NCBI GenBank assembly: GCA_045586125.1
Contig: JAZMZT010000218.1
Span: 22,006-86,005 of the forward strand
DNA from: Bacteroidaceae bacterium
Lineage (GTDB): Bacteria; Bacteroidota; Bacteroidia; Bacteroidales; Bacteroidaceae
Length of the DNA: 64,000 nt
Reading direction: 5' to 3'
Part shown: piece by piece, positions 1 through 64,000 of the stretch
Numbering within the stretch: the stretch's first letter is position 1
Layout: each line of letters opens with the position of its first letter
The notes under the pieces: generated by a model
What the model was told of the DNA's origin: nothing
What the model saw: the letters and a program-made list of their open reading frames with translations, nothing else
The model's database searches: none
Translations under genes and position numbers: made by a program

Positions 1-315
1 AAACACATCTTTTAGTTCCAGCATACCCGAGTGTCCCTGCGGCCTCTCGGTCACATAAATCACCGGCTCCTGCATCGGACCCACCACCATCTTGAACCCG
101 GCCTCTTTTAGCCTCTGTACGTAAATGGTCAGCGGATCACCCGCAAACATAAGGCTCGCCTGGAAAAACCGGCGCAACTTAATCTCATCAAAATATTCGG
201 TGTTATATGAAGGGGTAGGGCAGGGTATGTAATGCTCCTTAAAAGCGTCAATTTTCTCCTGGAAAACAAACATCTCCAGTTCCGCTTTCTGCTCTTCCTC
301 TTTTTTCTTAGCCAT
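1..315 (-). CDS. hypothetical protein (N-terminal part; the rest lies beyond the window start)
   Basis: Complement-strand ATG at 315-313 is followed by 105 sense codons (MAKKKEEEQKAELEMFVFQEKIDAFKEHY...) with no stop down to position 1. It is missing from the ORF track only because it has no stop inside the window. Confidence 0.45.
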   Translation of the reverse strand, partial: MAKKKEEEQKAELEMFVFQEKIDAFKEHYIPCPTPSYNTEYFDEIKLRRFFQASLMFAGDPLTIYVQRLKEAGFKMVVGPMQEPVIYVTERPQGHSGMLELKDVF

Positions 316-391
316 CTTGAAAACTTATATCACATAGGGCGCAAATATACCTTTTTTTCAAGAAAATTAAAATTCGTATTTAATTTATTTT

Positions 392-399
392 TATATTTG
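392..399 (+). promoter_or_regulatory. Bacteroidota-type -7 promoter box (TATATTTG)
   Basis: Matches TAnnTTTG inside an AT-rich divergent intergenic region, 76 nt upstream of the ATG at 475. The same TTATATTTGC string recurs at 2530-2539. Confidence 0.4.
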
Positions 400-474
400 C
401 CCTCACAAACCCTGTTTAACTACAAAAAAATAAAACCTGATATAAGCCCGCATCTTATATCAACCCAACACATT

Positions 475-1323
475 ATGAGTAAGGATGTCTTTTGTTATTC
501 GCTGCCCGTCACCTCACCCCAAGGCCGTCTTATGGAGGCCTTCTGGCATCAGTGCATCAAGGCAGACCGCGCTGCCGAGGATTATGCCGTCCGCTACGGT
601 GCCACACAGTATGAGCAACCCGTCCAGTACTTTGCCGGCGGAGTAGATTACCTCATCTTTGATCCCGAGCGCAAACCCAATCCCAACATCTTCCGTCTGC
701 GCCACATCACCCCCGATGGCGATGAACTCTATGAACCCAACTGCATGTACTCCAATGAGCTCATCCTTCTGCCCGATGCCGATTTCCGCCCCTCCGATAC
801 CTGGGACCGTCTCTACGGTCAGAAACCCGTCACATGGTCCGATGCCTCCCGCACCAAACCCCTTACATACTTCGCCGCCATGGCCAACTACGTCCTCTCA
901 GGAAAGAAAGACATAGACCGCGCCTATCTGGACTCCAAGTTTAAGGATAGCTACTTCCTCCCGTACATATTATATTATAGCCCCGATTCCTCTACACCCG
1001 CACCCTCCAGCACTGCAAAAAAGAGTGCGGCCTCCCGTGCCCTCCGTCAGGCTATACGTGCCGAGAAGGAACGTGTCCGCCTCCCGGTCATCCGTACAGA
1101 GGCTTTGTTCTCTATCCTCGGCATCAAAGAACCTGAGACTCGTCGTCAGATCCGCAAGTTTACCCGCACTGAACCCAGCATTAATTTCTTTTTCGTTCAG
1201 GATAGGGTATATATACGCTCCTCGCATGAATGCACTGGCGCAGACCTCACCCGTGTCCAGCCCTCCACCTACGCCAACTGGCAGGCCGAGGCCGAACGTC
1301 AAGCCGCTCAGGATCAGCAGTAG
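475..1323 (+). CDS. hypothetical protein
   Basis: ORF track 232..1323. The first 81 codons run through the AT-rich promoter region and overlap the minus-strand gene, and they read as F/L-rich junk. The in-frame ATG at 475 (MSKDVFCYSLPV...) is the plausible start. Confidence 0.6.
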   Translation: MSKDVFCYSLPVTSPQGRLMEAFWHQCIKADRAAEDYAVRYGATQYEQPVQYFAGGVDYLIFDPERKPNPNIFRLRHITPDGDELYEPNCMYSNELILLPDADFRPSDTWDRLYGQKPVTWSDASRTKPLTYFAAMANYVLSGKKDIDRAYLDSKFKDSYFLPYILYYSPDSSTPAPSSTAKKSAASRALRQAIRAEKERVRLPVIRTEALFSILGIKEPETRRQIRKFTRTEPSINFFFVQDRVYIRSSHECTGADLTRVQPSTYANWQAEAERQAAQDQQ

Positions 1324-1350
1324 TTTTTTTGAATATAGAGTAAGCTAACA

Positions 1351-1545
1351 ATGGTAGGAAAAGTAATAATGGTTGTAGTAGCGTTGAATATCGCTTCCAC
1401 TTTTCATCTGATAAGAAGGGATAATGAAACCATAACCAAGCGGGATTATATTAAGCTCTTATTGGAATCCATATTCATTACCCTTATGATACTACTTGCT
1501 TATGGTATGTATCTGTTCTTTAAAAAAGGCTTGGTTTGTAACTAA
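1351..1545 (+). CDS. small membrane protein (two hydrophobic segments), moron-like
   Basis: 64-aa ORF with two hydrophobic stretches (VIMVVVALNIASTF, IFITLMILLAYGMYLFF). It sits in a locally AT-rich island and is followed by a hairpin terminator. Confidence 0.5.
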   Translation: MVGKVIMVVVALNIASTFHLIRRDNETITKRDYIKLLLESIFITLMILLAYGMYLFFKKGLVCN

Positions 1546-1580
1546 GTTATAGTTTTGAACTCTGTGAGTTCAATTAAAGA

Positions 1581-1614
1581 GAATGGCGGAGTCTGATAGG
1601 ATGCTCCGCCATTC
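1581..1614. terminator. bidirectional hairpin terminator between convergent genes
   Basis: GAATGGCGGAG (1581-1591) pairs perfectly with CTCCGCCATTC (1604-1614). This is an 11-bp stem with a 12-nt loop and A/T-rich flanks on both sides. Confidence 0.55.
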
Positions 1615-1641
1615 TTATATATAGGTACAATCAGACAGTAA

Positions 1642-2364
1642 CTATTTGCCGTCCGTGTCCTTATGCCCCATAGCCTCTGCCAGCCGTTTGTTCAGACCTG
1701 CATTGGCCTTCTCAATGATATCCAGTAGTCGCATCTCACGTGTCGCAAACTCCGTCTGGCACTCTTTGCGGATTCTGTCCTCCTGCTCCCGGTGCTGCTT
1801 TTCCAGAGCCCTTATCTCCCGGCTGTGCTCCAGTTCCATCCGTAGTTTATACTCCGTCAGGTTCACATGAGCCATATACGGCTCACGTGGCTCATGCACC
1901 TCACTGCCGCCATCGGGACCATCAACTCCGTTACGCGCCGCCTGAATGGCCTCATCCCTCTGCCTCACTTGCTCCGCCTGTCGCTCAAGCCCTTCTGCCA
2001 CCATCCGCTCCTGGCTCTTGCTACGTGGTGCCCTGTCTGTCACCTCCGCACTTACTATGCCATTGCCTACGCCGTGCTTCACCTGGTAGTCATCCGTAGG
2101 CCGTATCTGGCTGTCCGCTCCCGGCATCAATGGCTCAATCTTTGCAGGCATTCCATCCTGATCATAAAAGAAACTTGATAGTGGAATGTTGTAATAGTTG
2201 CATAGCCGTAGCATAGCAATCACATGTATAGGCAGTTTGCCATCCAGCCATTTGTTCAACCCCACATAATCCGTCGTCCCCAAGGCTTGAAGCAGATCCC
2301 GTTTGCTGAGTTTGTTCGCCTCCATGAACTCCCTCAAAAAACCGTAGTTGTACGAGTAATTCAT
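1642..2364 (-). CDS. HTH (XRE/cI-like) transcriptional regulator with coiled-coil C-terminus
   Basis: The N-terminus (FLREFMEANKLSKRDLLQALGTTDYVGLNKWLDGKLPIHVIAMLRLCNYYNIPLSSFF) has the helix-turn-helix layout of XRE-family repressors. It is the only complete minus-strand gene and is divergent from the early + strand genes. Confidence 0.7.
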   Translation of the reverse strand: MNYSYNYGFLREFMEANKLSKRDLLQALGTTDYVGLNKWLDGKLPIHVIAMLRLCNYYNIPLSSFFYDQDGMPAKIEPLMPGADSQIRPTDDYQVKHGVGNGIVSAEVTDRAPRSKSQERMVAEGLERQAEQVRQRDEAIQAARNGVDGPDGGSEVHEPREPYMAHVNLTEYKLRMELEHSREIRALEKQHREQEDRIRKECQTEFATREMRLLDIIEKANAGLNKRLAEAMGHKDTDGK

Positions 2365-2430
2365 CTTACCTTCCTTTTTTTTGAATTAGTAATAATTATA
2401 CTTTGTGCCCCATATTTCACATCTTATTAT

Positions 2431-2509
2431 AATAGATTAAGTCAGCACCCTCCGCCCTAAAATCTTATTTCAAATGTTAAATTTTAGAAGAAAACTGACC
2501 TAATCTATT
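2431..2509. promoter_or_regulatory. inverted repeat (candidate operator pair) in the divergent control region
   Basis: AATAGATTAAGTC (2431-2443) and GACCTAATCTATT (2497-2509) are reverse complements at 12 of 13 positions. They lie between the regulator gene and the first + strand early gene. Confidence 0.4.
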
Positions 2510-2530
2510 CATTTTTACAAAATGTGATTT

Positions 2531-2538
2531 TATATTTG
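2531..2538 (+). promoter_or_regulatory. Bacteroidota-type -7 promoter box (TATATTTG)
   Basis: TAnnTTTG match 34 nt upstream of the ATG at 2572. Confidence 0.45.
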
Positions 2539-2571
2539 CAATGATAACTAAAAAATCATCTGCTGACAAAT

Positions 2572-3018
2572 ATGATTATAGACAAATTAACAGAGCCTCG
2601 CACTCATTTGGAGTCAGTTGACCTTACTCCAAATCAGAAAGTCCACCTTTGGGCCGTGATGGCCCGCTACGGTGCCAAGCAGGGCTTCTCATACAAGCGT
2701 TTCTTTGATAAGGGTTTCCGCCAGTGGGAACTCCAAGGCGTAGATAATATCAAACGCACTTTCCTTTCTACGTCATATCCGCAGCAGCTTACTGATACTG
2801 AGGTCACACATATTGTCTCAGAACCCGGAGCCTTCTATGCTCTCCTGGATAAGCAACGTGGCCTTAAACGTCTTTTTCACCTCTACATCTGTTCCCTCGG
2901 CATGGGCCTTACGGCCTCTGTGGGTCGATTCCGTACTGATGATTTTCGGCCGTGGGAACGGGTAGGGGTTCTCCATATCATGCAAGAATTTGAGAATGAG
3001 GTCCGTAATGACAACTGA
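2572..3018 (+). CDS. hypothetical early protein
   Basis: ORF track, 148 aa. It is preceded by a promoter box. No motif recognised. Confidence 0.6.
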   Translation: MIIDKLTEPRTHLESVDLTPNQKVHLWAVMARYGAKQGFSYKRFFDKGFRQWELQGVDNIKRTFLSTSYPQQLTDTEVTHIVSEPGAFYALLDKQRGLKRLFHLYICSLGMGLTASVGRFRTDDFRPWERVGVLHIMQEFENEVRNDN

Positions 3019-3020
3019 TT

Positions 3021-3410
3021 ATGCAGCACCCCGTTCTCACCCGCCGCGGTCGTCCACGCAAGGACCGCCGCCCTCACTACCTCATAGCGGCTACGGTTGA
3101 TTATCGTGGTCCTGATGATGACCAGCTCACCTTTGTCTTTCGCGGACTCACCATGTCAATGCTCCGCAAGGCCTTCACCTACTTGGTGGGGCAGCAGAAC
3201 GGCATCGCCCGTCAGGTCATAATCATTGAGGAGCATGACATAATACGCCGTAACGGCAAAGGTTTCTGGCGGCTCGCAGTCTCGGTTCATGACCCCAACT
3301 ACCGATTCGCCTCGCTTGACGATATGAAACTTCTCATATCGGGAGTCCTCACCCGCCTCTATTCATGTACTGTCCGGTGGTTCCCCATAGATAAGTTTCT
3401 CAACATATAA
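3021..3410 (+). CDS. hypothetical protein with AT-hook-like basic N-terminus
   Basis: ORF track, 129 aa. The N-terminus RRGRPRKDRR resembles an AT-hook (GRP core). It starts 3 nt after the previous stop. Confidence 0.55.
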   Translation: MQHPVLTRRGRPRKDRRPHYLIAATVDYRGPDDDQLTFVFRGLTMSMLRKAFTYLVGQQNGIARQVIIIEEHDIIRRNGKGFWRLAVSVHDPNYRFASLDDMKLLISGVLTRLYSCTVRWFPIDKFLNI

Positions 3411-3493
3411 CCCCGTTGGCCCTGGGAAAGCCCGCTGGCCGTAGGATGCACCAACACTGGTACATGGCCGCAGGGAGGGGGTAGGTGAAATTA

Positions 3494-3502
3494 CCCCCCC
3501 CC
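3494..3502 (+). repeat. C9 homopolymer tract T1 (GAAATTA-C9-A), intergenic
   Basis: Counted directly: ggtgAAATTACCCCCCCCCAcaat, 46 nt upstream of the exonuclease ORF. Confidence 0.9.
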
Positions 3503-3548
3503 ACAATAAAAAAACTAAAACTGAATAAAAAGTGACTGTAAACAATTA

Positions 3549-4208
3549 ATGCTGACTATGAAACATCTTGATATAACCTTTGACCTTGAGACCCTCTCTC
3601 TTGAGTCTAACGCTGCTGTCCTCCAGCTTGGAGCCGTTGCATGGAATCGTCGTGCCGACAGCCCTGAGACATTGCTTGTAACAGAGTCAACCCCCACCTT
3701 TCAGACCAGTGTCGATCTCCGCACCTGCGTAGGCAGCGGCTTTGACTTTGACCCCGAAACCGTCGATTGGTGGAACCACCGCAAGCCCGATGCCATTGCC
3801 GCCCTCGCCGTTGGTGACTGTTATCCCATAGAGGACTGCTTCCGTTTCTTCCTGGATTGGATCCAGGACACCATGGCCGCCCATCAGTGTGATACCGTCA
3901 CCCTCTGGGCGCAGGGTTGTGAACTTGACTTTCCCATTCTGCACCACATGGAGCGCAAGTTCAAATTCAAGACCCCGTTGCATTACCGCATGTGCCGTGA
4001 TGCCCGTACCTATGTCACCGAGACTCTCTACCAGCATTTCTCCAACATGGAAGTCGCAATGGAGAGTCCCGATGCAACCGAGGCCTTCAAGCGAATACCA
4101 AAACTTCCAGAGTGTCTTGAACTCACCCCCAACGTAGCTCATCACTCCCTGTCTGATGCCCTCTCTACCACCTGGGCAATCTGGTGGACCATGCACCGCC
4201 CCAAGTAA
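3549..4208 (+). CDS. DnaQ-like DEDDh 3'-5' exonuclease
   Basis: Exo I motif DITFDLETLS, a central acidic motif (CELDFPILHH), and Exo III H-x4-D (HHSLSDAL). An alternative start at ATG 3558 lies within the recurring GCTGACTATG context. Confidence 0.75.
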   Translation: MLTMKHLDITFDLETLSLESNAAVLQLGAVAWNRRADSPETLLVTESTPTFQTSVDLRTCVGSGFDFDPETVDWWNHRKPDAIAALAVGDCYPIEDCFRFFLDWIQDTMAAHQCDTVTLWAQGCELDFPILHHMERKFKFKTPLHYRMCRDARTYVTETLYQHFSNMEVAMESPDATEAFKRIPKLPECLELTPNVAHHSLSDALSTTWAIWWTMHRPK

Positions 4209-4249
4209 ACTTCAATCCAGTAGTCGCTCTTATATAAGAGCGCATCAAC

Positions 4250-7200
4250 ATGATATATGATCCGCTCATAGACGAACTCGCGGCCCTCCCGCTCCAACTG
4301 CTCGTTGTCCCCGCACCTGAGCAGTCGGACCCGGACCAGACCGCCTGTCTGTGCCCCTTCTGCAAGGCACCCGGCAGTACTCCGCATTTCATTATATATA
4401 ACAAACGCCGTGGAGGCCTCTACTCCCGTCCCGTTGAAATGTGGCAGTGCACCAAGACCCGTCGTAGCGGATACGGAGCCATAGAACTCTATGCCGCCAT
4501 CCGCGGCTACGGCTACTGGCACCGCGCCACGCCAACCTCACCGTCCACCTTCATCTGTGTCGGTGAGGATTTGCGCCGCGCCTGCCTTGAACTCGCCCGC
4601 AAGGCCGGCCATTCTGATGAGGAGATACAGCAACGCTGGCCCTCCCTCCTGCAGCGTGAATACCGCACTGTGGCCGACCGTCCTCAGGAACGTCTAACCT
4701 TCCAGCCCAAGACAGAGTTCACCCCGCAGGACCTCGCCGCCCTGGGATGTACCACTTGGCTTGACCGTGATAACGTCATCAACTACGGCTTTGACACCCC
4801 TAACTCCAGCAGCCCTTGGCATTTCAATCCCGGCCAGATACTGTCTGATTTTAATGTCGAGGCCGTCCTGCAGGTAACGCTACCCAGTGTCACCCGCAGC
4901 GGAGAGCAAGTATCCGATGTTATCATCTCAACCCCCTGGAACCCCATCTTTGTCTGCCTCCCTGACATAGATAAAGAGGACAGCGGTTGCGTATTCTTCC
5001 CCGCCTCAGACCGTCCCCCGTTCGTGTTCAGCCAGACCGATGAGCATACCGTCGCCAAGGTCTCCCGCTGGTTAGCCGGTGATCGCAGCTTCACTCAGGC
5101 AGTAGAGAACCGCACCTCCGATAACACAGGAGTATTCAAGTCACTCAAGGAATCAGAGCCCGACGAACTCGAATACCTCCAAGACCTTGATGAAGTCGCC
5201 GTCAATGCCGGCGCAGACCCCCGCAAGGAAAAAGACTACACCGCCTCCGCCGTCATCTACTGTGCCACCCCGCAGGATGCTATCAGTACCTTCTACCACC
5301 TCAAAGCCCTGCGCTACACCTATCCCAAGCAGTTCGGTACTCGTTTCTACCACGTCTGCTACTCGTATGGAGCCGTCCCGTTCAGTTCCGTCCATTACAA
5401 TAAGATGCACCGCTTTGCAGACTCGCTCTACACCTTCCTTCCCAGCACCGTCCAGAGCCTCCTCATAGCCCGTGACATCTCATGCCGTTACCGTGACATG
5501 CAGCGTGCCGAACTCCCTTACACCATACAGGATTCCGCGCACCTCAGCATGGCCCGTCTCTACTGCCACCCCGTCCAGACCATCAGGGATTTCTTCCTCA
5601 GCTACCACATGCTGCCCCGTGAATCCAGCCAGTATGACGATGACCTCAACCGTCTCTTCTCATCCTGCATCACCTCCGCCCTCTGCTCCAACCCTTTTGT
5701 CCGCAGTGAGAAAACGCAACGTGGCAGCAAGACAAAAGAGATATACTACACCATCAACCCCGCAACCCTCTGGGAGTTCATGGCCAGTGCCGGCTATGCC
5801 CGCGATGTCCGTCCCGATGCCCCTGATAAGATAGGCCGGTTCGTCCATGTCGATGGCCCCTTTGCCGATGAACTCACCCCCGCCTCAATGGTACAGGCCA
5901 CCATAGACTCCCTCAAAGACTATGCCCGCCAACTCAATGACGAACGCACCGATCGTCCCGATGAGTATGAAAAGATGGTACAGGCCGTCCTGCGTGCCAA
6001 TAAGGAAATCAATGAGAAAACCATCGCCTCACTGCCCGCTGTCAAACTCAACTACACCGCCGGTTACGGCCGTAACATAGAACATTTCTTCTATGAGAAC
6101 GGTGCTCTCCGTATCACACCGGATAGCATCACCCTCATACCCTATGATAATATAGATTTCCACGTAGAACGCTCCGAGCTCCTGCACTGGAATATCAACC
6201 TCCTCAAAGACACCCCCTTTGATATAGAAGAGAACCCCGAGTACCGCACCCGTCTTGAGGCCTTTCAGAACAAACGCAAAGAGAAAGATGACCAAGGCCG
6301 TCCCCTTTACTCCTTGCAGCAGATATCACAGTTTGAGAATGACCTCGCCCTCTGGGCGCAGACTCACCGTTGGATAGTTGACTGGCATGGCCGCAAAGAA
6401 GAGGAACTCTGGCCACCTCTACGTGTCCTCCGTGGCTTTGCTAATGAGGAGTGGGAGCATGAGCAGGAACTCCTGCATGAGGGCAAACAGTTCTCTGCTG
6501 AGGAGCAGATGGAACTTGACTCCCGTTTTGTCAACCTCCTCTTCTGCCTGGGACGTATGCTCTGGCGTTACCGTGAAAGTAAGTCCAACTGCATTTCCTA
6601 CCTCATAGAGAACGTCGTCTCTGCCGCCAACCGCGCCGAGGGAGGCTCCGGTAAGTCCTCCTTTGTCCGCATCTTTGCCGGTTGTGCCGCCCATATCCTC
6701 AATATCAACGGCCGTGACCTCATCACCACCAAGGAGTTCAGCAGTAACCTGGCCGAGTATCAGCACCATAAACACCGTATCGTCCACTGGGAGGATGTTG
6801 ACCAGTCCCTTGACTTCGGTAAACTCTACAACCTCATAACAGGTGATTTCAGTGTACGTTACATGTGGAAAGATCGTACCACCATACCGCTCTCAGAAGG
6901 CCCGGGTCATGTAGTAACCAGTAACTATCCCCTCCATGACCTCGATGACTCCACCATGCGCCGTGTTTGCCTGGGTGGATTCTCACACCGCTTCTGTGGT
7001 CAGAACATAATGAAAAACAAGGCCGCCCGGTACATCTCAGACCTCATGCCTGATTTCAATACCACCAGCCCTGAAAAACTCTCGGCTGCCTCCCGCAACC
7101 AGATAGCCCTTATCTGTGCCCTGGCCGTACAGTTTGTCATGCGTTATGATGAAAAGGTCGATGCCCAGAAAAAGTACATGGAGCAACGTACCCTCACACA

Positions 7201-7852
7201 GTCTCTCGGCGAATCCTTCCTCCGCTTTGCCCGTGTCTTTTTCTCATCAGAGAGTGTCTTTGGAGTACCCGTTGACCTTGACAGTATGCTTGAGGAGTAT
7301 AAGACAGACTTTGCCGAGGCCTCCCGTAACAAGAATGACTCCTTCTCACCCAAGGCCTTCCGTCGCCGTCTCATGGACTACTGTGAGACTACCGGCATAG
7401 TCATGAATCCGCCCCAACTCTTCCGTCGCGCCGATGGCCGTACCCTCAAGAAAGCAGAGCTTACAGGTTATTTCGCGCACCAGGCCTGGCGCACCTCATA
7501 CTACTTCTTTGGCCCTGAGTGGGAGAAAGATCCCACTATACATCCCAAGATCATACGTGAGCTCTCCCGCACAGAGCACGCTGTCTATTTCTACCGTCAG
7601 GGTAAGGACACCATACCCGCCAATAATGACGAACTCATGACAGAGTATAACAAGTTCATCGCCGCTCCAGACCCAACACCTATTATGGATGACAGCGGTA
7701 AGCCCGTCATCCTCACAGACTCCGAGCGTGAACGTTGGCGTGACTACCTCAACTCCCGCCAGCGCAAACGCACCTGGTCCGCTGCACCTCAGCAAGCCAC
7801 CGCCACCGCTGCGCAACCTTCTGGGGATGACAAAGAGGACTACCCCTTCTAA
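4250..7852 (+). CDS. primase / superfamily-3 (D5/P4-type) replicative helicase fusion
   Basis: 1200 aa. N-terminal Cys cluster (CLCPFC...WQC) resembles a primase zinc finger. Walker A is EGGSGKSSF and Walker B-like is IVHWEDVD in the C-terminal third. The protein ends in an acidic DKEDYPF tail. Confidence 0.8.
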   Translation: MIYDPLIDELAALPLQLLVVPAPEQSDPDQTACLCPFCKAPGSTPHFIIYNKRRGGLYSRPVEMWQCTKTRRSGYGAIELYAAIRGYGYWHRATPTSPSTFICVGEDLRRACLELARKAGHSDEEIQQRWPSLLQREYRTVADRPQERLTFQPKTEFTPQDLAALGCTTWLDRDNVINYGFDTPNSSSPWHFNPGQILSDFNVEAVLQVTLPSVTRSGEQVSDVIISTPWNPIFVCLPDIDKEDSGCVFFPASDRPPFVFSQTDEHTVAKVSRWLAGDRSFTQAVENRTSDNTGVFKSLKESEPDELEYLQDLDEVAVNAGADPRKEKDYTASAVIYCATPQDAISTFYHLKALRYTYPKQFGTRFYHVCYSYGAVPFSSVHYNKMHRFADSLYTFLPSTVQSLLIARDISCRYRDMQRAELPYTIQDSAHLSMARLYCHPVQTIRDFFLSYHMLPRESSQYDDDLNRLFSSCITSALCSNPFVRSEKTQRGSKTKEIYYTINPATLWEFMASAGYARDVRPDAPDKIGRFVHVDGPFADELTPASMVQATIDSLKDYARQLNDERTDRPDEYEKMVQAVLRANKEINEKTIASLPAVKLNYTAGYGRNIEHFFYENGALRITPDSITLIPYDNIDFHVERSELLHWNINLLKDTPFDIEENPEYRTRLEAFQNKRKEKDDQGRPLYSLQQISQFENDLALWAQTHRWIVDWHGRKEEELWPPLRVLRGFANEEWEHEQELLHEGKQFSAEEQMELDSRFVNLLFCLGRMLWRYRESKSNCISYLIENVVSAANRAEGGSGKSSFVRIFAGCAAHILNINGRDLITTKEFSSNLAEYQHHKHRIVHWEDVDQSLDFGKLYNLITGDFSVRYMWKDRTTIPLSEGPGHVVTSNYPLHDLDDSTMRRVCLGGFSHRFCGQNIMKNKAARYISDLMPDFNTTSPEKLSAASRNQIALICALAVQFVMRYDEKVDAQKKYMEQRTLTQSLGESFLRFARVFFSSESVFGVPVDLDSMLEEYKTDFAEASRNKNDSFSPKAFRRRLMDYCETTGIVMNPPQLFRRADGRTLKKAELTGYFAHQAWRTSYYFFGPEWEKDPTIHPKIIRELSRTEHAVYFYRQGKDTIPANNDELMTEYNKFIAAPDPTPIMDDSGKPVILTDSERERWRDYLNSRQRKRTWSAAPQQATATAAQPSGDDKEDYPF

Positions 7853-7877
7853 CTGTAACAACTAAACATTAAAAAAT

Positions 7878-8468
7878 ATGGCAAGATATCGTAACACCCA
7901 AGACTTAGGCATCTTCATAGGTGCTCGTTTCCTTAACATCACCGTCACCGATGGTGGTCCTCAAATCCCCGGCATCTTCATACCCGTCGGCATCAATGGC
8001 ATAGACGTACAGCCAGATACTCGTGACGAGGATAAGCGTAACGCCTCCGGATTCCGCGCTTTCATCTCCACCACTCAGCGTAACTGCAACTCCAGTTACC
8101 TGAATGCTATCAAGCAGAACCTCATACGTAAGGGAGAGGATATAACCCCCTATAACGTCCCTGCCTATCAGGTCTGCTACACCCTCACCGAGGAACGCCG
8201 TAAACGTATCCGTGAATCCCTCTGCAACCGCCTCAAGAAAGAACATCCCGAGTGGAAAGACCTCAATGACGAACGTGGCAACGCCCTCAGTGCTGCCATC
8301 TCGCGCCTCATGCCCTACCAGATGGGTGACTCTTACCTCATAGAAGAGACTGGCTCCCAGCAGGCCGCCCGTCCCGCCGCAATGGAACCCCAGAACAACG
8401 GCTATACCCCTCAGGCCGCCGCCGCACCCTTCGATGCACCGTCCGATAACGGTGACTATCCCTTCTAA
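7878..8468 (+). CDS. putative ssDNA-binding-like protein (SSB-style disordered linker and acidic DYPF tip)
   Basis: 196 aa: a folded N-terminal part, then a Q/A/P/G-rich linker, ending in SDNGDYPF (compare the bacterial SSB tip DDDIPF). It lies between the helicase and the clamp. No canonical OB signature recognised. Confidence 0.45.
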   Translation: MARYRNTQDLGIFIGARFLNITVTDGGPQIPGIFIPVGINGIDVQPDTRDEDKRNASGFRAFISTTQRNCNSSYLNAIKQNLIRKGEDITPYNVPAYQVCYTLTEERRKRIRESLCNRLKKEHPEWKDLNDERGNALSAAISRLMPYQMGDSYLIEETGSQQAARPAAMEPQNNGYTPQAAAAPFDAPSDNGDYPF

Positions 8469-8491
8469 CAATCACTTAAAACCATACAATT

Positions 8492-9631
8492 ATGAAATTT
8501 TCAGCAGATTCCAGTGCTTTGCTCCGCACCCTCGGTTTCGTTAGCAAAGCCATCAGTCAAAAGAGTATCCAACCCATTCTCCTCTACGGCCTGGTCCGTC
8601 AGGATGGAGATCAGTTAACCATCACCGGCAGCAGCACCGCGTTCAGCCTCACTCTGCCTCTGCCCGTCGCTTTGCTGCCTGGTCAGGAGTTCCAGCCCTT
8701 CTGCCTCAACGTCTTTGATTTCATGGCCTACCTCAAGGAACTCCCCGCCGGTCCTATTGAGATAACCGTCGATTCAGGCAACTGGCTCACCACCGTAGTC
8801 TATGCTCAGGGTGAGTTCCAGATACCCTCCTCTGCTGCCGATGACTACCCGCAGATTGAGGTCAATGGTGATGCCGACCTCAGCTTCGCCCTTGAGCCGT
8901 CCGTCCTCCTGCCCGCCGTCAAGCAGGCCGCCGGTTTCATCCATGAGGATACCCTACGTCCCGCCTTCAACTGTGTCGCATTCAACGTCACCAATGAGGG
9001 AGTCACCTTCTATGCGTCCGATGGCCATATCTTCTACCGCTATGAGCATCAGCACGGAGTACCCTTCATTGATGAAGGCTCCCCCTCAGTCATCGGTGTC
9101 AACTACGTCTGTGTCAATGCCCTCGCTGCTGCCTTTGCCGATGCAGAGAGCATCACCATACGCCATTTCGCCAAGTACATAGAGTTCAGCAGCGGCTTCA
9201 TCCGCCTCATCGTCATGAATCTGGAGGCCAAGTTCCCCAAGTATGAGGCTATCATTCGCAAGACCAGCCCCTATCATATCGTCGCCGATGCTGCCCTGCT
9301 GCGTGCCGTCATCCGCCGTATGTCAATCCTCAGCCCTGAGAGCACCCGTCTTATCATACTCTCACGTGTCGAAGGTGGCATCTGCCTCTCAAGTAATGAC
9401 ATAGAAATGTCTAAGTCAGCCAAGGAAACCATCCTCTGTGATGACGTAACTCTGCCAGACGGCTACCGCATAGGCATCGCCTCCACCACTATACTCACCT
9501 CACTCGGTGTCATTGGTACGTCCGATGTCCGCCTGGAACTCGATGGCCCCGATAAGGCCCTCCTCTTCCGTGAGACCGATGCCTCCTCGCATGTCCTCTC
9601 ACTCTGTATGCTCATGCAACTCACAGACTGA
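8492..9631 (+). CDS. dnaN: DNA polymerase III beta sliding-clamp homolog
   Basis: 379 aa, the right size for three clamp domains. The N-terminus MKFSADSSALLRTLGFVSKAISQKSIQPILLYGLV...LTITGSSTAFSL follows the conserved DnaN opening pattern. Confidence 0.7.
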   Translation: MKFSADSSALLRTLGFVSKAISQKSIQPILLYGLVRQDGDQLTITGSSTAFSLTLPLPVALLPGQEFQPFCLNVFDFMAYLKELPAGPIEITVDSGNWLTTVVYAQGEFQIPSSAADDYPQIEVNGDADLSFALEPSVLLPAVKQAAGFIHEDTLRPAFNCVAFNVTNEGVTFYASDGHIFYRYEHQHGVPFIDEGSPSVIGVNYVCVNALAAAFADAESITIRHFAKYIEFSSGFIRLIVMNLEAKFPKYEAIIRKTSPYHIVADAALLRAVIRRMSILSPESTRLIILSRVEGGICLSSNDIEMSKSAKETILCDDVTLPDGYRIGIASTTILTSLGVIGTSDVRLELDGPDKALLFRETDASSHVLSLCMLMQLTD

Positions 9632-9957
9632 TGCGTAAGAGGTATTCATTATTCTATCAGACCGCAGGTACATACTACTATGTCACCACCGATGGCCGTA
9701 TCCTGAGCACTCGCGCTCAGGATACCCCACCGGAAACGTGGCGTGTCGTAGCCACCTATAACGGCAAGGGTTATCGCCGTGTCCGCCTGCAGGGCAAGAC
9801 CTTTAAGGTCCACCGCCTTGTGGCCGATGCCTTCCTGCCTAACCCGGACCACCTGCCTTACGTCCTCCACCTGGACGGAGACCGCACCAACAATAACGTC
9901 TCTAACCTCTGCTGGTCTGCCCGCCAAAGCAACCACCCTAACAACCCCGCCCGCTGA
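9631..9957 (+). CDS. HNH homing-type endonuclease
   Basis: GYRRVRL...KVHRLVADAF...HLDGDRTNNNVSNLCW is the HNH_3-type signature. Its start overlaps the clamp stop (TGATG). Confidence 0.8.
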   Translation: MRKRYSLFYQTAGTYYYVTTDGRILSTRAQDTPPETWRVVATYNGKGYRRVRLQGKTFKVHRLVADAFLPNPDHLPYVLHLDGDRTNNNVSNLCWSARQSNHPNNPAR

Positions 9958-9959
9958 CT

Positions 9960-10076
9960 ATGAAATGTAAAGACTGTTGTGACCCCTTTTGTCAACATCG
10001 CACCACCGATGCTACACGTGAATGCTCTCTTACTCGCCAAGGGTCTCAACTTCAACCTAACTATCCCGTATCCTAA
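9960..10076 (+). CDS. small Cys-rich ORF (38 aa)
   Basis: MKCKDCCDPFCQHRTTDATRECSLTRQGSQLQPNYPVS. The ATG lies in the recurring GCTGACTATG context, and the stop overlaps the methyltransferase ATG (TAATG). It is below the ORF-track length cutoff. Confidence 0.35.
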   Translation: MKCKDCCDPFCQHRTTDATRECSLTRQGSQLQPNYPVS

Positions 10077-10835
10077 TGGAACTTGACCGCATATACAATA
10101 TGGATTGCCTGGAAGGAATGAAATCCATGCCAGATGACAGTGTGGATTACAGCATCACCAGTCCGCCTTATAACTTCTGCTTACGGCTTCATGGTGGCAG
10201 GTACACACATCGTTCATCAGGAGAGCAGCGTGCCGGTCTTAAAGTAAACAAATATACCAATGGCCTGTCAGATTCTCTGCCTATGGAAGATTATTACCAG
10301 TGGCAGTGTGACTGCATAGACCAGATGCTCCGTCTCACTAAGGATATAGTCTTTTATAACATCCAGATAGTGACCGGCAACAAAAGCGCAGTACTCCGCA
10401 TCTTGGGTAAGTATGCTGACAACATCAAAGAGGTCCTTATCTGGGATAAGTGTAATGGAGAGCCCGCCATACAAGGAGGTGTCCTGAATTCGGAATATGA
10501 ACTTATTCTGGCTCTCAGCAAGAATGACTGCAAGAGCCGTCAGTTTTATAATGCGCAGTTTGAACGTGGTACCATGAGCAACGTCATACGTATAAACAAG
10601 AATCATGAGAACCAGCATCGTGCAGCCTTCCCTATGATGCTGCCGCGCACTTTAATTTCCAAATTTACCCCCCCCCCAATCGGTTATCTTAGACCCCTTT
10701 ATTGGGAGTGGAACTACAGCCGTAGCGTGCATCAAAGAGAAACGTCATTATGTAGGCTTCGAGCTTGATCCAAACTACTACAAATTAGCCGTCAAAAGAA
10801 TCAAAGAGTTCAGTATGCAACTCACCCTGTTATAA
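10076..10835 (+). CDS. beta-class SPPY DNA methyltransferase (N4-C/N6-A type), frame broken at a C10 tract
   Basis: Motif IV is ITSPPY near the N-terminus. After the C10 tract the AdoMet motif VILDPFIGSGTT...GFELDPNYY continues in the next frame to the TAA at 10833-10835. Nine C's would give one continuous ORF (..LISKFTPPQSVILDPFIGSGTT..). Confidence 0.8.
10668..10677 (+). repeat. C10 homopolymer tract T2 (CAAATTTA-C10-A)
   Basis: Counted directly. It lies at the frame break of the methyltransferase. Confidence 0.9.
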
Positions 10836-10866
10836 TGGAGTGGGGGAGTCTGTCTGAATTTTCCTT

Positions 10867-10902
10867 TTGTCCCTAACTCCCCGCCTGTCGAGCATACTTT
10901 TG
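10867..10902 (+). promoter_or_regulatory. conserved promoter cassette TTGTCCC-N21-TACTTTTG
   Basis: One of five copies with the same two boxes 27-28 nt apart (10867, 45821, 49880, 57571, 63729). The -7 box TACTTTTGGGTATAA is identical to the copy at 45848. Confidence 0.55.
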
Positions 10903-10924
10903 GGTATAATAAAACCACCCAACT

Positions 10925-12223
10925 ATGCTCATCAGTTCAGTAGAGGAGCTCCGGCTCTACACCCCGGCTCATGCCATAGATAACTTTGACTCCATAGCCG
11001 GTTATCTTGACAGTTCAGAGTATGACTTCCTCATAGACAAACTCGGACCTGCTCTCCATACCGCCATCACAGAGTACTACGCCTCGCTTGTGCAGAGTGA
11101 GAATGGTATCCGCGACTTCATCAATGCTGTCCATAGCACCACGCCTATGGAGCCTATGATGCGCCTGCTCTCTCTCTGCCAGCGTGTCATAGCGTTTGAT
11201 GCTCTTGGTCGCTCCATAGACATTCAGGCCGTCTCCGTTAACGGTTCCGGAGTCAACTTCAACGTTGCGTCTGATTATCCCAAGGCCGAGCGTGAAGCAA
11301 TCATAGCCTATAAGAATAACTGCATAAAAGAGTCTCATGTCGCCGTCAACCGTCTTCTGGTTGCTCTTGAGGAGTGGACTCAGCAGCAGCCCTCATCCCC
11401 TGCATCGGTATCAGGTGGTACCACTCAGGATTCCGCTCCTGAGTCTGGCGCAGAGCCCGTAACCGTAACCGTAAGTGATCCCGTGACTGACCCTGCATCT
11501 CCTACAGATGCAGATCCCGCAGTCGTAAACGAAACCGTAAATGATTCCGGTACCACTGATTCCGATGCTCAGGATGACACCCAGCAACAGCCCGCACAAG
11601 AGCAGGAGGACCCCCAGCCAACCCCAGCCGAGCAGATAGCCCGCATAGTAGAGCTCTGGCGTAACTCCCGCTACTACTACCTTGCTGCAGGCCTTATCAT
11701 ACCCTCCGCCTCAGTCCTCCAGAACTACTATAACATCTATGACTCCCGTGAGCGTTTCATCCAACTCCTCGCCGAGCTCCGCTTCATTCAGGAGACCTAT
11801 ATAGGTCCCGTCATAGGTGAGGACCTCATGGAGTACTTAATAGACCACGCCCGTAACACTCCTGCCTGGTATGATATCAACCCCCGTGACCTCGAACGCG
11901 TACAGCGTTTCCTGGCCCGCCTCATACACATGCTCCGTAAGACCGTCGCCTCATACCTTGAAGCCACCAGTGCCGTGCTCAAGGTAACAGAAGAGCGTAA
12001 GGTCACAGCTCGTAATGAGGCCGTCATGGGCATCAAGAACTTTACAGATTATGTCACCGTCCATCAGGGAGACTTCCCTACCGATGAGGATGCGCAGAAA
12101 GCCCTCCATACCTCACCGCTCTACGTAGCCCCCGCACCCTCGGCACAACCCAAACCCGAGCGTAAGTTCCAGAACAACGCTCCCGGCTCTGTCCTGTTCG
12201 TCACACCTGCCCTTGACCATTAA
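10925..12223 (+). CDS. hypothetical virion-associated protein with acidic low-complexity centre
   Basis: ORF track, 432 aa. It is the first gene after the promoter cassette and heads the block that ends with the tape measure. No motif recognised. Confidence 0.55.
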   Translation: MLISSVEELRLYTPAHAIDNFDSIAGYLDSSEYDFLIDKLGPALHTAITEYYASLVQSENGIRDFINAVHSTTPMEPMMRLLSLCQRVIAFDALGRSIDIQAVSVNGSGVNFNVASDYPKAEREAIIAYKNNCIKESHVAVNRLLVALEEWTQQQPSSPASVSGGTTQDSAPESGAEPVTVTVSDPVTDPASPTDADPAVVNETVNDSGTTDSDAQDDTQQQPAQEQEDPQPTPAEQIARIVELWRNSRYYYLAAGLIIPSASVLQNYYNIYDSRERFIQLLAELRFIQETYIGPVIGEDLMEYLIDHARNTPAWYDINPRDLERVQRFLARLIHMLRKTVASYLEATSAVLKVTEERKVTARNEAVMGIKNFTDYVTVHQGDFPTDEDAQKALHTSPLYVAPAPSAQPKPERKFQNNAPGSVLFVTPALDH

Positions 12224-12252
12224 CCCCGCACCCCAACAAATAGCGTTGCACC

Positions 12253-14778
12253 ATGACCCAAGCCCGCCCTGCTGATTATTGGTTCTCGTCGTCGGCCATC
12301 TTCATACAACTCAATGCAGCCGGCAACAATGACTATATCCATGCCAACTGTGCCACTGGAGCCATGGTTCTGTGCTACATGAAAGATATCCCTGGTCTTG
12401 GTTATGACAACGGCCACAATTACCGCCGTTGGACTCTTGTAGCCAGCCCCACCGTCTTTCATGACCATAACAAACGCTACGTCTATATCGCCATACCCCG
12501 CTCTGATGCCGTTGACTCTGTAGCCCAGTTCGTTTTCCCTCTTGAGGAACTTGACATTTATGGCTGTAATGAGAACGGCCAGCAGATAGGCTCCACTGAT
12601 TACTACTACATCTGGACCCAAGGTATCATTGCGGCCTCTGAGGTTAGTGGTGTCCTCCGTCCCCGTGAGTGGGAGCAGGTCATAGACTCCGGAACCCTTG
12701 CATCCGATGAGGCTATTGCCGGTGGTGGCTCTGACTCATGGTGGGAGTATATCGCCTCGTCCGATATGGTCCGCTTCATCAAGACCATATCAGAGGCCGT
12801 GTTCCTCCGCCTCTCCGCTACTTGGGCTACCATCACCAACTTGGTACTCGGAGGCCATACCCTTGATGGCGTAGCCGATGATGACACCCTCAGTGATAAC
12901 AACACCCGTGTCGTCACCCCCTCTTTCGGAAACAAACGCTATCTCTCCCGCACGCACGATGACATTGCCGCCGGTAACATAACCCTCCTCCAGAACCTTG
13001 AGGTCCGTGGTGAGACCATCCTCAAACGCACCGCCACTGTAGGTGACTATGTAAAAGACATTCAGGTAGGCATCGGCTCCCGTTCTGGAGTCCGCATCTA
13101 TGATGACGGTACCATAATAGCCCGTAACCTCGAACTCTCTCAGGGCCTCTCCGTACCCACCATCAAGTATAACAGCATCGAGGTACTCTCTGGCACCCGC
13201 TGGGATAGCGCAGGTAAAGGGCGTGTCAAGGAAATCATAGACCTTGATGACTCCCTCCATACCTGCCAGTTCGTGCTTGACCTCAATGACGGTGAACCTG
13301 GAGAGTTTGTCGTCAATGACCTCCTCCGTGGTTTCTGGCATAACATAGATGACAATCAGAATGCTTCCGTAAGTTCCGATAACCGTCACGGCCAGATCAC
13401 TCGCGCCGGTTTCCAGAGTATCTATTGCCGCGTCACCAACGTAGCTAATATCGTAGAGCGTACTGTCGATGAAGTCACAGAATATATCGTGCCTGACGTA
13501 CACTATCAGTCGCAGGATGGTGATATCCTTCTCGTCAACGGCCTCGTTACCGTCGCCATGCGTCAGTTTGACACCACCCCCGCCACCTGGTCGCCCGCTC
13601 CAAGCAAGTGGAGCGTATTGAGCCAGTCCGGATACGCTGGTGCTGACCATCCTGAACGTCAAAAGTTCACCGTCTATACCACCTCCTACACCGCACGCTT
13701 TGAGGGTGTCAGCACATGGGAATGGCAGGATGCCAACTTCGTAGGTGCACAAGGAGACCTTACTGGCTTCGCCATGCTCTCCATAGAGGATGGTCAGGTC
13801 CACCGCCGTGAGTTCACCGGCGAAGGTTTCGTCACCAAAAACGCCTACATCTACGGTACCCTTGACCAGTTCACTCGCTTCTCAGACCGCATCCAGATAG
13901 TCCTCTCTCGCCCCGATGGTACCATTGCCTCCGGCGAGACCCTCCGTGCCGATTTTGCGCTGCGTGACATAGAGGGCACCTATATCGCCTCCGGTTACGT
14001 TATGCACATAACCCGTCAGTCTGGTGATGCCGCCGCCGATGCCGCCTGGAACGCCGCCATCGCCGCCCAGTACCCCGATGGCATTCCCTCTGCTCTCAAC
14101 TTCGTCTTTAATGACATCCCGGAGCAGGGAGCCTTGTATCTCGTCACCGCCACCCGTCAGGTCAACGACGGCATCACCACCGTCAACTACACCACCTCCG
14201 CCTCCTTTGTCCTCTCTCGCGCCTATGCAACTGAGGTCTTTCACGGGGAGTGGAGTGAACTCACCACCTACGCCCGTACCACCCGCACATACCCCACCGT
14301 CACCTACGGAGGCTGCAAGTGGTATCTCGTAGCCAACAGTTCTACCGATGATGAACCCAGCCCTGTCAGCAACATCTGGCACATGGTCTATGGAGTAGAG
14401 GACCTTGAGATACGCTTCTATAATGCCTCCGGTCAGCGCGTCACTGCCGCCTCTGCCTATCCTGGTAGCGTCAATATCTATCTCATGCCTCACCTCTTCT
14501 GTGGCAACTTTGATATAAGTGACTCCCTCCTCAGCACAGATTGGTCATGGTCTCGCTATACCGGCCACTATGGTGAACCCATAGATACCCGCACCCCTGC
14601 CGACCGTCAGTCCGATATTGCCTGGCCAGCCTCACACTGGCCCGATATCCCCCAGACCCGTCAACTTACCATCACCAATGATGACCTCCCACCCACCTGG
14701 GGCAGCGGTCCCGTAGTCAACTTCATAATTACCGCCGCCTACGGAGACCTCCTCATCGCCAACGTCGTAAACATCTAA
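12253..14778 (+). CDS. large structural (tail-associated) protein
   Basis: ORF track, 841 aa, immediately upstream of the tape measure gene. The function is inferred from position only. Confidence 0.5.
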   Translation: MTQARPADYWFSSSAIFIQLNAAGNNDYIHANCATGAMVLCYMKDIPGLGYDNGHNYRRWTLVASPTVFHDHNKRYVYIAIPRSDAVDSVAQFVFPLEELDIYGCNENGQQIGSTDYYYIWTQGIIAASEVSGVLRPREWEQVIDSGTLASDEAIAGGGSDSWWEYIASSDMVRFIKTISEAVFLRLSATWATITNLVLGGHTLDGVADDDTLSDNNTRVVTPSFGNKRYLSRTHDDIAAGNITLLQNLEVRGETILKRTATVGDYVKDIQVGIGSRSGVRIYDDGTIIARNLELSQGLSVPTIKYNSIEVLSGTRWDSAGKGRVKEIIDLDDSLHTCQFVLDLNDGEPGEFVVNDLLRGFWHNIDDNQNASVSSDNRHGQITRAGFQSIYCRVTNVANIVERTVDEVTEYIVPDVHYQSQDGDILLVNGLVTVAMRQFDTTPATWSPAPSKWSVLSQSGYAGADHPERQKFTVYTTSYTARFEGVSTWEWQDANFVGAQGDLTGFAMLSIEDGQVHRREFTGEGFVTKNAYIYGTLDQFTRFSDRIQIVLSRPDGTIASGETLRADFALRDIEGTYIASGYVMHITRQSGDAAADAAWNAAIAAQYPDGIPSALNFVFNDIPEQGALYLVTATRQVNDGITTVNYTTSASFVLSRAYATEVFHGEWSELTTYARTTRTYPTVTYGGCKWYLVANSSTDDEPSPVSNIWHMVYGVEDLEIRFYNASGQRVTAASAYPGSVNIYLMPHLFCGNFDISDSLLSTDWSWSRYTGHYGEPIDTRTPADRQSDIAWPASHWPDIPQTRQLTITNDDLPPTWGSGPVVNFIITAAYGDLLIANVVNI

Positions 14779-14790
14779 CTCCTCATAGCT

Positions 14791-17700
14791 ATGGATCGTA
14801 AAACAGAAGTCGTCATAACAGTCAACAGCCGCCAGCCGGTAGCTGCTGTGCGTGCTATGAAAACTGAACTCGATAAGCTCAATAAATCCTATCAGCAACT
14901 CTATAACTCTGGTAAGGCTGGCTCTGCCAAGGCCAAGCAGATGAAAAAGGATATAGATGCTCTTACAGCTGCCGTAAAAGGTTGTGAGACTGATATGGAA
15001 AAGGTCGATAAGGTTGTCAAAAACCTCTCGTCCGCCACATTGACACAACTTCGTTCTGCCCTCAAGCAGGTTGAAAAGGAGATGAGCCATACTGCCGGCA
15101 ACTCTCCCAAGGTTCAGGAACTCCGCAAAAAGTATGAGGCTCTCACCGGCCAGATTTCCAAACTCAAAGGTGAGATGGGTCTTATGACTAATAGCATCAA
15201 TGGCCAGGCCTCTGCATGGAAAACAACAATCCATAATATCACCACCTATTTCGGATTATTTCAACTCGTTTCTATTGCCCGTGATAAGATGCAGCAACTG
15301 TTCAAGATGAACTTTGAACTCTCAGATCAGATTGCTAATATACGTAAGGTCTCAGGTCTTGCTATTGAGGATGTCAACCTCCTTACTAAGAATCTCGCCA
15401 AGATAGATACCCGCACCACCATTCAGGAACTTAATGATATCGCCTATGCCGGTGCTAAGCTCGGTCTGGGTAAGTATGGTATTGAGGGCCTTGAAGGATT
15501 CGTCAACGCTGCCAACCAGGTGAACGTAGCACTTAAAGAGGATCTCGGTGCCGATGCTCTTACCGCTCTCTCTAAGATAACAGAGGTAATGGGTCTTATA
15601 CCTAAGATGGGTGTTGAACGTTCCATGCTGGCCGTCGGTTCCGCTATGTTCCAGTTGTCAGCAACATCTACTGCCACCTCCGGTAATATAGTAGAGTTCA
15701 CCAAGCGTCTCACCGGTATGGCCCGTACTGCAGGTATCACCACAGACCAGTTGCTTGCTATAGGTTCTGCTGCTGATGCCATGTATCTTATGCCCGAGGT
15801 TGCTTCAACCGCATTCAGTAAACTTATCAATTCCCTGCAAAAGAATCATAACCTCATTGAGAAAGCACTTGAGATTGAACCTGGTACAATCAACAACCTC
15901 TACTCAACAGGTCGCACAATGGATGCTCTCGTCCTCATCTTTGAAAAGATGCGTGAAAAGGGTAATATGAACGCCCTGCAGGACGTATTCAAACCTCTGG
16001 GCTCAGAGGGTGCCCGTCTTACCAACGTCATGGTAACAATGGCACAGAATGTTGATATGCTCAAGTCACATCTTGAGGTCTCTAAAAAAGCGTTTGCCGA
16101 GGCTACTGCCGTTACCCAAGAGTATAACATCCAACAGGAGACCGCAGCCGCTCTCATGGAGCGTGCCAGCAATATCTGGACTAAGGCCTTCATTAACCCC
16201 GATGGAGTTGATATGGTAAAGGCCTTCGCTCAGGAATGGTATAACCTCTCTCTGCGAATGACCCAGAGTGAAACCACTATGCAGAGCGTCAGGACCTCTC
16301 TTGGTATGATTATCAAAGCTGCCGAGGTTCTCATTCGCATTCTGCCGTTACTCATTCGCTACCTGATGTTCTATGGTGTCTATGCCGCCATAGCCAAGGT
16401 TGTAAAAGGATTTGTTGCCATGCGTGCAGCCATTATGGCAGCCGAGGGAGCCACTAACAAGTTCAATGCCGCTCTTAAAAAGAATCTCATAGGTCTTGCT
16501 GCCGCTGCATTGGCTACTCTTATTACATATCTTCTTGATTACACACGTGCCAATCGTGATGCTGCTAAGTCTCTTGACATAATACAGCAGACAGAGAAGG
16601 AGGCTACAGAGGCTTCTGTTCGTGAGCGTGCCGAGATTAAACGTCTTTATGAGGCAACTCAGGATCTCACTGCATCCCAAGAGGAACGTCTCCGTGCTGC
16701 AACAGAATTAAAGTCTAAGTATCCTAAATACTTTGAGGACCTAACCAACGAGGAGATTCTCGCCGGCAATGCTGCCGATGCCTATAAACGTCTGGCCGAT
16801 GAGATATATGCCGTAGCCCGTGCTCGTGCTTATCAGGATAAGTTGCAGGAACTCTATGAGAAACAGATTGAAGTTGAAGATAAGATAGAGGCACAGCGTC
16901 CTATTGTTCAGGCCGAGCAATCTAAGGCTGCCGAAGAGCAGTTCCGTCTGGACCAAGAGCGTAATAAGAGAGGATTCATCCCTGGCTATACCGTTGGCGT
17001 AGGTATGGAGGTGGATAGGGTAGTTTCTTGGGATAAGTATAACGAGGAGAATGCTAAACTCAAAGAGTATGAAAAAGAAAAGAAACAAATTGTTGATGAC
17101 ATAAAGAAACTTGAGGAAAAGATTCGCACTTCTGGTGCTCTATATGTTAATCCTGATTTCAATGGAACTCTTGATCAGGATGCAGCCGATGCGGGTGAGA
17201 AAGCCGAGATGCGCCAGCAACTCAAAGAGGCTCAAGACCAGGTACGTGCTGTCATAGACAATATCAAGAATTTCTACCAGCGTCAGATAAATGAGGTTCT
17301 CCGCACCGCTAATGAGCAGAACTGGGATTCCGCACTTGTAGAGGCCTCCACTGATGCTATTACTGCTCGCATGAACGTCGCTCTGTCTCAGGCCCGCAAA
17401 GCCCTTGCAGGTCAGAACAACTTCTGGTCTGACTTCAAAGAGACAATGGTCGATGATATGCGTGAGGTTGCCGATGAGATTGGATACAATGAATCTCAGG
17501 TGCTGCTTGACAGCATTGTTAATGCAGACCCGGATGCCATACGTCACCTCATAGAACGGTTGTCCGGTCAACTCGGCATGGTGCAGAATGCCGCCATAGA
17601 TGCCATCTGGAAAAACTCCACCCTCAATGAAGGTGCTAATGAGAAAGCCGCTAAAAAGCATCGTGATGAGATAACCCGCCGCCTCCTTGAGGACAACTAC

Positions 17701-19632
17701 ACCGCCAAGACCAATGACACTTACACTCAGTCCTTTGAGAACATGGGTTTCTTTGGCTTGACCGATGAGCAGACCGCCACACTCCTTGGTGGAGGTAAAG
17801 AGGCAGAGCAACTCATAGAGCGTCGTGCAAAAGAGATAGAGCAGGTATTACGTAATGCCCGTGAGCACATAGTTGACCTCTACAACCTTGACCCGCAGAG
17901 TGAGGGTGGCCGCATAACCCTTATGAGCATTCTCTTTGGTCCTGACTGGGACCAGGAGGAATCGGAACTCAAGCACGTCTTTGAGATATACGGTGATGAC
18001 ATGCAGGTGTTCTACAACGAACTCCTCAAGTATTCCGATGACTACACCGAGGCCCTCAAACGCGCTCATGACCGCCAGAAAAAGATAATAGACTTCCAAT
18101 GGAAGAATTCAGATACTTTCAAAAGCCTCGATAACCGTCAGCAAGCTCAGACAATATTGGCATCCGGAGTAGGCCAGCACTCTGCCGCAGTTCAAAAGGC
18201 TCAGGATAATGGTACCAATATTCCTCGTTCAGACCAATACGGTACTGGAGCGTTTGTATCCTCTATGGGTGAGGATCCTGAGATTGAGTTATACCGTCTC
18301 AAGATGGAGGCCGCTGCTCGTTACTATGATTTCCTCGCAGAGAATCAGGCCGACGCTCAGACCCTCCTGCAGCAGGAAATAGCCGTACTTGAAACTGAGA
18401 TGGCCTATGTTAAGGCCATATCCTCTCAGATGAAGGAACGCATAGATGATATGTACGCCCTCATGTCACCGGTCGAGGAGTTTGGTTCCGCAGTAGGTGA
18501 GGTCTTTGCAAACATGAATGATGATGCTTATGATTCTCGTAACGCATTCAATTCTGCAATAGAGGAGATGATTAAGGCATTCATGAAACAAACGGTAGAG
18601 ATGGCATCAGAGTACGCCAAACGCCGTATCATGCAGCAAATGAACGACCGTCTCACCTCAAAGGCCATCAAAAAGAATACTGCATCTCTCGTGGGTCTGG
18701 AATCAGAACGTCAGGAGGAGATAACTGAAACAGATGAGCAGGGTGGTGAGGTTCGTCAAGTCCTGACCAATGAAGTTGAAGGTGCTATTGCAAAGAGTAT
18801 GGCAGAGATTGGTCAGCAAGCCGTCGAAAGCCATAAAGCACAAGCCGCTCAAGAGGTACAAGATGAGGCTGCCAAGACCCAAGCCAACACCCTAATGGGA
18901 ATAGCCGGCGGTGCTGCCAAGACCATCGGCTCCCTCGGCTGGTGGGGTATCCCGCTCATAGCCGTCATCACCGCCTTGCTTAACGGCCTGCTCGCCTTCG
19001 CCATGAATAAGGTCTCCTCACTCTTTGGCGGAGGTGGAGGTACGGACAGCAATGCCGCCGGTCCCGCCGTCAAGCTCGCCACCGGTATGCTCACCTATGA
19101 CTCTGGTAACGTACAGGCCTTCCGTGGAGTCATAGACGGCCGCACCTATCCCGTAGTAGGCAGTGATGGCCGTGTCTATGCCGCGCATGATGCCGGTGAA
19201 CTCTCCACCGGACTGGTCAGTGACCCCATCACCACACTCGTCAACGGCCAGCCCGCCCTTGTGGCCGAACGTGGCCCCGAGATGGTCATTGGCCGTGAGA
19301 CCACTGCCGCCATGATGATGAACCGCCCGGATCTGCTCGCCCAGATAGTAGCCCTTGACCGCAACCGCTCCGGTCTCACATACCAGGCTTATGACTCCGG
19401 TAATGTAGCCGCCGTAGCTGCTGCCGCTCCTGCAGGTGATCAGGATACCGTCGCCCTCCGCAGCGTCATAGCACAACTCTCCGCCGTGCTCATCAACCTG
19501 CAGGAGAAAGGCATTCCCGCTCATATCAATCAGTATGGTCGTGGTGGAGTGGTTGATTCCGCTTCTCGTGGTCAGGAATTCATGTCCCAATTCAGCAGTG
19601 ATCCGTTGTACCGTGGTCGCCGCCGACGCTAA
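14791..19632 (+). CDS. tail tape measure protein
   Basis: 1613 aa. Contains the TMP core pattern (IRKVSGLAIEDVNLLTKNLAKIDTRTTIQELNDIAYAGAKLGL...ALSKITEVMG), long coiled-coil stretches and hydrophobic segments. Confidence 0.85.
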   Translation: MDRKTEVVITVNSRQPVAAVRAMKTELDKLNKSYQQLYNSGKAGSAKAKQMKKDIDALTAAVKGCETDMEKVDKVVKNLSSATLTQLRSALKQVEKEMSHTAGNSPKVQELRKKYEALTGQISKLKGEMGLMTNSINGQASAWKTTIHNITTYFGLFQLVSIARDKMQQLFKMNFELSDQIANIRKVSGLAIEDVNLLTKNLAKIDTRTTIQELNDIAYAGAKLGLGKYGIEGLEGFVNAANQVNVALKEDLGADALTALSKITEVMGLIPKMGVERSMLAVGSAMFQLSATSTATSGNIVEFTKRLTGMARTAGITTDQLLAIGSAADAMYLMPEVASTAFSKLINSLQKNHNLIEKALEIEPGTINNLYSTGRTMDALVLIFEKMREKGNMNALQDVFKPLGSEGARLTNVMVTMAQNVDMLKSHLEVSKKAFAEATAVTQEYNIQQETAAALMERASNIWTKAFINPDGVDMVKAFAQEWYNLSLRMTQSETTMQSVRTSLGMIIKAAEVLIRILPLLIRYLMFYGVYAAIAKVVKGFVAMRAAIMAAEGATNKFNAALKKNLIGLAAAALATLITYLLDYTRANRDAAKSLDIIQQTEKEATEASVRERAEIKRLYEATQDLTASQEERLRAATELKSKYPKYFEDLTNEEILAGNAADAYKRLADEIYAVARARAYQDKLQELYEKQIEVEDKIEAQRPIVQAEQSKAAEEQFRLDQERNKRGFIPGYTVGVGMEVDRVVSWDKYNEENAKLKEYEKEKKQIVDDIKKLEEKIRTSGALYVNPDFNGTLDQDAADAGEKAEMRQQLKEAQDQVRAVIDNIKNFYQRQINEVLRTANEQNWDSALVEASTDAITARMNVALSQARKALAGQNNFWSDFKETMVDDMREVADEIGYNESQVLLDSIVNADPDAIRHLIERLSGQLGMVQNAAIDAIWKNSTLNEGANEKAAKKHRDEITRRLLEDNYTAKTNDTYTQSFENMGFFGLTDEQTATLLGGGKEAEQLIERRAKEIEQVLRNAREHIVDLYNLDPQSEGGRITLMSILFGPDWDQEESELKHVFEIYGDDMQVFYNELLKYSDDYTEALKRAHDRQKKIIDFQWKNSDTFKSLDNRQQAQTILASGVGQHSAAVQKAQDNGTNIPRSDQYGTGAFVSSMGEDPEIELYRLKMEAAARYYDFLAENQADAQTLLQQEIAVLETEMAYVKAISSQMKERIDDMYALMSPVEEFGSAVGEVFANMNDDAYDSRNAFNSAIEEMIKAFMKQTVEMASEYAKRRIMQQMNDRLTSKAIKKNTASLVGLESERQEEITETDEQGGEVRQVLTNEVEGAIAKSMAEIGQQAVESHKAQAAQEVQDEAAKTQANTLMGIAGGAAKTIGSLGWWGIPLIAVITALLNGLLAFAMNKVSSLFGGGGGTDSNAAGPAVKLATGMLTYDSGNVQAFRGVIDGRTYPVVGSDGRVYAAHDAGELSTGLVSDPITTLVNGQPALVAERGPEMVIGRETTAAMMMNRPDLLAQIVALDRNRSGLTYQAYDSGNVAAVAAAAPAGDQDTVALRSVIAQLSAVLINLQEKGIPAHINQYGRGGVVDSASRGQEFMSQFSSDPLYRGRRRR

Positions 19633-19657
19633 TAGTCAAACCTAATTCTCACCGCCT

Positions 19658-20767
19658 ATGTATCAGTCAACCCGTCATATCAACCTCAGTGTTCCCCAGT
19701 CGTGGTCCCGATGCAGTCTGCCTGAACTCCGCGCTATCGCCTCCGTCCTCAAAGACCGCGCCTCGGCTGCTGACCGCTACCATCCGTTTGATATGCGTGA
19801 TGTCAAGATAGCCGCGTTCTTTCTCCTGGCAGGCATAGAGATAGTTGAACCTCTCAACCCCCGCGTCCCTGTCGAGGAGCAGTACTACACCGTCCGTCTC
19901 CGTCCTTATACGCTCGATCAGTGGGATAGTCGTCGTTTCTGGTGCCGCCTCTTACGTTTACGTGACCGTATAGCCCGTTTCTTTGGCCATGACGATACTT
20001 TCTCGCTCTACCTGTGGCAAGTATCATCGTGGCTTTTTCCGCCCGCACAGCCAGGCAAACAAAAGGAACCGGGCCTCTTGGATTGGCTTGACCAGACCCA
20101 AGGTGAGGCCCTCCTCATCTTCCCTCTCCGTCAGATTCGTCGCCGTCGTCACCGCATAGGCCGTAGCATCACCTTCTCAGGCCCCGCACCCCTAATGGAC
20201 GGCTTTACATGGCAGCGTTACCGCTGGGCACAAGACTATATAGAGAACTGCCGCAACCTTGAGAACCGCTACATCCAACTTGTAGCACAAGGCTCAAAGG
20301 TCTCTTTGGCCGATATCCAGAAAGCCCGCTCTCATGCCGATATGGCCCGCGCACTCTTTCTTGCAACCCTCTTTGAGCGTCGCATCACCTATGTCAATCC
20401 TGACACTGGCCGTACTGAGACTGATTTCCACTATCAGTCCAACCAGCATACAGATAACAGTCCGTGGTTCCGCCATTTCCCCGATGAGGACTGGCAGATC
20501 ATCACACTCTGGTGGGAGAGCACCATGCACTACCTGGCCCGCACCTATCCCAAGGTGTTCAAAACCCAATCCGTCAAGCCCGGACGTAAGCGTACCAACC
20601 CTATGGAACTCTACACCCGTACCACCAGCACGCTTGAGAAATATCTCGGCCTCTCCGCCCAGCAGATAGACCGTGAACCATACACCACCGTCCTCCAGCA
20701 GCTTGAAAACATCTCCCGTGAGGCTGAGGAAATGGAACGTATCCGCAACAGAAACAAACGTAAATAA
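19658..20767 (+). CDS. hypothetical protein
   Basis: ORF track, 369 aa. No motif recognised. Confidence 0.55.
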   Translation: MYQSTRHINLSVPQSWSRCSLPELRAIASVLKDRASAADRYHPFDMRDVKIAAFFLLAGIEIVEPLNPRVPVEEQYYTVRLRPYTLDQWDSRRFWCRLLRLRDRIARFFGHDDTFSLYLWQVSSWLFPPAQPGKQKEPGLLDWLDQTQGEALLIFPLRQIRRRRHRIGRSITFSGPAPLMDGFTWQRYRWAQDYIENCRNLENRYIQLVAQGSKVSLADIQKARSHADMARALFLATLFERRITYVNPDTGRTETDFHYQSNQHTDNSPWFRHFPDEDWQIITLWWESTMHYLARTYPKVFKTQSVKPGRKRTNPMELYTRTTSTLEKYLGLSAQQIDREPYTTVLQQLENISREAEEMERIRNRNKRK

Positions 20768-20779
20768 ACCCCGCTGACT

Positions 20780-21043
20780 ATGGAAGAAAAGTTATTACCG
20801 CTAATCATTGAACTCATGAGGTCGCGTTTTGACAACTTTGACCGCATGACCGCTCAACTGACCATCACTCTTGACACCACCTTTGCTCAGGATCTCCGCA
20901 TGGAATCCATAGATATGGTTGACCTCATGATTGCTGTCGATACCGCCTTTGGTATAGACTCTCGTCAGGCCGATATCCACGCCTTCCAGACTATAGGTGA
21001 TTTGGCCCGTTACATCCTCTCCCTTAACCCCGGTGTAGTATGA
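20780..21043 (+). CDS. acyl carrier protein-like
   Basis: 87 aa. FAQDLRMESIDMVDLMIAVDTAFGI matches the ACP phosphopantetheine-attachment pattern (D-L-x-x-[DE]-S-[LI]-D-x-V-[DE]-L). Its stop overlaps the KAS start (ATGA). Confidence 0.65.
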   Translation: MEEKLLPLIIELMRSRFDNFDRMTAQLTITLDTTFAQDLRMESIDMVDLMIAVDTAFGIDSRQADIHAFQTIGDLARYILSLNPGVV

Positions 21044-22254
21044 ACGGCACAGTCATCACCGGCATGGGCATCTGGTCCTGCATAGGCCAGAATTGTGCCT
21101 CTGTGGCGGAATCTCTCCGCGCAGGCAAGAGCGGCATTGGTCTTGACCATCACCGCACAGAACTCGGTTATCAGTCTCCGCTTACAGGTATCGTCCCGTT
21201 CCCGGACCTCTCGGATTCAGACCTCTCCAACTCACAGCGTCAGTCACTCTCTGAACCCTCCGCCTACGCCTATATGGCCGTCCGTGAGGCCTTGGAGATG
21301 AGCGGCCTTAGTGACCTCTCCCGCTGCGGCCTTATCGTCAGCAATGACAGCACTGCTGCTGAGTTTCACCGGGCCGAGGATATCATGCGCTCCCGTCAGG
21401 ACTCCCGCCTCCTGGGTGCCTATCAGGTGTTCCGCTCACTCAACTCCACTGTCTCGCTCACGCTCTCATCTATCTTTGGCATCGGTGGTCTCTCCGTCAC
21501 CGTCAGTGCGGCCTGTGCCGGCGGTGGTCATGCCGTAGGTATAGCGCATAGCCTCATCCAGAGTGGCATACTTGACTGCTGCATAGTGGTCGGAGCGCAA
21601 GAGTGTAACCCCTTCGCGTTTCTGGGGGTCGATGGTATGGGGCTCATCTCCCGTCGCGCCGATGATCCCTCCGCCGCATCTCGTCCTTTTGACCGCCTCC
21701 GTGACGGTCTGGTGCCGTCGGGTGGGGCAGCGGCCCTGATACTGGAGTCAGAGTCCCGTGCCCGCGCACGTCTGGGCAGTATCATAGGTTATTCGTTCTC
21801 CACGTCACCCAGTTACATCACGCCTAAGAGCAACGTCATTCTTGACACTATGACCTGTGCCTGGCAGTCATGCCGTATATCAGTCCTCTACCAAGGCCTG
21901 TCACTTATAATGTCGCACGCCACCTCTACACGTGAAGGTGATACGGCCGAGGCTCAGGCCATACGCCAGTTCCTTGACAGTGAGCATTTCTTTGGCCGTA
22001 CCAAGCCGTATATAGCAGCCACAAAGTCTCTCACCGGCCATGAGTGTTGGATGTCCGGAGTATCACAGATCATCTACGCCATAATCATGAAACAGGGAGG
22101 CTTTGTCTTACCGCACGCATATCTCACTAATCCGGATTCCGCAATAGAAGGCCTCAAGATACCGCTTACTGAGGTTGAGGCAACCATCACCAACGTCCTC
22201 TGTAACTCATTCGGATTCGGTGGAACTAACGCCTGCATAGTCCTGAGTGACTGA
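21040..22254 (+). CDS. beta-ketoacyl-ACP synthase (FabF/FabB-like, Cys-His-His type)
   Basis: VITGMGIWSCIG opening; active-site Cys in VSAACAGGGHAVG; His motifs SHATSTREGD and KSLTGHECWMSG; C-terminal NSFGFGGTNACIVL. Confidence 0.85.
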   Translation: MNGTVITGMGIWSCIGQNCASVAESLRAGKSGIGLDHHRTELGYQSPLTGIVPFPDLSDSDLSNSQRQSLSEPSAYAYMAVREALEMSGLSDLSRCGLIVSNDSTAAEFHRAEDIMRSRQDSRLLGAYQVFRSLNSTVSLTLSSIFGIGGLSVTVSAACAGGGHAVGIAHSLIQSGILDCCIVVGAQECNPFAFLGVDGMGLISRRADDPSAASRPFDRLRDGLVPSGGAAALILESESRARARLGSIIGYSFSTSPSYITPKSNVILDTMTCAWQSCRISVLYQGLSLIMSHATSTREGDTAEAQAIRQFLDSEHFFGRTKPYIAATKSLTGHECWMSGVSQIIYAIIMKQGGFVLPHAYLTNPDSAIEGLKIPLTEVEATITNVLCNSFGFGGTNACIVLSD

Positions 22255-23104
22255 TTTCATATCCGTCCACCGTCACGCAGGTACAGCCATTTCTTTTACG
22301 CACTCCCCTCGTATTCACTCCCAGTCCGCGTTTGAGCGTATCCTTCGCTCTCGCGGACTTGTCATTTTGAATATTTCCGCACGCCCCGCGTTTAACATTT
22401 CACGCAGGTTCGTGCCATTTCACACCCTCCCTTCCGTATGGCAAAGGAAATTTGAAAGTTGAACCACTTTCAATTCATCCTTGACCTAACTCGCTGAGTA
22501 AAGGTAATTTCACGCACGCGCCAGCACCTTCAAGGATAAAATCGGGAATTTCTCAAACCTTACTATATTTTTTGCGTTTTTTCTGCCACCTTTCCCCGCT
22601 CCTTTAAATTTATTGTATAATTAATATCAAAGTTCCACTTTGTCTTTTGATTATAAGTACTTTATGGGGAGAGGGGAGAGGAAGCAAGACGTGGCGTTGT
22701 GGTCCAGATTCGGGTATATTACCCTCTAAGTTTTTTCTTCCTGCGCGTATATAGTTTTTTCAAAAAAGGGTAAAAATAACTTTTTACCTATTCTTTGTGT
22801 TAATTATCAATAGGTTAAGACCATTTCAAAACGTCTTTTTGACAACTTTTTCCATCTTTCGCCAACTTTTTACCCCAAAACCATCACAGCACACTGATGG
22901 AGTAGGGGTGCTCAAAAAGTTATTTTGCCCGTTTCAGGGAGATTTTTTCCTCAGCCCTTCTAAAACGTCTTTTTTATACTTCACCTCTGTCCGCCCTGTT
23001 TTGCAAATGTTAAATCTGATATGAACTATAATCTTTTTCAAAATTTCGTTTTGTAAATACGATATTAACTCTTACTTTTGCTCCCATAACAAACCTCATC
23101 TATT
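22255..23104. other. 850-nt noncoding, repeat-rich region (candidate origin or regulatory hub)
   Basis: No convincing ORF. It has an imperfect ~45-nt direct repeat (22270.. and 22397.., CACGCAGGT..GCCATTTC..), a repeated AAAACGTCTTTTT (about 22829 and 22960), tandem CAACTTTTT, and many A/T runs. Confidence 0.5.
23073..23080 (+). promoter_or_regulatory. Bacteroidota-type -7 promoter box (TACTTTTG)
   Basis: TAnnTTTG match 25 nt upstream of the ATG at 23105. Confidence 0.45.
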
Positions 23105-23557
23105 ATGAAATATTATTTCGGTACCTACTTTATTGCACTGGGCATCATTCTGTTGGGTCTCATGGCTATGGTGTTCCATTTCACACCGCCGTTTTATCAG
23201 GCAGCAGTTTTCGGAGCATCCTCAGCGTTCCTTTTCGGCTGGGTCATACCTTGCGCATCTTACTTCACAGATAAGGAGCCTGAGCGTGATCGCGTATGGT
23301 ACCTCTCCATGTTCAACAAACGCTATCCCAGTGAGGTTTTGATTCAGGTCCTCATCTGTGTCATCTGCTTTGTCTTATATAAGGTAGGATTTCTGCCTCG
23401 TTTCAACTGTTTTCTTATGCCTATCGCCGGCATGATACTCATTACCTATCTCTTTGAGTGGTTCTGGGTACGCTGCATAGTCCGTAAGGATCAGACAGAC
23501 CTTACCAAGTCGGCGGAACAGACAGAGCAACCTGAACAAAAAGACCCATCAGAGTAA
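23105..23557 (+). CDS. integral membrane protein (about 4 TM segments)
   Basis: ORF track, 150 aa, with four long hydrophobic stretches. Confidence 0.6.
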   Translation: MKYYFGTYFIALGIILLGLMAMVFHFTPPFYQAAVFGASSAFLFGWVIPCASYFTDKEPERDRVWYLSMFNKRYPSEVLIQVLICVICFVLYKVGFLPRFNCFLMPIAGMILITYLFEWFWVRCIVRKDQTDLTKSAEQTEQPEQKDPSE

Positions 23558-23602
23558 CACCACACTTTACACCCCATAACCCATAACCTAATTCAGACTG
23601 TA

Positions 23603-24001
23603 ATGACTAAGAGAAAAAAACAAACCATTCAAAAGATAGTAGAGACCGGTCCCCGTCACGCCCGTCAGGCCGCGTTTGATGCTATGGTCGCGCAAGAGCA
23701 GGAAAAACAGCAGCACGTCATAACTCACTACACCTGCCAGTTAGTACAATCTTTTAAGGTCGAGGGTCTCAATACCCCCACCATCCTCAGCACATTGTTT
23801 TCTACCATGCTCTATTTCCTGAGCGAGGATCAGTCTAAGGATAAGACCCGCTCCATGGAGGATTACTTCCAGCCGGAACTTGAACGTTTCCGCACTAACC
23901 TCGCAGAACGCATGTCCGCCATTCGTAGTGGAGAAATCGTCTTTGACCCCATTCCTCTCCCTGCAGACCCCGACGCATTGGAGAAAGAACGCCCAAACTA
24001 A
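23603..24001 (+). CDS. hypothetical protein
   Basis: ORF track, 132 aa. Confidence 0.55.
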   Translation: MTKRKKQTIQKIVETGPRHARQAAFDAMVAQEQEKQQHVITHYTCQLVQSFKVEGLNTPTILSTLFSTMLYFLSEDQSKDKTRSMEDYFQPELERFRTNLAERMSAIRSGEIVFDPIPLPADPDALEKERPN

Positions 24002-24008
24002 TACCGGT

Positions 24009-25004
24009 ATGGCTGACCTCTTTGACGTACAATGCAGCATCTACGCCGATGCCAAGGATAACAGTGGCCGTTTCATAGACCGCGCCACCGGTGTCCCCCT
24101 GCAGGCCATGACCATCCGTGACTTCTGTCTCACGGAGCGTTGGCGGCCCGTAGTGGAGCAGCTACGCGCATTGGTCGCTGAGTACGGAGCAGAGCAGGCC
24201 AAAGCCCGTGATGATTACAGCCGCCTCAAGCATTTCCTTCCAGGTGCCACCCTCTCCGGTCTGTTCGGATTGTCTGAGGAGTATAACGATAAACTCCAGC
24301 GCAACGTCCTCGTCTCCCGTCGCACCTCACACCTCCTGCAGCATACCGGATTCCTCTGCATAGACATAGACCGTCAGGATAACACCTCCCTCTCCTCAAT
24401 GGACCTCATCCTGCGTGTCCTCCGTCATCGCCCCGAGGTTGCCCTTATCATGCGTTCCTGCTCCGGTACCGGCTACTTTGCCCTCATACCTCTGGCGTAT
24501 CCCAAATACCATAAGGAGCAGTTTAAAGCCCTCATGCGTGAATACACCGCCCTTGGTGTCAAGATAGACCGCCAGTGTAGTGATATAACCCGCATCCGTT
24601 TCGCCTCCTATGACAGCAATCCCTATATTAATCCCAATGCTATTCCATATTCCGGAATAGATATGGGTGATCAGATGCTCGCTCCACGCGCCGCCGTCTA
24701 TACACCCCGTGTCGAGACCCCCGATGATCTTGTAACCCGCGTAGAAAAACTCGTATGCAAGCTGGAGCAGCATCACATAGATATCACCAGCAGCTACGGT
24801 GACTGGATGCGTGTCGGATTCTCCCTGGCTAATCTCCAGGAACCCTACGGCCGTCAGTTCTTTCACCGCGTCAGTGCCATCTGTGAGAAGTATAACGCCA
24901 CCATCTGTGATAAGAAGTTTGATGACCTCCAGTCGCCCAGCCGCATAGGCATCGGCACCTTCTTTGCCATCTGCAAGGATTATGGCGTTACGCTCAGGAG
25001 TTAA
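24009..25004 (+). CDS. VirE/BT4734-like primase-type N-terminal domain protein
   Basis: KHFLPGATLSGLF...RRTSHLLQHTGFLCIDIDRQDN fits the Bacteroides BT4734/VirE N-terminal pattern (LP..t.sG.F...R....l..htG...iDiD). The ORF track starts at 23880, but the ATG at 24009 avoids overlap with the upstream gene. Confidence 0.55.
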   Translation: MADLFDVQCSIYADAKDNSGRFIDRATGVPLQAMTIRDFCLTERWRPVVEQLRALVAEYGAEQAKARDDYSRLKHFLPGATLSGLFGLSEEYNDKLQRNVLVSRRTSHLLQHTGFLCIDIDRQDNTSLSSMDLILRVLRHRPEVALIMRSCSGTGYFALIPLAYPKYHKEQFKALMREYTALGVKIDRQCSDITRIRFASYDSNPYINPNAIPYSGIDMGDQMLAPRAAVYTPRVETPDDLVTRVEKLVCKLEQHHIDITSSYGDWMRVGFSLANLQEPYGRQFFHRVSAICEKYNATICDKKFDDLQSPSRIGIGTFFAICKDYGVTLRS

Positions 25005-25027
25005 TTATTAACCGTCAACTGTTGATT

Positions 25028-25328
25028 ATGAGAAATTACCCCCCCCCATACAAGCCCCCAAACGCTCCGCTCTCGTGTTGCTGCGTTCGTCAGAACAGTG
25101 GTTCTCCGCATTGATGTCTATGTGCCGTTTCCTGGCTCTCGTACAGAGGAACGCTTTTATGGTACCGTCCATCACCGCTGCAACCAAGTCTATGACCGCT
25201 CTCTCGGTAACTGGGTTGCCCATCTTGACGGAGAGGATGCACTCCATAGTATCGTCTGCCAACGCTTTCCGTCGCTTGAACGTAAACCTTTTACGGTCCG
25301 ATTCAACGGAGGCCTCGTCACTTACTGA
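25028..25328 (+). CDS. small hypothetical protein, 5' end frame-broken at a C9 tract
   Basis: ATG 25028 (MRNY) runs into the C9 tract. The protein-like frame (VLRIDVYVPFPGSRTEERFYGTVHHRCNQVY..., track ORF 25098..25328) is reached from that ATG only if the tract has 8 C. As sequenced, the start would be GTG 25098. Confidence 0.4.
25039..25047 (+). repeat. C9 homopolymer tract T3 (GAAATTA-C9-A)
   Basis: Counted directly: atgaGAAATTACCCCCCCCCAtac. Confidence 0.9.
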
Positions 25329-25388
25329 GACTTTGTATAATAAAGATTATGTTAAATAGATAAATTCTTCCGCCCTACTGACCGCCGT

Positions 25389-26273
25389 ATGAGACTAATC
25401 TACCAACCCCAAGGCCGAGCCGCAGAGTACTCCCGCTATGCCGTCAATTTCTACAATGGCTGCACCAACCAGTGTACCTATTGCTACAACCGTCATTGCT
25501 CCGCATATAAGCTGCTGGGCAAACCGCAGGTAACGCTACGTGCAGGTTTTGACAATGACCCCCTCAAGGTCTATCGCGCCTTTGAGAAAGACATAGAGCA
25601 ACTCCGTTCAGAGTACCGCAATCTTGCAGACTGGAACCCCTTACAGCCCTTTGAGGTCGGTGAATTCGTTCATAACGGCCTCTTCTTTAACTTCGTCTCA
25701 GATCCATGCCTCCCGGAGACCATCGGTCTTAACTTTGCATGTATCAACCACGCGCTCTGCTCCGGTGTACCATGCTCCGTCCTTACCAAACGGGCCGATT
25801 TCATGACCATACCATCCGAGCGTTTCGCATGGTTCCACTCCAACCTTGGTGGCAGCATCAAAAAGGATATCCCCATAGAGCAGTTCTTTACCACCAACCG
25901 CCACCTGCTTACCATCGGCATGAGCCTCACTGGTTTTGATGATCAGGAACCCAACGCCTCCAGTACCTTGCAGCGTATCATGGCCCTCAAGCGTTTACAT
26001 CGTGCCGGCTTCCGTACCTGGGTCAGCTTTGAACCCGTCATAGACCCCGAGCGCACCTTTGACCTCTTCGGTCTGGTCTATGACTGCACAGACCTCTTCC
26101 GCATAGGCCTCCTCAATGGTAGCACTCGCCAGTACTATCCCAAAGATGTCCGTCTCCTCTATGACCGTATAGAGTATTGTAACCGTATGGACTCCCGTAA
26201 ACCAATCTTCTGGAAACACACCGTCACTGACCTCCTCGGTGTTCCTTCATGCACAGACTATTCCGCTAAATGA
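25389..26273 (+). CDS. radical SAM domain protein
   Basis: N-terminal NGCTNQCTYCYN is a CxxxCxxC radical-SAM cluster motif in the usual position. 294 aa. The stop overlaps the next gene (ATGA). Confidence 0.65.
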   Translation: MRLIYQPQGRAAEYSRYAVNFYNGCTNQCTYCYNRHCSAYKLLGKPQVTLRAGFDNDPLKVYRAFEKDIEQLRSEYRNLADWNPLQPFEVGEFVHNGLFFNFVSDPCLPETIGLNFACINHALCSGVPCSVLTKRADFMTIPSERFAWFHSNLGGSIKKDIPIEQFFTTNRHLLTIGMSLTGFDDQEPNASSTLQRIMALKRLHRAGFRTWVSFEPVIDPERTFDLFGLVYDCTDLFRIGLLNGSTRQYYPKDVRLLYDRIEYCNRMDSRKPIFWKHTVTDLLGVPSCTDYSAK

Positions 26274-27254
26274 AACCAGTACATAAGGCACCGGAGCCAA
26301 TACCGGCAGAATATCTTGATCAGGTGTTCTTTGAGGATTGTTACTATGGTCTTGACCGCCTTCCGTCAGGATCCATGGACTGTGTAATTACATCTCCGCC
26401 TTATTATGCTCTGCGTGACTACAATATGAATGGGCAGATAGGCCTTGAGGCTACTCCTACGGAATATATAGAGCGTTTGGTTAATGTTTTTACAAAAGTC
26501 AAACGTGTGCTCAAGGATACCGGTGTTATGTGGATTGTCATAGGTGATACCTATTGCAATTCCACGAAAGGAGCCGCAAACTACCCTGATAATGCCAAAC
26601 AATATCTGCAGGGTACCAATCGTGGAACTCTTAGCAAGGCTACCTCTTTCCGCTATAATAGCGGTTTCCATACAGGTGAACTCTTAGGTAACCCTTGGAG
26701 GCTCGCTTTTGCTCTTCGTGATGCCGGCTGGCGTTTGCGTCAGGATGTAATCTGGCATAAGCCTAATCCTATGCCTGAGCCTGTTAAAAGCCGTTGCACA
26801 CGCTCTCATGAGTATATTTTCATGTTCACCAAGAGCAATAAATATTATTTCAATTCTGAGGCTCTCCGCGAACCGGCGGTAAAAGGAATTGTTAAGGGGG
26901 AGTTCAACCACCGCAATGTCAAGTTTCTCGTACCAGGCCATAAACAGGTGCAGTTCCGTGGCAGTAATGTTTCTGATGTCATGCGTAACCGTCGTGATGT
27001 CTGGACCATCTCTGTTCGTCCGTCTATTGGTGATCACCATGCCGCATACCCTATTGATATACCTCTCACTTGCGCAGCCCTTAGCTGCTGCATGGGGGGG
27101 GGTAATTTTGGACCCCTTCATGGGCACAGGTACCACCGCCCGCGCCGCCCTCATGACAGGACGTCACTATATAGGCTTTGAAATCAACCCAGATTACAAA
27201 GCTCTGATAAAGACAAACATTTGTGTTACTAAGAATCTGTTTAATGATATTTAA
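26270..27254 (+). CDS. beta-class SPPY DNA methyltransferase, frame broken at a G9 tract
   Basis: Motif IV is [13 protein letters not shown]. After the G9 tract, [32 protein letters not shown] continues in the frame of track ORF 26889..27254. Eight G's give one continuous ORF (..[19 protein letters not shown]..). Confidence 0.8.
27094..27102 (+). repeat. G9 homopolymer tract T4 (reverse complement CAAAATTA-C9-A)
   Basis: Counted directly: tgcATGGGGGGGGGTAATTTTgg. Confidence 0.9.
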
Positions 27255-27304
27255 TTTGAAAACATCGTCACTGTGTTCCTTCATGTGGTAAATATTGATC
27301 TCTT

Positions 27305-29005
27305 ATGAGTAAAGTAAAAATACATTACATAGACCTTTTTTGTGGTGCCGGCGGTACTACTACAGGAGTTGAGCAAGCGCATATTGATAATATCAAGTGT
27401 GCCGATGTCATAGCCTGTGTCAATCATGATCCTCATGCTATTGCTTCACACCTGGCAAATCATCCATCGGCAAAACATTTCACTGAGGATATCCGCACTC
27501 TCGATGTCCGTCCTCTCGCAGAACTATGTCAGAATGTTCGTGCCAACCATCCTCATGATTATATAGTGCTTTGGGCATCGCTTGAATGCACCAATTTCTC
27601 TAAGGCAAAAGGAGGTATGCCTCGTGATGCAGACAGCCGTACTCTTGCCGAGCATTTGTTTAGGTATATAGAAGCCATCTGTCCGGACTATATTCAGATA
27701 GAGAATGTAGAAGAGTTTATGTGCTGGGGAGACCTGGATATCCACGGCCGTCCAGTAAGTAAGGATAAAGGTCGCTGTTATATCAAATGGGTAAAAGATG
27801 TAATGCGTTATGGCTATGACTTTGATTACAAGATCCTCAATGCTGCCGATTTTGGTGCATATACCAGTCGCCGTCGTTACTTCGGACTGTTTGCCAAACA
27901 TGGACTACCTATCGTTTTTCCTGAGCAAACACACGCAAAGAATGGTGATGAAGGTGGTCTGTTCAATCATTATAAGAAATGGAAACCAGTACGTGAGGTT
28001 CTTGACCTGGAAGATGAGGGTGATAGTATCTTTGGTCGTAAGAAACCTCTCTGTGAAAAGACCCTTGAGCGCATCTTTGCCGGGTTGGTCAAGTTTGTGG
28101 CTGGCGGTAAGGATAAATTTCTGCTTAAATGGAATTCGATGAAGGACGGGCGATATAGGGCACCCTCCATTGATGAACCTTGCCCTACGTTGCCATGTCG
28201 AAATGCTATCGGAGTGGTCAAGGCGCAATTTATTTCAAAGCAGTATAGTGGTCATCCTATGTCAAAGAACAAAAGTATAGAAGAACCGTCTGGTACTATT
28301 ACAACTATACCACATGAGGCGTTCGTGACGGCGTATTATGGTAACGGATTTAATTCTGACATACAGGAGCCGATGCCGACCATACCGACTAAGGATCGTT
28401 TTGGGCTGGTTTGTCCGAAATTTATATCTGAATATTATGGCGGTGCTGAACACAATCATAGTATAGACGTTCCGGCTACAACGATTAGAACGCGAGGCTG
28501 CCATGCTATTTTGACTACACAGTTTCTTGACAATCAGTATGGTAAAAGCCAGCCGACCTCCATTGATACCGCCGCGCCAACTGTCGTCAAAAATCCCAAG
28601 CAGAGCCTCGTTAGTACACAGTATCTGATGAATCCCTATTCGTTTAAGAGCAATGGTGGTAGTATCGATCATCCATGCTTCACGCTGATAGCACGTATGG
28701 ACAAGATGCCGCCATATCTAATCTCTACAGAGCAGGGGGTAGGCATCAAAATCTTCGACGATGACAGTCCCATGACTCGTAAGATTAAGGAGTTTATGGC
28801 CGCATACGGCATTGTAGATATAAAGATGCGTATGCTCAAGATAGATGAACTTAAACGCATACAAGGTTTCCCGTCAGACTATGTACTTGTAGGCAATCAG
28901 GCTGAACAAAAGAAATTCATAGGCAACGCTGTCGAAGTTGGCATGAGTCGTGTTCTGTGTGAAGCTCTTTACTCTGCCTTAGAACCTTTGAAAGCCGTAA
29001 TATAA
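27305..29005 (+). CDS. DNA (cytosine-5) methyltransferase
   Basis: Motif I DLFCGAGG, catalytic Cys region LECTNFS, ENV motif QIENVEEF, RRRYF, and C-terminal GNAV. 566 aa with a long variable region. Confidence 0.85.
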   Translation: MSKVKIHYIDLFCGAGGTTTGVEQAHIDNIKCADVIACVNHDPHAIASHLANHPSAKHFTEDIRTLDVRPLAELCQNVRANHPHDYIVLWASLECTNFSKAKGGMPRDADSRTLAEHLFRYIEAICPDYIQIENVEEFMCWGDLDIHGRPVSKDKGRCYIKWVKDVMRYGYDFDYKILNAADFGAYTSRRRYFGLFAKHGLPIVFPEQTHAKNGDEGGLFNHYKKWKPVREVLDLEDEGDSIFGRKKPLCEKTLERIFAGLVKFVAGGKDKFLLKWNSMKDGRYRAPSIDEPCPTLPCRNAIGVVKAQFISKQYSGHPMSKNKSIEEPSGTITTIPHEAFVTAYYGNGFNSDIQEPMPTIPTKDRFGLVCPKFISEYYGGAEHNHSIDVPATTIRTRGCHAILTTQFLDNQYGKSQPTSIDTAAPTVVKNPKQSLVSTQYLMNPYSFKSNGGSIDHPCFTLIARMDKMPPYLISTEQGVGIKIFDDDSPMTRKIKEFMAAYGIVDIKMRMLKIDELKRIQGFPSDYVLVGNQAEQKKFIGNAVEVGMSRVLCEALYSALEPLKAVI

Positions 29006-29007
29006 CT

Positions 29008-29460
29008 ATGGAAAAGGTTGGACGTATCACAATTATAAATCCTGATGGAGAGCCGGTTTGCGTAGCTAAATCCGGAACGATACGTATTGACGGTGTTGTG
29101 TACTCCCAAAAAGAGAGTCTATATAAAGATCCTGTCACCTTTACCTGTAGCGTAAAACCCAGTAAAGAGACATTAGAAAAAATTGAATCTATGTCGCAGT
29201 TCTACGATGCTCTTCGTGTAAAGATAACGGATTGCTTGGTGTTCTATTTGCGCAACAGAATAGTACCTCCTTTACGTGGTAACATTACTCGTGCTAAACT
29301 AAAAAAGCGTGACATAAAAGGAATCCTTATTTGCAAGGTAGATCCTTACTCTCTGTGTGGAATAGTCCAAGGTGGTAATGCTATCATGAAGGATGGTCAT
29401 ATTTCCCGTTTTGATTCCCTTGATGATAAAGTGTATGAACTAATCAAAATCAAATACTGA
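29008..29460 (+). CDS. hypothetical protein
   Basis: ORF track, 150 aa. Starts 3 nt after the upstream stop. Confidence 0.55.
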   Translation: MEKVGRITIINPDGEPVCVAKSGTIRIDGVVYSQKESLYKDPVTFTCSVKPSKETLEKIESMSQFYDALRVKITDCLVFYLRNRIVPPLRGNITRAKLKKRDIKGILICKVDPYSLCGIVQGGNAIMKDGHISRFDSLDDKVYELIKIKY

Positions 29461-29461
29461 T

Positions 29462-29953
29462 ATGAGTTGGATTACAGAAGTATTTATAGGCATCCGTTGT
29501 GACCGCTGTCATGAGATATATGAAGGCAGTAGTGATTGCTCATTCTTTTGTGATAAGGAATCCGCTGCTGAGTATGCGTCCGAGGATGGTTGGCTCCTTG
29601 AAAACGGCCACCATTACTGTCCTAACTGTTGGACGGATAATGAGGATGAGACCGAGCATATTATTCCGCCCGCCATTCCTCAGAGTATTTTCCGCCTGCA
29701 GGCTCTCTTACCTAACCTCACTGGCACTACACACCCAGTAGATTTCCGGGAGGATCCAGATAACTACTATTTTGAAATGTATATGGATCAGCATAAAGCT
29801 CCTGGTTTCAAGACAGAACTCCAGGCGTATGATTTCGATGCTATCCGTTTCACTCTCCAGCGAGATTTCCATGTTAATTATCTCAATGAGAATGGTCGCG
29901 TAATCCTTCCAAAAGTCATTATCCGTATCCCTAAATTCCCCGGTGAGAAATGA
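29462..29953 (+). CDS. hypothetical protein with N-terminal CxxC...CxxC zinc-ribbon-like pairs
   Basis: ORF track, 163 aa, with CDRCHE...CPNC. Confidence 0.55.
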   Translation: MSWITEVFIGIRCDRCHEIYEGSSDCSFFCDKESAAEYASEDGWLLENGHHYCPNCWTDNEDETEHIIPPAIPQSIFRLQALLPNLTGTTHPVDFREDPDNYYFEMYMDQHKAPGFKTELQAYDFDAIRFTLQRDFHVNYLNENGRVILPKVIIRIPKFPGEK

Positions 29954-30366
29954 AACTCTTTGACTTCCTAAAACGTAAGCCTAAGACCTTCAACGACCTC
30001 GTTGCAGGTGACACCCTCTATATCTGGTGGATGACTGGTCTTTATTACTTTAAGATAAAGTCTGTCAAGCGTTTGGATAGTGTTATAGAGGATGACTATA
30101 ATTTAGAGATTACCACAACTGGTATGTTTGATGGTGATGGTAAATACACAATACCAAACCTTGTCCGTAATTTCTCTGAGTTTGTCTATGGTACTGATGG
30201 CTGGCATGAATATAAGGTTTATGGCACTTCATGTCGTGGTACCAAACGTTTTTTGCGTCGCATACTCCGTCGTGACCTACGTGAACTCCGCCATAATACA
30301 CGTGGTTGGCTTCATCTTTTTAAAACATTAAAAAGGTATGAACACTCAGATTCAGCTAATAATTGA
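29950..30366 (+). CDS. hypothetical protein
   Basis: ORF track, 138 aa, with ATGA overlap to the upstream gene. Confidence 0.5.
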   Translation: MKLFDFLKRKPKTFNDLVAGDTLYIWWMTGLYYFKIKSVKRLDSVIEDDYNLEITTTGMFDGDGKYTIPNLVRNFSEFVYGTDGWHEYKVYGTSCRGTKRFLRRILRRDLRELRHNTRGWLHLFKTLKRYEHSDSANN

Positions 30367-30850
30367 CCGTTTCACTACTGCTCATGGCTATAACCGTTGG
30401 CTCGATGCCAGTGAGTTGGAGCAGCTTTTGAACAACTTCGTAGAGGAACTCCGTAAAGCTGGCCTCCTCATGCCTACTCTGTCCGCCGGTGCTTTGGCTC
30501 TCTGCCAGGAGCGTGAACGTCAGATCACGCAGAAAGGATTCACTGCGCAGCACGACCACTTTGAACCTCTACTCGGTTTCGTACAGGCCGCTCTGTACTA
30601 CACAGAGTGCGGCTTCTTTGCTTACCGTCATCGTAACGATTCTGATTGCATAGAGCGTATGGTGTCCGATGATTCCAAAGACATCCACAATAAGTGGCCC
30701 TTTGTTTGGGATAAGGCTCACCGTAAACCCAGCAATAATGCCATCTTCAATTTTACAAAGGCCGGAGCTCTCCTCGCTGCCGCTATAGACAAACTGATGG
30801 ACGAGAAGGCCTTCCGCGAATGGTATAATCAACAAACTCAATTCAAATAA
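30338..30850 (+). CDS. hypothetical protein
   Basis: ORF track, 170 aa. Confidence 0.5.
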   Translation: MNTQIQLIIDRFTTAHGYNRWLDASELEQLLNNFVEELRKAGLLMPTLSAGALALCQERERQITQKGFTAQHDHFEPLLGFVQAALYYTECGFFAYRHRNDSDCIERMVSDDSKDIHNKWPFVWDKAHRKPSNNAIFNFTKAGALLAAAIDKLMDEKAFREWYNQQTQFK

Positions 30851-30854
30851 TATT

Positions 30855-31067
30855 ATGGCTAATGAAAGTAGTAGTTCTGGTGTTGGCTTTTTGGGCTTAC
30901 TCGGAATTGTGTTTATCGTTTTGAAACTTACCAATGTCATAGATTGGTCTTGGTGGTGGGTACTGGCTCCATTTTGGATAGACGGATTGTTAATAGTCCT
31001 ATTGTTGATATTATGGGCCGTTGTAAAGATTAAAGAAAAACGTTGGGAACGGTTTCTCAAAAAATAA
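30855..31067 (+). CDS. small membrane protein (2 TM segments)
   Basis: 70 aa with hydrophobic stretches GFLGLLGIVFIVL and WWWVLAPFWIDGLLIVLLLILWAVV. Confidence 0.55.
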   Translation: MANESSSSGVGFLGLLGIVFIVLKLTNVIDWSWWWVLAPFWIDGLLIVLLLILWAVVKIKEKRWERFLKK

Positions 31068-31069
31068 GT

Positions 31070-31411
31070 ATGATTAACAAAAGCATGTTTTTTACTGAGT
31101 CCAATTTGAAGGACTATCGTGATATGTCTTTGGATGACATATTGCGGGAATATCTTTTGTGCAAAGGTACTTTTGACAGCGACGGAAAATCCGTTCATGA
31201 GACAGTTGCGCCTAAGATGTTGATTGATTCTGGCCTTTTTGTCTATGGACTAAAATCAAATGCCACTAATAAAAAAGCGGTGGAATATTATTGTGAAAGA
31301 GAGGCTCAAAGGCGTAACCTTATGTCAGGTGGTGTCATAAACATTCCAAAGGATTTATGGGATGAATGCAATAAAAAGAATATGGATTTCTGCAAACGTA
31401 ATGTGTTATGA
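31070..31411 (+). CDS. hypothetical protein
   Basis: Track ORF 31043..31411. The in-frame ATG at 31070 follows the upstream stop. Confidence 0.5.
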   Translation: MINKSMFFTESNLKDYRDMSLDDILREYLLCKGTFDSDGKSVHETVAPKMLIDSGLFVYGLKSNATNKKAVEYYCEREAQRRNLMSGGVINIPKDLWDECNKKNMDFCKRNVL

Positions 31412-31596
31412 CAAACGGAATCGTAATAAAGGGAATATCCTATAAGGCCGTCAATGTGAATACTGCCGGCGTTGCTCCCTTTGATAATTGCTCCAAGTGT
31501 GATTTACGTCGTATATGTGATAAAACAGGCGTAGAATATGCCTGTCAGCTTTTTCAGAGAAAGGACCATTTGGTTTATTTCAAGAAATTAGGATAA
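31408..31596 (+). CDS. hypothetical small protein
   Basis: ORF track, 62 aa, ATGA overlap. Confidence 0.45.
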   Translation: MTNGIVIKGISYKAVNVNTAGVAPFDNCSKCDLRRICDKTGVEYACQLFQRKDHLVYFKKLG

Positions 31597-31946
31597 TGTC
31601 AAAGGTTTCTTCAATAAAAGTGGTTCATCGTCCATTCATGTACCGTGCTACCGGTCTGGATGGTAAAGCCTATGAAGGTTGGTATGTTCGGTTACACCCA
31701 CTGGGTGTCGATACGGAAAATCATTATCTTATTAATGATTCCGGTCGTAATGAAAACGGATTCTGGCATGAGATAGACCCCAACACATTAGAGCCTCTGA
31801 ATAAATTAGAGGATGTCCATCGTTACTCCGTTCATACCAAAGGTCTCCCACGTAATCCGTCCGTCGGTGATCAGGTCTTTGGATTTGATGGCAACGGTGT
31901 TTTCCATAACCTCAAGTTTGACGGCTCCTCCTGGGTAGAAAAGTAG
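31596..31946 (+). CDS. hypothetical protein
   Basis: ORF track, 116 aa, TAATG overlap. Confidence 0.5.
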   Translation: MSKVSSIKVVHRPFMYRATGLDGKAYEGWYVRLHPLGVDTENHYLINDSGRNENGFWHEIDPNTLEPLNKLEDVHRYSVHTKGLPRNPSVGDQVFGFDGNGVFHNLKFDGSSWVEK

Positions 31947-31950
31947 AAGT

Positions 31951-32184
31951 ATGAGTGAAGTTAATTTTGATTTGATTGATATAGATGATCTCCGCGCTGA
32001 GTGCGGTTATGATTCTGAAATTCCAGGGGTTTACGGTTGTACCCATCCTGAGAATTGTGCACACTATTGTACGGCTTCTAATTGTCCTTTGGGTCCATTA
32101 GCCGAGAAGGATGATTTTAAAGCGTTGAATCGTGAAGATGATTATAGTGAAGGACAATATGTAGTAATATATAAACAGCAATAA
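31951..32184 (+). CDS. hypothetical small Cys-containing protein
   Basis: ORF track, 77 aa. Confidence 0.45.
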   Translation: MSEVNFDLIDIDDLRAECGYDSEIPGVYGCTHPENCAHYCTASNCPLGPLAEKDDFKALNREDDYSEGQYVVIYKQQ

Positions 32185-32186
32185 AA

Positions 32187-32888
32187 ATGACGAGATTAAA
32201 ACATATAACCTTTACAGGTATAGATGAGAGAGTAGATGTTGCTCAACTCTGTTCAATCCAAAAGGAATATCCTATTGCTGAGTTTGGATTTCTCACCTCA
32301 TATCATTGGTACGAGAATGGGAACCGTTACTTGGACCCTCGTATGATTCGTAAGTTTCTTGGTAAGGATTTGAATCTCTCACTTCATATCTGTGGCTCGG
32401 CCGCTCATGATGCAACCTTGGGTGACTATGGTGATATCCATCACTTGACCTATGGAACCTATGGATATATTCCTCGTATTCAACTTAACATATCTGAGCG
32501 TAAGGATAATCCAAAAGTCGTTAGTTCTACTCCATACGGTCATGAGATTATTATACAGCAACGAGACATTAACAACTTTGAACTATTCTCCTCTACGCAA
32601 GAGAAATGGAGAGAATATTGTGGCTCATTGTCAATTCTCCTCGATGCCAGTGGAGGACGTGGCATTAACACTCCCCTCTCGGTGCTGCCTCTTTCTTGTA
32701 AGGTAGGATATGCCGGCGGATTTAATCCTGATAATGTTTCAGAGAAACTGTCATATCTTTTAGCTAACCATACAACAGGTGACTTCTGGATAGATATGGA
32801 GTCTGGGGTCCGCACTGATGATTGGTTTGACCTTGATAAGGTTGTTGACGTTCTCAAAAAATGTCGTAAGTGTTTGGATAATGAGTGA
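32187..32888 (+). CDS. TIM-barrel protein resembling phosphoribosylanthranilate isomerase (TrpF-like)
   Basis: LLDASGGRGINTP...VGYAGGFNPDNVSEKL...IDMESGVRTDDWFDLDKV parallels the C-terminal half of TrpF (lD.s.GG.G...lAGGl.p.Nv...iD..SGvE...KD). The match was made by eye only. Confidence 0.4.
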   Translation: MTRLKHITFTGIDERVDVAQLCSIQKEYPIAEFGFLTSYHWYENGNRYLDPRMIRKFLGKDLNLSLHICGSAAHDATLGDYGDIHHLTYGTYGYIPRIQLNISERKDNPKVVSSTPYGHEIIIQQRDINNFELFSSTQEKWREYCGSLSILLDASGGRGINTPLSVLPLSCKVGYAGGFNPDNVSEKLSYLLANHTTGDFWIDMESGVRTDDWFDLDKVVDVLKKCRKCLDNE

Positions 32889-33229
32889 TAGAAAAATTTG
32901 ATATTATGCCATACGGAGTATGTAAAGTATGTGGATGCACTGACACAGACCCGTGTTGTCATCCTGACCATGGTAACTGCTGGTGGGTAGATGACACTCA
33001 TGAGCTTTGCTCTCATTGTGCCGATAAGGTTATAGCCGATGACCCCGCCACCCAGCATTGCATCAACAGCAAGGGCTTTGACCCCTATGCAGGTGTAGAA
33101 CGCAAAGACCTTGCCTCTCTCGGTTGCCCGTTTCCTGATGACGATGGAGCCATGTGTGCAGAATGCTCACACATGAACTTCTCAAGTATCATGACCGGTG
33201 AATGTGATTTAGGAATCCGTATCCAATAG
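32885..33229 (+). CDS. Cys/His-rich (zinc-binding-like) protein
   Basis: ORF track, 114 aa (GTG start; alternative ATG at 32906), with CKVCGCTDTDPCCHPDHGNCWW...CSHC. Confidence 0.5.
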   Translation: MIEKFDIMPYGVCKVCGCTDTDPCCHPDHGNCWWVDDTHELCSHCADKVIADDPATQHCINSKGFDPYAGVERKDLASLGCPFPDDDGAMCAECSHMNFSSIMTGECDLGIRIQ

Positions 33230-33233
33230 TATT

Positions 33234-33455
33234 ATGCAGATAAGACTACTAAAAGATACACAGTGCGCCGGTGATCTCCATGAGATGACCAACTATCCGC
33301 GTTCATGGTTTAAACCCAAACCTACTCTTCCCAAAGGTACGGTCCTGACTGTATCCGAGGAATGGGCCAACTTTTTTGGAGCTTACTACCGTTGTGAGCA
33401 TGAGAATGGCACTTATGATATCCCCTGTGCCGCTGCTGAACTTTTACCTCTATAA
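33234..33455 (+). CDS. hypothetical protein, paralog family X
   Basis: 73 aa. Clearly homologous to the N-terminus of 37673..38056 (L..CA.D.HE.T.YPR.W.KPKP.LPKGT.L...E.W.NF.G.YYRCEHE.G.YDIP). Confidence 0.6.
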   Translation: MQIRLLKDTQCAGDLHEMTNYPRSWFKPKPTLPKGTVLTVSEEWANFFGAYYRCEHENGTYDIPCAAAELLPL

Positions 33456-33458
33456 GAT

Positions 33459-34262
33459 ATGGATAATCGTATGTTTCCAAAATCTGTCCTGGATCAAATC
33501 CAGTTTCATGAAGGCAATGAACCCATTAAGGTTATGGCACCACCCAAAATTGATGTTGACAGTCGTCCGCGCAAGGATCCGTTTGGCTCAATTCTCCCAC
33601 GTCTTAAACCAATCCATCTCACTGATGAACAGGTTCAGGAGCTAAAAAAGATAATGAGCACTACTCATAAATACGGCATCTGCTCTGCTGCCACTATCGG
33701 TGAGGTCGCCGACGCTGTCGATGCTATTGGACTGTTTTTTGCATATAACAATGATTTATTCAAACCAAGAATGAAAGCAAGTGAACTCCAGTGCGGAGAT
33801 ATCGTTCGTGTAAATAAAGATGTATGTTTCAAAAAAGGTACCGTTGTAAGGATTATAGGCATAGATCCTGATAATGTCCTGCCAGAGAAAGGGTTGAAGG
33901 GTTGCGTCACTTGTGTCGCTGTTAATGATCCTGACGGTTATCGCGGTGGAGTCTGGTTGGATTATATTGAACCAATCCCTCTCTCTCGTCCGATGTTTGA
34001 GCGTAATGGCTTTCAATATGATGATTTTCATAAAAGGTATGTCTATCTTGAAATTCACCCTTTAACCTATAAAGGAAAGGAAGAGTCCTTTATTCTTGAA
34101 GTGTCTATACTGAAAGAGAATTATGAGCAGGAGTTTGATGAGTGGAGAATAATCACTCCTTCTGTCAGTGCTCGTGTCGAGTATCTCCATCAACTGCTGG
34201 AAATGTTACGCTATTCTGGATGTAAGTTAGAATTCAAGTATTATGCCGAGACCCTTAAATAA
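33459..34262 (+). CDS. hypothetical protein; C-terminal domain related to family Y
   Basis: 267 aa. The C-terminal segment (MFERNGFQYDD..YVYLEI...LLEMLRYSGCKLEF) resembles the shared domain of 35545..35982 and 37269..37673. Confidence 0.55.
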   Translation: MDNRMFPKSVLDQIQFHEGNEPIKVMAPPKIDVDSRPRKDPFGSILPRLKPIHLTDEQVQELKKIMSTTHKYGICSAATIGEVADAVDAIGLFFAYNNDLFKPRMKASELQCGDIVRVNKDVCFKKGTVVRIIGIDPDNVLPEKGLKGCVTCVAVNDPDGYRGGVWLDYIEPIPLSRPMFERNGFQYDDFHKRYVYLEIHPLTYKGKEESFILEVSILKENYEQEFDEWRIITPSVSARVEYLHQLLEMLRYSGCKLEFKYYAETLK

Positions 34263-35481
34263 ACCCGCTGGCTTCGATGATCGCCTGCAGTACAGCATCC
34301 GTCTGCTCCGCAAGGCCCAGAAACTCGCCCTCACTTATGACGGCGATGACGGTTTCTTTCTTGCATTCTCCGGAGGCAAAGATTCTCAGGCTCTCTATCA
34401 CGTCGCCAAGCTGGCCGGTGTTCGTTTCCGCGCTCACATGAACTTTACCAGCGTAGATCCACCCCAGGTCATCCGCTTTGTCCGCACTTGCTACCCCGAT
34501 GTCATCAAACATGCACCCGTCAAGAGCATCTTTGCTTTGGCCGTGGACCGAGGCATCCTCCCCTCCATGCGCATCCGCTGGTGCTGTGCTGACCTCAAGG
34601 AGTCTGCCGGCGCAGGTAAGGTAACGCTCATCGGTATCCGCAAGCAAGAGTCCACCAGGCGTGCTAAACGTCATGAGATAGAGGTCAGTAACAAACAGTT
34701 TTCAGGAGACTTTGACCAGTTCAAGAAATGGCAGCGCAAGACCATCTCCGCAAAAGAGGCCGCCTTGCTTCGTCGCATGAAACGTGAAGGCAAAAAGGTT
34801 AATGAGGACTATTTCTCCGTCAATCAGCAAGACCAGGTACGTTGCATCAACGGTCAGGATTCAATCCTCATATCACCTATATTCAACTGGACTGAGAAAG
34901 ATGTATGGTACTTCCTCAATGAGGTAGTCCGCGTCCCTCATTGTGAACTCTATGACCAAGGCTACCGCCGTATAGGTTGCATCCTCTGTCCTATGTCATC
35001 TCCGCGTCAAAAGCAGCGTGAGATGCAGGACTTCCCTCATGTCCGTCGCGGCTGGCTCAACGCCATCAAGCAAATCCGTGCGGGGGGGGTATTGTCGAGC
35101 AAACCTACCTTCCTCCCAGAAACCGTCAATGGAGTTGGAAGCACAAGGAGTACTCGCCTCATCCCTCACTGCGAAACTGGAAAATACCCCCCCCCATCCG
35201 CTCAATCCGACACGACACAGCACTATGGTCGCTGTACTCCACCGGTGGAACCGAAAGACCAACTCCGGAATCTGGGCGGCTGGCTCCAATCTCCCAATCC
35301 CCAGTTCTGGACGGGTTTTCTCCAAGCCCTTCTCATAGCGGCGTGAGGGGGGGGGCAAAACGAGCCGTCTGAGGATGAAATCGCAGAGAAGATTTTCTCC
35401 TGGTGGATATCCGGTAAATCCTACAAAAAATGGTATGCCGATACCTACCTACAACTAAAATTTGACTTTGAATATGAGTAA
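34243..35481 (+). CDS. PAPS-reductase / DndC-like PP-loop enzyme, interrupted by three homopolymer tracts
   Basis: PP-loop FLAFSGGKDSQALY and C-terminal GCILCPM. The conserved-looking C-terminal end (QNEPSEDEIAEKIFSWWISGKSYKKWYADTYLQLKFDFEYE, stop 35479-35481) is in the same frame as the N-terminus, but an in-frame TGA at 35344 cuts it off. Removing 1 nt at each of the three tracts gives one continuous ORF. Confidence 0.7.
35082..35089 (+). repeat. G8 homopolymer tract T5
   Basis: Counted directly: ccgtgcGGGGGGGGtattg. Confidence 0.9.
35187..35195 (+). repeat. C9 homopolymer tract T6 (GAAAATA-C9-A)
   Basis: Counted directly: ctgGAAAATACCCCCCCCCAtcc. Confidence 0.9.
35347..35355 (+). repeat. 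G9 homopolymer tract T7
   Basis: Counted directly: gcgtgaGGGGGGGGGcaaaac. Confidence 0.9.
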
Positions 35482-35544
35482 AAAAACTCCATTTCTTTAC
35501 ATATCATTCTAACGTGTAAAGGAATTCGCAAAAACTTAACATAT

Positions 35545-35982
35545 ATGGATGCACAAGAAGGAATAATTAATGGCTGGGTCCGTGTAATAGGTCAAGATCC
35601 TTATGCCGGTGCAAAAGGCCTGCTCAAATCATTGCAGTACCACGCAGAAGATGATGGTGCTTACTTCCATGTCTTTATCAAAGACCGCCTTGGTCTATGT
35701 TTGAGAGAAGTCTATAACGAGGACTTGGAGCAAATCCCACTCTCTCCCGATGTCTTTGAAAAGAACGGTTTTGTTGGTTCTGAGCAAGGTCATTACTACG
35801 AGTATAAGATAAGCGTTGGTGGTAAAGAGATGTCAGTACGTTACCAGAATCATGACATTGCCTGCTCCACTCCTGCAAACCGTAATGAATTCGCTCTCTT
35901 TGGAATCATAGTCCTCGAAAACGTTCAGGACCTCCAAATGGCTCTTAGACTATGTAGAGTAAAAATCAATATTGAACTATAA
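35545..35982 (+). CDS. hypothetical protein, paralog family Y
   Basis: 145 aa. The C-terminal ~85 aa is clearly homologous to 37269..37673 (F..NGF.G.EQGHYYEY..S.....SVRYQNH..ACSTPA.RNEFALFG.IVL..V.DLQMAL.LC). A shared 33-nt upstream sequence precedes both genes. Confidence 0.6.
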   Translation: MDAQEGIINGWVRVIGQDPYAGAKGLLKSLQYHAEDDGAYFHVFIKDRLGLCLREVYNEDLEQIPLSPDVFEKNGFVGSEQGHYYEYKISVGGKEMSVRYQNHDIACSTPANRNEFALFGIIVLENVQDLQMALRLCRVKINIEL

Positions 35983-35984
35983 CT

Positions 35985-36425
35985 ATGGCTGAGAATAAAT
36001 TCTTTGGATGTACGGATCCTGCACAGGCAAAAGCCCTTATTAAGGCCGGCTTGGATCCAGATAGTTTTGATATGCTCTATGGGTATGTCTATAATGGAGA
36101 GACTTATGCAGTTCCAAACATAAGGCCTTTCAGAGATATGCGTGACAGAACTCCTGACGGATATTCTCCTTGCTGGAGTCTTGCCCGTCTCATATCCTTA
36201 ATGCCTCTTATCGGCTCTTATGTGCCAACCCTTATCTTTGATGGTGACGACTATGTGTGTCAGTATATGGATGAGGATGGCATTGGTTCACCTGACCTCC
36301 AATGCTTCTTTGCCGATGAGCCGGTCGTCGCGGTTGTATCTATGATTCTCCATTTGCTTGAAAAAGATTATATACATAGAAATCTGGTGATTCCGGATTC
36401 TATTAAAAAGAGCATGTCATTATGA
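35985..36425 (+). CDS. hypothetical protein
   Basis: ORF track, 146 aa. Confidence 0.5.
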   Translation: MAENKFFGCTDPAQAKALIKAGLDPDSFDMLYGYVYNGETYAVPNIRPFRDMRDRTPDGYSPCWSLARLISLMPLIGSYVPTLIFDGDDYVCQYMDEDGIGSPDLQCFFADEPVVAVVSMILHLLEKDYIHRNLVIPDSIKKSMSL

Positions 36426-37126
36426 ATATAGATAATTTGGTTAAGAATTTTCCATCTCATGATAAGTTTAAAGGGTTGGATATAAGAGAGACGCTTACAA
36501 CGGCTTTTCAACAATGTAAGTTCTATCAGGAGGTAAGCCAAAGGATTTATGACAAACTCTCTGAACTCTGGCCATATCCTAAAGCTTCTTATGATTCTAC
36601 TGAGTATCAGGAATACCGAATGTATTTCTATAATCAAGATAATCTCTTCTGTTTCCATAATTGGATAGAGTGGGTATTAGATGAATTTATTCGAATCCGT
36701 GATTGGAAACGCTCATATAAAGATGCCTGTGAAATAGCATCGGACCAGTGGTGCAATATGATATTTAAAGGTCGCATACAGAATAATGGAGATCAATCTA
36801 CAAATGGTGGCCTTGTATGTGCGTTAGCTACATTAGGTAAGTTTAAGGCTAATGAAGGTATATCCGAAGATGTGATAGGTCGTTTCAAACGTTTAATGAC
36901 AGAATATTATGTTGGCGGCTGTTTGCATAAATGGGAACATGGTACTTATGAGGAATTACCGGACTGTGACTATAATCCTAATGAACCTTTGCGTAAGATG
37001 CTCTTAGAAGCTGGTGTGAGTGAGAAAAAGATTGATCTTATTTGCCCTTGGAAAACAACCGTCTATATAGATAAAAGAGACAACTCTGTAGTTGTTCGAG
37101 GGTATCAACGTGAGTCTTATTTCTAA
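36422..37126 (+). CDS. hypothetical protein
   Basis: ORF track, 234 aa, ATGA overlap. Confidence 0.5.
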   Translation: MNIDNLVKNFPSHDKFKGLDIRETLTTAFQQCKFYQEVSQRIYDKLSELWPYPKASYDSTEYQEYRMYFYNQDNLFCFHNWIEWVLDEFIRIRDWKRSYKDACEIASDQWCNMIFKGRIQNNGDQSTNGGLVCALATLGKFKANEGISEDVIGRFKRLMTEYYVGGCLHKWEHGTYEELPDCDYNPNEPLRKMLLEAGVSEKKIDLICPWKTTVYIDKRDNSVVVRGYQRESYF

Positions 37127-37137
37127 AATGTGGTGGT

Positions 37138-37236
37138 ATGAAAAAGATAATGTTTGATGACAACCTCACCCCGTCCGTACTTGATGGTAGCAAGCCTTTG
37201 ACCCGTCGTATCATTCCCGGTCAGGATAGAGACTAA
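37138..37236 (+). pseudogene. truncated 5' fragment of the 38545..39204 gene family
   Basis: The 32-codon ORF MKKIMFDDNLTPSVLDGSKPLTRRIIPGQDRD* matches the N-terminus MQKIMFDDHYGLTQAVLDGSKDMTRR of the full-length gene 1.4 kb downstream. Confidence 0.6.
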
Positions 37237-37268
37237 CTAACGTGTTAAAAAATTCGCAAAAACTTAAC

Positions 37269-37673
37269 ATGACTATGACAATGCCCGTAAATAGAGAAAC
37301 CTATTCTAAGATGATAGAAGAGGACTTATTGTGGCTTAACAAGCAGCCACGCTCTTTGGAACGTGAACATGTGGCCGAGGTCTTGAAAGACAGTATTACA
37401 ATTTTGTATGACCGCAAGGTTCCTTCTACTCCTTTAACTCAGGAAGTGTTTGTAAGGAATGGCTTTATTGGTAAAGAGCAAGGTCATTATTATGAGTATA
37501 GCCTTTCTCGCGGAGATAATTCTATCTCTGTCCGCTACCAGAATCATTACAAGGCATGTTCCACTCCTGCCGACCGCAATGAATTTGCTTTATTTGGAGT
37601 TATAGTACTTCGTTCCGTTCTGGATTTACAGATGGCTTTACAACTCTGTGGTATAACCCTAAATATCCGTTAA
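37269..37673 (+). CDS. hypothetical protein, paralog family Y
   Basis: The track ORF starts at GTG 37242. The ATG at 37269 lines up with the start context of paralog 35545 after the shared CTAACGTGT.AA..AATTCGCAAAAACTTAACA leader. Confidence 0.6.
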   Translation: MTMTMPVNRETYSKMIEEDLLWLNKQPRSLEREHVAEVLKDSITILYDRKVPSTPLTQEVFVRNGFIGKEQGHYYEYSLSRGDNSISVRYQNHYKACSTPADRNEFALFGVIVLRSVLDLQMALQLCGITLNIR

Positions 37674-38056
37674 TGCTTATACAACTTATTGAAGAATCTC
37701 TGTGCGCTCATGATGTTCATGAGTTGACGCATTATCCGCGTCCATGGTATAAGCCTAAGCCTCTTTTGCCAAAGGGAACCTATCTGTTGGCATCAGAGGT
37801 CTGGAGTAATTTCTATGGATCCTACTATCGCTGCGAGCATGAATACGGTTCCTATGATATTCCAGTTTCGTCAGCTCGCGTTATTGCAGAGAATGATGAC
37901 GACAAAGTATGTGTACGTAAAGGTGATGCGGTTGTCGGACCTATTGAGCCTGACAACCCTCCTCCACTTATAGAGTTTATAGAATGTACAGCAAGACAGG
38001 CTATTCATCTTTTAAATCTAAAAGGTGTCGGGTTGAAAGTTCCTGAGGGCTTGTAA
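37673..38056 (+). CDS. hypothetical protein, paralog family X
   Basis: 127 aa. The N-terminal 70 aa is homologous to 33234..33455. TAATG overlap with the upstream gene. Confidence 0.6.
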   Translation: MLIQLIEESLCAHDVHELTHYPRPWYKPKPLLPKGTYLLASEVWSNFYGSYYRCEHEYGSYDIPVSSARVIAENDDDKVCVRKGDAVVGPIEPDNPPPLIEFIECTARQAIHLLNLKGVGLKVPEGL

Positions 38057-38074
38057 TCTATAAATAAGACTAAT

Positions 38075-38557
38075 ATGGGAAAAAAAGATTTATTAAAAAA
38101 GGCATCAGATTTATTATCTGGTGATTGTTCTATTGAATTTAAAAGAGCTTTGGTACGGGAATTTCCTGAACTTGCCGAGAATGAGGATGAGAAGATTCTA
38201 AAAGAAATAAGAGAGTTTCTTAGTGATGTCTTTTATCGTGGTAAGAATGTCAATTTTGATAGATGGGATAAGTCAGACTGTTCCAAATGGTTGAAGTGGC
38301 TTGATAATCTTGACCTTTTAAAGGGATTATGGCACACATTTAAAGATTTGAAACCAGCCATTTCTTCTGATATAATAATTGTTTCTGATTTCCAAAGTTC
38401 AAAATGTTTTCCTGCTCTTTATGGTGGCAAGAATCAGGTTGTCGAAATTCGAGCAAGAGTACATGAAGATTTAGCTGAGTCGTTTCTGATAAACAGATGT
38501 GTTTCTGATAATGATGAGTGGGTTACTTTTCCCAGTTTAGACTTATGCAAAAGATAA
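38075..38557 (+). CDS. hypothetical protein
   Basis: ORF track, 160 aa. Confidence 0.5.
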   Translation: MGKKDLLKKASDLLSGDCSIEFKRALVREFPELAENEDEKILKEIREFLSDVFYRGKNVNFDRWDKSDCSKWLKWLDNLDLLKGLWHTFKDLKPAISSDIIIVSDFQSSKCFPALYGGKNQVVEIRARVHEDLAESFLINRCVSDNDEWVTFPSLDLCKR

Positions 38558-39204
38558 TGTTTGATGACCATTATGGCCTTACCCAAGCTGTACTTGACGG
38601 CAGTAAGGATATGACTCGCCGTTTTTGTGATGTTCAGTATTATGCCCAGTCACTCGGCCTTACGGTTCCTGTTAGACGGGTGTTCCTGCGGGACGGCATA
38701 GCCTATTTTGAACATTACCGAGGTGTTGATCCTATCCCGGTCCGTCAGCAGCCGCGCTATAAGATTGGCGAGATCGTGGCTGTTTCAGAGTGCTATGACA
38801 CCATACTTTCTCGCCTGAGCAATAACGTGGCAGTTGAGCGTCTAAAACGCACTATTGCTGCGTATCATCATAAATCGTCTTATTCAGAAGTCTTTGGGGC
38901 TAAGAATAAGATGTATGTCATGTCTCGTTTCATGCGTAACTACATCCGTTTTGTAGATCTTCGAGTTGAGCGTTTGCAAGACATTTCTGGTGCTGATTGC
39001 TTGCGTGAAGGCATTATTCAAGGCACTTATTGCGGGAAACCTTATTTTACTTTCTATGGGTCGCAAGAAAAGGATGGAACTCCAGTCGGTTATTCTTCAC
39101 CCATTTATGCTTTTTCAGAACTCATTAATAAGATGAGCGGAAAACACACTTGGAATGTAAACAGGTGGAACTATGTATATACTTTTAAACGTATCCTATT
39201 ATAA
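38545..39204 (+). CDS. hypothetical protein (ASCH-like N-terminus, tentative)
   Basis: Track ORF 38518..39204. In-frame ATGs at 38545 and 38557 (the latter as TAATG with the upstream stop). MFDDHYGLTQAVLDGSKDMTRR resembles the opening strand-turn of ASCH-type domains. This assignment is weak. Confidence 0.45.
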   Translation: MQKIMFDDHYGLTQAVLDGSKDMTRRFCDVQYYAQSLGLTVPVRRVFLRDGIAYFEHYRGVDPIPVRQQPRYKIGEIVAVSECYDTILSRLSNNVAVERLKRTIAAYHHKSSYSEVFGAKNKMYVMSRFMRNYIRFVDLRVERLQDISGADCLREGIIQGTYCGKPYFTFYGSQEKDGTPVGYSSPIYAFSELINKMSGKHTWNVNRWNYVYTFKRILL

Positions 39205-39215
39205 TACAAAGAAAT

Positions 39216-39752
39216 ATGAGAGATTTAAAATTCCGCGCCAAAGTAATAAAACCTACAAAACCTTGGATGAATTTGGCTCCAGCCGGTTCCTGGGTCGTAG
39301 GAGAGTTGCATACTATGAGTTCTCAACCTCATATACACACTTCATTAGCTGAGAAACAACCTATTGATACATCTACGATTGGTGAATATACAGGATTGAA
39401 TGATAAATATGGCAAGGATATTTTTGAGCATGATATATTGTTGATAAAGAGCTTTGATAATGTCTTGCTTCCTTTAGCTGTTCCAGATAATCTGGATGCT
39501 GTTGCTTCGTTTAGTCACGAGGACGCGAAAGGTAAACTTCTTGATGAGTGTAAGACTCCGGTCATATTCAGAGAAGGTGGTTTTGTTATATTCTTAAATG
39601 GCTCGGAGTCTATGCTTGCAAATCTTTTTGGTGATATGCGATATCATTTTCCCTATTATGAGGTTGAGGTTATCGGTAATTTCTATGATTCTCCTCCTGC
39701 TCTTTTAAAGGAACTACACCTCGTGCAAAAAAGTCATGGCCATGACTTTTGA
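39216..39752 (+). CDS. YopX-family protein
   Basis: MRDLKFRAK... and IGEYTGLNDKYGKDIFEHDIL match the characteristic YopX pattern (kFRaW...ytGlkDknGkeIyeGDi). Confidence 0.6.
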   Translation: MRDLKFRAKVIKPTKPWMNLAPAGSWVVGELHTMSSQPHIHTSLAEKQPIDTSTIGEYTGLNDKYGKDIFEHDILLIKSFDNVLLPLAVPDNLDAVASFSHEDAKGKLLDECKTPVIFREGGFVIFLNGSESMLANLFGDMRYHFPYYEVEVIGNFYDSPPALLKELHLVQKSHGHDF

Positions 39753-39874
39753 TTGACTGCAGTTGTGGTGGTCTCCATCATTTTCTGATGCTACTCCGTT
39801 CTGCTGGACTATATGATATGGCACGTCCTGTCAAGGTTTACTGATTACCTTTACACTAACCAAAACCCAAAACA

Positions 39875-40267
39875 ATGAAATCCCCAGACCTCTACCCCGG
39901 TAACAAACTGACCTACGTCTCCGGTCCCATCTCAGGCCGTAAGCGCATAGACTATCTGCAGGAGTTCCGCCTCTATGCTGATATGCTCCGTTTTGTAGGC
40001 CTCCGTCCGCTCAACCCCACCACCATGTACGGCTTCTTTCAACCCACGTTCAATCTGCTGCCCTACCGCCTCCAGCTTATGATAGACCTCATCCTCCTAT
40101 CCCTCTGCCGCCGTATCATAATGCTCCCCAACTGGCAGAACAGTGTAGGTGCCAATCTTGAGTATGAGTTCTCGCAGGCCTTCTTTATAGAGACCCAGGA
40201 TCCTGACTGGTTGAAAGACCAGGTAGAACGTCGCAAATCCATTAACTCCTACAACGCAGGTGCTTGA
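39875..40267 (+). CDS. nucleoside 2-deoxyribosyltransferase-like (DUF4406-type) protein, tentative
   Basis: 130 aa. YVSGPISGRKRIDYLQEF...GLRPLNP resembles the DUF4406 opening (vYiaGPisG....N...F......G..v.nP). Confidence 0.4.
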   Translation: MKSPDLYPGNKLTYVSGPISGRKRIDYLQEFRLYADMLRFVGLRPLNPTTMYGFFQPTFNLLPYRLQLMIDLILLSLCRRIIMLPNWQNSVGANLEYEFSQAFFIETQDPDWLKDQVERRKSINSYNAGA

Positions 40268-40304
40268 ATAATTCTCAATTTTCAATTCACAATTCTCAAT
40301 TCGC
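40253..40304 (+). repeat. AACGCAGGTGCTTGA + five tandem AATTCTC-type heptamers (copy 1)
   Basis: AACGCAGGTGCTTGAATA then AATTCTC AATTTTC AATTCAC AATTCTC AATTCGC (40270-40304). It ends 8 nt before the ATG at 40313. A second copy lies at 47090-47141. Confidence 0.85.
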
Positions 40305-40312
40305 TACTGACT

Positions 40313-41056
40313 ATGGCTAACCTATATCTAAGAGTCTCCCGCTACGTAGCCGCCTTTTGGCGCAGTACCGGCGATGGCCAATCCTTACCTTATCACGTTC
40401 CCGTGCAGTTCTCACCCTATACGCAGGAGTACGTGGTCCTCACCTCCGGACTGCGTATCGTCCCCGAGCATCAGCAGCACCGTGCCTCCTGCTACTCCCA
40501 GACAGCCTGGCGTAATATGTCTATGGGCCGTAAGCCCAATGGCGGTCCCGCCATTATCATACGCAACCAGTCAGACTGGCTCTCGTATGCCGAGGTCTGC
40601 ACGTTGGAACGCCTCACCAATAAAACCAAGACTGATGCGTTTGAGTTTCTCTGCATCCGTCTCCCAAATGAGATAATCGCGGGTGATCACGTGGAGCGTG
40701 TCACCAAATCCTATACGCTTGATTCCCGTGCCGCGCAGCAGCTACGCCGTCTCCTTAAAGAGGAGTTCGTGCGCCGGTTCCTGGACTTTGAGACCCGTAA
40801 CATTGACTTTGCCAAGAGCAAGGGCATAGACCGCAGCGGCATAGAGATAATGGAGCGTTTCTTCATGGAGTATGACCTACCTGTTTCTCATGACCAGTCT
40901 GAGCGTGAGACCCTTCGCCGTCTCATGCAGCGTTGGCGTAAAGAGGCCCGGGCACTCGCTACCCGCCCCGCCGTCATCGGCGATGAACTCGTCACCCGCA
41001 TAGATCCTCATGAAATCGCAGGAGGCCTGCCCCGATATGAGTCCGATGACGCTTAA
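40313..41056 (+). CDS. hypothetical protein
   Basis: ORF track, 247 aa. It is the last gene before the long intergenic region that precedes the head module. Confidence 0.55.
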   Translation: MANLYLRVSRYVAAFWRSTGDGQSLPYHVPVQFSPYTQEYVVLTSGLRIVPEHQQHRASCYSQTAWRNMSMGRKPNGGPAIIIRNQSDWLSYAEVCTLERLTNKTKTDAFEFLCIRLPNEIIAGDHVERVTKSYTLDSRAAQQLRRLLKEEFVRRFLDFETRNIDFAKSKGIDRSGIEIMERFFMEYDLPVSHDQSERETLRRLMQRWRKEARALATRPAVIGDELVTRIDPHEIAGGLPRYESDDA

Positions 41057-41111
41057 ATTTCGTTGTTAAAATCTGTAAAATCAACATTGAAATAATGTTA
41101 AATAACACCCA

Positions 41112-41119
41112 TATTTTTG
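41112..41119 (+). promoter_or_regulatory. Bacteroidota-type -7 promoter box (TATTTTTG)
   Basis: TAnnTTTG match in the 179-nt AT-rich intergenic region. A small palindrome AACATT-N5-AATGTT lies at 41083-41099, just upstream. Confidence 0.35.
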
Positions 41120-41235
41120 TGTATTTATGTCGCTATATTGTCCGCGGGCATAAAAACGCATCAATCGCCGTCCAAAAACAGCATAAATCTCGTAAAAATC
41201 CACAAAAACTATAAACCCCTTAACACCTCGTCACT

Positions 41236-41718
41236 ATGAATGAATGTCTCGAACTCCAGGACAAAACGCTCGTCCGCATCTCCCTCTATCTGGCTTCGCA
41301 GAGCCTCATCCCTCTGCCTGCCTCCATCTCCATACCGCGTATCAGCGGTGGCCCCCTGTTCAGTGGTACTCCCGCCCTCGTGCTGGCCTCCTCACCGCGA
41401 AATAACACAGAGCTCCGCTACACCTCTGCCCCCACCGTCAAGGCCTCGCAGAGCAACCAGCAGGCAGGCGTGATCTATGCTTTTGATGTGCAAGTGCCTG
41501 TGGCTCTTAACGTTGATGCCGTCCAGCAGGCCGTTGATACCGTCCTCGGTAAAGACCTCCACCTGCTGCTTGACTGCTCAGATGGCAGCCAGTATCTCAT
41601 CTACGCGCTGCCCAATACCGCGCAGCCCAGTGTTGACGATACCCGCTCCGCCTCTCCCTCTGCCACTCTCAAGGTAGCCCTGCAGTCCTGCAGTCACCTC
41701 ATACCCGTGTCTGCCTGA
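41236..41718 (+). CDS. hypothetical protein
   Basis: ORF track, 160 aa, followed by a hairpin terminator. Confidence 0.55.
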   Translation: MNECLELQDKTLVRISLYLASQSLIPLPASISIPRISGGPLFSGTPALVLASSPRNNTELRYTSAPTVKASQSNQQAGVIYAFDVQVPVALNVDAVQQAVDTVLGKDLHLLLDCSDGSQYLIYALPNTAQPSVDDTRSASPSATLKVALQSCSHLIPVSA

Positions 41719-41796
41719 CATCTATATATAAGTATAGGCCTCTGCCTCCGGAAATACTCTTTGCCAACTGTTCATTGTCTCCGGATCAAGGCCTTC

Positions 41797-41841
41797 ATAT
41801 CCCCGGCAATCCTGTCCTTTTGTCGGGGATATATTTTTATT
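41797..41841 (+). terminator. rho-independent-type terminator
   Basis: ATATCCCCG (41797-41805) pairs with CGGGGATAT (41824-41832), followed by ATTTTTATT. Confidence 0.55.
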
Positions 41842-41947
41842 CCGCGCCCTCCGCAATCTCCAAATCTCGCCCAACCTAAAATTTTTTCCGCCCTAACTCC
41901 CGTTTAACCCCTCAAATTCCATTCCACCCCTCCGCTCAGGCCTCACA

Positions 41948-41955
41948 TACTTTTG
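41948..41955 (+). promoter_or_regulatory. Bacteroidota-type -7 promoter box (TACTTTTG)
   Basis: TAnnTTTG match 19 nt upstream of the ATG at 41974. Confidence 0.45.
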
Positions 41956-41973
41956 CTCAAAACCTCAGCAAGT

Positions 41974-43542
41974 ATGAAAGGCCTATTAGAAATACTCACT
42001 ACAAAAGAGTGGATGATATCTCCTGACTTCGTTCATGGTGTCATCAATGTTCTGGGTCATAATCTCCAGACCCATGTCGTGCAGGGTAAGTTTGATAAGA
42101 AACCCTCATACCTCGTCCGTCTCTCATCGGTAAAGGATGACGGTACTTTCGTTGCCACCCCTTCCGGTTATCAGGTTACAAAAGGTGGCCGCATCCGTTA
42201 TCGCTACTCTCTTCAGGAGATGGAAGAGCCGTTCGTCAACGTCATGCCTATTGACGGCCCCATCACCCGTAATGGTGACGGCTGTTCCTATGGCAGTGTC
42301 GAGATTCGTGACTGGTGCAAGCAGGCAGCCGATAACCCCTACTGCCGTGGTCACATTTTCTATATAGACACCCCGGGTGGCTCCACCGCCGCCAAGGCTG
42401 ATTTTCAGATGGCCATAGACTATGCTCATTCACGCGGCCAGCGTTGCATTGCCTACATAGACGGCATGTGTGCCTCTATGGGAATGTACCTGGCCTCCAT
42501 GTGTGATGAGGTCTATTCCATGCACCCCGAGAATGACCTTGGTTGTATCGGTGTCCTGTGTGCTTTCTACACCACCAAGTCCGGTGAGCGTAATGAGTAC
42601 ACCGCCGAAACTTACCATGAAATCTATGACCCCGAGTCATTTGACAAAAACAAGTGGTTCCGTGACATAGCCAACAATGGTAATGATAAGGAACTCGTCG
42701 ATCACCTTGCAGAAACGGGTGCCCAGTTCCGTAAGGACATAAAGAAGGCCTTCCCCGCCGCTACCGATGACCATATCCACGGTAAGCTCTTCCTGGCCCG
42801 TGATGTCCTCGGTATTTTCTGTGACGGCATCCTCTCGTTCGGTGAGTGCATCCAGCGTCTCTTTGCGCTGGCCGATGGTACCGCACAGCCGGTAGTCCGT
42901 AAGGCCGCCGCCCCCGCTCTCAAGAAACAATCAACCTCAAAACAAACAGATATGAAAGAGTACAAACTTATCGCCGCCGCTTGTGGCGTAGAGGCCCTTG
43001 AGCATACCGATCTCGGTGCACACTTCATGCCTGAGATGCTTGACAGCCTTGAGCAGACCCTTGAGAAGGGTGCCACTGAGCGTACTGACCTCCAGCAGCA
43101 GTTGGATCAGGCCAAGCAGGAAACAGAGAAAGCCCGCCAGGCTACCGCCGATGCCGTAGCACAGCGCGAGCAGGAGCTCAACGCAGCTCATGAGAGTGAT
43201 ATGGAAGGTCTCCGTCAGGAGAATCAGACCGCCCTTGTAAACGCAAATGCTGAGTCTGAAAAGACCATCGCTGACCTCCGTGCTGAGAATGAGGCCCTCA
43301 AGGCCGAGAACGAGAAAACCAAGGCTGACCTGGCCGCCGCCAATCAGGCCGTCGCTGACCGTGACGCTCAGATTCAGGAACTCACCAACGCTCCCGCCAG
43401 TGAGCAGCAGCATTCACCTGAGAACAACGGTGGCTCTGGTGCTCCCGCTCAGGCTGAGGGTATGCCTGCTTATGATCCCAGCAAGTCTCCTATGGAGAAT
43501 GCCAAGATCCGTGCTGAGTGGAAAAAGAAGCACAACGTGTAA
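41974..43542 (+). CDS. S49 (SppA/ClpP-fold) prohead protease fused to a coiled-coil scaffold-like C-terminus
   Basis: IFYIDTPGGSTAA...IAYIDGMCASMGMYLAS matches the S49 peptidase core, including the Ser in the G-x-x-A-S-x-G context. The C-terminal 180 aa is E/A/Q-rich coiled coil. The track start at 41953 is TTG; the ATG at 41974 follows the promoter box. Confidence 0.7.
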   Translation: MKGLLEILTTKEWMISPDFVHGVINVLGHNLQTHVVQGKFDKKPSYLVRLSSVKDDGTFVATPSGYQVTKGGRIRYRYSLQEMEEPFVNVMPIDGPITRNGDGCSYGSVEIRDWCKQAADNPYCRGHIFYIDTPGGSTAAKADFQMAIDYAHSRGQRCIAYIDGMCASMGMYLASMCDEVYSMHPENDLGCIGVLCAFYTTKSGERNEYTAETYHEIYDPESFDKNKWFRDIANNGNDKELVDHLAETGAQFRKDIKKAFPAATDDHIHGKLFLARDVLGIFCDGILSFGECIQRLFALADGTAQPVVRKAAAPALKKQSTSKQTDMKEYKLIAAACGVEALEHTDLGAHFMPEMLDSLEQTLEKGATERTDLQQQLDQAKQETEKARQATADAVAQREQELNAAHESDMEGLRQENQTALVNANAESEKTIADLRAENEALKAENEKTKADLAAANQAVADRDAQIQELTNAPASEQQHSPENNGGSGAPAQAEGMPAYDPSKSPMENAKIRAEWKKKHNV

Positions 43543-43576
43543 TCAACCAGTTATTCATCTTTAAACAAATCCTATT

Positions 43577-44878
43577 ATGTCTGCAAACACAGCTTTCATC
43601 GGAAAGGATGCTCTGACCCATGTGGCCGAGCAGGTAGGTAAGAACATCATCATGGGTCCTGCCTACTCAGATCCTGAACTCTTGGATCGTCTTGGAATCC
43701 AGGTGATTTCCGGAATCCAGTACAAAAAGACCGATACCTTCCTTGTACGCAAGGGTGGTACCACTCGTCGTAAGGTTGTCGGCACTCCTGTTGCAAACTC
43801 CATCGGTTTCCTCAAGGAGCGCACCTTGGTTGCCAAGCTCACTTGGAACCGTTACAAGGACAACATTGACAACTACGTCGAGACTCCGTTTGGCACCGAC
43901 GGCAAGGCCGGAGGTGAGTATCCTCTCTCAACCGTCGCTGTTGAGGCTATCCTCGCTTCTTACGCTGAGGACCTGACCTCAAACCTCTTCTTTGGTGATA
44001 TGTCACTTGAGAATGACTCTGACCCCGATAAGGCCAAGTTGTCTCTCTATGACGGCTTCCACACTCTTATCCGCAAGGATATGGAGTCAGGTGTCATCAA
44101 TACTGCCAACGGTAACATCGTTGAGTGCGATGCCATCACCGCCCCCAGCAATGCTCATGACAGCACACCGTATGATACCGTCTATGACTGGTACATGCGC
44201 TGGAGTCCTCGTCTGCGTCAGCAGAAAAAGATCATCCTGCATTGTGATCTGTCTCGCGGCTCTTATATCGCTCAGGGTTACAGCAACAAGTTCCACGGTA
44301 ACGTCAAGGTCAACTACCTGCTCGGTGCCGACGGCAACCCCAACGGCTCATTCACTATCCCCGAGATGCCTCGCGTAGTGTTCACTCCGTCCGATGCTTG
44401 GGGTGTTGGTACCCGCCTTATGGCCACCGTTCCTAACAACCTGCAGTATGGCGTTGATTCACTCAGCAATGAGTCTTTCGTTAAGGTACAGTTCGGTTCA
44501 GACGATGACGCTCAGGATGTAATCTTCCAGATTCAGTCCATCCAGGGTGCCCGTCTGCTCAATCCGCTGTCATACGCCTTCGTTATCTCTGATGGTACAA
44601 TCCAGAACCCGCTCACACCTAACGTAGTCAACGGTGACTTCACCAACTCACGTCTGGTTATCAACATTGATAAGGCCGGTTATGGTACAGTTAAGGTCAA
44701 CAACGTTGCCTACTCTGAACCTCAGGAGTTCAAGGCTGGCGAGATACTGACCATCACTGCTACTGCTGCCGAGGGTAAACACTTCGTAAGTTGGAGCACT
44801 GGCTCGACTGATGCCACCATCACTGTTGAGGCTACCGGCGTACCTATGGGTCTGACCGCCTTCTTCGAGAACGATTAA
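43577..44878 (+). CDS. putative major capsid protein with C-terminal InlB-B-repeat-like domain
   Basis: 433 aa, immediately downstream of the prohead protease and followed by a strong terminator. The C-terminal ~90 aa (GYGTVKVNNVAYSEPQEFKAGEILTITATAAEGKHFVSWSTGSTDATITV...AFF) fits the G.V.v...y..G..vtl.A.p..G..F..W repeat-domain pattern. Confidence 0.6.
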   Translation: MSANTAFIGKDALTHVAEQVGKNIIMGPAYSDPELLDRLGIQVISGIQYKKTDTFLVRKGGTTRRKVVGTPVANSIGFLKERTLVAKLTWNRYKDNIDNYVETPFGTDGKAGGEYPLSTVAVEAILASYAEDLTSNLFFGDMSLENDSDPDKAKLSLYDGFHTLIRKDMESGVINTANGNIVECDAITAPSNAHDSTPYDTVYDWYMRWSPRLRQQKKIILHCDLSRGSYIAQGYSNKFHGNVKVNYLLGADGNPNGSFTIPEMPRVVFTPSDAWGVGTRLMATVPNNLQYGVDSLSNESFVKVQFGSDDDAQDVIFQIQSIQGARLLNPLSYAFVISDGTIQNPLTPNVVNGDFTNSRLVINIDKAGYGTVKVNNVAYSEPQEFKAGEILTITATAAEGKHFVSWSTGSTDATITVEATGVPMGLTAFFEND

Positions 44879-44889
44879 GCAATCCCTAT

Positions 44890-44924
44890 CAGGGTCGGGT
44901 ACTCTCGGGTGCCCGCCCTGTTTT
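44890..44924 (+). terminator. rho-independent-type terminator after the capsid gene
   Basis: CAGGGTCGGGTAC / GGGTGCCCGCCCTG form a stem (with G-U pairs and one bulge), followed by TTTT. Confidence 0.55.
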
Positions 44925-44958
44925 GGACCATTTGTCAAACAAATAAAACTTTAACAAC

Positions 44959-45750
44959 ATGAATTGCCCCATTCTTGAAGATTTTCTCAATGAGAATAAT
45001 TGCAATGAGAACATTGCAGGCACCTCCAATAAGGCATATTTCTTTGTTAAGTCTGACCTGGCTGCTCCTCTCACCCGCACCCGCAATGTCTATAGCACCC
45101 CTGTATTCAAGGCAGGCAAGGGTCTCTATCTGATAGAGCTCAAGAGCAACACCCAGCAGATTCAAGGCTCTTCACAGGGTCCTAACAAGGGATTCAACCT
45201 CACGTACCAGGCAGTGATTGATGCCGTCAACCGCAAGGTTTCCGAGCTCTCACGTGCTTTCAACAACCTTGACATCGGTATCATCGTAGTCGATGGTGAG
45301 GACACACAGATCATGTATGACCCCAACAACCGTGTCGAGGCCGATACCGACGGAATCAACAGCACCACCGGTGCCGCTCCTGAGGATGATCGCCAGACCT
45401 CCCTGCAGTTCCAGCTCAAGGGTGTCAAGTATCAGAACCTCTATGTTGAGGCTCCGCAGGGCGGTTGGGAGTCACTCCGTGCCTCCTCATCAGACCCCAC
45501 ACAGTCGGTTGCTGATCCCGTTATCTCTCCCGCCTCATTTGGTGAGGGTGAGACCTGTGAGGTGTCTATCACCTGCGCCACCGCAGGTGCTGAGATACAC
45601 TACACTCTCAACGGCTCAACACCTACCCTGGCAAGCCCCGTTTATTCCGGAGCATTCGCCATCAGTACCACAACCACTGTCAAGGCCATCGCTGTCAAGT
45701 CTGGCCTCAACGACTCGAATGTTGTCACCAAGGAGTACACCAAGGCATAA
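44959..45750 (+). CDS. head decoration / surface protein with chitobiase-hexosaminidase C-terminal-like (Fn3-associated) domain
   Basis: 263 aa. The C-terminal ISPASFGEGETCEVSITCATAGAEIHYTLNGSTPTLASPVYSGAFAISTTTTVKAIAVKSG fits the I.YT.DGs.P...S..Y..pi....t.ikA.a domain pattern. Confidence 0.55.
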   Translation: MNCPILEDFLNENNCNENIAGTSNKAYFFVKSDLAAPLTRTRNVYSTPVFKAGKGLYLIELKSNTQQIQGSSQGPNKGFNLTYQAVIDAVNRKVSELSRAFNNLDIGIIVVDGEDTQIMYDPNNRVEADTDGINSTTGAAPEDDRQTSLQFQLKGVKYQNLYVEAPQGGWESLRASSSDPTQSVADPVISPASFGEGETCEVSITCATAGAEIHYTLNGSTPTLASPVYSGAFAISTTTTVKAIAVKSGLNDSNVVTKEYTKA

Positions 45751-45776
45751 CCCTTCACACCGTAGTCAGCAGGTGC

Positions 45777-45822
45777 CGTTCCCCGCATTGCCCCGCCCCG
45801 GGCTTGTGGGGAACGCTTTTTT
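45777..45822 (+). terminator. hairpin plus T-run terminator
   Basis: CGTTCCCC (45777-45784) pairs with GGGGAACG (45808-45815), followed by CTTTTTT. It abuts the promoter cassette. Confidence 0.45.
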
Positions 45823-45855
45823 GTCCCTATTCTTGTGGCGTAATCCCTACTTTTG
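45821..45855 (+). promoter_or_regulatory. conserved promoter cassette TTGTCCC-N20-TACTTTTG
   Basis: Second copy of the cassette. The -7 box plus flank TACTTTTGGGTATAA is identical to the copy at 10895. Confidence 0.55.
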
Positions 45856-45885
45856 GGTATAAACAAACCCCAAAACCCCATTATT

Positions 45886-47091
45886 ATGTCTAAGATTCTC
45901 TACCCACAGATGTCTCAGGAGCAGAAACAGTCTTTTTTCAACCAGTTAAAGGAATTCTGCGCCAACACCCTTCCGCGTCTCGATGCGGACCTCCCACGTG
46001 CTGAACTTAATACCGTCTTTGAAAGCGGTCTCGCCCTGTTGGAATCCGTCCCCGCTGCCCGTCCCTTCGTGCGTGATGCCCGTATGGTAAATGACTACAA
46101 GCGTTATATCTCCGGTATGCGCCGTTTTCTGGATTCCGCCCTTAATGACATAACGGCCGACCTCGGTGCCGCCGCCGCAGCCGCCCCCTCATTCACTCCG
46201 CATGTAGGCCGTCCCACCCGTGAGGAAGCCGCTGCCCGTGCCGCTGCCGAAGCAGCCGAAGCAGAAAGAAAAGAGAATGAGCAGACCCTTTTCGGTCGTC
46301 GTGCCGATATGGGTGCACCCGCTCCCTCCGCTTTCATCTCCGGAGCACCAGAGAACCTTCTGCATCTTGACCAGCTTGCTTTCCTCCTCTCACCCGCCCT
46401 GCGTGAGGATGTCGCCCGCGTCCGTGATATCCGCGCTGCTGCTGCCGAGGCCTCCACCCGTGCCAAGCAGATGGCCGAGGATGGCCGCCCCGAGGAGGAG
46501 GTCGCCTCCCTCGCAAAAGAGGCTGCTGAGAAAACAGAGCAGTATGAGAACATCTACGCTCAGGTAGATAATGAACTCGCCGTAGTCTATGTCCGTCTCA
46601 AGGAGGATAAGACCTTCATTGATGAAATCGTCCAGCAGGGCATGAAACCCGATGAGCTCCGTACCATCCTGCGTCCCTACTGGGATAAGATAGGTGCTGA
46701 ACAGGATGCCTTCAAGGCCAAGGTTATTGCCAATATTGATGCCAATGACCCCGCTCAGGCCGAGGCCCGTGCTAAGGCTGCCGCTCAGAAAGAGAAGATA
46801 GACAAACTCGTCCGATACATCACCCGTAAGGATAAGGACAATACTAACACCCGCATCAAGGGCCTTGAGGAGCGTATGGCTCAGTTACGTCCTCTCATTT
46901 CAGAGAAAGAGGCTGCCGAACTCGATGCCATAATAGCCGAGTGTAAGGCCGACAACGTCCGCCTTAACGCCGCCAAGCAGGAGGAGAAAGAAAAGAAAGC
47001 CGCCGATAAGAGAGCAGCTAAAGAAGCCGCTAAAGCCGCTGCCAAGAATGATACCGAAAAGGAAACTAAAAAAACTGATGCTAAGGCATAA
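45886..47091 (+). CDS. A/E/K-rich hypothetical protein (scaffold- or internal-protein-like)
   Basis: Track ORF 45853..47091. The ATG at 45886 follows the promoter box. Long alanine/glutamate/lysine-rich helical stretches. Confidence 0.55.
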   Translation: MSKILYPQMSQEQKQSFFNQLKEFCANTLPRLDADLPRAELNTVFESGLALLESVPAARPFVRDARMVNDYKRYISGMRRFLDSALNDITADLGAAAAAAPSFTPHVGRPTREEAAARAAAEAAEAERKENEQTLFGRRADMGAPAPSAFISGAPENLLHLDQLAFLLSPALREDVARVRDIRAAAAEASTRAKQMAEDGRPEEEVASLAKEAAEKTEQYENIYAQVDNELAVVYVRLKEDKTFIDEIVQQGMKPDELRTILRPYWDKIGAEQDAFKAKVIANIDANDPAQAEARAKAAAQKEKIDKLVRYITRKDKDNTNTRIKGLEERMAQLRPLISEKEAAELDAIIAECKADNVRLNAAKQEEKEKKAADKRAAKEAAKAAAKNDTEKETKKTDAKA

Positions 47092-47141
47092 CGCAGGTGC
47101 TTGATTAATTCTCAATTCTCAATTTTCAATTCTCAATTATC
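47090..47141 (+). repeat. AACGCAGGTGCTTGA + five tandem AATTCTC-type heptamers (copy 2)
   Basis: AACGCAGGTGCTTGATT then AATTCTC AATTCTC AATTTTC AATTCTC AATTATC (47107-47141). It ends 4 nt before the ATG at 47146. Confidence 0.85.
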
Positions 47142-47145
47142 CTGA

Positions 47146-47868
47146 ATGGGTCGATTATCCCCGCAGTACATAGATCTCGTAGAACGCTGGCTTAAAGGAG
47201 GCCTGAATATCTCCCGTATTCGCATGTCTCCCGACCAGCGTCTCCGTGCTATGATAGTCTATGAGGCCTATCAGGTCTGGCTTACCGATAAGCAGATCCG
47301 TGCTCAGGACCTCATCCGCTCCATAGCACAGCGTGAGTATGCCGTCATCCTTGAAAAAGCTTCTGGCGGTGATGCCCGCGCTCAGGAACTCGTCCGTGTC
47401 CTCCGTATCACTCCCGATAAAGACCGCACTATAACAGAGATATCCAATGACGTGGCTCTCTTTGACCACCTCGTAGGCCGTTTCTCCGTCTCCACAGAGC
47501 ATATCGAGCGTGCCAAAGTCCAGGATGCTTCTGATTGGCTTATACGTGAAGGCATGAAGAACGCTGACTCCCGTGCCGTCAAGTCTGGTGCCGAAATCAA
47601 GATGCAACTCAACCACAACTTTGAGCAGCGTGACAATCCTGCAGAGCAGATGCCCTCAATGGATATCGGTATCACAGATGATGTCAGCATAATCAAACGT
47701 GACCGCGTTAACTATACCGATGAGGAGAAACGTCGTATGGCCCGTAAGTACGGTCTTACCGATAAACAGGTCACAGACCTCATCCAGTCCCCTGATGGTG
47801 AATGGCAGATACCAGATGAGCAGCCCGAGCCGGAGCCAGAGAAAGATGTCTTTGATGAGAACCAATGA
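47146..47868 (+). CDS. putative terminase small subunit (by position)
   Basis: 240 aa. Its stop overlaps the large terminase start (ATGA). No motif recognised. Confidence 0.4.
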   Translation: MGRLSPQYIDLVERWLKGGLNISRIRMSPDQRLRAMIVYEAYQVWLTDKQIRAQDLIRSIAQREYAVILEKASGGDARAQELVRVLRITPDKDRTITEISNDVALFDHLVGRFSVSTEHIERAKVQDASDWLIREGMKNADSRAVKSGAEIKMQLNHNFEQRDNPAEQMPSMDIGITDDVSIIKRDRVNYTDEEKRRMARKYGLTDKQVTDLIQSPDGEWQIPDEQPEPEPEKDVFDENQ

Positions 47869-49853
47869 GTGAACCGCGCTACGTCTATATGAATCCCATG
47901 CAGCAACGCATCTACCGCGTTGGTGCAAGGGATTTACGTGTTCTCGGCTCACGTCGTTTCGGCAAGACAGACGGTGTTATAGGCCCCCGTATCTACCGCG
48001 TCTCCATGTCAATGCCTGGAGCCACAAACCTCTGGCTCGGCAACTCCCGCAAGCAGCTTTACACCCGTACCGTCCCCGGCACCATTGCCGCCATAGAGCG
48101 TTTCTTCGGTCTCAAGGAGGGAGTCCATTTCGGTTGGGGCCGTCCGCCCCGTTTCGCTCAGGAACCCATAGTACGCCCCAAGACCTATGATAACGTCATC
48201 TGGTTTGCCAACGGCACCATTTGGCAACTCATATCACTGGCTGTCGTCGGTTCTGCCAACTCCATCACCTGTAACAGTATTATAGGTGATGAGTGCAAGT
48301 ATATGAGCAAGTCCAAGATAGACGGAGAGATCATGCCTACCCTCTCCGGTATCACACATCCTTACGGCCTTGAGTCCTTCTCAGACCTCAACCCTCTCTA
48401 CCGTTCTACCTGCTTTGTGTCCGATGCCTCCCTCACTATTAAAGGCAGTTGGCTGGAGCATGAGGAGGAACTCCTCGATAACCATCCCACCCTCGGCCCC
48501 TATCAGGACCGCACCTACCGTCAGATTCAGGATGAACTTACAGCCTATGCTGATCGTGTCATGCAGTACAGTGACCTCCTGCGTTCCGCCCGTAAGGATG
48601 GCTGCTCGCTCATAGTGTTGCGTAAGGAGCAGATAGATGCCGTCCGCGCTCAGGCACAGGCTATCATGAATCATGAGGGACCCTACCGCATACTGCCCAA
48701 CTACGGCCCCCGTATCAATAAGGCCGTACTTGCCATGTGCATCTCGCACCACCTCATCACCCCTCAGCAGGCCGAACTTCTTTACTGCCATAAGTACCTC
48801 ATCACCCCTGAGCAGGATTTTGATATAGCCCGTATCCGTGAGTCCCGCTCCTATCGCCGTTACATAGAGTCACTCCAGAGCAATGCCTTCTGCTTTTTCC
48901 GCACCAGCACACTGGATAACGTTGACCTTCTTGGTGAGTCTTATATAGCACGTATGCAGCGTGACCTGCCGCCCGTGGTCTTTGCTATCTCCATACTCAA
49001 TAAAAAGATGGTCAAGACCAATGACGGCTTCTACTCCAATCTTGACCTTGATAACGTCCACGGTTATATACCTGATGACTGCCCGGCCATAGATAAGAAC
49101 ATAGTACGCCGCAAGACCACCGCCGCCAATGGTGTCACCAATGAGTATGAGACTCCAGACTTTGAGATGCTTAGTGCCTTAAAAGACTGTACCCTTGATG
49201 GTGATGTAGTCGATGACCTCCCCCTCTATATCGCCATGGACTACAACGCCAATATCAACTGGGTCGTCACCGGCCAGCTTTATAAGCGTGACGGCTGTGA
49301 GTGCCTCAACGTTCTCTCATCTTTCTTTGTCAAGCATGAACGTAAGCTCCGTGAACTTATGGCCGATTGGCACCGTTACTACCGTCCCAAGATGGCCAAG
49401 AATAAGGAAGTCACCTACTTCTATGACTCCACTGCCAAGTTCAAAGGCTATGCCATCGCCGGTCAGCAGGACTTCAAGGATGTCGTCATACAGGAACTCA
49501 CCCGTTTCGGATGGACCGTCCGTGCGGTTGATATGCACCATCCTTATGAGCACGAGGCCAAGCATAAGTATATCAATGAATGTCTGGCCGGAGTCTCCTA
49601 TCCGGGCATCCGTATCAACCTCGATAACAATGAGGCTCTCTGCGTAGCCCTCACCAATGCCGAGGTCTCCATAGGCTATAAGGGTTTTCGTAAGTGCAAG
49701 TCCGGTGAGAAACTATCCGAGAACGCCGATGATGCCGTTCGCCTCGAATTCCGCACTGATGGCACCGATGCTTTTGATACCCTCGTCCTCGGTGTCAAGT
49801 TCCATCTTACCAACCTCAGCGGTATGTGTGCCCCGCTACCTTCTCGTCGCTGA
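47865..49853 (+). CDS. terminase large subunit
   Basis: 662 aa. Walker A-like GSRRFGKTDG near the N-terminus and Walker B-like IIGDECKY. Size and position are typical of TerL. Confidence 0.7.
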   Translation: MSEPRYVYMNPMQQRIYRVGARDLRVLGSRRFGKTDGVIGPRIYRVSMSMPGATNLWLGNSRKQLYTRTVPGTIAAIERFFGLKEGVHFGWGRPPRFAQEPIVRPKTYDNVIWFANGTIWQLISLAVVGSANSITCNSIIGDECKYMSKSKIDGEIMPTLSGITHPYGLESFSDLNPLYRSTCFVSDASLTIKGSWLEHEEELLDNHPTLGPYQDRTYRQIQDELTAYADRVMQYSDLLRSARKDGCSLIVLRKEQIDAVRAQAQAIMNHEGPYRILPNYGPRINKAVLAMCISHHLITPQQAELLYCHKYLITPEQDFDIARIRESRSYRRYIESLQSNAFCFFRTSTLDNVDLLGESYIARMQRDLPPVVFAISILNKKMVKTNDGFYSNLDLDNVHGYIPDDCPAIDKNIVRRKTTAANGVTNEYETPDFEMLSALKDCTLDGDVVDDLPLYIAMDYNANINWVVTGQLYKRDGCECLNVLSSFFVKHERKLRELMADWHRYYRPKMAKNKEVTYFYDSTAKFKGYAIAGQQDFKDVVIQELTRFGWTVRAVDMHHPYEHEAKHKYINECLAGVSYPGIRINLDNNEALCVALTNAEVSIGYKGFRKCKSGEKLSENADDAVRLEFRTDGTDAFDTLVLGVKFHLTNLSGMCAPLPSRR

Positions 49854-49879
49854 CTCTACGGCCTCTCTGAATAAAATTT

Positions 49880-49915
49880 TTGTCCCACCCGCGGGGACCT
49901 CCTCTCCTACATTTG
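49880..49915 (+). promoter_or_regulatory. conserved promoter cassette TTGTCCC-N21-TACATTTG
   Basis: Third copy. It lies 20 nt upstream of the ATG at 49935. Confidence 0.5.
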
Positions 49916-49934
49916 TTATCAAAACAATGGTCTT

Positions 49935-50423
49935 ATGGAGAACATCCCTTTTTACTATCAGCCATCCGGTAACAACTACGTCACCAACCCCCTACAGGGC
50001 GGTCAGGTGGTGCAGATAACCTTCCCCTCGTCAGACCCCGTACAGGTCTCAATAGACACCCGCCTCTCCAGCGCACAGCCGTGGAGCGTCATGACTCCCG
50101 TCCAGGTCACTGGCTCGCAGGTCATCCGCCTGCTCCGTCATGCCGTAGGTCAGCAGTTCCGTCTGCGCTGCCGCGTCCGTCCGTCCGATTGTCAGGGTTC
50201 CCCCGATGAACTCGTCCATGAGGTCGAGGAACTCGCACAGCGTGTGTCAGACCTTGAGAATGGTGGCGATTCTCTTGCCCAGCGTGTCACCGATCTTGAA
50301 GAGGGTAATGAGCCTCTGCTTCTCTACTTGGAACCTGATTCCGGTTATCTGATGCAGGAAGGAGTAAGCTCCGGTGAGTTCCATATCAACTATGAGACCG
50401 GATATCTTGAATTTGAGTCATAA
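49935..50423 (+). CDS. hypothetical structural protein
   Basis: ORF track, 162 aa, with a short tandem AQRVSDLENGGDSL / AQRVTDLEEGNEPL repeat. Confidence 0.55.
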   Translation: MENIPFYYQPSGNNYVTNPLQGGQVVQITFPSSDPVQVSIDTRLSSAQPWSVMTPVQVTGSQVIRLLRHAVGQQFRLRCRVRPSDCQGSPDELVHEVEELAQRVSDLENGGDSLAQRVTDLEEGNEPLLLYLEPDSGYLMQEGVSSGEFHINYETGYLEFES

Positions 50424-50443
50424 TCATTTAAATTGATATAACA

Positions 50444-50866
50444 ATGAGCGCATCTCAGAATGATTCCCCTACTACGCGCAAACCGGTAGGTCGTTTAATT
50501 CCCAAGCCCAAGGGAAATTATGATCCTGAATTCAATTATGACATTCTGGATATCGTACAGAATCAGACTGCCGTATTCCAGTCTCTCAAACCTAACAACC
50601 TGGGTCATCCCGTTACGGACCATATCTGGTGGGTAAAGCTGTTTGACGTTGCCGAGGCTATTCGTGCGGCTCTCAGTGGTGATGCCCCCGAGGCTCAGGG
50701 TGCTGATAACGTTGCTTTTCTTATGGCTGTTGATAAAGATGGTCTGCCTTGCACTATCAAGCCAAAGGACCTTGTTGATTACGTCATTCAGCACGTACTG
50801 GAGTATGACCTCATGGCCACATCTCTCACCGTCAACCAGCAGCAACAGGAGCAGCAGGAACCGTAA
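50444..50866 (+). CDS. hypothetical structural protein
   Basis: ORF track, 140 aa. Confidence 0.55.
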   Translation: MSASQNDSPTTRKPVGRLIPKPKGNYDPEFNYDILDIVQNQTAVFQSLKPNNLGHPVTDHIWWVKLFDVAEAIRAALSGDAPEAQGADNVAFLMAVDKDGLPCTIKPKDLVDYVIQHVLEYDLMATSLTVNQQQQEQQEP

Positions 50867-50887
50867 ACTCTCAATTCGTAGGTCCGT

Positions 50888-52063
50888 ATGAGACACTTAA
50901 ATAACAGTAAGCCGCTGGCCGTCACCGTCAGCTATCCGCCACCAAACACCTTTATCAAGATAGTGGCGCAGGATAGCATGAGTACCACGCAGTTCTACCG
51001 TCCTACGGCAAACGAGTGGTACCCAGACCATACTCATGCCCCCATGTATGATGACGGACAGTGTGTCGATGGTCCGCTCCGTCTCCGTCCTCAGTGGATG
51101 GTGGCAGACCCCGACCATATCATAGATCCCTCGGCCCTCTCGCCTACGGTCTATTGGTATGTAAACGGCCAGCAGATAACCTCTACCAGCCCCTCTTCCG
51201 ATTATTATGTTGACTCAGACCAGCTTATAGTACGTAAGAACCTCACACACCTCACTCCCGCCACCATCTATTGCGAGTGTCGCGTCACTGACCCCCGTAC
51301 CAGCACGCCGCTGGTGTTGTCAGATACCATCACCCTTGTGGCAGTGCTCCATGCCGATGAGCAGTGGTGTGTCGAGCTTCTCTCTGCCCGCACCCGTCAT
51401 CACCACCCCCTCTCCTCACCCTCCACACAGTACTCCTTTGTAGGTGAGGCCCGCCTTGGCTCTGCCATCAAGACAGCCGATGTCGCCTGGTTCTGGGATT
51501 ACAGTCTTGACAACGGTGCCAACTGGTCTGCCGTCACACAGGATAAGTATTGGTATGTCAGCGGTCTTGGTACCAGCACTCTGGTCATTGATGTGGACTA
51601 CGTGGATTCCATCTCCATACGTTGTCGCATCAATACAGAGGCCTCCTCTGTGGCCCCCGATATCGCCGCCATGGCTACCGGCTCAATCTCATGGCTCTAT
51701 CCTGATCTCCGCCCCTACGTCTATTCGCTCGGTGGTGATAAGGTCATGTCTGATACCACTGAGATGACCTTCGGTCTTATGGTACACCGTGGCAAGCAGC
51801 CGGACCTCACCCTTGCGCAGCAGCGTGACTGGCTCCTCTGCTCCTGGGTGCTGCGCCAGCAGGGCTCTCAGCAGACTCCCGTCCACCTTGACTCGTCCGA
51901 TGTCATTGTCACTGTGCCTGACACCCGTCTGCGCAGTAACAACGCCACCAAGTATATAGTTGATCCCAACGTCATCTTCCGTGGCCCCTATGATGCCATG
52001 ATAACCTCTGGTAATGATGTCATGCAGACCTCTGCCGGTGATGTCATGTTTATGCGTAACTAA
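50888..52063 (+). CDS. hypothetical tail/fibre-module protein
   Basis: ORF track, 391 aa. Confidence 0.55.
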   Translation: MRHLNNSKPLAVTVSYPPPNTFIKIVAQDSMSTTQFYRPTANEWYPDHTHAPMYDDGQCVDGPLRLRPQWMVADPDHIIDPSALSPTVYWYVNGQQITSTSPSSDYYVDSDQLIVRKNLTHLTPATIYCECRVTDPRTSTPLVLSDTITLVAVLHADEQWCVELLSARTRHHHPLSSPSTQYSFVGEARLGSAIKTADVAWFWDYSLDNGANWSAVTQDKYWYVSGLGTSTLVIDVDYVDSISIRCRINTEASSVAPDIAAMATGSISWLYPDLRPYVYSLGGDKVMSDTTEMTFGLMVHRGKQPDLTLAQQRDWLLCSWVLRQQGSQQTPVHLDSSDVIVTVPDTRLRSNNATKYIVDPNVIFRGPYDAMITSGNDVMQTSAGDVMFMRN

Positions 52064-52092
52064 AATGTCAAACCCTATAAACAAGTACAACA

Positions 52093-53949
52093 ATGAGTAA
52101 AGCAAAACCACTGCCCGCCGGAGAAACCATCTCCAAGGTGTATGTTCTTACGGCACAGGGCTCACTCGTTGAGGCTACTCCAGAGCAGGTCATGGCTATC
52201 CTCCAATCCGGAGGTGTGTTGCTCACAGACCAACTCGAAAGCCTCAAGTCCTCTGTCGAGGCACTCTCTGACCTCTATGGCCATAACGTTGAGGGTTATG
52301 TCCGTGTTGCCGGCATCTCTGATCCCGCACTCAGTTTCAAGACCTACTCACGTGGTGTAGGTATGGAGTCTGTCTTTGATGCTCTTCGTCCCGTTCTGGT
52401 TGAACGTGGTACTGGTAAACCCCTCCATGTCCTCAACCCCCTCAATTGGTATGTTGACCAAGGTGGCCATCCTGTCTCTCTCGATGGCTCTGACGGTGAC
52501 TGCTACATCACCAACATAGTTGACCTCTATGAGATTAGCGGTAAAGTCACAGTAGGTGGTGTCGTCTATGACGTATTCCTCCGTTCACGTACCATGTTTG
52601 AGTGGCAGGGTCACTCCGCCAAGCATATCAAGCCTTTCGGTCTCAGCCCTGACAACGTGGTTGCACACCTCAACTCAGAGACCAATAAGACTGAGATGCG
52701 CTCCGTCTGCAACCCTTCATTTAACGGCTCATACACCGCTATGACCGGCCTTGAGGGTAAGTTCGTCTATTCAGGCGTAGGTGATGGTGTCACAGACTCG
52801 TATGATGGCTCTGCCTCTATCTTCGGTGGTGCTGGTGGCTTGCAGACCACAGACCTTGACCTCCCCACCGGCGAGCAGTACGCCATGAATCTCAACGCTG
52901 ATCCTACCAAGACCGAGCCATTCTTTAACGAGCACGCCCGTGCCGTCGAGATCATGACCGGTCATATCATTGCAGAGGGTGGTACCTTCGATGCTCACCG
53001 CTCATCTCTAATGGGTTCCGGTAACAGCAGTAATGATGCTGTGTCGGCCAACAGTTTCCTCGCCTCGAACACTGCTGCCGTCAACGGCGCACGTTACGTA
53101 GGCTCTGACGGTACCACCGTCCGTTACGCCGCTCTCAGCCGTACCGGCTTTGCAGGTGGCTCCACCTATCTGGGTCAGATGCTCAACTCTTGGAGGCAGC
53201 CGTGGAAACTCTTCGAGCGTCAGCGTGTCATGATTTATGCTCTCCAGAACAACATTGCAGAGCTCACCTGGTTCGCCTTTGAGGGCAACCTCTACAAGTG
53301 GCGTCATGTCGATGGCTTCGCCGGTCCGTCCGAGGGTGCCATGACCTGTGTCATCTGGAAGATGTTCTCCTGCAAGTTCGCCTCTGGCAGTGTCGATCCT
53401 ACCACCGGTTCATCCGTTGCAGGCAACCGTATTGACTTCCTCTTCTCAACCGCCCTCTACCGTGGCTGGCAGACCGATGTCGCACCCTCACGCTGGGTCA
53501 GCGGTCTCATCTTCACCGAGGACAGTTCTGGTACCTACAAGGCCTACTATCAGCCTCTGCAGGCTAACATGCTCAAGTCTCCCACCAATGAGAATCTCTC
53601 CACCTCCACACCTCTGGAGTTTGAGAGTGCCTATGACTATCTTGGTGAGATTACAGGCAAACCTGAGGGCTACCGTAAGGACTATAATGACAGGTGTATC
53701 TTCCTGGCTAAGAATGCTGCCAATGCTACCGGTGGTGGCTTGCATACTTACGTGTGCGGCTATAACTGGTTCACCGGCTCCAACGCCTCAGCAGGCACCC
53801 GTTCTGTCCGTGGGTTCCGTCGTGGTAGCAGCGCTCTCAGTTCATCCCTGTCCCCGTTTTCGTTGGACGCTTACAATTCGCCCTCGCGTTCGGTCTCGAG
53901 CATCGGTTTCGGCACCTGTGTTCAAATCGCAGGTGACTTCCCGGAGTAG
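52093..53949 (+). CDS. DGR target (variable) protein, probable receptor-binding tail protein
   Basis: 618 aa. The last ~50 codons are the VR. It lies in the tail-fibre module. Confidence 0.85.
   Translation: MSKAKPLPAGETISKVYVLTAQGSLVEATPEQVMAILQSGGVLLTDQLESLKSSVEALSDLYGHNVEGYVRVAGISDPALSFKTYSRGVGMESVFDALRPVLVERGTGKPLHVLNPLNWYVDQGGHPVSLDGSDGDCYITNIVDLYEISGKVTVGGVVYDVFLRSRTMFEWQGHSAKHIKPFGLSPDNVVAHLNSETNKTEMRSVCNPSFNGSYTAMTGLEGKFVYSGVGDGVTDSYDGSASIFGGAGGLQTTDLDLPTGEQYAMNLNADPTKTEPFFNEHARAVEIMTGHIIAEGGTFDAHRSSLMGSGNSSNDAVSANSFLASNTAAVNGARYVGSDGTTVRYAALSRTGFAGGSTYLGQMLNSWRQPWKLFERQRVMIYALQNNIAELTWFAFEGNLYKWRHVDGFAGPSEGAMTCVIWKMFSCKFASGSVDPTTGSSVAGNRIDFLFSTALYRGWQTDVAPSRWVSGLIFTEDSSGTYKAYYQPLQANMLKSPTNENLSTSTPLEFESAYDYLGEITGKPEGYRKDYNDRCIFLAKNAANATGGGLHTYVCGYNWFTGSNASAGTRSVRGFRRGSSALSSSLSPFSLDAYNSPSRSVSSIGFGTCVQIAGDFPE
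53798..53911 (+). repeat. DGR variable repeat (VR)
   Basis: Aligns to 54184-54297 at a constant offset of 386 nt: 98 of 114 identical. Of the 16 differences, 15 are at positions where the TR has A. Confidence 0.9.
53913..53935 (+). other. hairpin immediately 3' of VR
   Basis: CACCTG (53913-53918) and CAGGTG (53930-53935) are reverse complements with an 11-nt loop. This is the location where DGR target-site hairpins are found. Confidence 0.5.
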
Positions 53950-54183
53950 TCGTTATCCGCGGGCCTCTGGTCCGCGCCCCACGCAGGTGTGAGCCATTTA
54001 TTCGCACCTGCATAGCATTCGCGGTGGCGGATTATGAATAGGGTGAAAGACCCCGCCACCGCGCCTCGCTGGGAGGCACAAAATCCCATGCCGGAGGCAT
54101 CAACCCCGCCAAGTGATAGTAGCGGTCTCCGGTGAAGGTTGACCCCATGAAGCGTCATGGTGGAAAATGGCGGCTGCAATATT

Positions 54184-54297
54184 CCCGTTCTGTCCGTGGG
54201 TTCCGTCGTGGTAACAACGCTAACAATTCGAACCTGTCCCCGTTTACGTTGAACGCTAACAATTCGCCCTCGAATTCGAACTCGAACATCGGTTTCG
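54184..54297 (+). ncRNA. DGR template repeat (TR)
   Basis: An adenine-rich copy of the VR with 24 A. In the VR frame it reads RGNNANNSNLSPFTLNANNSPSNSNSNIGF (AAC/AAT codons). It has no credible start or context as a gene. Confidence 0.9.
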
Positions 54298-54641
54298 TAA
54301 CCATTGCGCCAATATAGGCCCTACCTATATACACTGATCTTCTACATAGCCGTGCGTGCACGGTTTGGAACATCTTAATAAGTCCTCATGCCTTGTGTGT
54401 TGCCTTCGGGCCGGACTCAGGGAAGAGGCAGTTGCAGAGCCAGCTCATACCAGGGAGCAGACATTTCTTACAGAGGGAGCAGGAATCCCGTCCGACAACA
54501 CAGTATAAGTGGGTTGTAGGACGCGGGGATAGTCAGAACCCCCGCAATCGGCGCACACAGGTGACTGGACCTTTAAACAGTATAATCCGGATTTCCGTAA
54601 GGCGGTCCATGTAGAGAGTATTAACTGAACATAACGGTATA

Positions 54642-55622
54642 ATGAGAAAGAGTACACGTGCCTATATATATGACAAACAGAACCTCCAGCAGGCCTGTTA
54701 CGTCTCCTACCGCGGCAAGTCAAAGCGTCAGCGGCAGAAACCCGAGGTGCGTGTCATTATGGATGACATACCTACATTTGCGGACACCAAGATGTCACAG
54801 ATCCGCTCAGGTACCTATCAGGTTGGGGCATATCGTCACTTCCCGCTTCGTGACCGCAAGAAAATACGTCCCATCTCTGTCCTTCCTCAGGATGACCGTT
54901 GTGTTCAGAACCTCTACAAAGGGGCTTTTGAGCCTCTCGTGCTCCGTCAGGTCACAGATGACATGTGTGCCGGTCTGCCCGGTCGCGGTGTCACCGCCCG
55001 TGACCCTCGCTGGAGCGTAGTCAGTAAGATGAAGCGTGCCATACGCTCCTCTGGGTGCGTCTATATATGGCAGGGTGACATCTCCAAGTATTATGATAAC
55101 GTGCGTAACGTCATAGCCATGCGTTTCATAGAGGGTATCATACATGACCCCGTGGTACTCGGCCTCTTCCGTCAGCACCTCATGCAGATGCGCACGCTGG
55201 CCATCGGCGATCCCTGGTCGCACCTCATCGCCAGCCTCTACATGGCTCCGCTGGTACGTTATCTCAAGCAGAATGGGGCCAACCTCATCAACTTTGCCGA
55301 TGATTTCTTCTGCTGGGCAACCACCAAAGAAGAACTCTGGCGCATACGTCGTCTGGCGCAGGACTTTGCCATACGCACCCTGCGTCTTCATTTCAAACCC
55401 TCCCAGATACGCCGCATGGACTCTGCTCCCGTGCGTTTCTGCGGGTTTGTTTTCTATCCTAACGGAAAGGTGTTCCTCACCTCCGATACTAAGAAACGAT
55501 ATGTCCGTACCCGCCACCGTAGCCGCAGCGTAGCCAGTTACAACGGAATGCTCTCTGTCTGCAACTCACGCCACCTCCGCTATAAGGTCGAGTATCACGA
55601 TAATAACCGTCACGTAGCATGA
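54642..55622 (+). CDS. DGR-type reverse transcriptase
   Basis: 326 aa. NLQQA..YRGKSKR opening, Y..G.Y..F.L.DRKKIRPIS, DDRCVQN, LPGRGV, IGDPWSHLIASLYM, and the catalytic box NFADDFFCW. Confidence 0.9.
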   Translation: MRKSTRAYIYDKQNLQQACYVSYRGKSKRQRQKPEVRVIMDDIPTFADTKMSQIRSGTYQVGAYRHFPLRDRKKIRPISVLPQDDRCVQNLYKGAFEPLVLRQVTDDMCAGLPGRGVTARDPRWSVVSKMKRAIRSSGCVYIWQGDISKYYDNVRNVIAMRFIEGIIHDPVVLGLFRQHLMQMRTLAIGDPWSHLIASLYMAPLVRYLKQNGANLINFADDFFCWATTKEELWRIRRLAQDFAIRTLRLHFKPSQIRRMDSAPVRFCGFVFYPNGKVFLTSDTKKRYVRTRHRSRSVASYNGMLSVCNSRHLRYKVEYHDNNRHVA

Positions 55623-55963
55623 GTGTCAAGAAATCAACCCGTTTCGCCGGCTATCCCCGTAAAGCCGATATGCTCATAGGTAAGCGTCAGACTATTGTCG
55701 ATACCCGTGAGCGTGTCTCTACTCAGAAAGACACCCTTGGTGAGGCCTACTTCGATGTGCAGGCCATCGTCGAGGGTGAAGGTCTCGTCCGCTATAACAC
55801 CGGAGCACGCCTGCTGGTCGAGGAGCTCCGCACCCATGAGCTCCCCTGGCGTGATGCTGTCATAGAGAAAGACTGGCGGGGACTCTACTTTCAGGGCACT
55901 GTCTATACAGTCGAGGAAGAGGAGGCCCTCATACGTCAGAAAATAGGACTCACAGAATATTAA
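55619..55963 (+). CDS. hypothetical protein translationally coupled to the RT
   Basis: 114 aa, ATGA overlap with the RT stop. No resemblance by eye to the helical, basic Avd. Confidence 0.55.
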   Translation: MSVKKSTRFAGYPRKADMLIGKRQTIVDTRERVSTQKDTLGEAYFDVQAIVEGEGLVRYNTGARLLVEELRTHELPWRDAVIEKDWRGLYFQGTVYTVEEEEALIRQKIGLTEY

Positions 55964-55995
55964 CCGCATACATTAACCACAAAATCATAAAACAA

Positions 55996-56370
55996 ATGGA
56001 ACAGCAAAAATTTTCAGAGCGTCAGGCTCTCGGACTCCACAAGTTCACAGGCAGTAACCGTGGCCTTTACTTCATGAATGAGGAGCGCATAGTGAATCCC
56101 AACCCCGAGTATGATCCCCAGGCAGAGGACGGCCCCGCCGCTCAGGAGACCATCGTAGAGTATCAGTATGATGTCTATGACATATCTGATACCCGCCTGC
56201 CTCATAACGTCAAGGATGAGGTCATCAGTGACCGTTATCCTTTCGATGAGGAACACAAGCTCCTCCGTAAGACTCTCGCCAAACTCCTCAAGGAAAATGA
56301 CCTCTATGACGCTGAGGCATATCAGGAGTTTAAGGATTATAACGAGTTCGTTGAATCCGTAAACGCATAA
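55996..56370 (+). CDS. acidic hypothetical protein
   Basis: ORF track, 124 aa, D/E-rich. Confidence 0.55.
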   Translation: MEQQKFSERQALGLHKFTGSNRGLYFMNEERIVNPNPEYDPQAEDGPAAQETIVEYQYDVYDISDTRLPHNVKDEVISDRYPFDEEHKLLRKTLAKLLKENDLYDAEAYQEFKDYNEFVESVNA

Positions 56371-56374
56371 TGCT

Positions 56375-57502
56375 ATGTCCGCGCCCTCCATTTCCAACCA
56401 TTTTGCGTTGACCGCCCTCAAGGATGGAGTCTCCCTCACCGGCTCGCTCCGAGTCGCCGGAGCCCTCTCCCAGAACTACAACGTAGTCACGCACAACGCC
56501 GTCCCGGACTGGAAAAACACCCCCTCAGCGCGTCCCACCATCTACCCCGTGGTCCGCAAGGGTGCCTCATACATACCCAACAGCGCATTCTCATCGCGTC
56601 AATGGTACTACAATGAGGTAGAGATACTGTTTGATGCCAACGGCCGTTCCATCAACTACCTGGATTCGGCCAATGACCCGCTCTTCCAGTCAGGCACCAT
56701 CTCTGTCGATTTGGCCGGAGTCAACTACGTCCTGCCCGCCCTCACCGTCATAGGCAACCTTGCATCTGACAGCAACCTTGACCTTGACTCCATCGCCTTC
56801 CGCGGCTCCACCGAGCTCGTTGCTGGCAGCACCATCGCCTTTGAGGCCAGTGTCGATGTCAAGATCTCGCAGATGACCACCCAAGGCTACCTCGGTCAGG
56901 TAACGCCCGAGAGTGCTATCATCAGTCAGCCCGGTCAGAACGTACAGCTTACGGCTGCCCTCTATGGTGAGGATGGTGCTGTCATCAGCACCAACCTCTT
57001 CTGGGTCAAGTGGTTCAATGCCGCCACCAATACTGAGATTTCCTCTATCAGGAATAACAAGACACCCACCGTCTATGAGAACTCTGATGACGGCACCCCG
57101 TCAGTAGTTGATAACCTCGTCCTCCGTTGTGATTTCTTCTCAGACAGCGGCTATACCAACCGCATAGCCACTGCCTTTGTCTCGGTCGATGACACCCAGG
57201 ATCCGGAATTCCTCTACATCTCGTTCAACAACGGTTCAAGTGACTATTCCGGTCAGGTATCTCCCGGTGAGACAGTGACCATCAACGCCTGGGTCGCCAC
57301 CATGGATGATCCCACCGCCATTAATGCCGGTTACACTGCCTTCGCCCTTACCCTCTATGACGGCCAGCAGGAGGTCATTCCCTCTTCTGCCAGCGGTTAT
57401 CCGTCTGTCACCGTCACAGACCACAAGGCCACCTTCCAGATGCCGTATGACTTCATAGCCGCTCACGGCTATAAGATATCCGGTTTCATCGCTGCCACCT
57501 GA
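56375..57502 (+). CDS. tail fibre-module protein
   Basis: 375 aa. Its N-terminus (SISNHFALTALKDGVS) resembles the N-terminus of the 1736-aa fibre (QISNTFAVSAQKPAVS). Confidence 0.55.
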   Translation: MSAPSISNHFALTALKDGVSLTGSLRVAGALSQNYNVVTHNAVPDWKNTPSARPTIYPVVRKGASYIPNSAFSSRQWYYNEVEILFDANGRSINYLDSANDPLFQSGTISVDLAGVNYVLPALTVIGNLASDSNLDLDSIAFRGSTELVAGSTIAFEASVDVKISQMTTQGYLGQVTPESAIISQPGQNVQLTAALYGEDGAVISTNLFWVKWFNAATNTEISSIRNNKTPTVYENSDDGTPSVVDNLVLRCDFFSDSGYTNRIATAFVSVDDTQDPEFLYISFNNGSSDYSGQVSPGETVTINAWVATMDDPTAINAGYTAFALTLYDGQQEVIPSSASGYPSVTVTDHKATFQMPYDFIAAHGYKISGFIAAT

Positions 57503-57524
57503 TACACCGTCAGCCCTTCACCCC

Positions 57525-57572
57525 GCTCCGCACCGAACGTCCATTCTCGCGTCACGGTGCGGAGCACTTTTT
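57525..57572 (+). terminator. rho-independent-type terminator
   Basis: GCTCCGCACCG (57525-57535) pairs perfectly with CGGTGCGGAGC (57555-57565), followed by ACTTTTT. Confidence 0.6.
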
Positions 57573-57606
57573 GTCCCATTTCCACTCGTCCTGAATAATA
57601 CTTTTA
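57571..57606 (+). promoter_or_regulatory. conserved promoter cassette TTGTCCC-N21-TACTTTTA
   Basis: Fourth copy (the -7 box has a terminal A instead of G). It lies 37 nt upstream of the ATG at 57643. Confidence 0.45.
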
Positions 57607-57642
57607 CTACGTAAATAAATCTCGCTGCCCCGTTTTGCCTAT

Positions 57643-60600
57643 ATGCAACCCCAGATAAGTAACACCTTTGCCGTCTCAGCCCAGAAACCGGCTGTAAGCG
57701 TTGATCATATCAACAATTACTATCTGCTCACGGCTACCCGTACCGTCCCTGCTGTCAATGACCCCGGCTGGGTGCTCGTGGCACCTGGTGGCCAGATTCC
57801 GGTTCCCGTCACCGCCACTCCTTATCTCTGGCACAAGGCCGTCACCATCCTTACTGATGGTACGGAACTTGACCCCTACGTGGAGTTTGGCGGCTCGCTC
57901 GGCCAGAACGGCATAGACTATGACCTGGTACCGTCACACTCCACAATCATCCATAAGGAGGATGACTCCTATGATCCTACTCAGGTCTCCTGTGGTCTCA
58001 TCCTCCGTAATGCTGATGGTACCGCAACACAGCAGAACACCGTCCCTGCAGGTTACTCCGTACAGGTCAGCATAGACAATGCAGCAGCTTCCTCCTATAC
58101 TCTCGGCACCAACATAGCCACGGCAAACCACACCGTCATCAGCTTCATCCTCAAGTACGGCTCCATCGTCATAGAGCGTCATGACATCCGTGTGTTCACC
58201 GAGGGCTCTCAAGGCCTCCAAGGTCGTGGTATCTACTCAATGGATACCCGTTTCAAGGCCAATGCCACCGGTACAACCCCCGCTTGTGCCTCTGATACCG
58301 ACTGGGCTGGTTGGTCAACCCTCAGTGCTGCTGGTTATTCTTCTGAGAATAAATACCTCTTCCGCTGTGTCCGCACCGTCTATCTGGAGTCTGACGGTAC
58401 CTACTCTAATCCCGAGTTCGTCATAGACGGCCCTACCGTCTGGGGACATGATGCCGAAGATGTATATGCTGTAGATCTTACCAATCAGTCTGATATCATA
58501 CCCACAGATTCTGAGAGTAAGACTACTGGGCAGAGAATCCTCTCTACAACAATACGTCTCTATAAAGGTGCAACGCCGCAAACTATAAACAAACCCACGG
58601 GCGACCATCTCAAGATAGCAGGTATCGCGCCAGTTGTCAGTCCTGACTCCAACACCGCTACCGGTTATACCCTCACCTGGACTATCCCGGCTGCTACCAC
58701 CATCAGCTTTGAGAAACTCAGCATAAAGATAGATGCCAATAGTGATTTCTCCGCCGTGTTCTCTCTGGCTAAGGTCAAGTCAGGTGCAGCGGGAGAAAGT
58801 CCTACCGTCTATCAGATACTCCCTTCTGCCGACCAGTATAACGTTGCGCGTGACGGTAATAACTACGTTCCCTCCACCGTCAGTCCCGTCTGTGGCTATG
58901 TCAAGAAAAAAGGCAGCACTACAACAATCGTCAATGAGGTATCTGCTGACTTTGACAGTCTAAACCTCTATTTCCGTCGTAAGAGCCGCAGCACCGGCAC
59001 CTGGGAGGACGGCCTCTATTACAAGTATGCCGATAAGAAAACAGAGAAACTCGTCAACCTCTCTGTTGCTGACTTCAAGGAGATTCAGTTTGTCATTGCA
59101 AATGATGTCTCTGGAGCCAGTGTTCAGGCCGGCAATCTCGGCGGGATACTTGACATAGAGTCCATCCCCATCGTCGCCGACGGCCGGAGCATAACCGGTC
59201 CTGCCGGCCGTGGTGTCAAGAGCATCGTCAGCCGTTTCAAGACCACCACCTCCGATACGGCTCCCGCCGTCCCCGCCTCACTTGAGGACTGGGCCGGCTG
59301 GTCAACCCTTGATGCCGTTACCTATAACGCCACCAATAAATATCTCTGGCGTTGCACCCAGATCATCTACCTCCTGCCTGATGGCACTGATGATACCCCC
59401 GAATACTCTATAGACGGTCCCTCAGTCTGGGGTCATGAGTCTGTAGATCCATTCACCGTTGACCTCTCTAACGAGTCCGATGTCATACCCACAGACTCCG
59501 CAGGCAAGACCACCGGACAGGTGGTCATCACCACCCGTCTGCGTTTGTATGAGGGTGCTACGCTCAAGACCATATCCCGTCCGGACCCGACCACTATACA
59601 AATAGCAGGTATCACGCCATCAGTGTCTCCTGGCACCTCTACGTCATCCTATTATGACATAACATGGACTATTCCTGCTAACACTACAATAAGTGCAGAC
59701 CGCTATGAAGTCACCTTTACACCCAAGACCAACTACAGCGTAGTATTCTCTGTGGTACGTGTAAAAGGAGGTGCCAAGGGCGACTCTCCCGCTGTTTATC
59801 AGCTTAAACCCTCAACAGATCAGTTCTCTATAAGCCGTACTGATGCTAATGGCTATAATCCTGCTACCGTCCAGCTCAAGTGCGGATATGTCAAGATTCA
59901 GGGTACGGATACAACCATCGTAGCAGATAGCACAAGTGCTTTTGACGGTTATCAGATTTATTTCCGTCGTAAAAAACGTGTTGATGATAGTTGGGATTAC
60001 AGCAACAATTCTTTCCGCAAATACACTACAGCCAATTATAACTCATACCTCAAAAGCATAGATGTATCCCTTTACAAGGCCGTAGAGTTTATTATCTGTA
60101 GCAACTCCTCTGCCACTATCAGCGATCCCAATGAGAACTACGCCAATGTCATAGGTCTGATAGACCGTGAGGTTGTTCCAATAGTAGCCGATGGACGGGT
60201 TGGTAACACCGGTTCTACAGGTAATGGTATCTCGTCAGATCAGTTCTTCTATTGCCTTACTCCTACTCAGGTTCCTCCATCAACAGAAAATCTTGACGTA
60301 GAGCACGGCTGGTATGAGAAAGGTTCTCAAGGTTGCCCCACCTACCCCACACAAATGCAGTCATTCCTGTGGGAGTGTGAGTACATACAATACACCACCA
60401 ATCCCAACCTCAACCAGAAAATCCTGCGCCTCAGCAGTTTCTATAATCTGGCCATCCGTCCTCAGTTGCTGCGTAACACCGCGTTTGACGGAGACCTCTC
60501 GGAGGCATGGACTAATCTTACCAATGGTAAGGTCAACCCGGAGGCTATAGGGGCCTGTGCCGGTTATCAGTGTGAACCTTATGATAGGCCTGTAGATTAT

Positions 60601-62853
60601 TGTGACTATCTTACTCAGGTGGTCTATCATCAGAATCCCAAGGATGGCCGTGTGCTTAGACCATCCACATGGTACACTCTTTCTTTTTATTCACGTCTCC
60701 GCCGTTTCGTGAATGTAACCAGTAACGAGTATGGATTCTCTGACCAGTGGTATCCTATTTATTTGCGTAAAGGCCGTTATCGTATAGTGGTTAATGGGCA
60801 TTGCTCCGCTGCTGCCCGTGCTGCTGCACAGCCGGTCAGTCTGCGTGCTTATCTCTTCGGTCCGCAGGGTTCAGGTTCCGGATGGAATACCCATCGTATT
60901 GCAGAGATTAAGACTGAATATGATTCTACAAAAGAAAGTGACATACTTGAGGTAGGTGGTGATTACTGGCTCATATCAGATCATACCGTTCGTATTACAT
61001 CACAGCAATATGAGGCTCTCTCTGAGCAACAGAAAGCTCTCTATGAATGTTTTGACCCTGAGGGGACCTATTCAATAGGTTTTTACGCTTTCAAGGATCA
61101 GGGTCAGGGTGGTGCTGCTGGTGAGACTGTAACCGTCAACTGGTGGTATATCAAGTCTGAGGATGATAGTAACCGCATTGATGCCTACTGCTATCCTGGA
61201 GTAGGCGATACCGCCGAGCAGATGTTTGTTGATGGCATAGCTAAGGCCGTACCCTATGACTGTCAGTCCAATTTTTATCTTGCTAATGATGAGGCTCATG
61301 CTGATTCACAAGGATGGACTCGTCATTACCTCACCTTTAAGACTCATTCCTCTTTTGAAATCACCTCAGGTAATAATCATTGGACTCCGGATACAGCACG
61401 TCAAATCCTGTTCCGTATCTATCGCACCTGGGTAGAGATAGGTAAGATTAAATTAGAAGAAGGATTCCTCCCTACAGATTGGTGTGAGATGGAGGATGAA
61501 TCCATCACTGACTGCACGCATAACCCTCGGGGTACATGGCAATCCAGTGCTGAACATCAGTCAGACCCTGAGAATGCAACCTATTACTATTGTAACGGGA
61601 CACGTGATGTGGTTCAGGCGTTGGCTGGCGCAGGTACAACCTTAAAGAAATACTGGCGTTTAAAGCATCGCACCTCTGCTGCAGGTTATTCTAATAGCGT
61701 TCAGCCGTATCTGGATCCTGAGCATTGGGAAGAGGCCGTACATTTCAAGTTTGTGGTCGTTGATGCTATGTTTGCCGAGGAGATAAACTCTGCCAACATT
61801 ATAGCCCAGAAAGTACGTGTCTATAACCAGGCACGTAACAAGGCTCTTATCATTGACCCAGGAGAGACCTATCCCTTCCAGATGGGTCCCGTAGGTTCGC
61901 CAAACGTCAAGATAGACATAGACGGCAAAATCACCGCCTCCGGAGCCGATATCACCGGAAAAATAACGGCCATCTCCGGTAATATTGGTGGTTTTACCAT
62001 ATCTGAGAATCTTATATCAGCCGGCACTAATGCTAAAATGACTTTTGGCTCCAATAATGCCTCTGCAGGAGTATTCTTAACTTCTTTTGGTAATGTTTCC
62101 ACTTCAAAAAAAGTAACAATTAACGCGGGTGTCAACGATTACGAAGAAAGTTTGGTAACATTCGGCTATAAAGAGAATTCGCGTATAAAAATAACCATAG
62201 CAAACAGCCTTGTAGATAGTAATAATCAGTACAAAAACTTTTTTGCTGCTAACGTCCTTGATGTTGCATATCATTCACGTATGGCTACCAACCATCAAAA
62301 TAGATATGGTTTCCAATACGGAATGATTGGCAACGGTCATATTGTTATGGATGGCATAGTCGAAGGAGTAGCCTGTGATTTGATAACTTTTAGTCAAGCT
62401 AATAGTATTCATTTGATTAAACCTCCTTTGTATAGTAATCGTATCATTGTCAATTCAAATAATAATCGTGGTTGTTATATTGTATTACCTGATATAAAAT
62501 CAATGTTTTCAACCATTGGTCGTGATTTCTTCCTTGATAATCCTACTAATCCTTCTTTGTTTACCTTTAAGATGGATATAGTGAATGTTGGCAATAATTA
62601 TCATATTGGTGTTTTTGGCCGGGCACGCATTCAAGTTTCTGCTGATTATTATCCTTTTAATAGAAACGAATATCCTTTACTCTATTATTGGGGCTCTCTA
62701 CTTACACCGAATTATGATTGGGCCTTTAGTGTAGCACCTAAGAGAAGATTGTCCGTCTTGCTTATTTACGATGCTTCTGCCGATGATCAGTATAAATACA
62801 CGGCTATGTTGGAATACGACAGAGATACGGTTTACACACCTCCTTCATATTGA
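57643..62853 (+). CDS. giant tail fibre / receptor-binding protein with internal tandem duplication
   Basis: 1736 aa. Two ~328-aa tandem repeats (from GRGIYSMD.. and GRGVKSIV..), and a GKITAISGNIGGFTISENLIS-type motif before an AT-rich distal domain. Confidence 0.75.
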   Translation: MQPQISNTFAVSAQKPAVSVDHINNYYLLTATRTVPAVNDPGWVLVAPGGQIPVPVTATPYLWHKAVTILTDGTELDPYVEFGGSLGQNGIDYDLVPSHSTIIHKEDDSYDPTQVSCGLILRNADGTATQQNTVPAGYSVQVSIDNAAASSYTLGTNIATANHTVISFILKYGSIVIERHDIRVFTEGSQGLQGRGIYSMDTRFKANATGTTPACASDTDWAGWSTLSAAGYSSENKYLFRCVRTVYLESDGTYSNPEFVIDGPTVWGHDAEDVYAVDLTNQSDIIPTDSESKTTGQRILSTTIRLYKGATPQTINKPTGDHLKIAGIAPVVSPDSNTATGYTLTWTIPAATTISFEKLSIKIDANSDFSAVFSLAKVKSGAAGESPTVYQILPSADQYNVARDGNNYVPSTVSPVCGYVKKKGSTTTIVNEVSADFDSLNLYFRRKSRSTGTWEDGLYYKYADKKTEKLVNLSVADFKEIQFVIANDVSGASVQAGNLGGILDIESIPIVADGRSITGPAGRGVKSIVSRFKTTTSDTAPAVPASLEDWAGWSTLDAVTYNATNKYLWRCTQIIYLLPDGTDDTPEYSIDGPSVWGHESVDPFTVDLSNESDVIPTDSAGKTTGQVVITTRLRLYEGATLKTISRPDPTTIQIAGITPSVSPGTSTSSYYDITWTIPANTTISADRYEVTFTPKTNYSVVFSVVRVKGGAKGDSPAVYQLKPSTDQFSISRTDANGYNPATVQLKCGYVKIQGTDTTIVADSTSAFDGYQIYFRRKKRVDDSWDYSNNSFRKYTTANYNSYLKSIDVSLYKAVEFIICSNSSATISDPNENYANVIGLIDREVVPIVADGRVGNTGSTGNGISSDQFFYCLTPTQVPPSTENLDVEHGWYEKGSQGCPTYPTQMQSFLWECEYIQYTTNPNLNQKILRLSSFYNLAIRPQLLRNTAFDGDLSEAWTNLTNGKVNPEAIGACAGYQCEPYDRPVDYCDYLTQVVYHQNPKDGRVLRPSTWYTLSFYSRLRRFVNVTSNEYGFSDQWYPIYLRKGRYRIVVNGHCSAAARAAAQPVSLRAYLFGPQGSGSGWNTHRIAEIKTEYDSTKESDILEVGGDYWLISDHTVRITSQQYEALSEQQKALYECFDPEGTYSIGFYAFKDQGQGGAAGETVTVNWWYIKSEDDSNRIDAYCYPGVGDTAEQMFVDGIAKAVPYDCQSNFYLANDEAHADSQGWTRHYLTFKTHSSFEITSGNNHWTPDTARQILFRIYRTWVEIGKIKLEEGFLPTDWCEMEDESITDCTHNPRGTWQSSAEHQSDPENATYYYCNGTRDVVQALAGAGTTLKKYWRLKHRTSAAGYSNSVQPYLDPEHWEEAVHFKFVVVDAMFAEEINSANIIAQKVRVYNQARNKALIIDPGETYPFQMGPVGSPNVKIDIDGKITASGADITGKITAISGNIGGFTISENLISAGTNAKMTFGSNNASAGVFLTSFGNVSTSKKVTINAGVNDYEESLVTFGYKENSRIKITIANSLVDSNNQYKNFFAANVLDVAYHSRMATNHQNRYGFQYGMIGNGHIVMDGIVEGVACDLITFSQANSIHLIKPPLYSNRIIVNSNNNRGCYIVLPDIKSMFSTIGRDFFLDNPTNPSLFTFKMDIVNVGNNYHIGVFGRARIQVSADYYPFNRNEYPLLYYWGSLLTPNYDWAFSVAPKRRLSVLLIYDASADDQYKYTAMLEYDRDTVYTPPSY

Positions 62854-63164
62854 TGATTATGAAAATTAATTTTGAAAACGTAAAGATCTACACCGACATC
62901 ACCCGAAAGAACTTTTTCGAGGCCGATGTCAAGGAACAGATTGCCGATGTAATCTATAAGCACGGCAATGGTATAAGAGCTCATGCACTGGCTCTCAAGA
63001 TATACAACTCCAAAGGAGAGACAGAGTTTACTGATGATGAGGTCATAATGATTTCTCAGGCTGCCGAGAACTTCTGTACTCCCAACTTTATAGATGCCAT
63101 TCAGGAAATCCTTAACATTAATAAGGAACCTGAATCATCTGATGCTATTCACATTGAAAACTAA
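62850..63164 (+). CDS. hypothetical protein (possible fibre chaperone, by position)
   Basis: 104 aa, ATGA overlap with the fibre gene. It shares the AT-rich composition of the fibre 3' end. Confidence 0.45.
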   Translation: MMIMKINFENVKIYTDITRKNFFEADVKEQIADVIYKHGNGIRAHALALKIYNSKGETEFTDDEVIMISQAAENFCTPNFIDAIQEILNINKEPESSDAIHIEN

Positions 63165-63169
63165 ACCTC

Positions 63170-63547
63170 ATGCCAAAAGTAACCGCCAAGTACTTCAAAG
63201 AGGCCGAATTCACCCGCCTAACGCCCCCCTGCTCCCTGCAGGATATGGACCAGACCACAATGAACATGGCCGATGCCATGCGTGAAATCTGTGGTTTCCC
63301 TCTCATCGTCACCTGTGCCTACCGCTCCCCAGAATGGGACCTGGCTAAGAAACGTAGCGGCTCCGGTCCGCACACTCACCGCACCGCCCTTGACTTCCGT
63401 TGCACAGACAGTGCCAAGCGTTTCGCCATAGTGGCTGCTGCCATTCAGGTCGGATTCCGCCGTATCGGCATCGGTAAGAACTACATCCACGTTGATAATG
63501 ACACCACCAAGCCGCAAGGCCTCATGTGGCATTACTACGAGACATAA
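63170..63547 (+). CDS. peptidase M15-family endolysin (D-Ala-D-Ala carboxypeptidase / L-Ala-D-Glu peptidase fold)
   Basis: 125 aa. F..EF opening, SGPHTHRTALDF (H...D metal ligands) and NYIHVD (third His). Confidence 0.7.
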   Translation: MPKVTAKYFKEAEFTRLTPPCSLQDMDQTTMNMADAMREICGFPLIVTCAYRSPEWDLAKKRSGSGPHTHRTALDFRCTDSAKRFAIVAAAIQVGFRRIGIGKNYIHVDNDTTKPQGLMWHYYET

Positions 63548-63728
63548 AATAGCGAGCAGATAGCAAGCATTTCTATTTTCATATTGTAAGGTTATGGATA
63601 ATACAGTCTGATCTGATTATCAATTATGAATTAGGTTTTGTAATTAGTTAGTGTCTGCTGTTCAGGTACTCTCTGATTGCAGCGTATGGAGGCCGTCCGT
63701 GAGGATAGCCTCCTTATCGTTTCTCATA

Positions 63729-63764
63729 TTGTCCCACCCTCCGCGCCGTCGGTAAGTACCTTTG
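63729..63764 (+). promoter_or_regulatory. conserved promoter cassette TTGTCCC-N21-TACCTTTG
   Basis: Fifth copy (TTGTCCCACCC, as at 49880). It lies 26 nt upstream of the ATG at 63790. Confidence 0.5.
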
Positions 63765-63789
63765 GTTATATAAAAAAGTTGTCCCACTT

Positions 63790-64000
63790 ATGGCAAAACA
63801 AGCAGATAAAACCGCTACTGATAACGCCCGTGTCCGTGACATCATCCATCGCGTCTCCTACAAGGAATTCTCCAAGTATGCCCGTCAGATGGTAAACAAG
63901 GGCTATATAGCTCTCACACCGGGTCGTCATATCGTGCCCAATGACAGCACAGACATCTCATGGGGAGCCTTCATCTCCTCCTCTCTGCACGCTCATAGCC
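63790..64000 (+). CDS. hypothetical protein (N-terminal part; runs off the window end)
   Basis: ATG at 63790, then 70 sense codons (MAKQADKTATDNARVRDIIHRVSYKEFSKYARQMVNKGY...) with no stop before the window end. It is preceded by the promoter cassette. Confidence 0.5.
   Translation, partial: MAKQADKTATDNARVRDIIHRVSYKEFSKYARQMVNKGYIALTPGRHIVPNDSTDISWGAFISSSLHAHS

Follow-up and report, generated by a model that had tools for sequence, protein, structure and literature searches.

The window analysed here, a stretch of 64,000 nucleotides, carries seven G/C homopolymer tracts which, judging from sequence comparisons, are very probably simple-sequence contingency loci that phase-vary the DNA-modification genes of a phage. 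The DNA comes from a tailed, uncultured phage of about 95–99 kb whose hosts are probably rumen Bacteroidales. Megablast against cultured phages returned no match, and no isolate has a terminase more than 32% identical to that of the phage; likewise, the primase has no relative in IMG/VR, three window proteins and the protein P0139 have no record under exact-protein look-up, and a search for Neisseriaceae and Pasteurellaceae uptake sequences, which would hint at a host rich in contingency loci, found none. The seven runs (T1 to T7; all features below are on the + strand) were found with the coordinates, lengths and flanks reported in an initial annotation. Six of them (T2–T7) lie within genes, T1 being the sole intergenic one.

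The G/C runs of the window are bimodal in length, with 47 runs of 5 nt, a single run of 6–7 nt and seven runs of 8–10 nt, against 38, 10.0 and 0.54 (the latter for runs of at least 8 nt) expected under a second-order Markov model of the window. Runs of at least 8 nt are about 13 times commoner than this model predicts (7 versus 0.54, P~1.6e-6), and the same model gives P~3e-9 for at least six runs of at least 9 nt and P~5e-4 for the deficit of 6–7 nt runs. Moreover, the G tracts oppose codon usage, because GGG accounts for only 4% of Gly codons in the phage genome. Taken together, the excess of runs of at least 8 nt, the depletion of 6–7 nt runs and the use of a rare codon show that long tracts are selected at the nucleotide level, the over-representation that characterizes contingency loci. 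All seven tracts also exceed or reach the length (at least 7–8 nt) from which G/C mononucleotide repeats are considered hypermutable.

The initial annotation had proposed to compare tract lengths across related phages. Among public assemblies 93–99% identical to the window, all seven tracts do occur in more than one length, with both intact and broken alleles, and in-frame (ON) alleles exist for T2–T7. Two of these relatives, L210 and L211, share 20,877 of 20,879 positions, their sole differences being ±1 changes at T6 and T7; in L050 and L053, two loci with more distant homologues that are 97% identical to each other, three of the four gap positions in 9,431 nt fall in tracts. This polymorphism is far above the background of indels and, for T2–T7, a change of one unit shifts the frame of an identified gene. 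The suggestion of a slippage-prone contingency locus is thus supported, as reading frames are broken by six of the tracts and each of the seven varies in length among near-identical assemblies. In the window itself, every tract-bearing gene is out of frame, and the four single-tract genes are all OFF, each by exactly one base in excess. Random phase states would seldom be so uniform, and a technical bias of this particular assembly could be the cause.

Two of the tracts, T2 (10668..10677, C10) and T4 (27094..27102, G9), interrupt N6/N4 DNA methyltransferase genes, designated M1 (10076..10835, with an annotated ORF ending at 10768) and M2 (26270..27254), respectively. Full-length Pfam matches appear only after a 1-nt correction: once one C is removed, M1 matches PF01555 over profile positions 1–221 of 221 (E 1.6e-29), and corrected M2 matches it over positions 2–220 of 221 (E 8e-48), both then displaying the SPPY and DPFxGxGTT motifs of this family. 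For M1, C9 yields the full-length 252-aa enzyme (ON), whereas C10, as in the window, and C8 correspond to two OFF frames; each of the three states was found in roughly 9–14 public contigs (e.g. C9 in L214, P0261, P0264 and P0274; C10 in L215, L216, P0263 and P0269; C8 in L217–L222, P0262 and P0267). For M2, a gene absent from L210 and L211, G8 gives a 327-aa enzyme (P0001 in L129, as well as the ON forms P0124, P0131 and P0136) and G9 a truncated form of 303 aa, in the window and in L128 (P0002).

Both tracts fall at one and the same protein position, just ahead of motif I (VILDPFxGxGTT), where T2 encodes ..SKFT-PP(P).. immediately before SVILDPFIGSGTT and T4 encodes ..CCM-GG-. The same column holds tracts in homologues only 59% identical (L050, L051 and L053), and also in L087, L130 and L174, being filled either by C runs (Pro-Pro) or by G runs (Gly-Gly). 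The position of the tract is conserved across homologues 40–60% identical, and both methyltransferase families repeatedly include shortened forms that end at the tract. We rejected an origin of these tracts by insertion, since tract-free homologues are equal in length and have other residues in that column; the initial proposal of an insertion site for an unknown enzyme is not supported, on the same ground, the Gly-Gly and Pro-Pro pairs being part of proteins of unchanged length.

T3 (25039..25047, C9) is located 8 nt past the start codon (ATG at 25028) of a gene (25028..25328) encoding a 99-aa protein of unknown function (MRNYPPHTSPQ...GGLVTY), which is out of frame in the window. The ON length is C8, while C9 is found in the window, L210 and L211, and C7 in L128. 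Compared with L128, all four substitutions in this gene affect third codon positions of the ON frame, and an exact match to the 99-aa ON product occurs in a cluster of 19 public sequences.

The three other intragenic tracts share a single PAPS-reductase-like gene (34243..35481), for which the ORF called in the window stops at 35346. From the N- to the C-terminus, the gene encodes a PF01507 domain, a variable linker and a conserved module of about 45 aa (..EDEIAEKIFSWWISGKSYKKWYADTYLQLKFDFEYE), with T5 (35082..35089, G8) at the junction between domain and linker (..IRAGG..), T6 (35187..35195, C9) within the linker, and T7 (35347..35355, G9) at the junction between linker and C-terminal module. 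T5 is G8 in the window, L210 and L211 and G7 in L048; T6 is C9 in the window and C8 in L048, and L210 and L211 harbour an equivalent GGAAATTA-C8/C9-A tract about 45 nt further along, in a replaced linker. For T7, the ON length is G8 (..GVRGGQNEPSEDE..), as in L211, with G9 in the window and L210, G10 in L048 and G7 in L049. Between 35019 and 35336 (35019..35336, 317 nt), TAA, TAG and TGA are absent from every frame, which makes this stretch the longest of its kind on the + strand of the window (the next-longest measures 210 nt, for a mean spacing of 23 nt); it covers T5 and T6 and ends just ahead of T7. Hence the linker stays open in whichever frame the tracts select. A three-frame-open linker is also the longest such stretch in the locus of L210 and L211 (283–284 nt) and of L048 (249 nt), and this openness is kept although the linker is partly non-homologous. 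The reading that T5 and T6 would each be one base too long in the window was dropped, since a linker without stops in any frame allows the frame to be restored by any of three different T5/T6 combinations.

The intergenic tract, T1 (3494..3502, C9), sits 84 nt past the stop of an ORF (3021-3410) and 46 nt before the ATG (3549) of an Rv2179c-like 3'-5' exonuclease gene (3549..4208; PF16473, E 7e-21; PHROG exonuclease), which from its location is a possible regulatory target. Relatives display C8 or C9, and the adjoining A-run (3508-3514) varies as well, from A6 to A9, the approximately 85 nt around T1 being otherwise almost invariant in four relatives. A promoter, a terminator and an Rfam family were searched for in this region and none was found, nor was any tRNA or significant fold (z=-1.4), so that nothing supports a role of T1 in termination, as a promoter or as a structured RNA. 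The idea that T1 is what remains of the tract-bearing gene of L046 was also considered, and discarded because the likeness is confined to the tract and its flank.

If these tracts are contingency loci, strand slippage in DNA replication would gain or lose one G or C, and this ±1 change would bring the codons downstream into or out of frame, four genes being switched independently. T2 and T4 would switch two orphan N6/N4 DNA methyltransferases and T3 the 99-aa protein, while T5–T7 would gate the attachment of the C-terminal module to a putative DNA-modification enzyme, the PAPS-reductase-like protein, through the three-frame-open linker; T1 would probably influence, through the promoter or leader, how strongly the downstream exonuclease operon is expressed. 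Switching may be fast and reversible within a population, and its benefit could lie in a bet-hedging of the DNA-modification state of the phage. Methylation would shield from ordinary restriction but be a liability against modification-dependent defences, so that each burst would hold a mix of epigenetic types.

The slippage model nevertheless leaves one observation unexplained, namely a conserved TA-rich flank, which is real. In the window, TA lies directly 5' of the C run in six of the seven tracts, versus a background of approximately 9% (P~3e-6). A larger sample of 71 unique long tracts from 46 loci, fetched via protein homology and not via a DNA pattern, shows TA before 56% of the long C runs (versus 8.5% of C4–5 runs in the same loci), TTA before 35% (versus 2.2%) and ATTA before 21% (versus 0.7%). 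This bias does not depend on the coding strand, as a manual tally retrieved TA at 6/9 C-coding and 8/11 G-coding tracts, and it extends to a synonymous site: the Val codon that follows the methyltransferase G run is GTA at 6/6 sites, versus 11/43 without a run (Fisher P=9e-4). Consequently, the initial statement that coding constraint cannot account for the flank stands. A mirror-image control across the whole IMG/VR collection gave a weaker signal (39 matches to AAATTA-C9-A versus 16 to A-C9-ATTAAA), and since this asymmetry is only 2.4-fold, the flank preference is a trait of the group of rumen and gut phage sequences studied here, not a universal one. Two simple explanations of the flank were tried and rejected. 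The Bacteroides -7 promoter box (TAnnTTTG) fits only T4 and T2 (reverse complement), the flank consensus being TAATTT without the final G; an immediate stop after the G run (Gn-TAA/TAG) fits GTA at the methyltransferase site, but C-coding tracts show TA equally often.

The flank could belong to a dedicated element, WWTTA-Cn-W, that either is recognized by a protein, such as a nuclease of phage or host, a primase at its start site or a targeted mutator, or spreads by template switching between tracts, with the flank as part of the mechanism. The specificity of the TA/TTA enrichment for long runs, its indifference to the coding strand, the GTA bias and the recurrence of flank and tract as a unit in the non-homologous linker of L210 and L211 all argue for such an element. 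However, T7 has no TA flank (G9-CAAAAC), yet is no less variable in length, and the 'Gn-CAAAA' tracts of L050 and L053, also without TA, vary equally; in addition, the methyltransferase tracts are not insertions, no candidate recognizing protein was identified, and the mirror-image asymmetry is modest. The two tracts of Campylobacter phage NCTC12673 lack TA too, although a sample of two is uninformative as a flank control. We thus regard a dedicated element as highly improbable. The single defined DNA or RNA element first proposed finds no more support in structure, as neither an RNA family (Rfam), nor a tRNA, nor significant folding was detected and the tracts replace residues instead of marking the end of a mobile element.

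Programmed recoding, in which the out-of-frame length would be the functional genotype and RNA-polymerase slippage or +1 ribosomal frameshifting would make the full-length protein at a fixed, low ratio to the truncated one, would account for the same 1-nt deletion being needed by all four single-tract genes of the window, for the OFF forms common in public data and for tract lengths (8–10) that equal the RNA–DNA hybrid length; CCC-C and GGG-G are, moreover, +1-shifty contexts. Yet tract length is neither fixed nor conserved out of frame: in-frame alleles are common and every coding tract has them, which speaks against obligatory recoding in transcription or translation, OFF alleles exist in both directions (-1, +1 and +2), and the switch works with either G or C on the coding strand. 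Recoding as the main mechanism seems very unlikely to us, and OFF alleles may leak through low-level slippage, which would be a complement to phase variation, not an alternative. The uniform +1 excess across window genes, at homopolymers that are a classic site of error, would also be expected if the runs had been miscalled in sequencing or assembly, the genes being intact and the variation between assemblies mere noise. This is extremely improbable, however, as assemblies made independently, in different studies, show identical non-trivial states again and again (T2 as C8 in six samples and as C10 in L215 and L216, T4 as G9 in L128, T3 as C9 in L210 and L211), control runs of 6–7 nt are almost missing rather than noisy, and the tracts run against codon usage and keep their position across homologues 40–60% identical.

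Beyond the contingency-locus reading itself, we consider unlikely a linked pair of proposals, in which the WWTTA-Cn flank would be a functional part of the switch and T5-T6-T7 would form a combinatorial frame-shuffling module. The flank (Gn-TAAWW on the other strand) might serve for priming, nicking or binding, or else act as a nucleus of melting by which the rate of slippage is set. A functional flank would amount to a lineage-specific 'grammar' of phage contingency loci, and frame shuffling would provide several linker isoforms and a gated C-terminal domain, not three redundant on/off switches.

The kind of mechanism proposed has precedents in Campylobacter phages, in T2/T4 and in the BPP-1 methylase, and the conserved flank is what the window adds to it. 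To our knowledge, recognition of phage contingency loci is recent and has so far concerned cultured phages, namely those of Campylobacter and the coliphages. Campylobacter Fletchervirus phages contain hypermutable polyG tracts (Sorensen et al., Cell Rep 2021, via bioRxiv 10.1101/2025.10.21.683753); as summarized there, G/C homopolymers of 7–11 nt inside phage ORFs switch the frame by their length and generate phenotypically mixed progeny, but the targets are receptor-binding proteins, in an AT-rich genome and a Campylobacter host, whereas the tracts of the window target DNA-modification genes, in a phage of 50% GC with probably a Bacteroidales host, and the two tracts of the NCTC12673 reference lack the TA flank. 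Coliphages T2/T4 have contingency loci that include the DNA-modification gene agt, reversibly inactivated by homopolymer slippage, a switching that hedges between defences attacking modified and unmodified DNA (Gomez, Barrick & Waters, bioRxiv 10.1101/2025.10.21.683753). These are A/T runs of about 6–9 nt with rates measured in culture, whereas the window phage has several G/C runs of 8–10 nt per genome, concentrated in methyltransferase and PAPS-reductase genes and documented by comparative evidence. The methylase gene of Bordetella phage BPP-1 also has a polyG tract (Liu et al. 2004, via bioRxiv 10.1101/2025.10.21.683753), a single one being noted in that account. In bacterial phasevarions, such as C. 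jejuni cj0031 with its polyG in a phase-variable DNA methyltransferase (PMC4889913), a homopolymer within the ORF likewise turns methylation ON or OFF, although these genes belong to the host, are mostly of Type III or IIG and steer host regulons, whereas M1 and M2 are phage-borne orphan Type II-like N6/N4 enzymes in which the tract keeps to the two residues preceding motif I. Finally, ribosomal frameshifting and programmed transcriptional slippage also make use of a homopolymer or slippery run that joins two reading frames (dnaX, IS elements and phage tail G/GT), but these sites are fixed in length and obligatorily out of frame, unlike the tracts of the window, which are variable and have in-frame alleles.

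The data thus reveal a multi-switch version of phage contingency loci in a lineage of uncultured rumen phages and in numerous metagenomic relatives; its switches cluster in DNA-modification genes and, within a large methyltransferase family, occupy a single conserved position. Phages of gut ecosystems would accordingly vary the epigenetic coat of their DNA at random, as a counter-defence strategy. Both the flank rule and the linker open in three frames extend, in a concrete and testable way, the description of how these switches are constructed. In practice, gene callers systematically truncate these genes, and forms of 230 aa and 303 aa sit in public databases, so that 'frameshifted' phage methyltransferases should not be dismissed as pseudogenes or errors.

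The window belongs to an uncultured tailed phage of about 95–99 kb, whose host is probably a rumen Bacteroidales. Nearly all its ORFs lie on the + strand, and it encodes a tape-measure protein, terminase, protease, sliding clamp, BT4734-like/PriCT-2 primase, C5 methyltransferase, two N6/N4 methyltransferases (M1 and M2) and a PAPS-reductase-like gene. No close cultured phage was found by megablast, which returned no matches, and no isolate has a terminase more than 32% identical (the weak matches being Porphyromonas, Flavobacterium, Polaribacter and Microcystis phages). Related contigs of 95–99 kb occur in metagenome assemblies from ENA and Logan, two NCBI proteins from one 95,594-nt contig (P0269, P0139) are identical to the truncated M1 and M2 ORFs, and the nearest bacterial homologues of M2 come from rumen Bacteroidales MAGs. 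Gene content, distance to isolates, size of the relatives and these homologues thus jointly support the assignment.

Inspection of the sequences confirmed the seven G/C tracts exactly as the initial annotation described them (T1, C9 at 3494; T2, C10 at 10668; T3, C9 at 25039; T4, G9 at 27094; T5, G8 at 35082; T6, C9 at 35187; T7, G9 at 35347), as well as its claim that they exceed chance. Indeed, run lengths in the window (49.7% G+C) are bimodal, with 47 G/C runs of length 5, one of 6–7 and seven of 8–10, versus 38, 10.0 and 0.54 expected from a second-order Markov model; long runs thus exceed expectation approximately 13-fold (P~1.6e-6), and those of 6–7 are under-represented (P~5e-4). Among glycine codons of window genes, GGG represents just 4%, and GGGGGG Gly-Gly pairs occur in tracts only.

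Comparison with related phage sequences (public assembly loci, L; public proteins or protein clusters, P) revealed that all seven tracts vary in length. T1 is C9 in the window, L214 and L217, and C8 in L215 and L216; T2 is C10 in the window, L215 and L216, C9 and in frame in L214, P0261, P0264 and P0274, and C8 in L217–L222, each state being found in roughly 9–14 public contigs. T3 is C9 in the window, L210 and L211, C7 in L128, and C8 as inferred from 99-aa proteins, while T4 is G9 in the window and L128, and G8 in L129 and the 327-aa proteins P0124, P0131 and P0136. T5 is G8 in the window, L210 and L211, and G7 in L048; T6 is C9 in the window and L211, and C8 in L048 and L210; T7 is G9 in the window and L210, G8 in L211, G10 in L048 and G7 in the 74%-identical L049. 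The cleanest comparison of tract instability is that of L210 and L211, assembled from different ENA samples and identical at 20,877/20,879 positions, their sole differences being one base more or less at each of T6 and T7. Likewise, L050 and L053 (97% identical) show four gap positions in 9.4 kb, three of them within tracts. Indels are therefore much more frequent in the tracts than elsewhere in the genome, and in-frame (ON) and frameshifting (OFF) alleles coexist in nature, the latter in both directions. Six to eight G/C tracts within a few kb were also seen at L022:3641-8381, L065:2152-4010 and L149:662-7905, other phage or prophage loci from metagenomes, of which one lies in a goat-caecum Clostridia MAG; architectures with several tracts are thus widespread among viral sequences from gut and rumen.

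T2 and T4 occupy the same protein position in two different N6/N4 DNA methyltransferase genes, M1 (10076–10835) and M2 (26270–27254), namely the residue pair preceding motif I (..SKFT-PP-QS VILDPFIGSGTT for T2; ..SCCM-GG- then motif I for T4), and each puts its gene out of frame in the window. With one base fewer, these genes encode 252-aa (M1) and 327-aa (M2) proteins spanning the whole PF01555 profile. The same column holds G8 in homologues of only 40–60% identity (L050, L051, L053, L087, L130, L174). Gly-Gly stands at the tract position in 65 of the best 120 M2-family clusters, approximately nine of the 120 are truncated or frameshifted there, and many M1-family clusters stop at the tract (approx. 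79% coverage). Databases also contain many truncated ‘methylases’ (202–234 aa) ending at the tract, and the 90% clusters P0002 and P0141 mix ON, +1 and −1 forms, one of them also taking in the neighbouring radical-SAM protein. In L210/L211, otherwise 96% identical, the whole of M2 is absent and the C5 methyltransferase directly adjoins the radical-SAM gene (10879–10886 of these loci), so that M2 is an accessory cassette besides being phase-variable. Six G8–G10 tracts spaced about 110–240 nt were observed at L049:9997-10814, in tandem copies of a small paralogous unit (approximate pattern M..IG.IYG..GG..PTI.TSGGG...IEY..*) that immediately precede the C-terminal motifs of a C5 methyltransferase; these units may be target-recognition modules that can each be switched separately. 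No tract occurs in the window's homologous multi-TRD C5 methyltransferase (27305–29005).

In the PAPS-reductase-like gene, T5 marks the end of the catalytic domain, T6 falls within a variable linker, and T7 stands where a conserved C-terminal module (..EDEIAEKIFSWWISGKSYKKWYA..) begins; relatives carry this module in frame. Positions 35019–35336 (+) comprise 317 nt without any stop trinucleotide, the longest such stretch on the window's + strand (next longest 210 nt; mean spacing 23 nt), spanning the T5–T6 linker and ending just before T7. This stop-free linker recurs in L210/L211 (283–284 nt) and L048 (249 nt), though it is partly non-homologous. As the linker is open in all frames, T5/T6 changes shift its frame without ending translation; a single frame passes T7, and the C-terminal module is joined only by G8 (or G11). 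Three T5/T6 combinations would each yield a full-length protein, each with another linker.

T3 starts 8 nt past an ATG, from which C8 gives an open frame of 99 aa; the four substitutions relative to a 99%-identical relative are all at third positions of this frame, and 19 public sequences form a cluster that contains the exact product. T1 lies between genes, 46 nt ahead of an Rv2179c-like exonuclease gene, where searches for an ORF, promoter, terminator, Rfam match or significant fold found none. An A7 run 5 nt past T1 (3508–3514) also varies in relatives (A6, A8, A9), so this region holds two adjacent unstable runs; four relatives (96–98% identical overall) show almost no variation in its 85 nt upstream.

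From these comparisons, the tracts appear very likely to be simple-sequence contingency loci, one of the roles initially proposed; the dedicated element or recognition site also suggested is unproven. Obligatory programmed frameshifting or transcriptional slippage, in which OFF lengths would be routinely recoded, is ruled out as the principal mechanism, since the tracts have no conserved length and many alleles are in frame. OFF alleles may still allow leaky slippage. Sequencing error alone is an improbable explanation: independent assemblies repeat the same tract states, tracts are kept against codon usage, and the same column is used in distant homologues. A caveat applies to this window in particular, where all four single-tract genes are off, each by +1. 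Five of the seven tracts fall in three DNA-modification genes. The most plausible role of such contingency loci is bet-hedging, by analogy with agt of phage T2 and with bacterial phase-variable methyltransferases: tracts would hedge the phage DNA-modification state against hosts differing in restriction and modification-dependent defences.

The core mechanism is ordinary. Contingency loci of phages T2/T4 are A runs, including one in the DNA-modification gene agt, and the preprint on them also cites polyG loci in receptor-binding proteins of Campylobacter Fletchervirus and a polyG tract in a methylase of Bordetella phage BPP-1 (bioRxiv 10.1101/2025.10.21.683753). The additions are the gene targets, conserved position, flank rule and T5–T7 architecture; literature searches found no phage contingency loci for Bacteroidales or rumen phages, and nothing on the motif-I tract position, the flank or a three-frame-open multi-tract linker. 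For Quimbyvirus, a gut phage associated with Bacteroides, the DGR reverse transcriptase is reported to be split over three frames, which was ascribed to programmed frameshifts (PMC8008677); homopolymer contingency tracts are another candidate cause.

The shared flank noted initially (AAAWTA-C9-A on either strand) proved statistically real. In a set of 46 loci found through protein similarity, which hold 71 unique long tracts, the C run is preceded by TA in 56% of these tracts (versus 8.5% for C4-5 runs), TTA in 35% (versus 2.2%) and ATTA in 21% (versus 0.7%), and positions −5 to −1 are 75–86% A/T. This preference is independent of coding strand (C or G) and holds at a synonymous site, the Val codon after the methyltransferase G run being GTA in 6/6 cases versus 11/43 without run (Fisher P=9e-4). 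The flank is not required for instability, as T7 and the ‘Gn-CAAAA’ tracts of L050/L053, which lack it, vary as much as others. Nor is it universal; across IMG/VR, a mirror-image pattern is less frequent by a factor of only 2.4, and both tracts of Campylobacter phage NCTC12673 lack it. It may be an easily melted boundary tuning slippage or a priming or nicking site, or may reflect template switching between tracts. Two other ideas were rejected: a Bacteroides −7 promoter box does not match the flank, and a stop-codon explanation (Gn-TAA/TAG) holds in one orientation only.

Several other features of the window were observed. An HNH_3 endonuclease gene (9631–9957) lies directly upstream of M1. 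At 20780–22254, a beta-ketoacyl synthase gene (PF00109/PF02801) comes after one resembling an acyl carrier protein (weak PP-binding match in relatives), a pair of auxiliary genes that is unusual in a phage. Between 28000 and 40000, G+C falls to 40–43% versus 50–57% elsewhere and GC skew flips sign, which suggests a mosaic module of different origin; T5–T7 sit within it, in a locally GC-richer gene. Lastly, the motif TTTG(N0-2)TATAATAAA, at 10899–10913 and 25331–25345 just upstream of genes 10925 and 25389, has five matches with up to two mismatches versus 1.4 expected, and may be a phage promoter.

Follow-up and report, generated by a model that had tools for sequence, protein, structure and literature searches.

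Diversity-generating retroelements (DGRs) are well known as an element class, and the BPP-1 DGR (mtd-VR / avd / TR / Sp / brt) is the described system against which this locus can be compared most closely. The cPRT Stop of BPP-1 is laid out as a duplex, a stem-loop and adenosines (10.1101/2023.10.23.563531), and a complementary RNA segment has been proposed as its homing guide (PMC5703328). The role of residues R74 and I181 of its reverse transcriptase (RT), bRT, has been described (PMC7826257). No accessory gene is recognised in 29% of catalogued DGRs (PMC5758913). Based on all analyses, it was concluded that a large phage of rumen/gut Bacteroidales, represented here by a 64,000-nt stretch of DNA (the window), encodes a DGR whose targets are 13 codons specifying the tip of a tail-fibre-like protein. 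This lineage has no Avd, but instead an RT-linked 114-aa partner, predicted to be a small beta-barrel, and a large conserved, structured RNA around the template repeat (TR). These properties, and the complementarity of the RNA 3' end to the flank of the variable repeat (VR), go beyond an earlier note made on the same DNA. The features are collected in Table 1.

Table 1. Features of the DGR cassette, in positions of the window
Feature	Position	Strand	Remarks
DGR target gene, 618 aa, tail-fibre / receptor-binding-like	52093..53949	+	ORF list; VR within C-terminal 51 residues
Variable repeat (VR)	53798..53911	+	13 diversified codons; base-by-base TR comparison
VR 3' flank, IMH equivalent	53912..53927	+	TR/VR homology decay zone
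GC-rich hairpin, 8-bp stem, 3-nt loop	53958..53976	+	8 nt past target stop codon
Two further strong hairpins	53983-54011, 54021-54062	+	after the GC-rich hairpin
DGR RNA 5' domain	54081..54183	+	conserved across loci with RTs only 43-66% identical
Helix H1	54090-54098 / 54125-54133	+	compensatory changes in 6/9 pairs
Helix H2, TR-bracketing	54169-54180 (5' strand) / 54431-54441 (3' strand)	+	100% paired, 3 compensatory pairs
Template repeat (TR)	54184..54297	+	intergenic, 24 adenines
DGR RNA 3' domain	54298..54549	+	RNAalifold and pair counts
Helix H3	54382-54387 / 54425-54429	+	
Stem-loop H4	54443-54446 / 54455-54458	+	directly after H2 3' strand, then A-rich stretch
Helix H5	54475-78 / 54486-89	+	
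Helix H6	54490-97 / 54515-22	+	
Helix H7	54524-28 / 54541-44	+	
Conserved 3' terminal element GGCGCACACAGGTG	54550..54563	+	complementary to VR flank; predicted cis-primer / target-guide strand
DGR reverse transcriptase, 326 aa	54642..55622	+	Pfam RVT_1 4e-14; phrog_1423 1e-48
114-aa RT partner	55619..55963	+	start overlaps RT stop (ATGA); candidate non-Avd accessory factor, small beta-barrel (OB-like) fold
124-aa acidic protein, pI 4.5	55996..56370	+	directly downstream of RT/accessory domain; possible second cassette component

The earlier note had reported an ungapped 114-nt alignment of VR and TR with 98 identical positions. It had placed 15 of the 16 differences on TR adenines, which number 24 in all, and had called the single remaining difference (TR G54230 against VR A53844) synonymous. 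A base-by-base recount returned the same numbers, the remaining difference changed TCG to TCA (both Ser), and the translations given for the two repeats were exact. The pair was also detected independently by a repeat finder as 53798-53927 / 54184-54313 with a spacing of 386 nt; the homology started abruptly at 53798/54184 and decayed past 53911/54297. Read in the target frame, each of the 24 TR adenines was the first or second base of its codon, and these codons comprised AAC/AAT 11 times and ACG and ATC once each. If mismatches were placed at random, 15 or more of the 16 would hit the 24 adenine positions with a probability of 9e-10 (binomial) or 9e-12 (hypergeometric). A search for the 21-mer core with up to 3 mismatches returned these two sites and no other in the window, when 0 chance matches were expected. 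At the 13 codons, the potential repertoire was at most 2.8e14 variants at the DNA level and 1.4e14 at the peptide level, with stop codons being impossible.

Further, the VR variation check suggested in the earlier note was run on 26 near-identical loci of other assemblies. Variation was recorded at 24/24 adenine-matched positions, most of which showed all four bases, with a mean pi of 0.65, a diversity measured between assembled consensus sequences of different samples and not inside one population. Elsewhere in VR, 3/90 positions varied, each in one locus only (pi 0.0025), and in TR 2/114 positions varied, both as singletons. The difference between adenine-matched and other positions gave a Fisher P of 1e-21, and the background diversity of the target gene in the same loci was 0.037 (pi). 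Among 27 loci 21 distinct VRs were found, none with a stop codon, and 61% of the A positions were substituted. In one locus (L026) a singleton T to C change at TR position 79 was mirrored in the VR of that locus, a natural marker transfer in which a TR point mutation was copied into VR. The same cassette, with A-only mismatches (e.g. 19/19, 20/20), was present in ~30 loci with RTs 43-66% identical.

The target protein had no sequence match in Pfam, PHROG, NCBIfam or PDB, and its more than 300 homologues carried no annotation. Its AF2 model (pLDDT 86.3, pTM 0.85) was matched by Foldseek against BFVD to models of phage 'receptor binding complex', 'tail fiber' and 'tail collar fiber' proteins with E = 1e-38 to 1e-8, so that the receptor-binding type proposed in the earlier note agreed with the predicted structure. 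The top match in PDB was the DGR variable protein TaqVP, a weak one (E = 5.8e-3), and the model weakly supports a C-type-lectin fold of the VR domain. The statement that the target sits among fibre genes stood in part: one neighbour had a PHROG tail-protein match and the target itself had the fold match, but no fibre genes were annotated. The likely role of the element is a receptor-binding diversification, and hence a diversification of host range.

The RT length of 326 aa and its start 344 nt past TR were both confirmed as previously given. Motif 4 of the enzyme reads LAIGDPWSH, with a final SH in place of SQ, and FADD forms the catalytic box; S193-H194 were invariant throughout the clade. 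Residues R76 and I188 were conserved and aligned with R74 and I181 of bRT. The affiliation of the RT was checked by comparing its family profile with PDB, where Bordetella bRT scored 92 bits (E = 3.6e-25, full length), group II intron RTs at most 59.5 and a retron RT 26; by profile similarity, bRT is thus the closest solved relative. The biochemistry may differ from that of BPP-1, since motif 4 ends in SH and Avd is absent. Because of the VR variation and the profile affinity to bRT, it was concluded that the element is a genuine DGR with past activity within the phage population and a tail-fibre-like protein as its target. All observations which the earlier note had listed as contrary to its interpretation were looked for, and none was made.

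No Avd was found in the cassette. The 114-aa unit was present in 36/36 family loci, either as a separate ORF after the RT or fused to it, and the protein was 41-51% identical to the C-terminal extension of ~440-aa RTs in sister clades. Its AF2 model (pLDDT 80.6) had the topology b1-b2-b3-alpha-b4-b5-alpha, which makes the protein a candidate OB-like small beta-barrel; the best Foldseek match was not significant (E = 0.12), and no match was found in Pfam, PHROG, NCBIfam, PADLOC or PDB. A homologue of the 124-aa protein occupied the same position in 36/36 loci despite differing genes outside the cassette. It had no family match in the databases searched, Pfam, PHROG, NCBIfam and PADLOC among them, and could be merely a linked tail-module gene. 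The order target-TR-RT-114-124 was constant between loci, when the genes outside varied. Since the conserved RNA flanks and the two conserved downstream ORFs belong to it, the functional cassette is 52093-56370, larger than 53798-55622. Therefore, the "complete" DGR of the earlier note holds in an Avd-less sense only, because avd is absent, and the extent given there was too short.

The RNA around TR was conserved and structured over ~480 nt, at least from 54081 to 54563. It contained 44 pairs in 7 helices, and 21 of the pairs were changed on both sides (compensatory). Pairing was kept in 97.9% of cells, compared with 32-42% for slid partners, and was equalled by 0/500 shuffles. No Rfam family matched this RNA, nor was any found within 53000-56500. 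The RNA fold of 53940-54090, where the hairpins are located, had -67.1 kcal/mol (z = -3.6), and a GC-rich hairpin was found within ~110 nt after VR in 20/23 related loci. The hairpin next to the target stop codon may be a terminator or may correspond to the stem-loop which BPP-1 has downstream of VR.

The motif CACCTGTGT (53913-53921) in the VR flank has its complement in the 3' terminal element of the DGR RNA, and the two covaried in 23 loci; 53912-53949 showed no variation in the 26 loci. The longest Watson-Crick run of the 3' element was on average 8.8 nt against its own VR flank, 4.4 against the TR flank and 4.5 against shuffles. Four matched sequence classes of 3' element and VR flank were scattered over the RT tree. 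In BPP-1, Sp48-56 has the same complementarity to its own IMH. The complementarity between RNA 3' end and VR flank, maintained through covariation, supports an RNA-primer-guided homing, in which the 3' element would act as primer. The priming site is ambiguous: it would lie at helix H3/A54430 by position relative to the stop-like duplex, or at 54550-54563 by IMH complementarity.

A 114-nt direct repeat of 86% identity could in principle have arisen by plain duplication or by gene conversion between normally diverged C-terminal coding copies, the neighbouring RT being unrelated. This is improbable in the extreme, as 15/16 differences fell on TR adenines (P about 1e-9), the intergenic copy was invariant when the coding copy was hypervariable at exactly the adenine sites in 26 loci, and the pattern was repeated in ~30 divergent loci, each time beside the same RT family. 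An ordinary duplication or gene conversion was thus refuted by the adenine-specific, one-directional pattern. It is also very improbable that the element is no DGR and that its RT comes from a group II intron, a retron or a defence system, although the best-matching NCBIfam model was that of group II intron RT/maturases (E = 1.5e-16, far below cutoff), weak PADLOC matches were obtained for generic RT and DRT models, 'retron-type' is the annotation of some phage homologues, and motif 4 departs from the canonical ...SQ. Against these stand the full-length profile score to bRT, the start of motif 4 with Ile-Gly as in DGRs rather than Gln-Gly, the lack of a maturase or endonuclease extension and of any group II intron, retron msr/msd or other Rfam family within 53000-56500, and an adenine-biased TR/VR pair linked to the RT in every case.

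Within a real DGR lineage, the copy in the window might be a frozen relic in which diversification has ended, which we consider unlikely. The synonymous non-A change at 53844 was private to the window VR (0/25 relatives), implying either time elapsed since the last homing or a mistake of the RT opposite a base other than A. Decay does occur in this DGR family, as the adenine-rich template has apparently been lost from a related locus (L054). However, the window retains intact ORFs for the RT, the 114-aa protein and the 124-aa protein, the RT is identical to a protein cluster present on many contigs, TR matches the population consensus exactly with none of its 24 adenines missing, every RNA helix is preserved, and the VR is distinct from every other VR sampled. 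A less remote alternative, although still a doubtful one, accepts the DGR but takes the 114-aa and 124-aa proteins for ordinary tail-module genes beside an RT acting alone (Architecture A), and the pairing of 3' element and VR flank for an RNA-RNA helix, e.g. a processing site. It agrees with the 29% of accessory-less DGRs (PMC5758913) and with the lack of a significant structural match for the 114-aa protein, and the computed complementarity of the 3' element fits a DNA or an RNA partner alike. On the other hand, the 114-aa unit was covalently fused to the RT in 30/36 loci, and in the window its ORF overlaps that of the RT at the stop codon; its family had only 18 relatives among 1.84 billion representative proteins, all in the RT-cassette context; the five-part order persisted while outside genes differed; and the equivalent complementary segment of BPP-1 is an experimentally mapped primer strand.

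Taken whole, the locus is best explained, with high confidence, as the DGR of a ~100-kb tailed phage of rumen/gut Bacteroidales, for which a BPP-1-like mechanism and a non-Avd partner are proposed. As in the BPP-1 DGR, a transcript of at least ~480 nt (54081-54563) would be produced, and H2, followed by the stem-loop and the A-rich stretch, would loop TR out like the cPRT Stop. The 3' element would pair imperfectly with the TR 3' flank and prime cDNA synthesis in cis, and the RT, with its conserved R76 and I188, would misincorporate opposite the 24 TR adenines. We proposed that the RNA-linked cDNA then anneals to the target sense strand while the RNA primer segment pairs with CACCTGTGT in the VR flank; this pairing would set the 3' boundary and the TR-to-VR direction, and VR would be replaced. 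The role of Avd may be filled by the 114-aa protein, a suggestion based on RT fusion and co-occurrence, possibly jointly with the 124-aa acidic protein.

The element shares a virus-encoded location and a tail-fibre-type target with the DGRs directed at tail-fibre / tail-collar proteins in crAss-like phages and others of the gut (Roux et al. 2021 viral clades 1, 4, 6; crAssphage LMMB; CrAssE-Sib). The predicted target fold matched proteins of the crAss-like phages cr55_1, cr7_1, cr6_1 and cr85_1, and CrAssE-Sib gave the best tblastn match of the RT in cultured or deposited phages (26%). However, neither the DNA nor the target protein was similar to any of 50,697 deposited phage records, and the tape-measure-type protein encoded by the source genome would be unusual in a crAss-like podovirus.

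The Avd-less Bacteroides/phage DGRs (Wu et al. 2018 Architecture A/E, Lineage 3; hankyphage p00) are likewise Bacteroidales-associated and have no avd. Hankyphage has the same layout of target-VR, short spacer, TR, spacer and RT, and its RT is likewise long (434 aa). Small acidic flanking proteins (CH1) were reported in Lineage 3a, but they are longer (160-169 aa) than the 124-aa protein. In contrast, the hankyphage RT was only 24% identical, similarity of its C-terminus to the 114-aa domain was not detected, and its spacer had no clear VR-flank complementarity (7 nt, within shuffle range).

The likeness to BPP-1 extends to the order of target-VR, TR and RT on one strand, a tail-fibre gene with VR at its very 3' end, the AAY codon design of TR, substitution of ~50-60% of A-sites, an RT whose closest solved homologue is bRT with R74 and I181 conserved, a duplex of upstream and downstream strands bracketing TR and leading into a stem-loop and adenosines, an RNA segment for which the IMH of VR is a better pairing partner than the IMH* of TR, and a GC-rich hairpin after VR. 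The locus differs in that the VR-TR interval contains no avd and is non-coding, structured RNA/DNA, the RT is ~25% identical with motif 4 ending in SH, not SQ, and the (GC)14 element is absent. The downstream RNA is ~265 nt, compared with 140 nt in BPP-1, and a conserved upstream domain of ~100 nt is additional. Between the stop-like duplex and the presumed primer strand on its 3' side there are ~110 nt, when the BPP-1 primer strand is immediately 5' of the duplex. Finally, the accessory candidates are a predicted beta-barrel domain fused to the RT and an acidic 124-aa protein, whereas BPP-1 relies on a basic four-helix-bundle pentamer.

It was concluded that the region carries a real diversity-generating retroelement (DGR), which has been active over the time of strain divergence and acts on the C-terminus of a tail-fibre-like protein. 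A DGR at this C-terminus had been proposed in the earlier note, and both the observation and the interpretation of that note were supported by the comparison of the repeats, the variation across 26 loci, the profile of the reverse transcriptase (RT) and the fold of the target. A base-by-base comparison of the template repeat (TR) with the variable repeat (VR) reproduced a gapless alignment of 114 nt, in which 98 positions were identical and 16 differed. Fifteen of the 16 differences (94%) fell on the 24 TR adenines, and the sole remaining one (TR G54230 vs VR A53844) converted TCG to TCA and was synonymous. The previously quoted peptide readings of both repeats were exact, and the 618-aa target ORF as well as the 326-aa RT ORF, which starts 344 nt past the TR, were recovered as described. 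The pair was also returned independently by a repeat finder as 53798-53927 and 54184-54313. One criterion for a DGR was that at least 75% of the TR/VR mismatches lie on TR adenines, a share exceeded by this pair; the chance of 15 or more of 16 mismatches falling on 24 adenine positions was P = 9e-10 (about 1e-9). In most of about 30 related loci the mismatches were 100% adenine-matched. The core 21-mer was absent elsewhere in the window, beyond the VR and TR sites, even when three mismatches were allowed.

The natural variation of both repeats was analyzed in 26 loci from viral, metagenome and Logan assemblies, which were found by exact-word scans and exact-protein look-ups and carried both repeats together with an RT at least 90% identical. 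Several of these records bore a bovine or ruminal label. The TR was the same as that of the window in 24 of the 26 loci and had one change in each of the remaining two (2 of 114 positions variable). Nearly every locus had a differing VR, and the differences lay at the adenine-matched columns. All 24 adenine-matched VR sites were variable, with a mean nucleotide diversity of 0.65 and four bases at most sites, against 3 of the 90 other sites, which were singletons only (pi 0.0025; Fisher P = 1e-21). The background pi was 0.037 in the upstream 1 kb of the target gene and 0.025 in the RT gene. The expectation that VR variation would be limited to the adenine-matched sites next to a nearly invariant TR was thus borne out across the 26 loci. 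The non-adenine VR change at 53844 was private to the window. In one locus (L026) a T-to-C change at repeat position 79 of the TR was also present in its own VR, therefore sequence had flowed from TR to VR in a natural marker transfer. The population data, with a constant TR, 21 different VRs and one TR marker repeated in its VR, amount to a natural experiment, in which the activity was seen without laboratory work.

The VR corresponded to codons 569-606 of the 618 codons of the target. In the target frame, all 24 TR adenines occupied codon position 1 or 2 (11 AAY codons, one ACG and one ATC); therefore, adenine randomisation cannot yield a stop codon, and none was present among the 21 distinct VRs. 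The computed repertoire upon randomisation of the TR adenines was 2.8e14 DNA or 1.4e14 peptide variants. Each distinct VR had 10-18 of the 24 adenine sites substituted, and the overall substitution of 61% (G 26%, T 22% and C 13%) was close to the misincorporation of roughly 50% reported for bRT, the RT of Bordetella phage BPP-1 (PMC7826257).

Two further loci deserve a mention on their own. At TR position 47 of L012, one of the compared loci, the adenine (window 54231) was replaced by T, and the VR of this locus likewise had T; such a loss of a template adenine would mean one diversifiable site fewer. The distant family member L054 (IMGVR_UViG_3300001598_000005; RT 43% identical) had two copies, at 2968-3089 and 3226-3347, which differed at 11 sites with no adenine bias. 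The sequence at its TR position was adenine-poor (11 A) and resembled a second diversified VR. This locus may be a DGR frozen by an overwritten template, or its VR may have been duplicated and the true TR may lie at another place.

The RT matched only RVT_1 in Pfam and a generic RT family in PHROG, and the top solved structure in a single-sequence search was bRT (8ub7). A profile built from 25 family members was run against the PDB, where it matched bRT over the full length (residues 48-320) with 92 bits (E = 3.6e-25); the group II intron RTs stayed at or below 59.5 bits, a Cas-associated RT scored 40 and the retron Ec83 RT 26. By these profile scores the adjacent RT would be placed in the DGR RT lineage, in agreement with the earlier assignment to DGR RTs rather than to those of group II introns or retrons. 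A group II intron was rejected, as no Rfam match to its ribozyme domains at E ≤ 1 was present in 53000-56500, the 326-aa RT had no maturase or endonuclease extension, and the NCBIfam model scored 60 bits against a cutoff of 300. A retron was rejected likewise, as no Rfam retron family was detected in the same interval, the retron St85 model scored 16 bits against a cutoff of 235, and the Ec83 RT lay far below bRT in the profile search. No Rfam family reached E ≤ 1 anywhere in 53000-56500; the families searched included the motifs RT-1 to RT-19 (Weinberg 2017).

The DGR assignment of the RT was examined further at the level of residues. Motif 4 read IGDPWSH, which kept the Ile-Gly and Ser of the signature [I/V/L]GxxxSQ and had His in place of the terminal Gln; this His was invariant in 25 of 25 aligned family members. 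The signature is a literature hallmark of DGR RTs that lies outside their operational definition. The SH motif was taken as a lineage variant and not as an exclusion, because the bRT substitution Q187P leaves adenine mutagenesis unaltered, whereas I181 does matter (PMC7826257). R76 and I188 aligned with R74 and I181 of bRT, which were shown to promote adenine mutagenesis (PMC7826257), and both were invariant in the family. When compared by tblastn with the RTs of 50,697 deposited phage records, the RT was 23-27% identical at most, including those of the crAss-like phage CrAssE-Sib and of Bacteroides phage p00 (hankyphage), the record of which carries a DGR annotation. Among 185,579 reference genomes the RT family occurred only five times, always in Bacteroidales.

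The 618-aa target had no match in Pfam (FGE-sulfatase and DUF1566 included), PHROG, NCBIfam, PADLOC or PDB sequences, whether searched as a single sequence or as a profile, and its more than 300 homologues were all without annotation. A confident AF2 model was obtained with 60 homologues as input (pLDDT 86, pTM 0.85). Foldseek matched this model in BFVD to proteins named 'receptor binding complex', 'tail fiber protein' (crAss-like cr55_1) and 'tail collar fiber protein', with E = 1e-38 to 1e-8, and to one FGE-sulfatase-like protein at E = 8e-4. Against 350,542 PDB chains the top match was weak (E = 5.8e-3, TM 0.26-0.39) and was the C-type-lectin-fold DGR variable protein TaqVP; Mtd was among the matches at E about 1, and a C-type-lectin fold of the VR domain is a tentative reading. 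The gene upstream of the target matched a PHROG tail-protein family. The predicted fold lends good support to the target being a tail-fibre or receptor-binding protein, and the earlier description of it as a tail-module protein agreed with the BFVD matches.

Coordinates of the retroelement, its predicted RNA helices and other features of the window
Feature	Position	Strand	Remarks
1200-aa ORF	4250-7852		no Pfam match; PHROG matches to unknown-function families only
Sliding clamp	8492-9631	+	DNA polymerase III beta; PF00712, PF02768
841-aa ORF	12253-14778		no Pfam match; PHROG matches to unknown-function families only
404-aa ORF	21040-22254	+	beta-ketoacyl synthase N and C domains; PF00109 2.8e-26, PF02801 1.5e-11
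Low-G+C block	~26000-40000		
566-aa DNA methyltransferase	27305-29005	+	phrog_116, 4e-74
433-aa hallmark ORF	43577-44878		
662-aa ORF	47865-49853	+	weak PHROG 'terminase large subunit' match, 8.5e-6
Gene upstream of target	50888-52063		
Target gene	52093-53949		618 aa
VR	53798-53911		
VR flank	53913-53921		CACCTGTGT
VR-flank hairpin	53913-53935		CACCTGTG...CGCAGGTG
Hairpins past target stop codon	53958-76; 53983-54011; 54021-62		
H1	54090-98 / 54125-33		
H2	54169-80 / 54431-41		
TR	54184-54297		
H3	54382-87 / 54425-29		
H4	54443-46 / 54455-58		
H5	54475-78 / 54486-89		
H6	54490-97 / 54515-22		
H7	54524-28 / 54541-44		
3' element	54550-54563		GGCGCACACAGGTG
RT gene	54642-55622		326 aa
114-aa ORF	55619-55963		
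124-aa ORF	55996-56370		acidic
1736-aa ORF	57643-62853	+	no Pfam or PHROG match

The non-coding DNA of 21 loci, the RTs of which were 43-66% identical, was aligned, and blocks more conserved than coding sequence were found on both sides of the TR, from 54081 on the 5' side and up to 54563 on the 3' side. RNAalifold predicted seven helices (H1-H7) with 97.9% standard pairs, compared with 32-42% when the partners were slid by 1-3 columns. Changes on both sides were seen at 21 pairs, against 5-10 in the slid controls, and none of 500 shuffles reached the observed values. H2 was 100% paired in the 21 loci, with three compensatory pairs; it joins a segment just 5' of the TR to one about 135 nt 3' of it, and therefore brackets the TR. 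Its 3' strand was followed directly by the short stem-loop H4 and then by an A-rich run. The cPRT Stop of BPP-1, made of the avd:Sp duplex, a stem-loop and A-minor adenosines, has the same composition. In a survey of Avd-containing DGRs, with Avd-less ones outside its scope, such duplexes were found in 207 of 278 (Handa et al., 10.1101/2023.10.23.563531).

Three strong hairpins (z = -3.6) were predicted past the stop codon of the target, and 20 of 23 relatives had a GC-rich hairpin no more than about 110 nt from the VR. This GC-rich hairpin recalls the stem-loop that enhances target recognition in BPP-1; a terminator role is equally possible. A scan of 53800-54700 for sigma-70 promoters and terminators gave matches at chance level, with a model not applicable to Bacteroidales. 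A hairpin in the VR flank was considered as a conserved cruciform and rejected, as it was missing from the relatives.

The final conserved block of the RNA, the 3' element GGCGCACACAGGTG, was complementary to the VR flank CACCTGTGT, the point in the target where the TR/VR homology ends. In 23 loci, the longest Watson-Crick run between the 3' element and its own VR flank was 8.8 nt on average and up to 12 nt; the corresponding mean was 4.4 nt for the TR flank, and shuffled sequences gave 4.5 nt. Pairing with the TR flank was rejected as the primary constraint, since its run did not differ from the shuffles and no covariation accompanied it, and imperfect pairing at this place is possible. Four matched variants of the 3' element and the VR flank were found: ACCTGTGTGCGC with GCGCACACAGGT, ACCTGTTGT with ACAACAGGT, ACCTGTTGC with GCAACAGGT and ACCTGCTGC with GCAGCAGGT. 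These were interspersed on the RT tree, therefore the match had been re-established several times. The VR flank encodes a conserved Gly-Thr-Cys motif; hence, the RNA element appears to track the coding sequence.

A comparable arrangement exists in BPP-1, where Sp48-56 AGGTGGTCA, the last base of which is the priming A56, is a perfect complement of 9 nt of the VR IMH TGACCACCT and an imperfect one of the TR IMH*. Two more 9-nt complementarities were observed between the BPP-1 spacer and the region downstream of mtd that holds the hairpin. Naorem et al. 2017 (PMC5703328) had pointed out the Sp/IMH complementarity before and proposed that a cDNA-attached RNA primer pairs with IMH in an Okazaki-like intermediate and sets the directionality; homing was described as 'poorly understood' by Handa et al. 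(10.1101/2023.10.23.563531). The covariation suggests that 54550-54563 is the primer strand. As an alternative that may hold equally well, a primer at H3 and A54430 was considered by positional analogy: the BPP-1 primer directly adjoins the stop-duplex strand on its 5' side, and H3 and A54430 fill this place here. With the 3' element as the putative primer strand, the family supplies support from covariation for the model of Naorem et al. in a distant Avd-less lineage. Of all the steps of a DGR, the one by which the cDNA locates the VR and takes its place is understood least, and here an RNA segment tracks the changes of the VR flank and not those of the TR flank. RNA-guided homing is directly testable in this family by compensatory mutation and, if true, would give a simple retargeting rule for compact Avd-free DGRs as mutagenesis tools.

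Avd is present in about 74% of DGRs and is not universal. The VR-TR interval held no ORF, no Avd was found among the neighbouring ORFs by Pfam or NCBIfam, and tblastn of BPP-1 Avd against the window gave nothing below E = 3, that is noise only, in a test that is weak for such poorly conserved proteins. The sister-clade RTs (about 440 aa) had a C-terminal extension 41-51% identical to the 114-aa ORF; in the window, the start of this ORF and the stop codon of the RT overlap. All 36 family loci had the 114-aa unit: in 30 it was joined in frame to the RT, and in the other six, namely L054 and the five loci of the clade to which the window belongs, a separate ORF downstream encoded it. Directly after the RT/114-aa unit, each of the 36 loci also had a homologue of the 124-aa acidic ORF, and the genes flanking the cassette varied from locus to locus. 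The fusion and strict co-occurrence point to the 114-aa protein as a probable RT partner; the fusion in most relatives is strong 'Rosetta-stone' evidence of physical partnership and points to an alternative to Avd, which bears on template positioning in the Avd-less DGRs, about one quarter of all DGRs.

Searches of Pfam, PHROG, NCBIfam and PADLOC were empty for both the 114-aa and the 124-aa protein, as was the PDB profile search for the former. When 1.84 billion representative proteins were scanned exhaustively with HMMER, the 114-aa protein had only 18 relatives at E ≤ 0.001. The majority either stood alone, with 108-139 aa, or matched at the C-terminal end of larger proteins, up to the size of RTs with 434-442 aa, and a few were weak multi-stretch matches within very long proteins. 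The AF2 model (pLDDT 80.6) had the order b1-b2-b3-helix-b4-b5-helix, which, read from topology, is typical of an OB-like small barrel. Foldseek gave nothing significant in the PDB; the weak matches included the OB-fold proteins PrgE, Teb1, DUF35, EMAP2 and S12/S17 among many unrelated folds. The C-terminus of the hankyphage RT was tried as a homologue of the domain, and no similarity was detected. Wu et al. 2018 (PMC5758913) described the accessory classes avd, HRDC, MSL and CH1 and noted an Avd-less Bacteroides lineage; the 114-aa domain fits none of their class descriptions.

All large ORFs of the window were on one strand, and a tape-measure-like protein, a head-maturation protease, a sliding clamp and a methyltransferase were encoded. 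Megablast of 52000-56500 against the deposited phage collection gave no match, nor did tblastn with the target or the 433-aa hallmark ORF; therefore, this is a phage with no relative in that collection. Related contigs reached 99-101 kb. The loci L077 and L033 were NZ_BEWV01000204.1 (Prevotella sp. MGM1, a cultured isolate) and IMGVR_UViG_2885358051_000002, both with a length of 90,283 bp. The Prevotella sp. MGM1 contig, one of the five reference-genome occurrences, carried a family cassette with an RT 63% identical, which makes this isolate a candidate host and an experimental entry point.

Several other features of the window were recorded. The beta-ketoacyl synthase ORF, in a stretch that is otherwise phage-like, would encode a fatty-acid or polyketide condensing enzyme, an unusual auxiliary gene in a phage. 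The low-G+C block had a G+C content of 0.40-0.46 vs 0.50-0.57 elsewhere, a reversed or neutral GC skew and many small ORFs, and may represent an early-gene module or one that was acquired separately. The 662-aa ORF was located between the head genes and the tail/DGR module. The 1736-aa ORF, just 3' of the cassette, differed in length in near-identical relatives (1741-1747 aa).

We infer mechanistic roles for the accessory proteins and the 3' element. We tentatively propose, at slightly less than an even chance, that this DGR is the type example of an undescribed Avd-independent lineage of Bacteroidales phages. In such a lineage Avd would be substituted by a lineage-specific small beta-barrel (OB-like) domain, usually at the RT C-terminus and here split off as the 114-aa protein, and the 124-aa acidic partner may join in. 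The RNA, structured and about 480 nt long, would be re-wired: its primer or guide strand would lie at the extreme 3' end instead of beside the stop duplex. Across the family this strand covaries with the IMH-like flank of the target. If true, this would be the first phylogenetic (covariation) evidence that RNA-primer:target pairing sets the choice of target site and the directionality in DGRs, an idea proposed for BPP-1 in 2017 (PMC5703328).

As a DGR, the element belongs to a well-known kind, since phage tail-fibre DGRs are well known. It is new as a lineage, being distinguished by the absence of Avd, the SH form of motif 4, an unannotated RT-fused domain with a predicted beta-barrel fold, a conserved acidic protein, and a large RNA supported by covariation, in which one helix brackets the TR and a 3' element varies in concert with the flank of the target.
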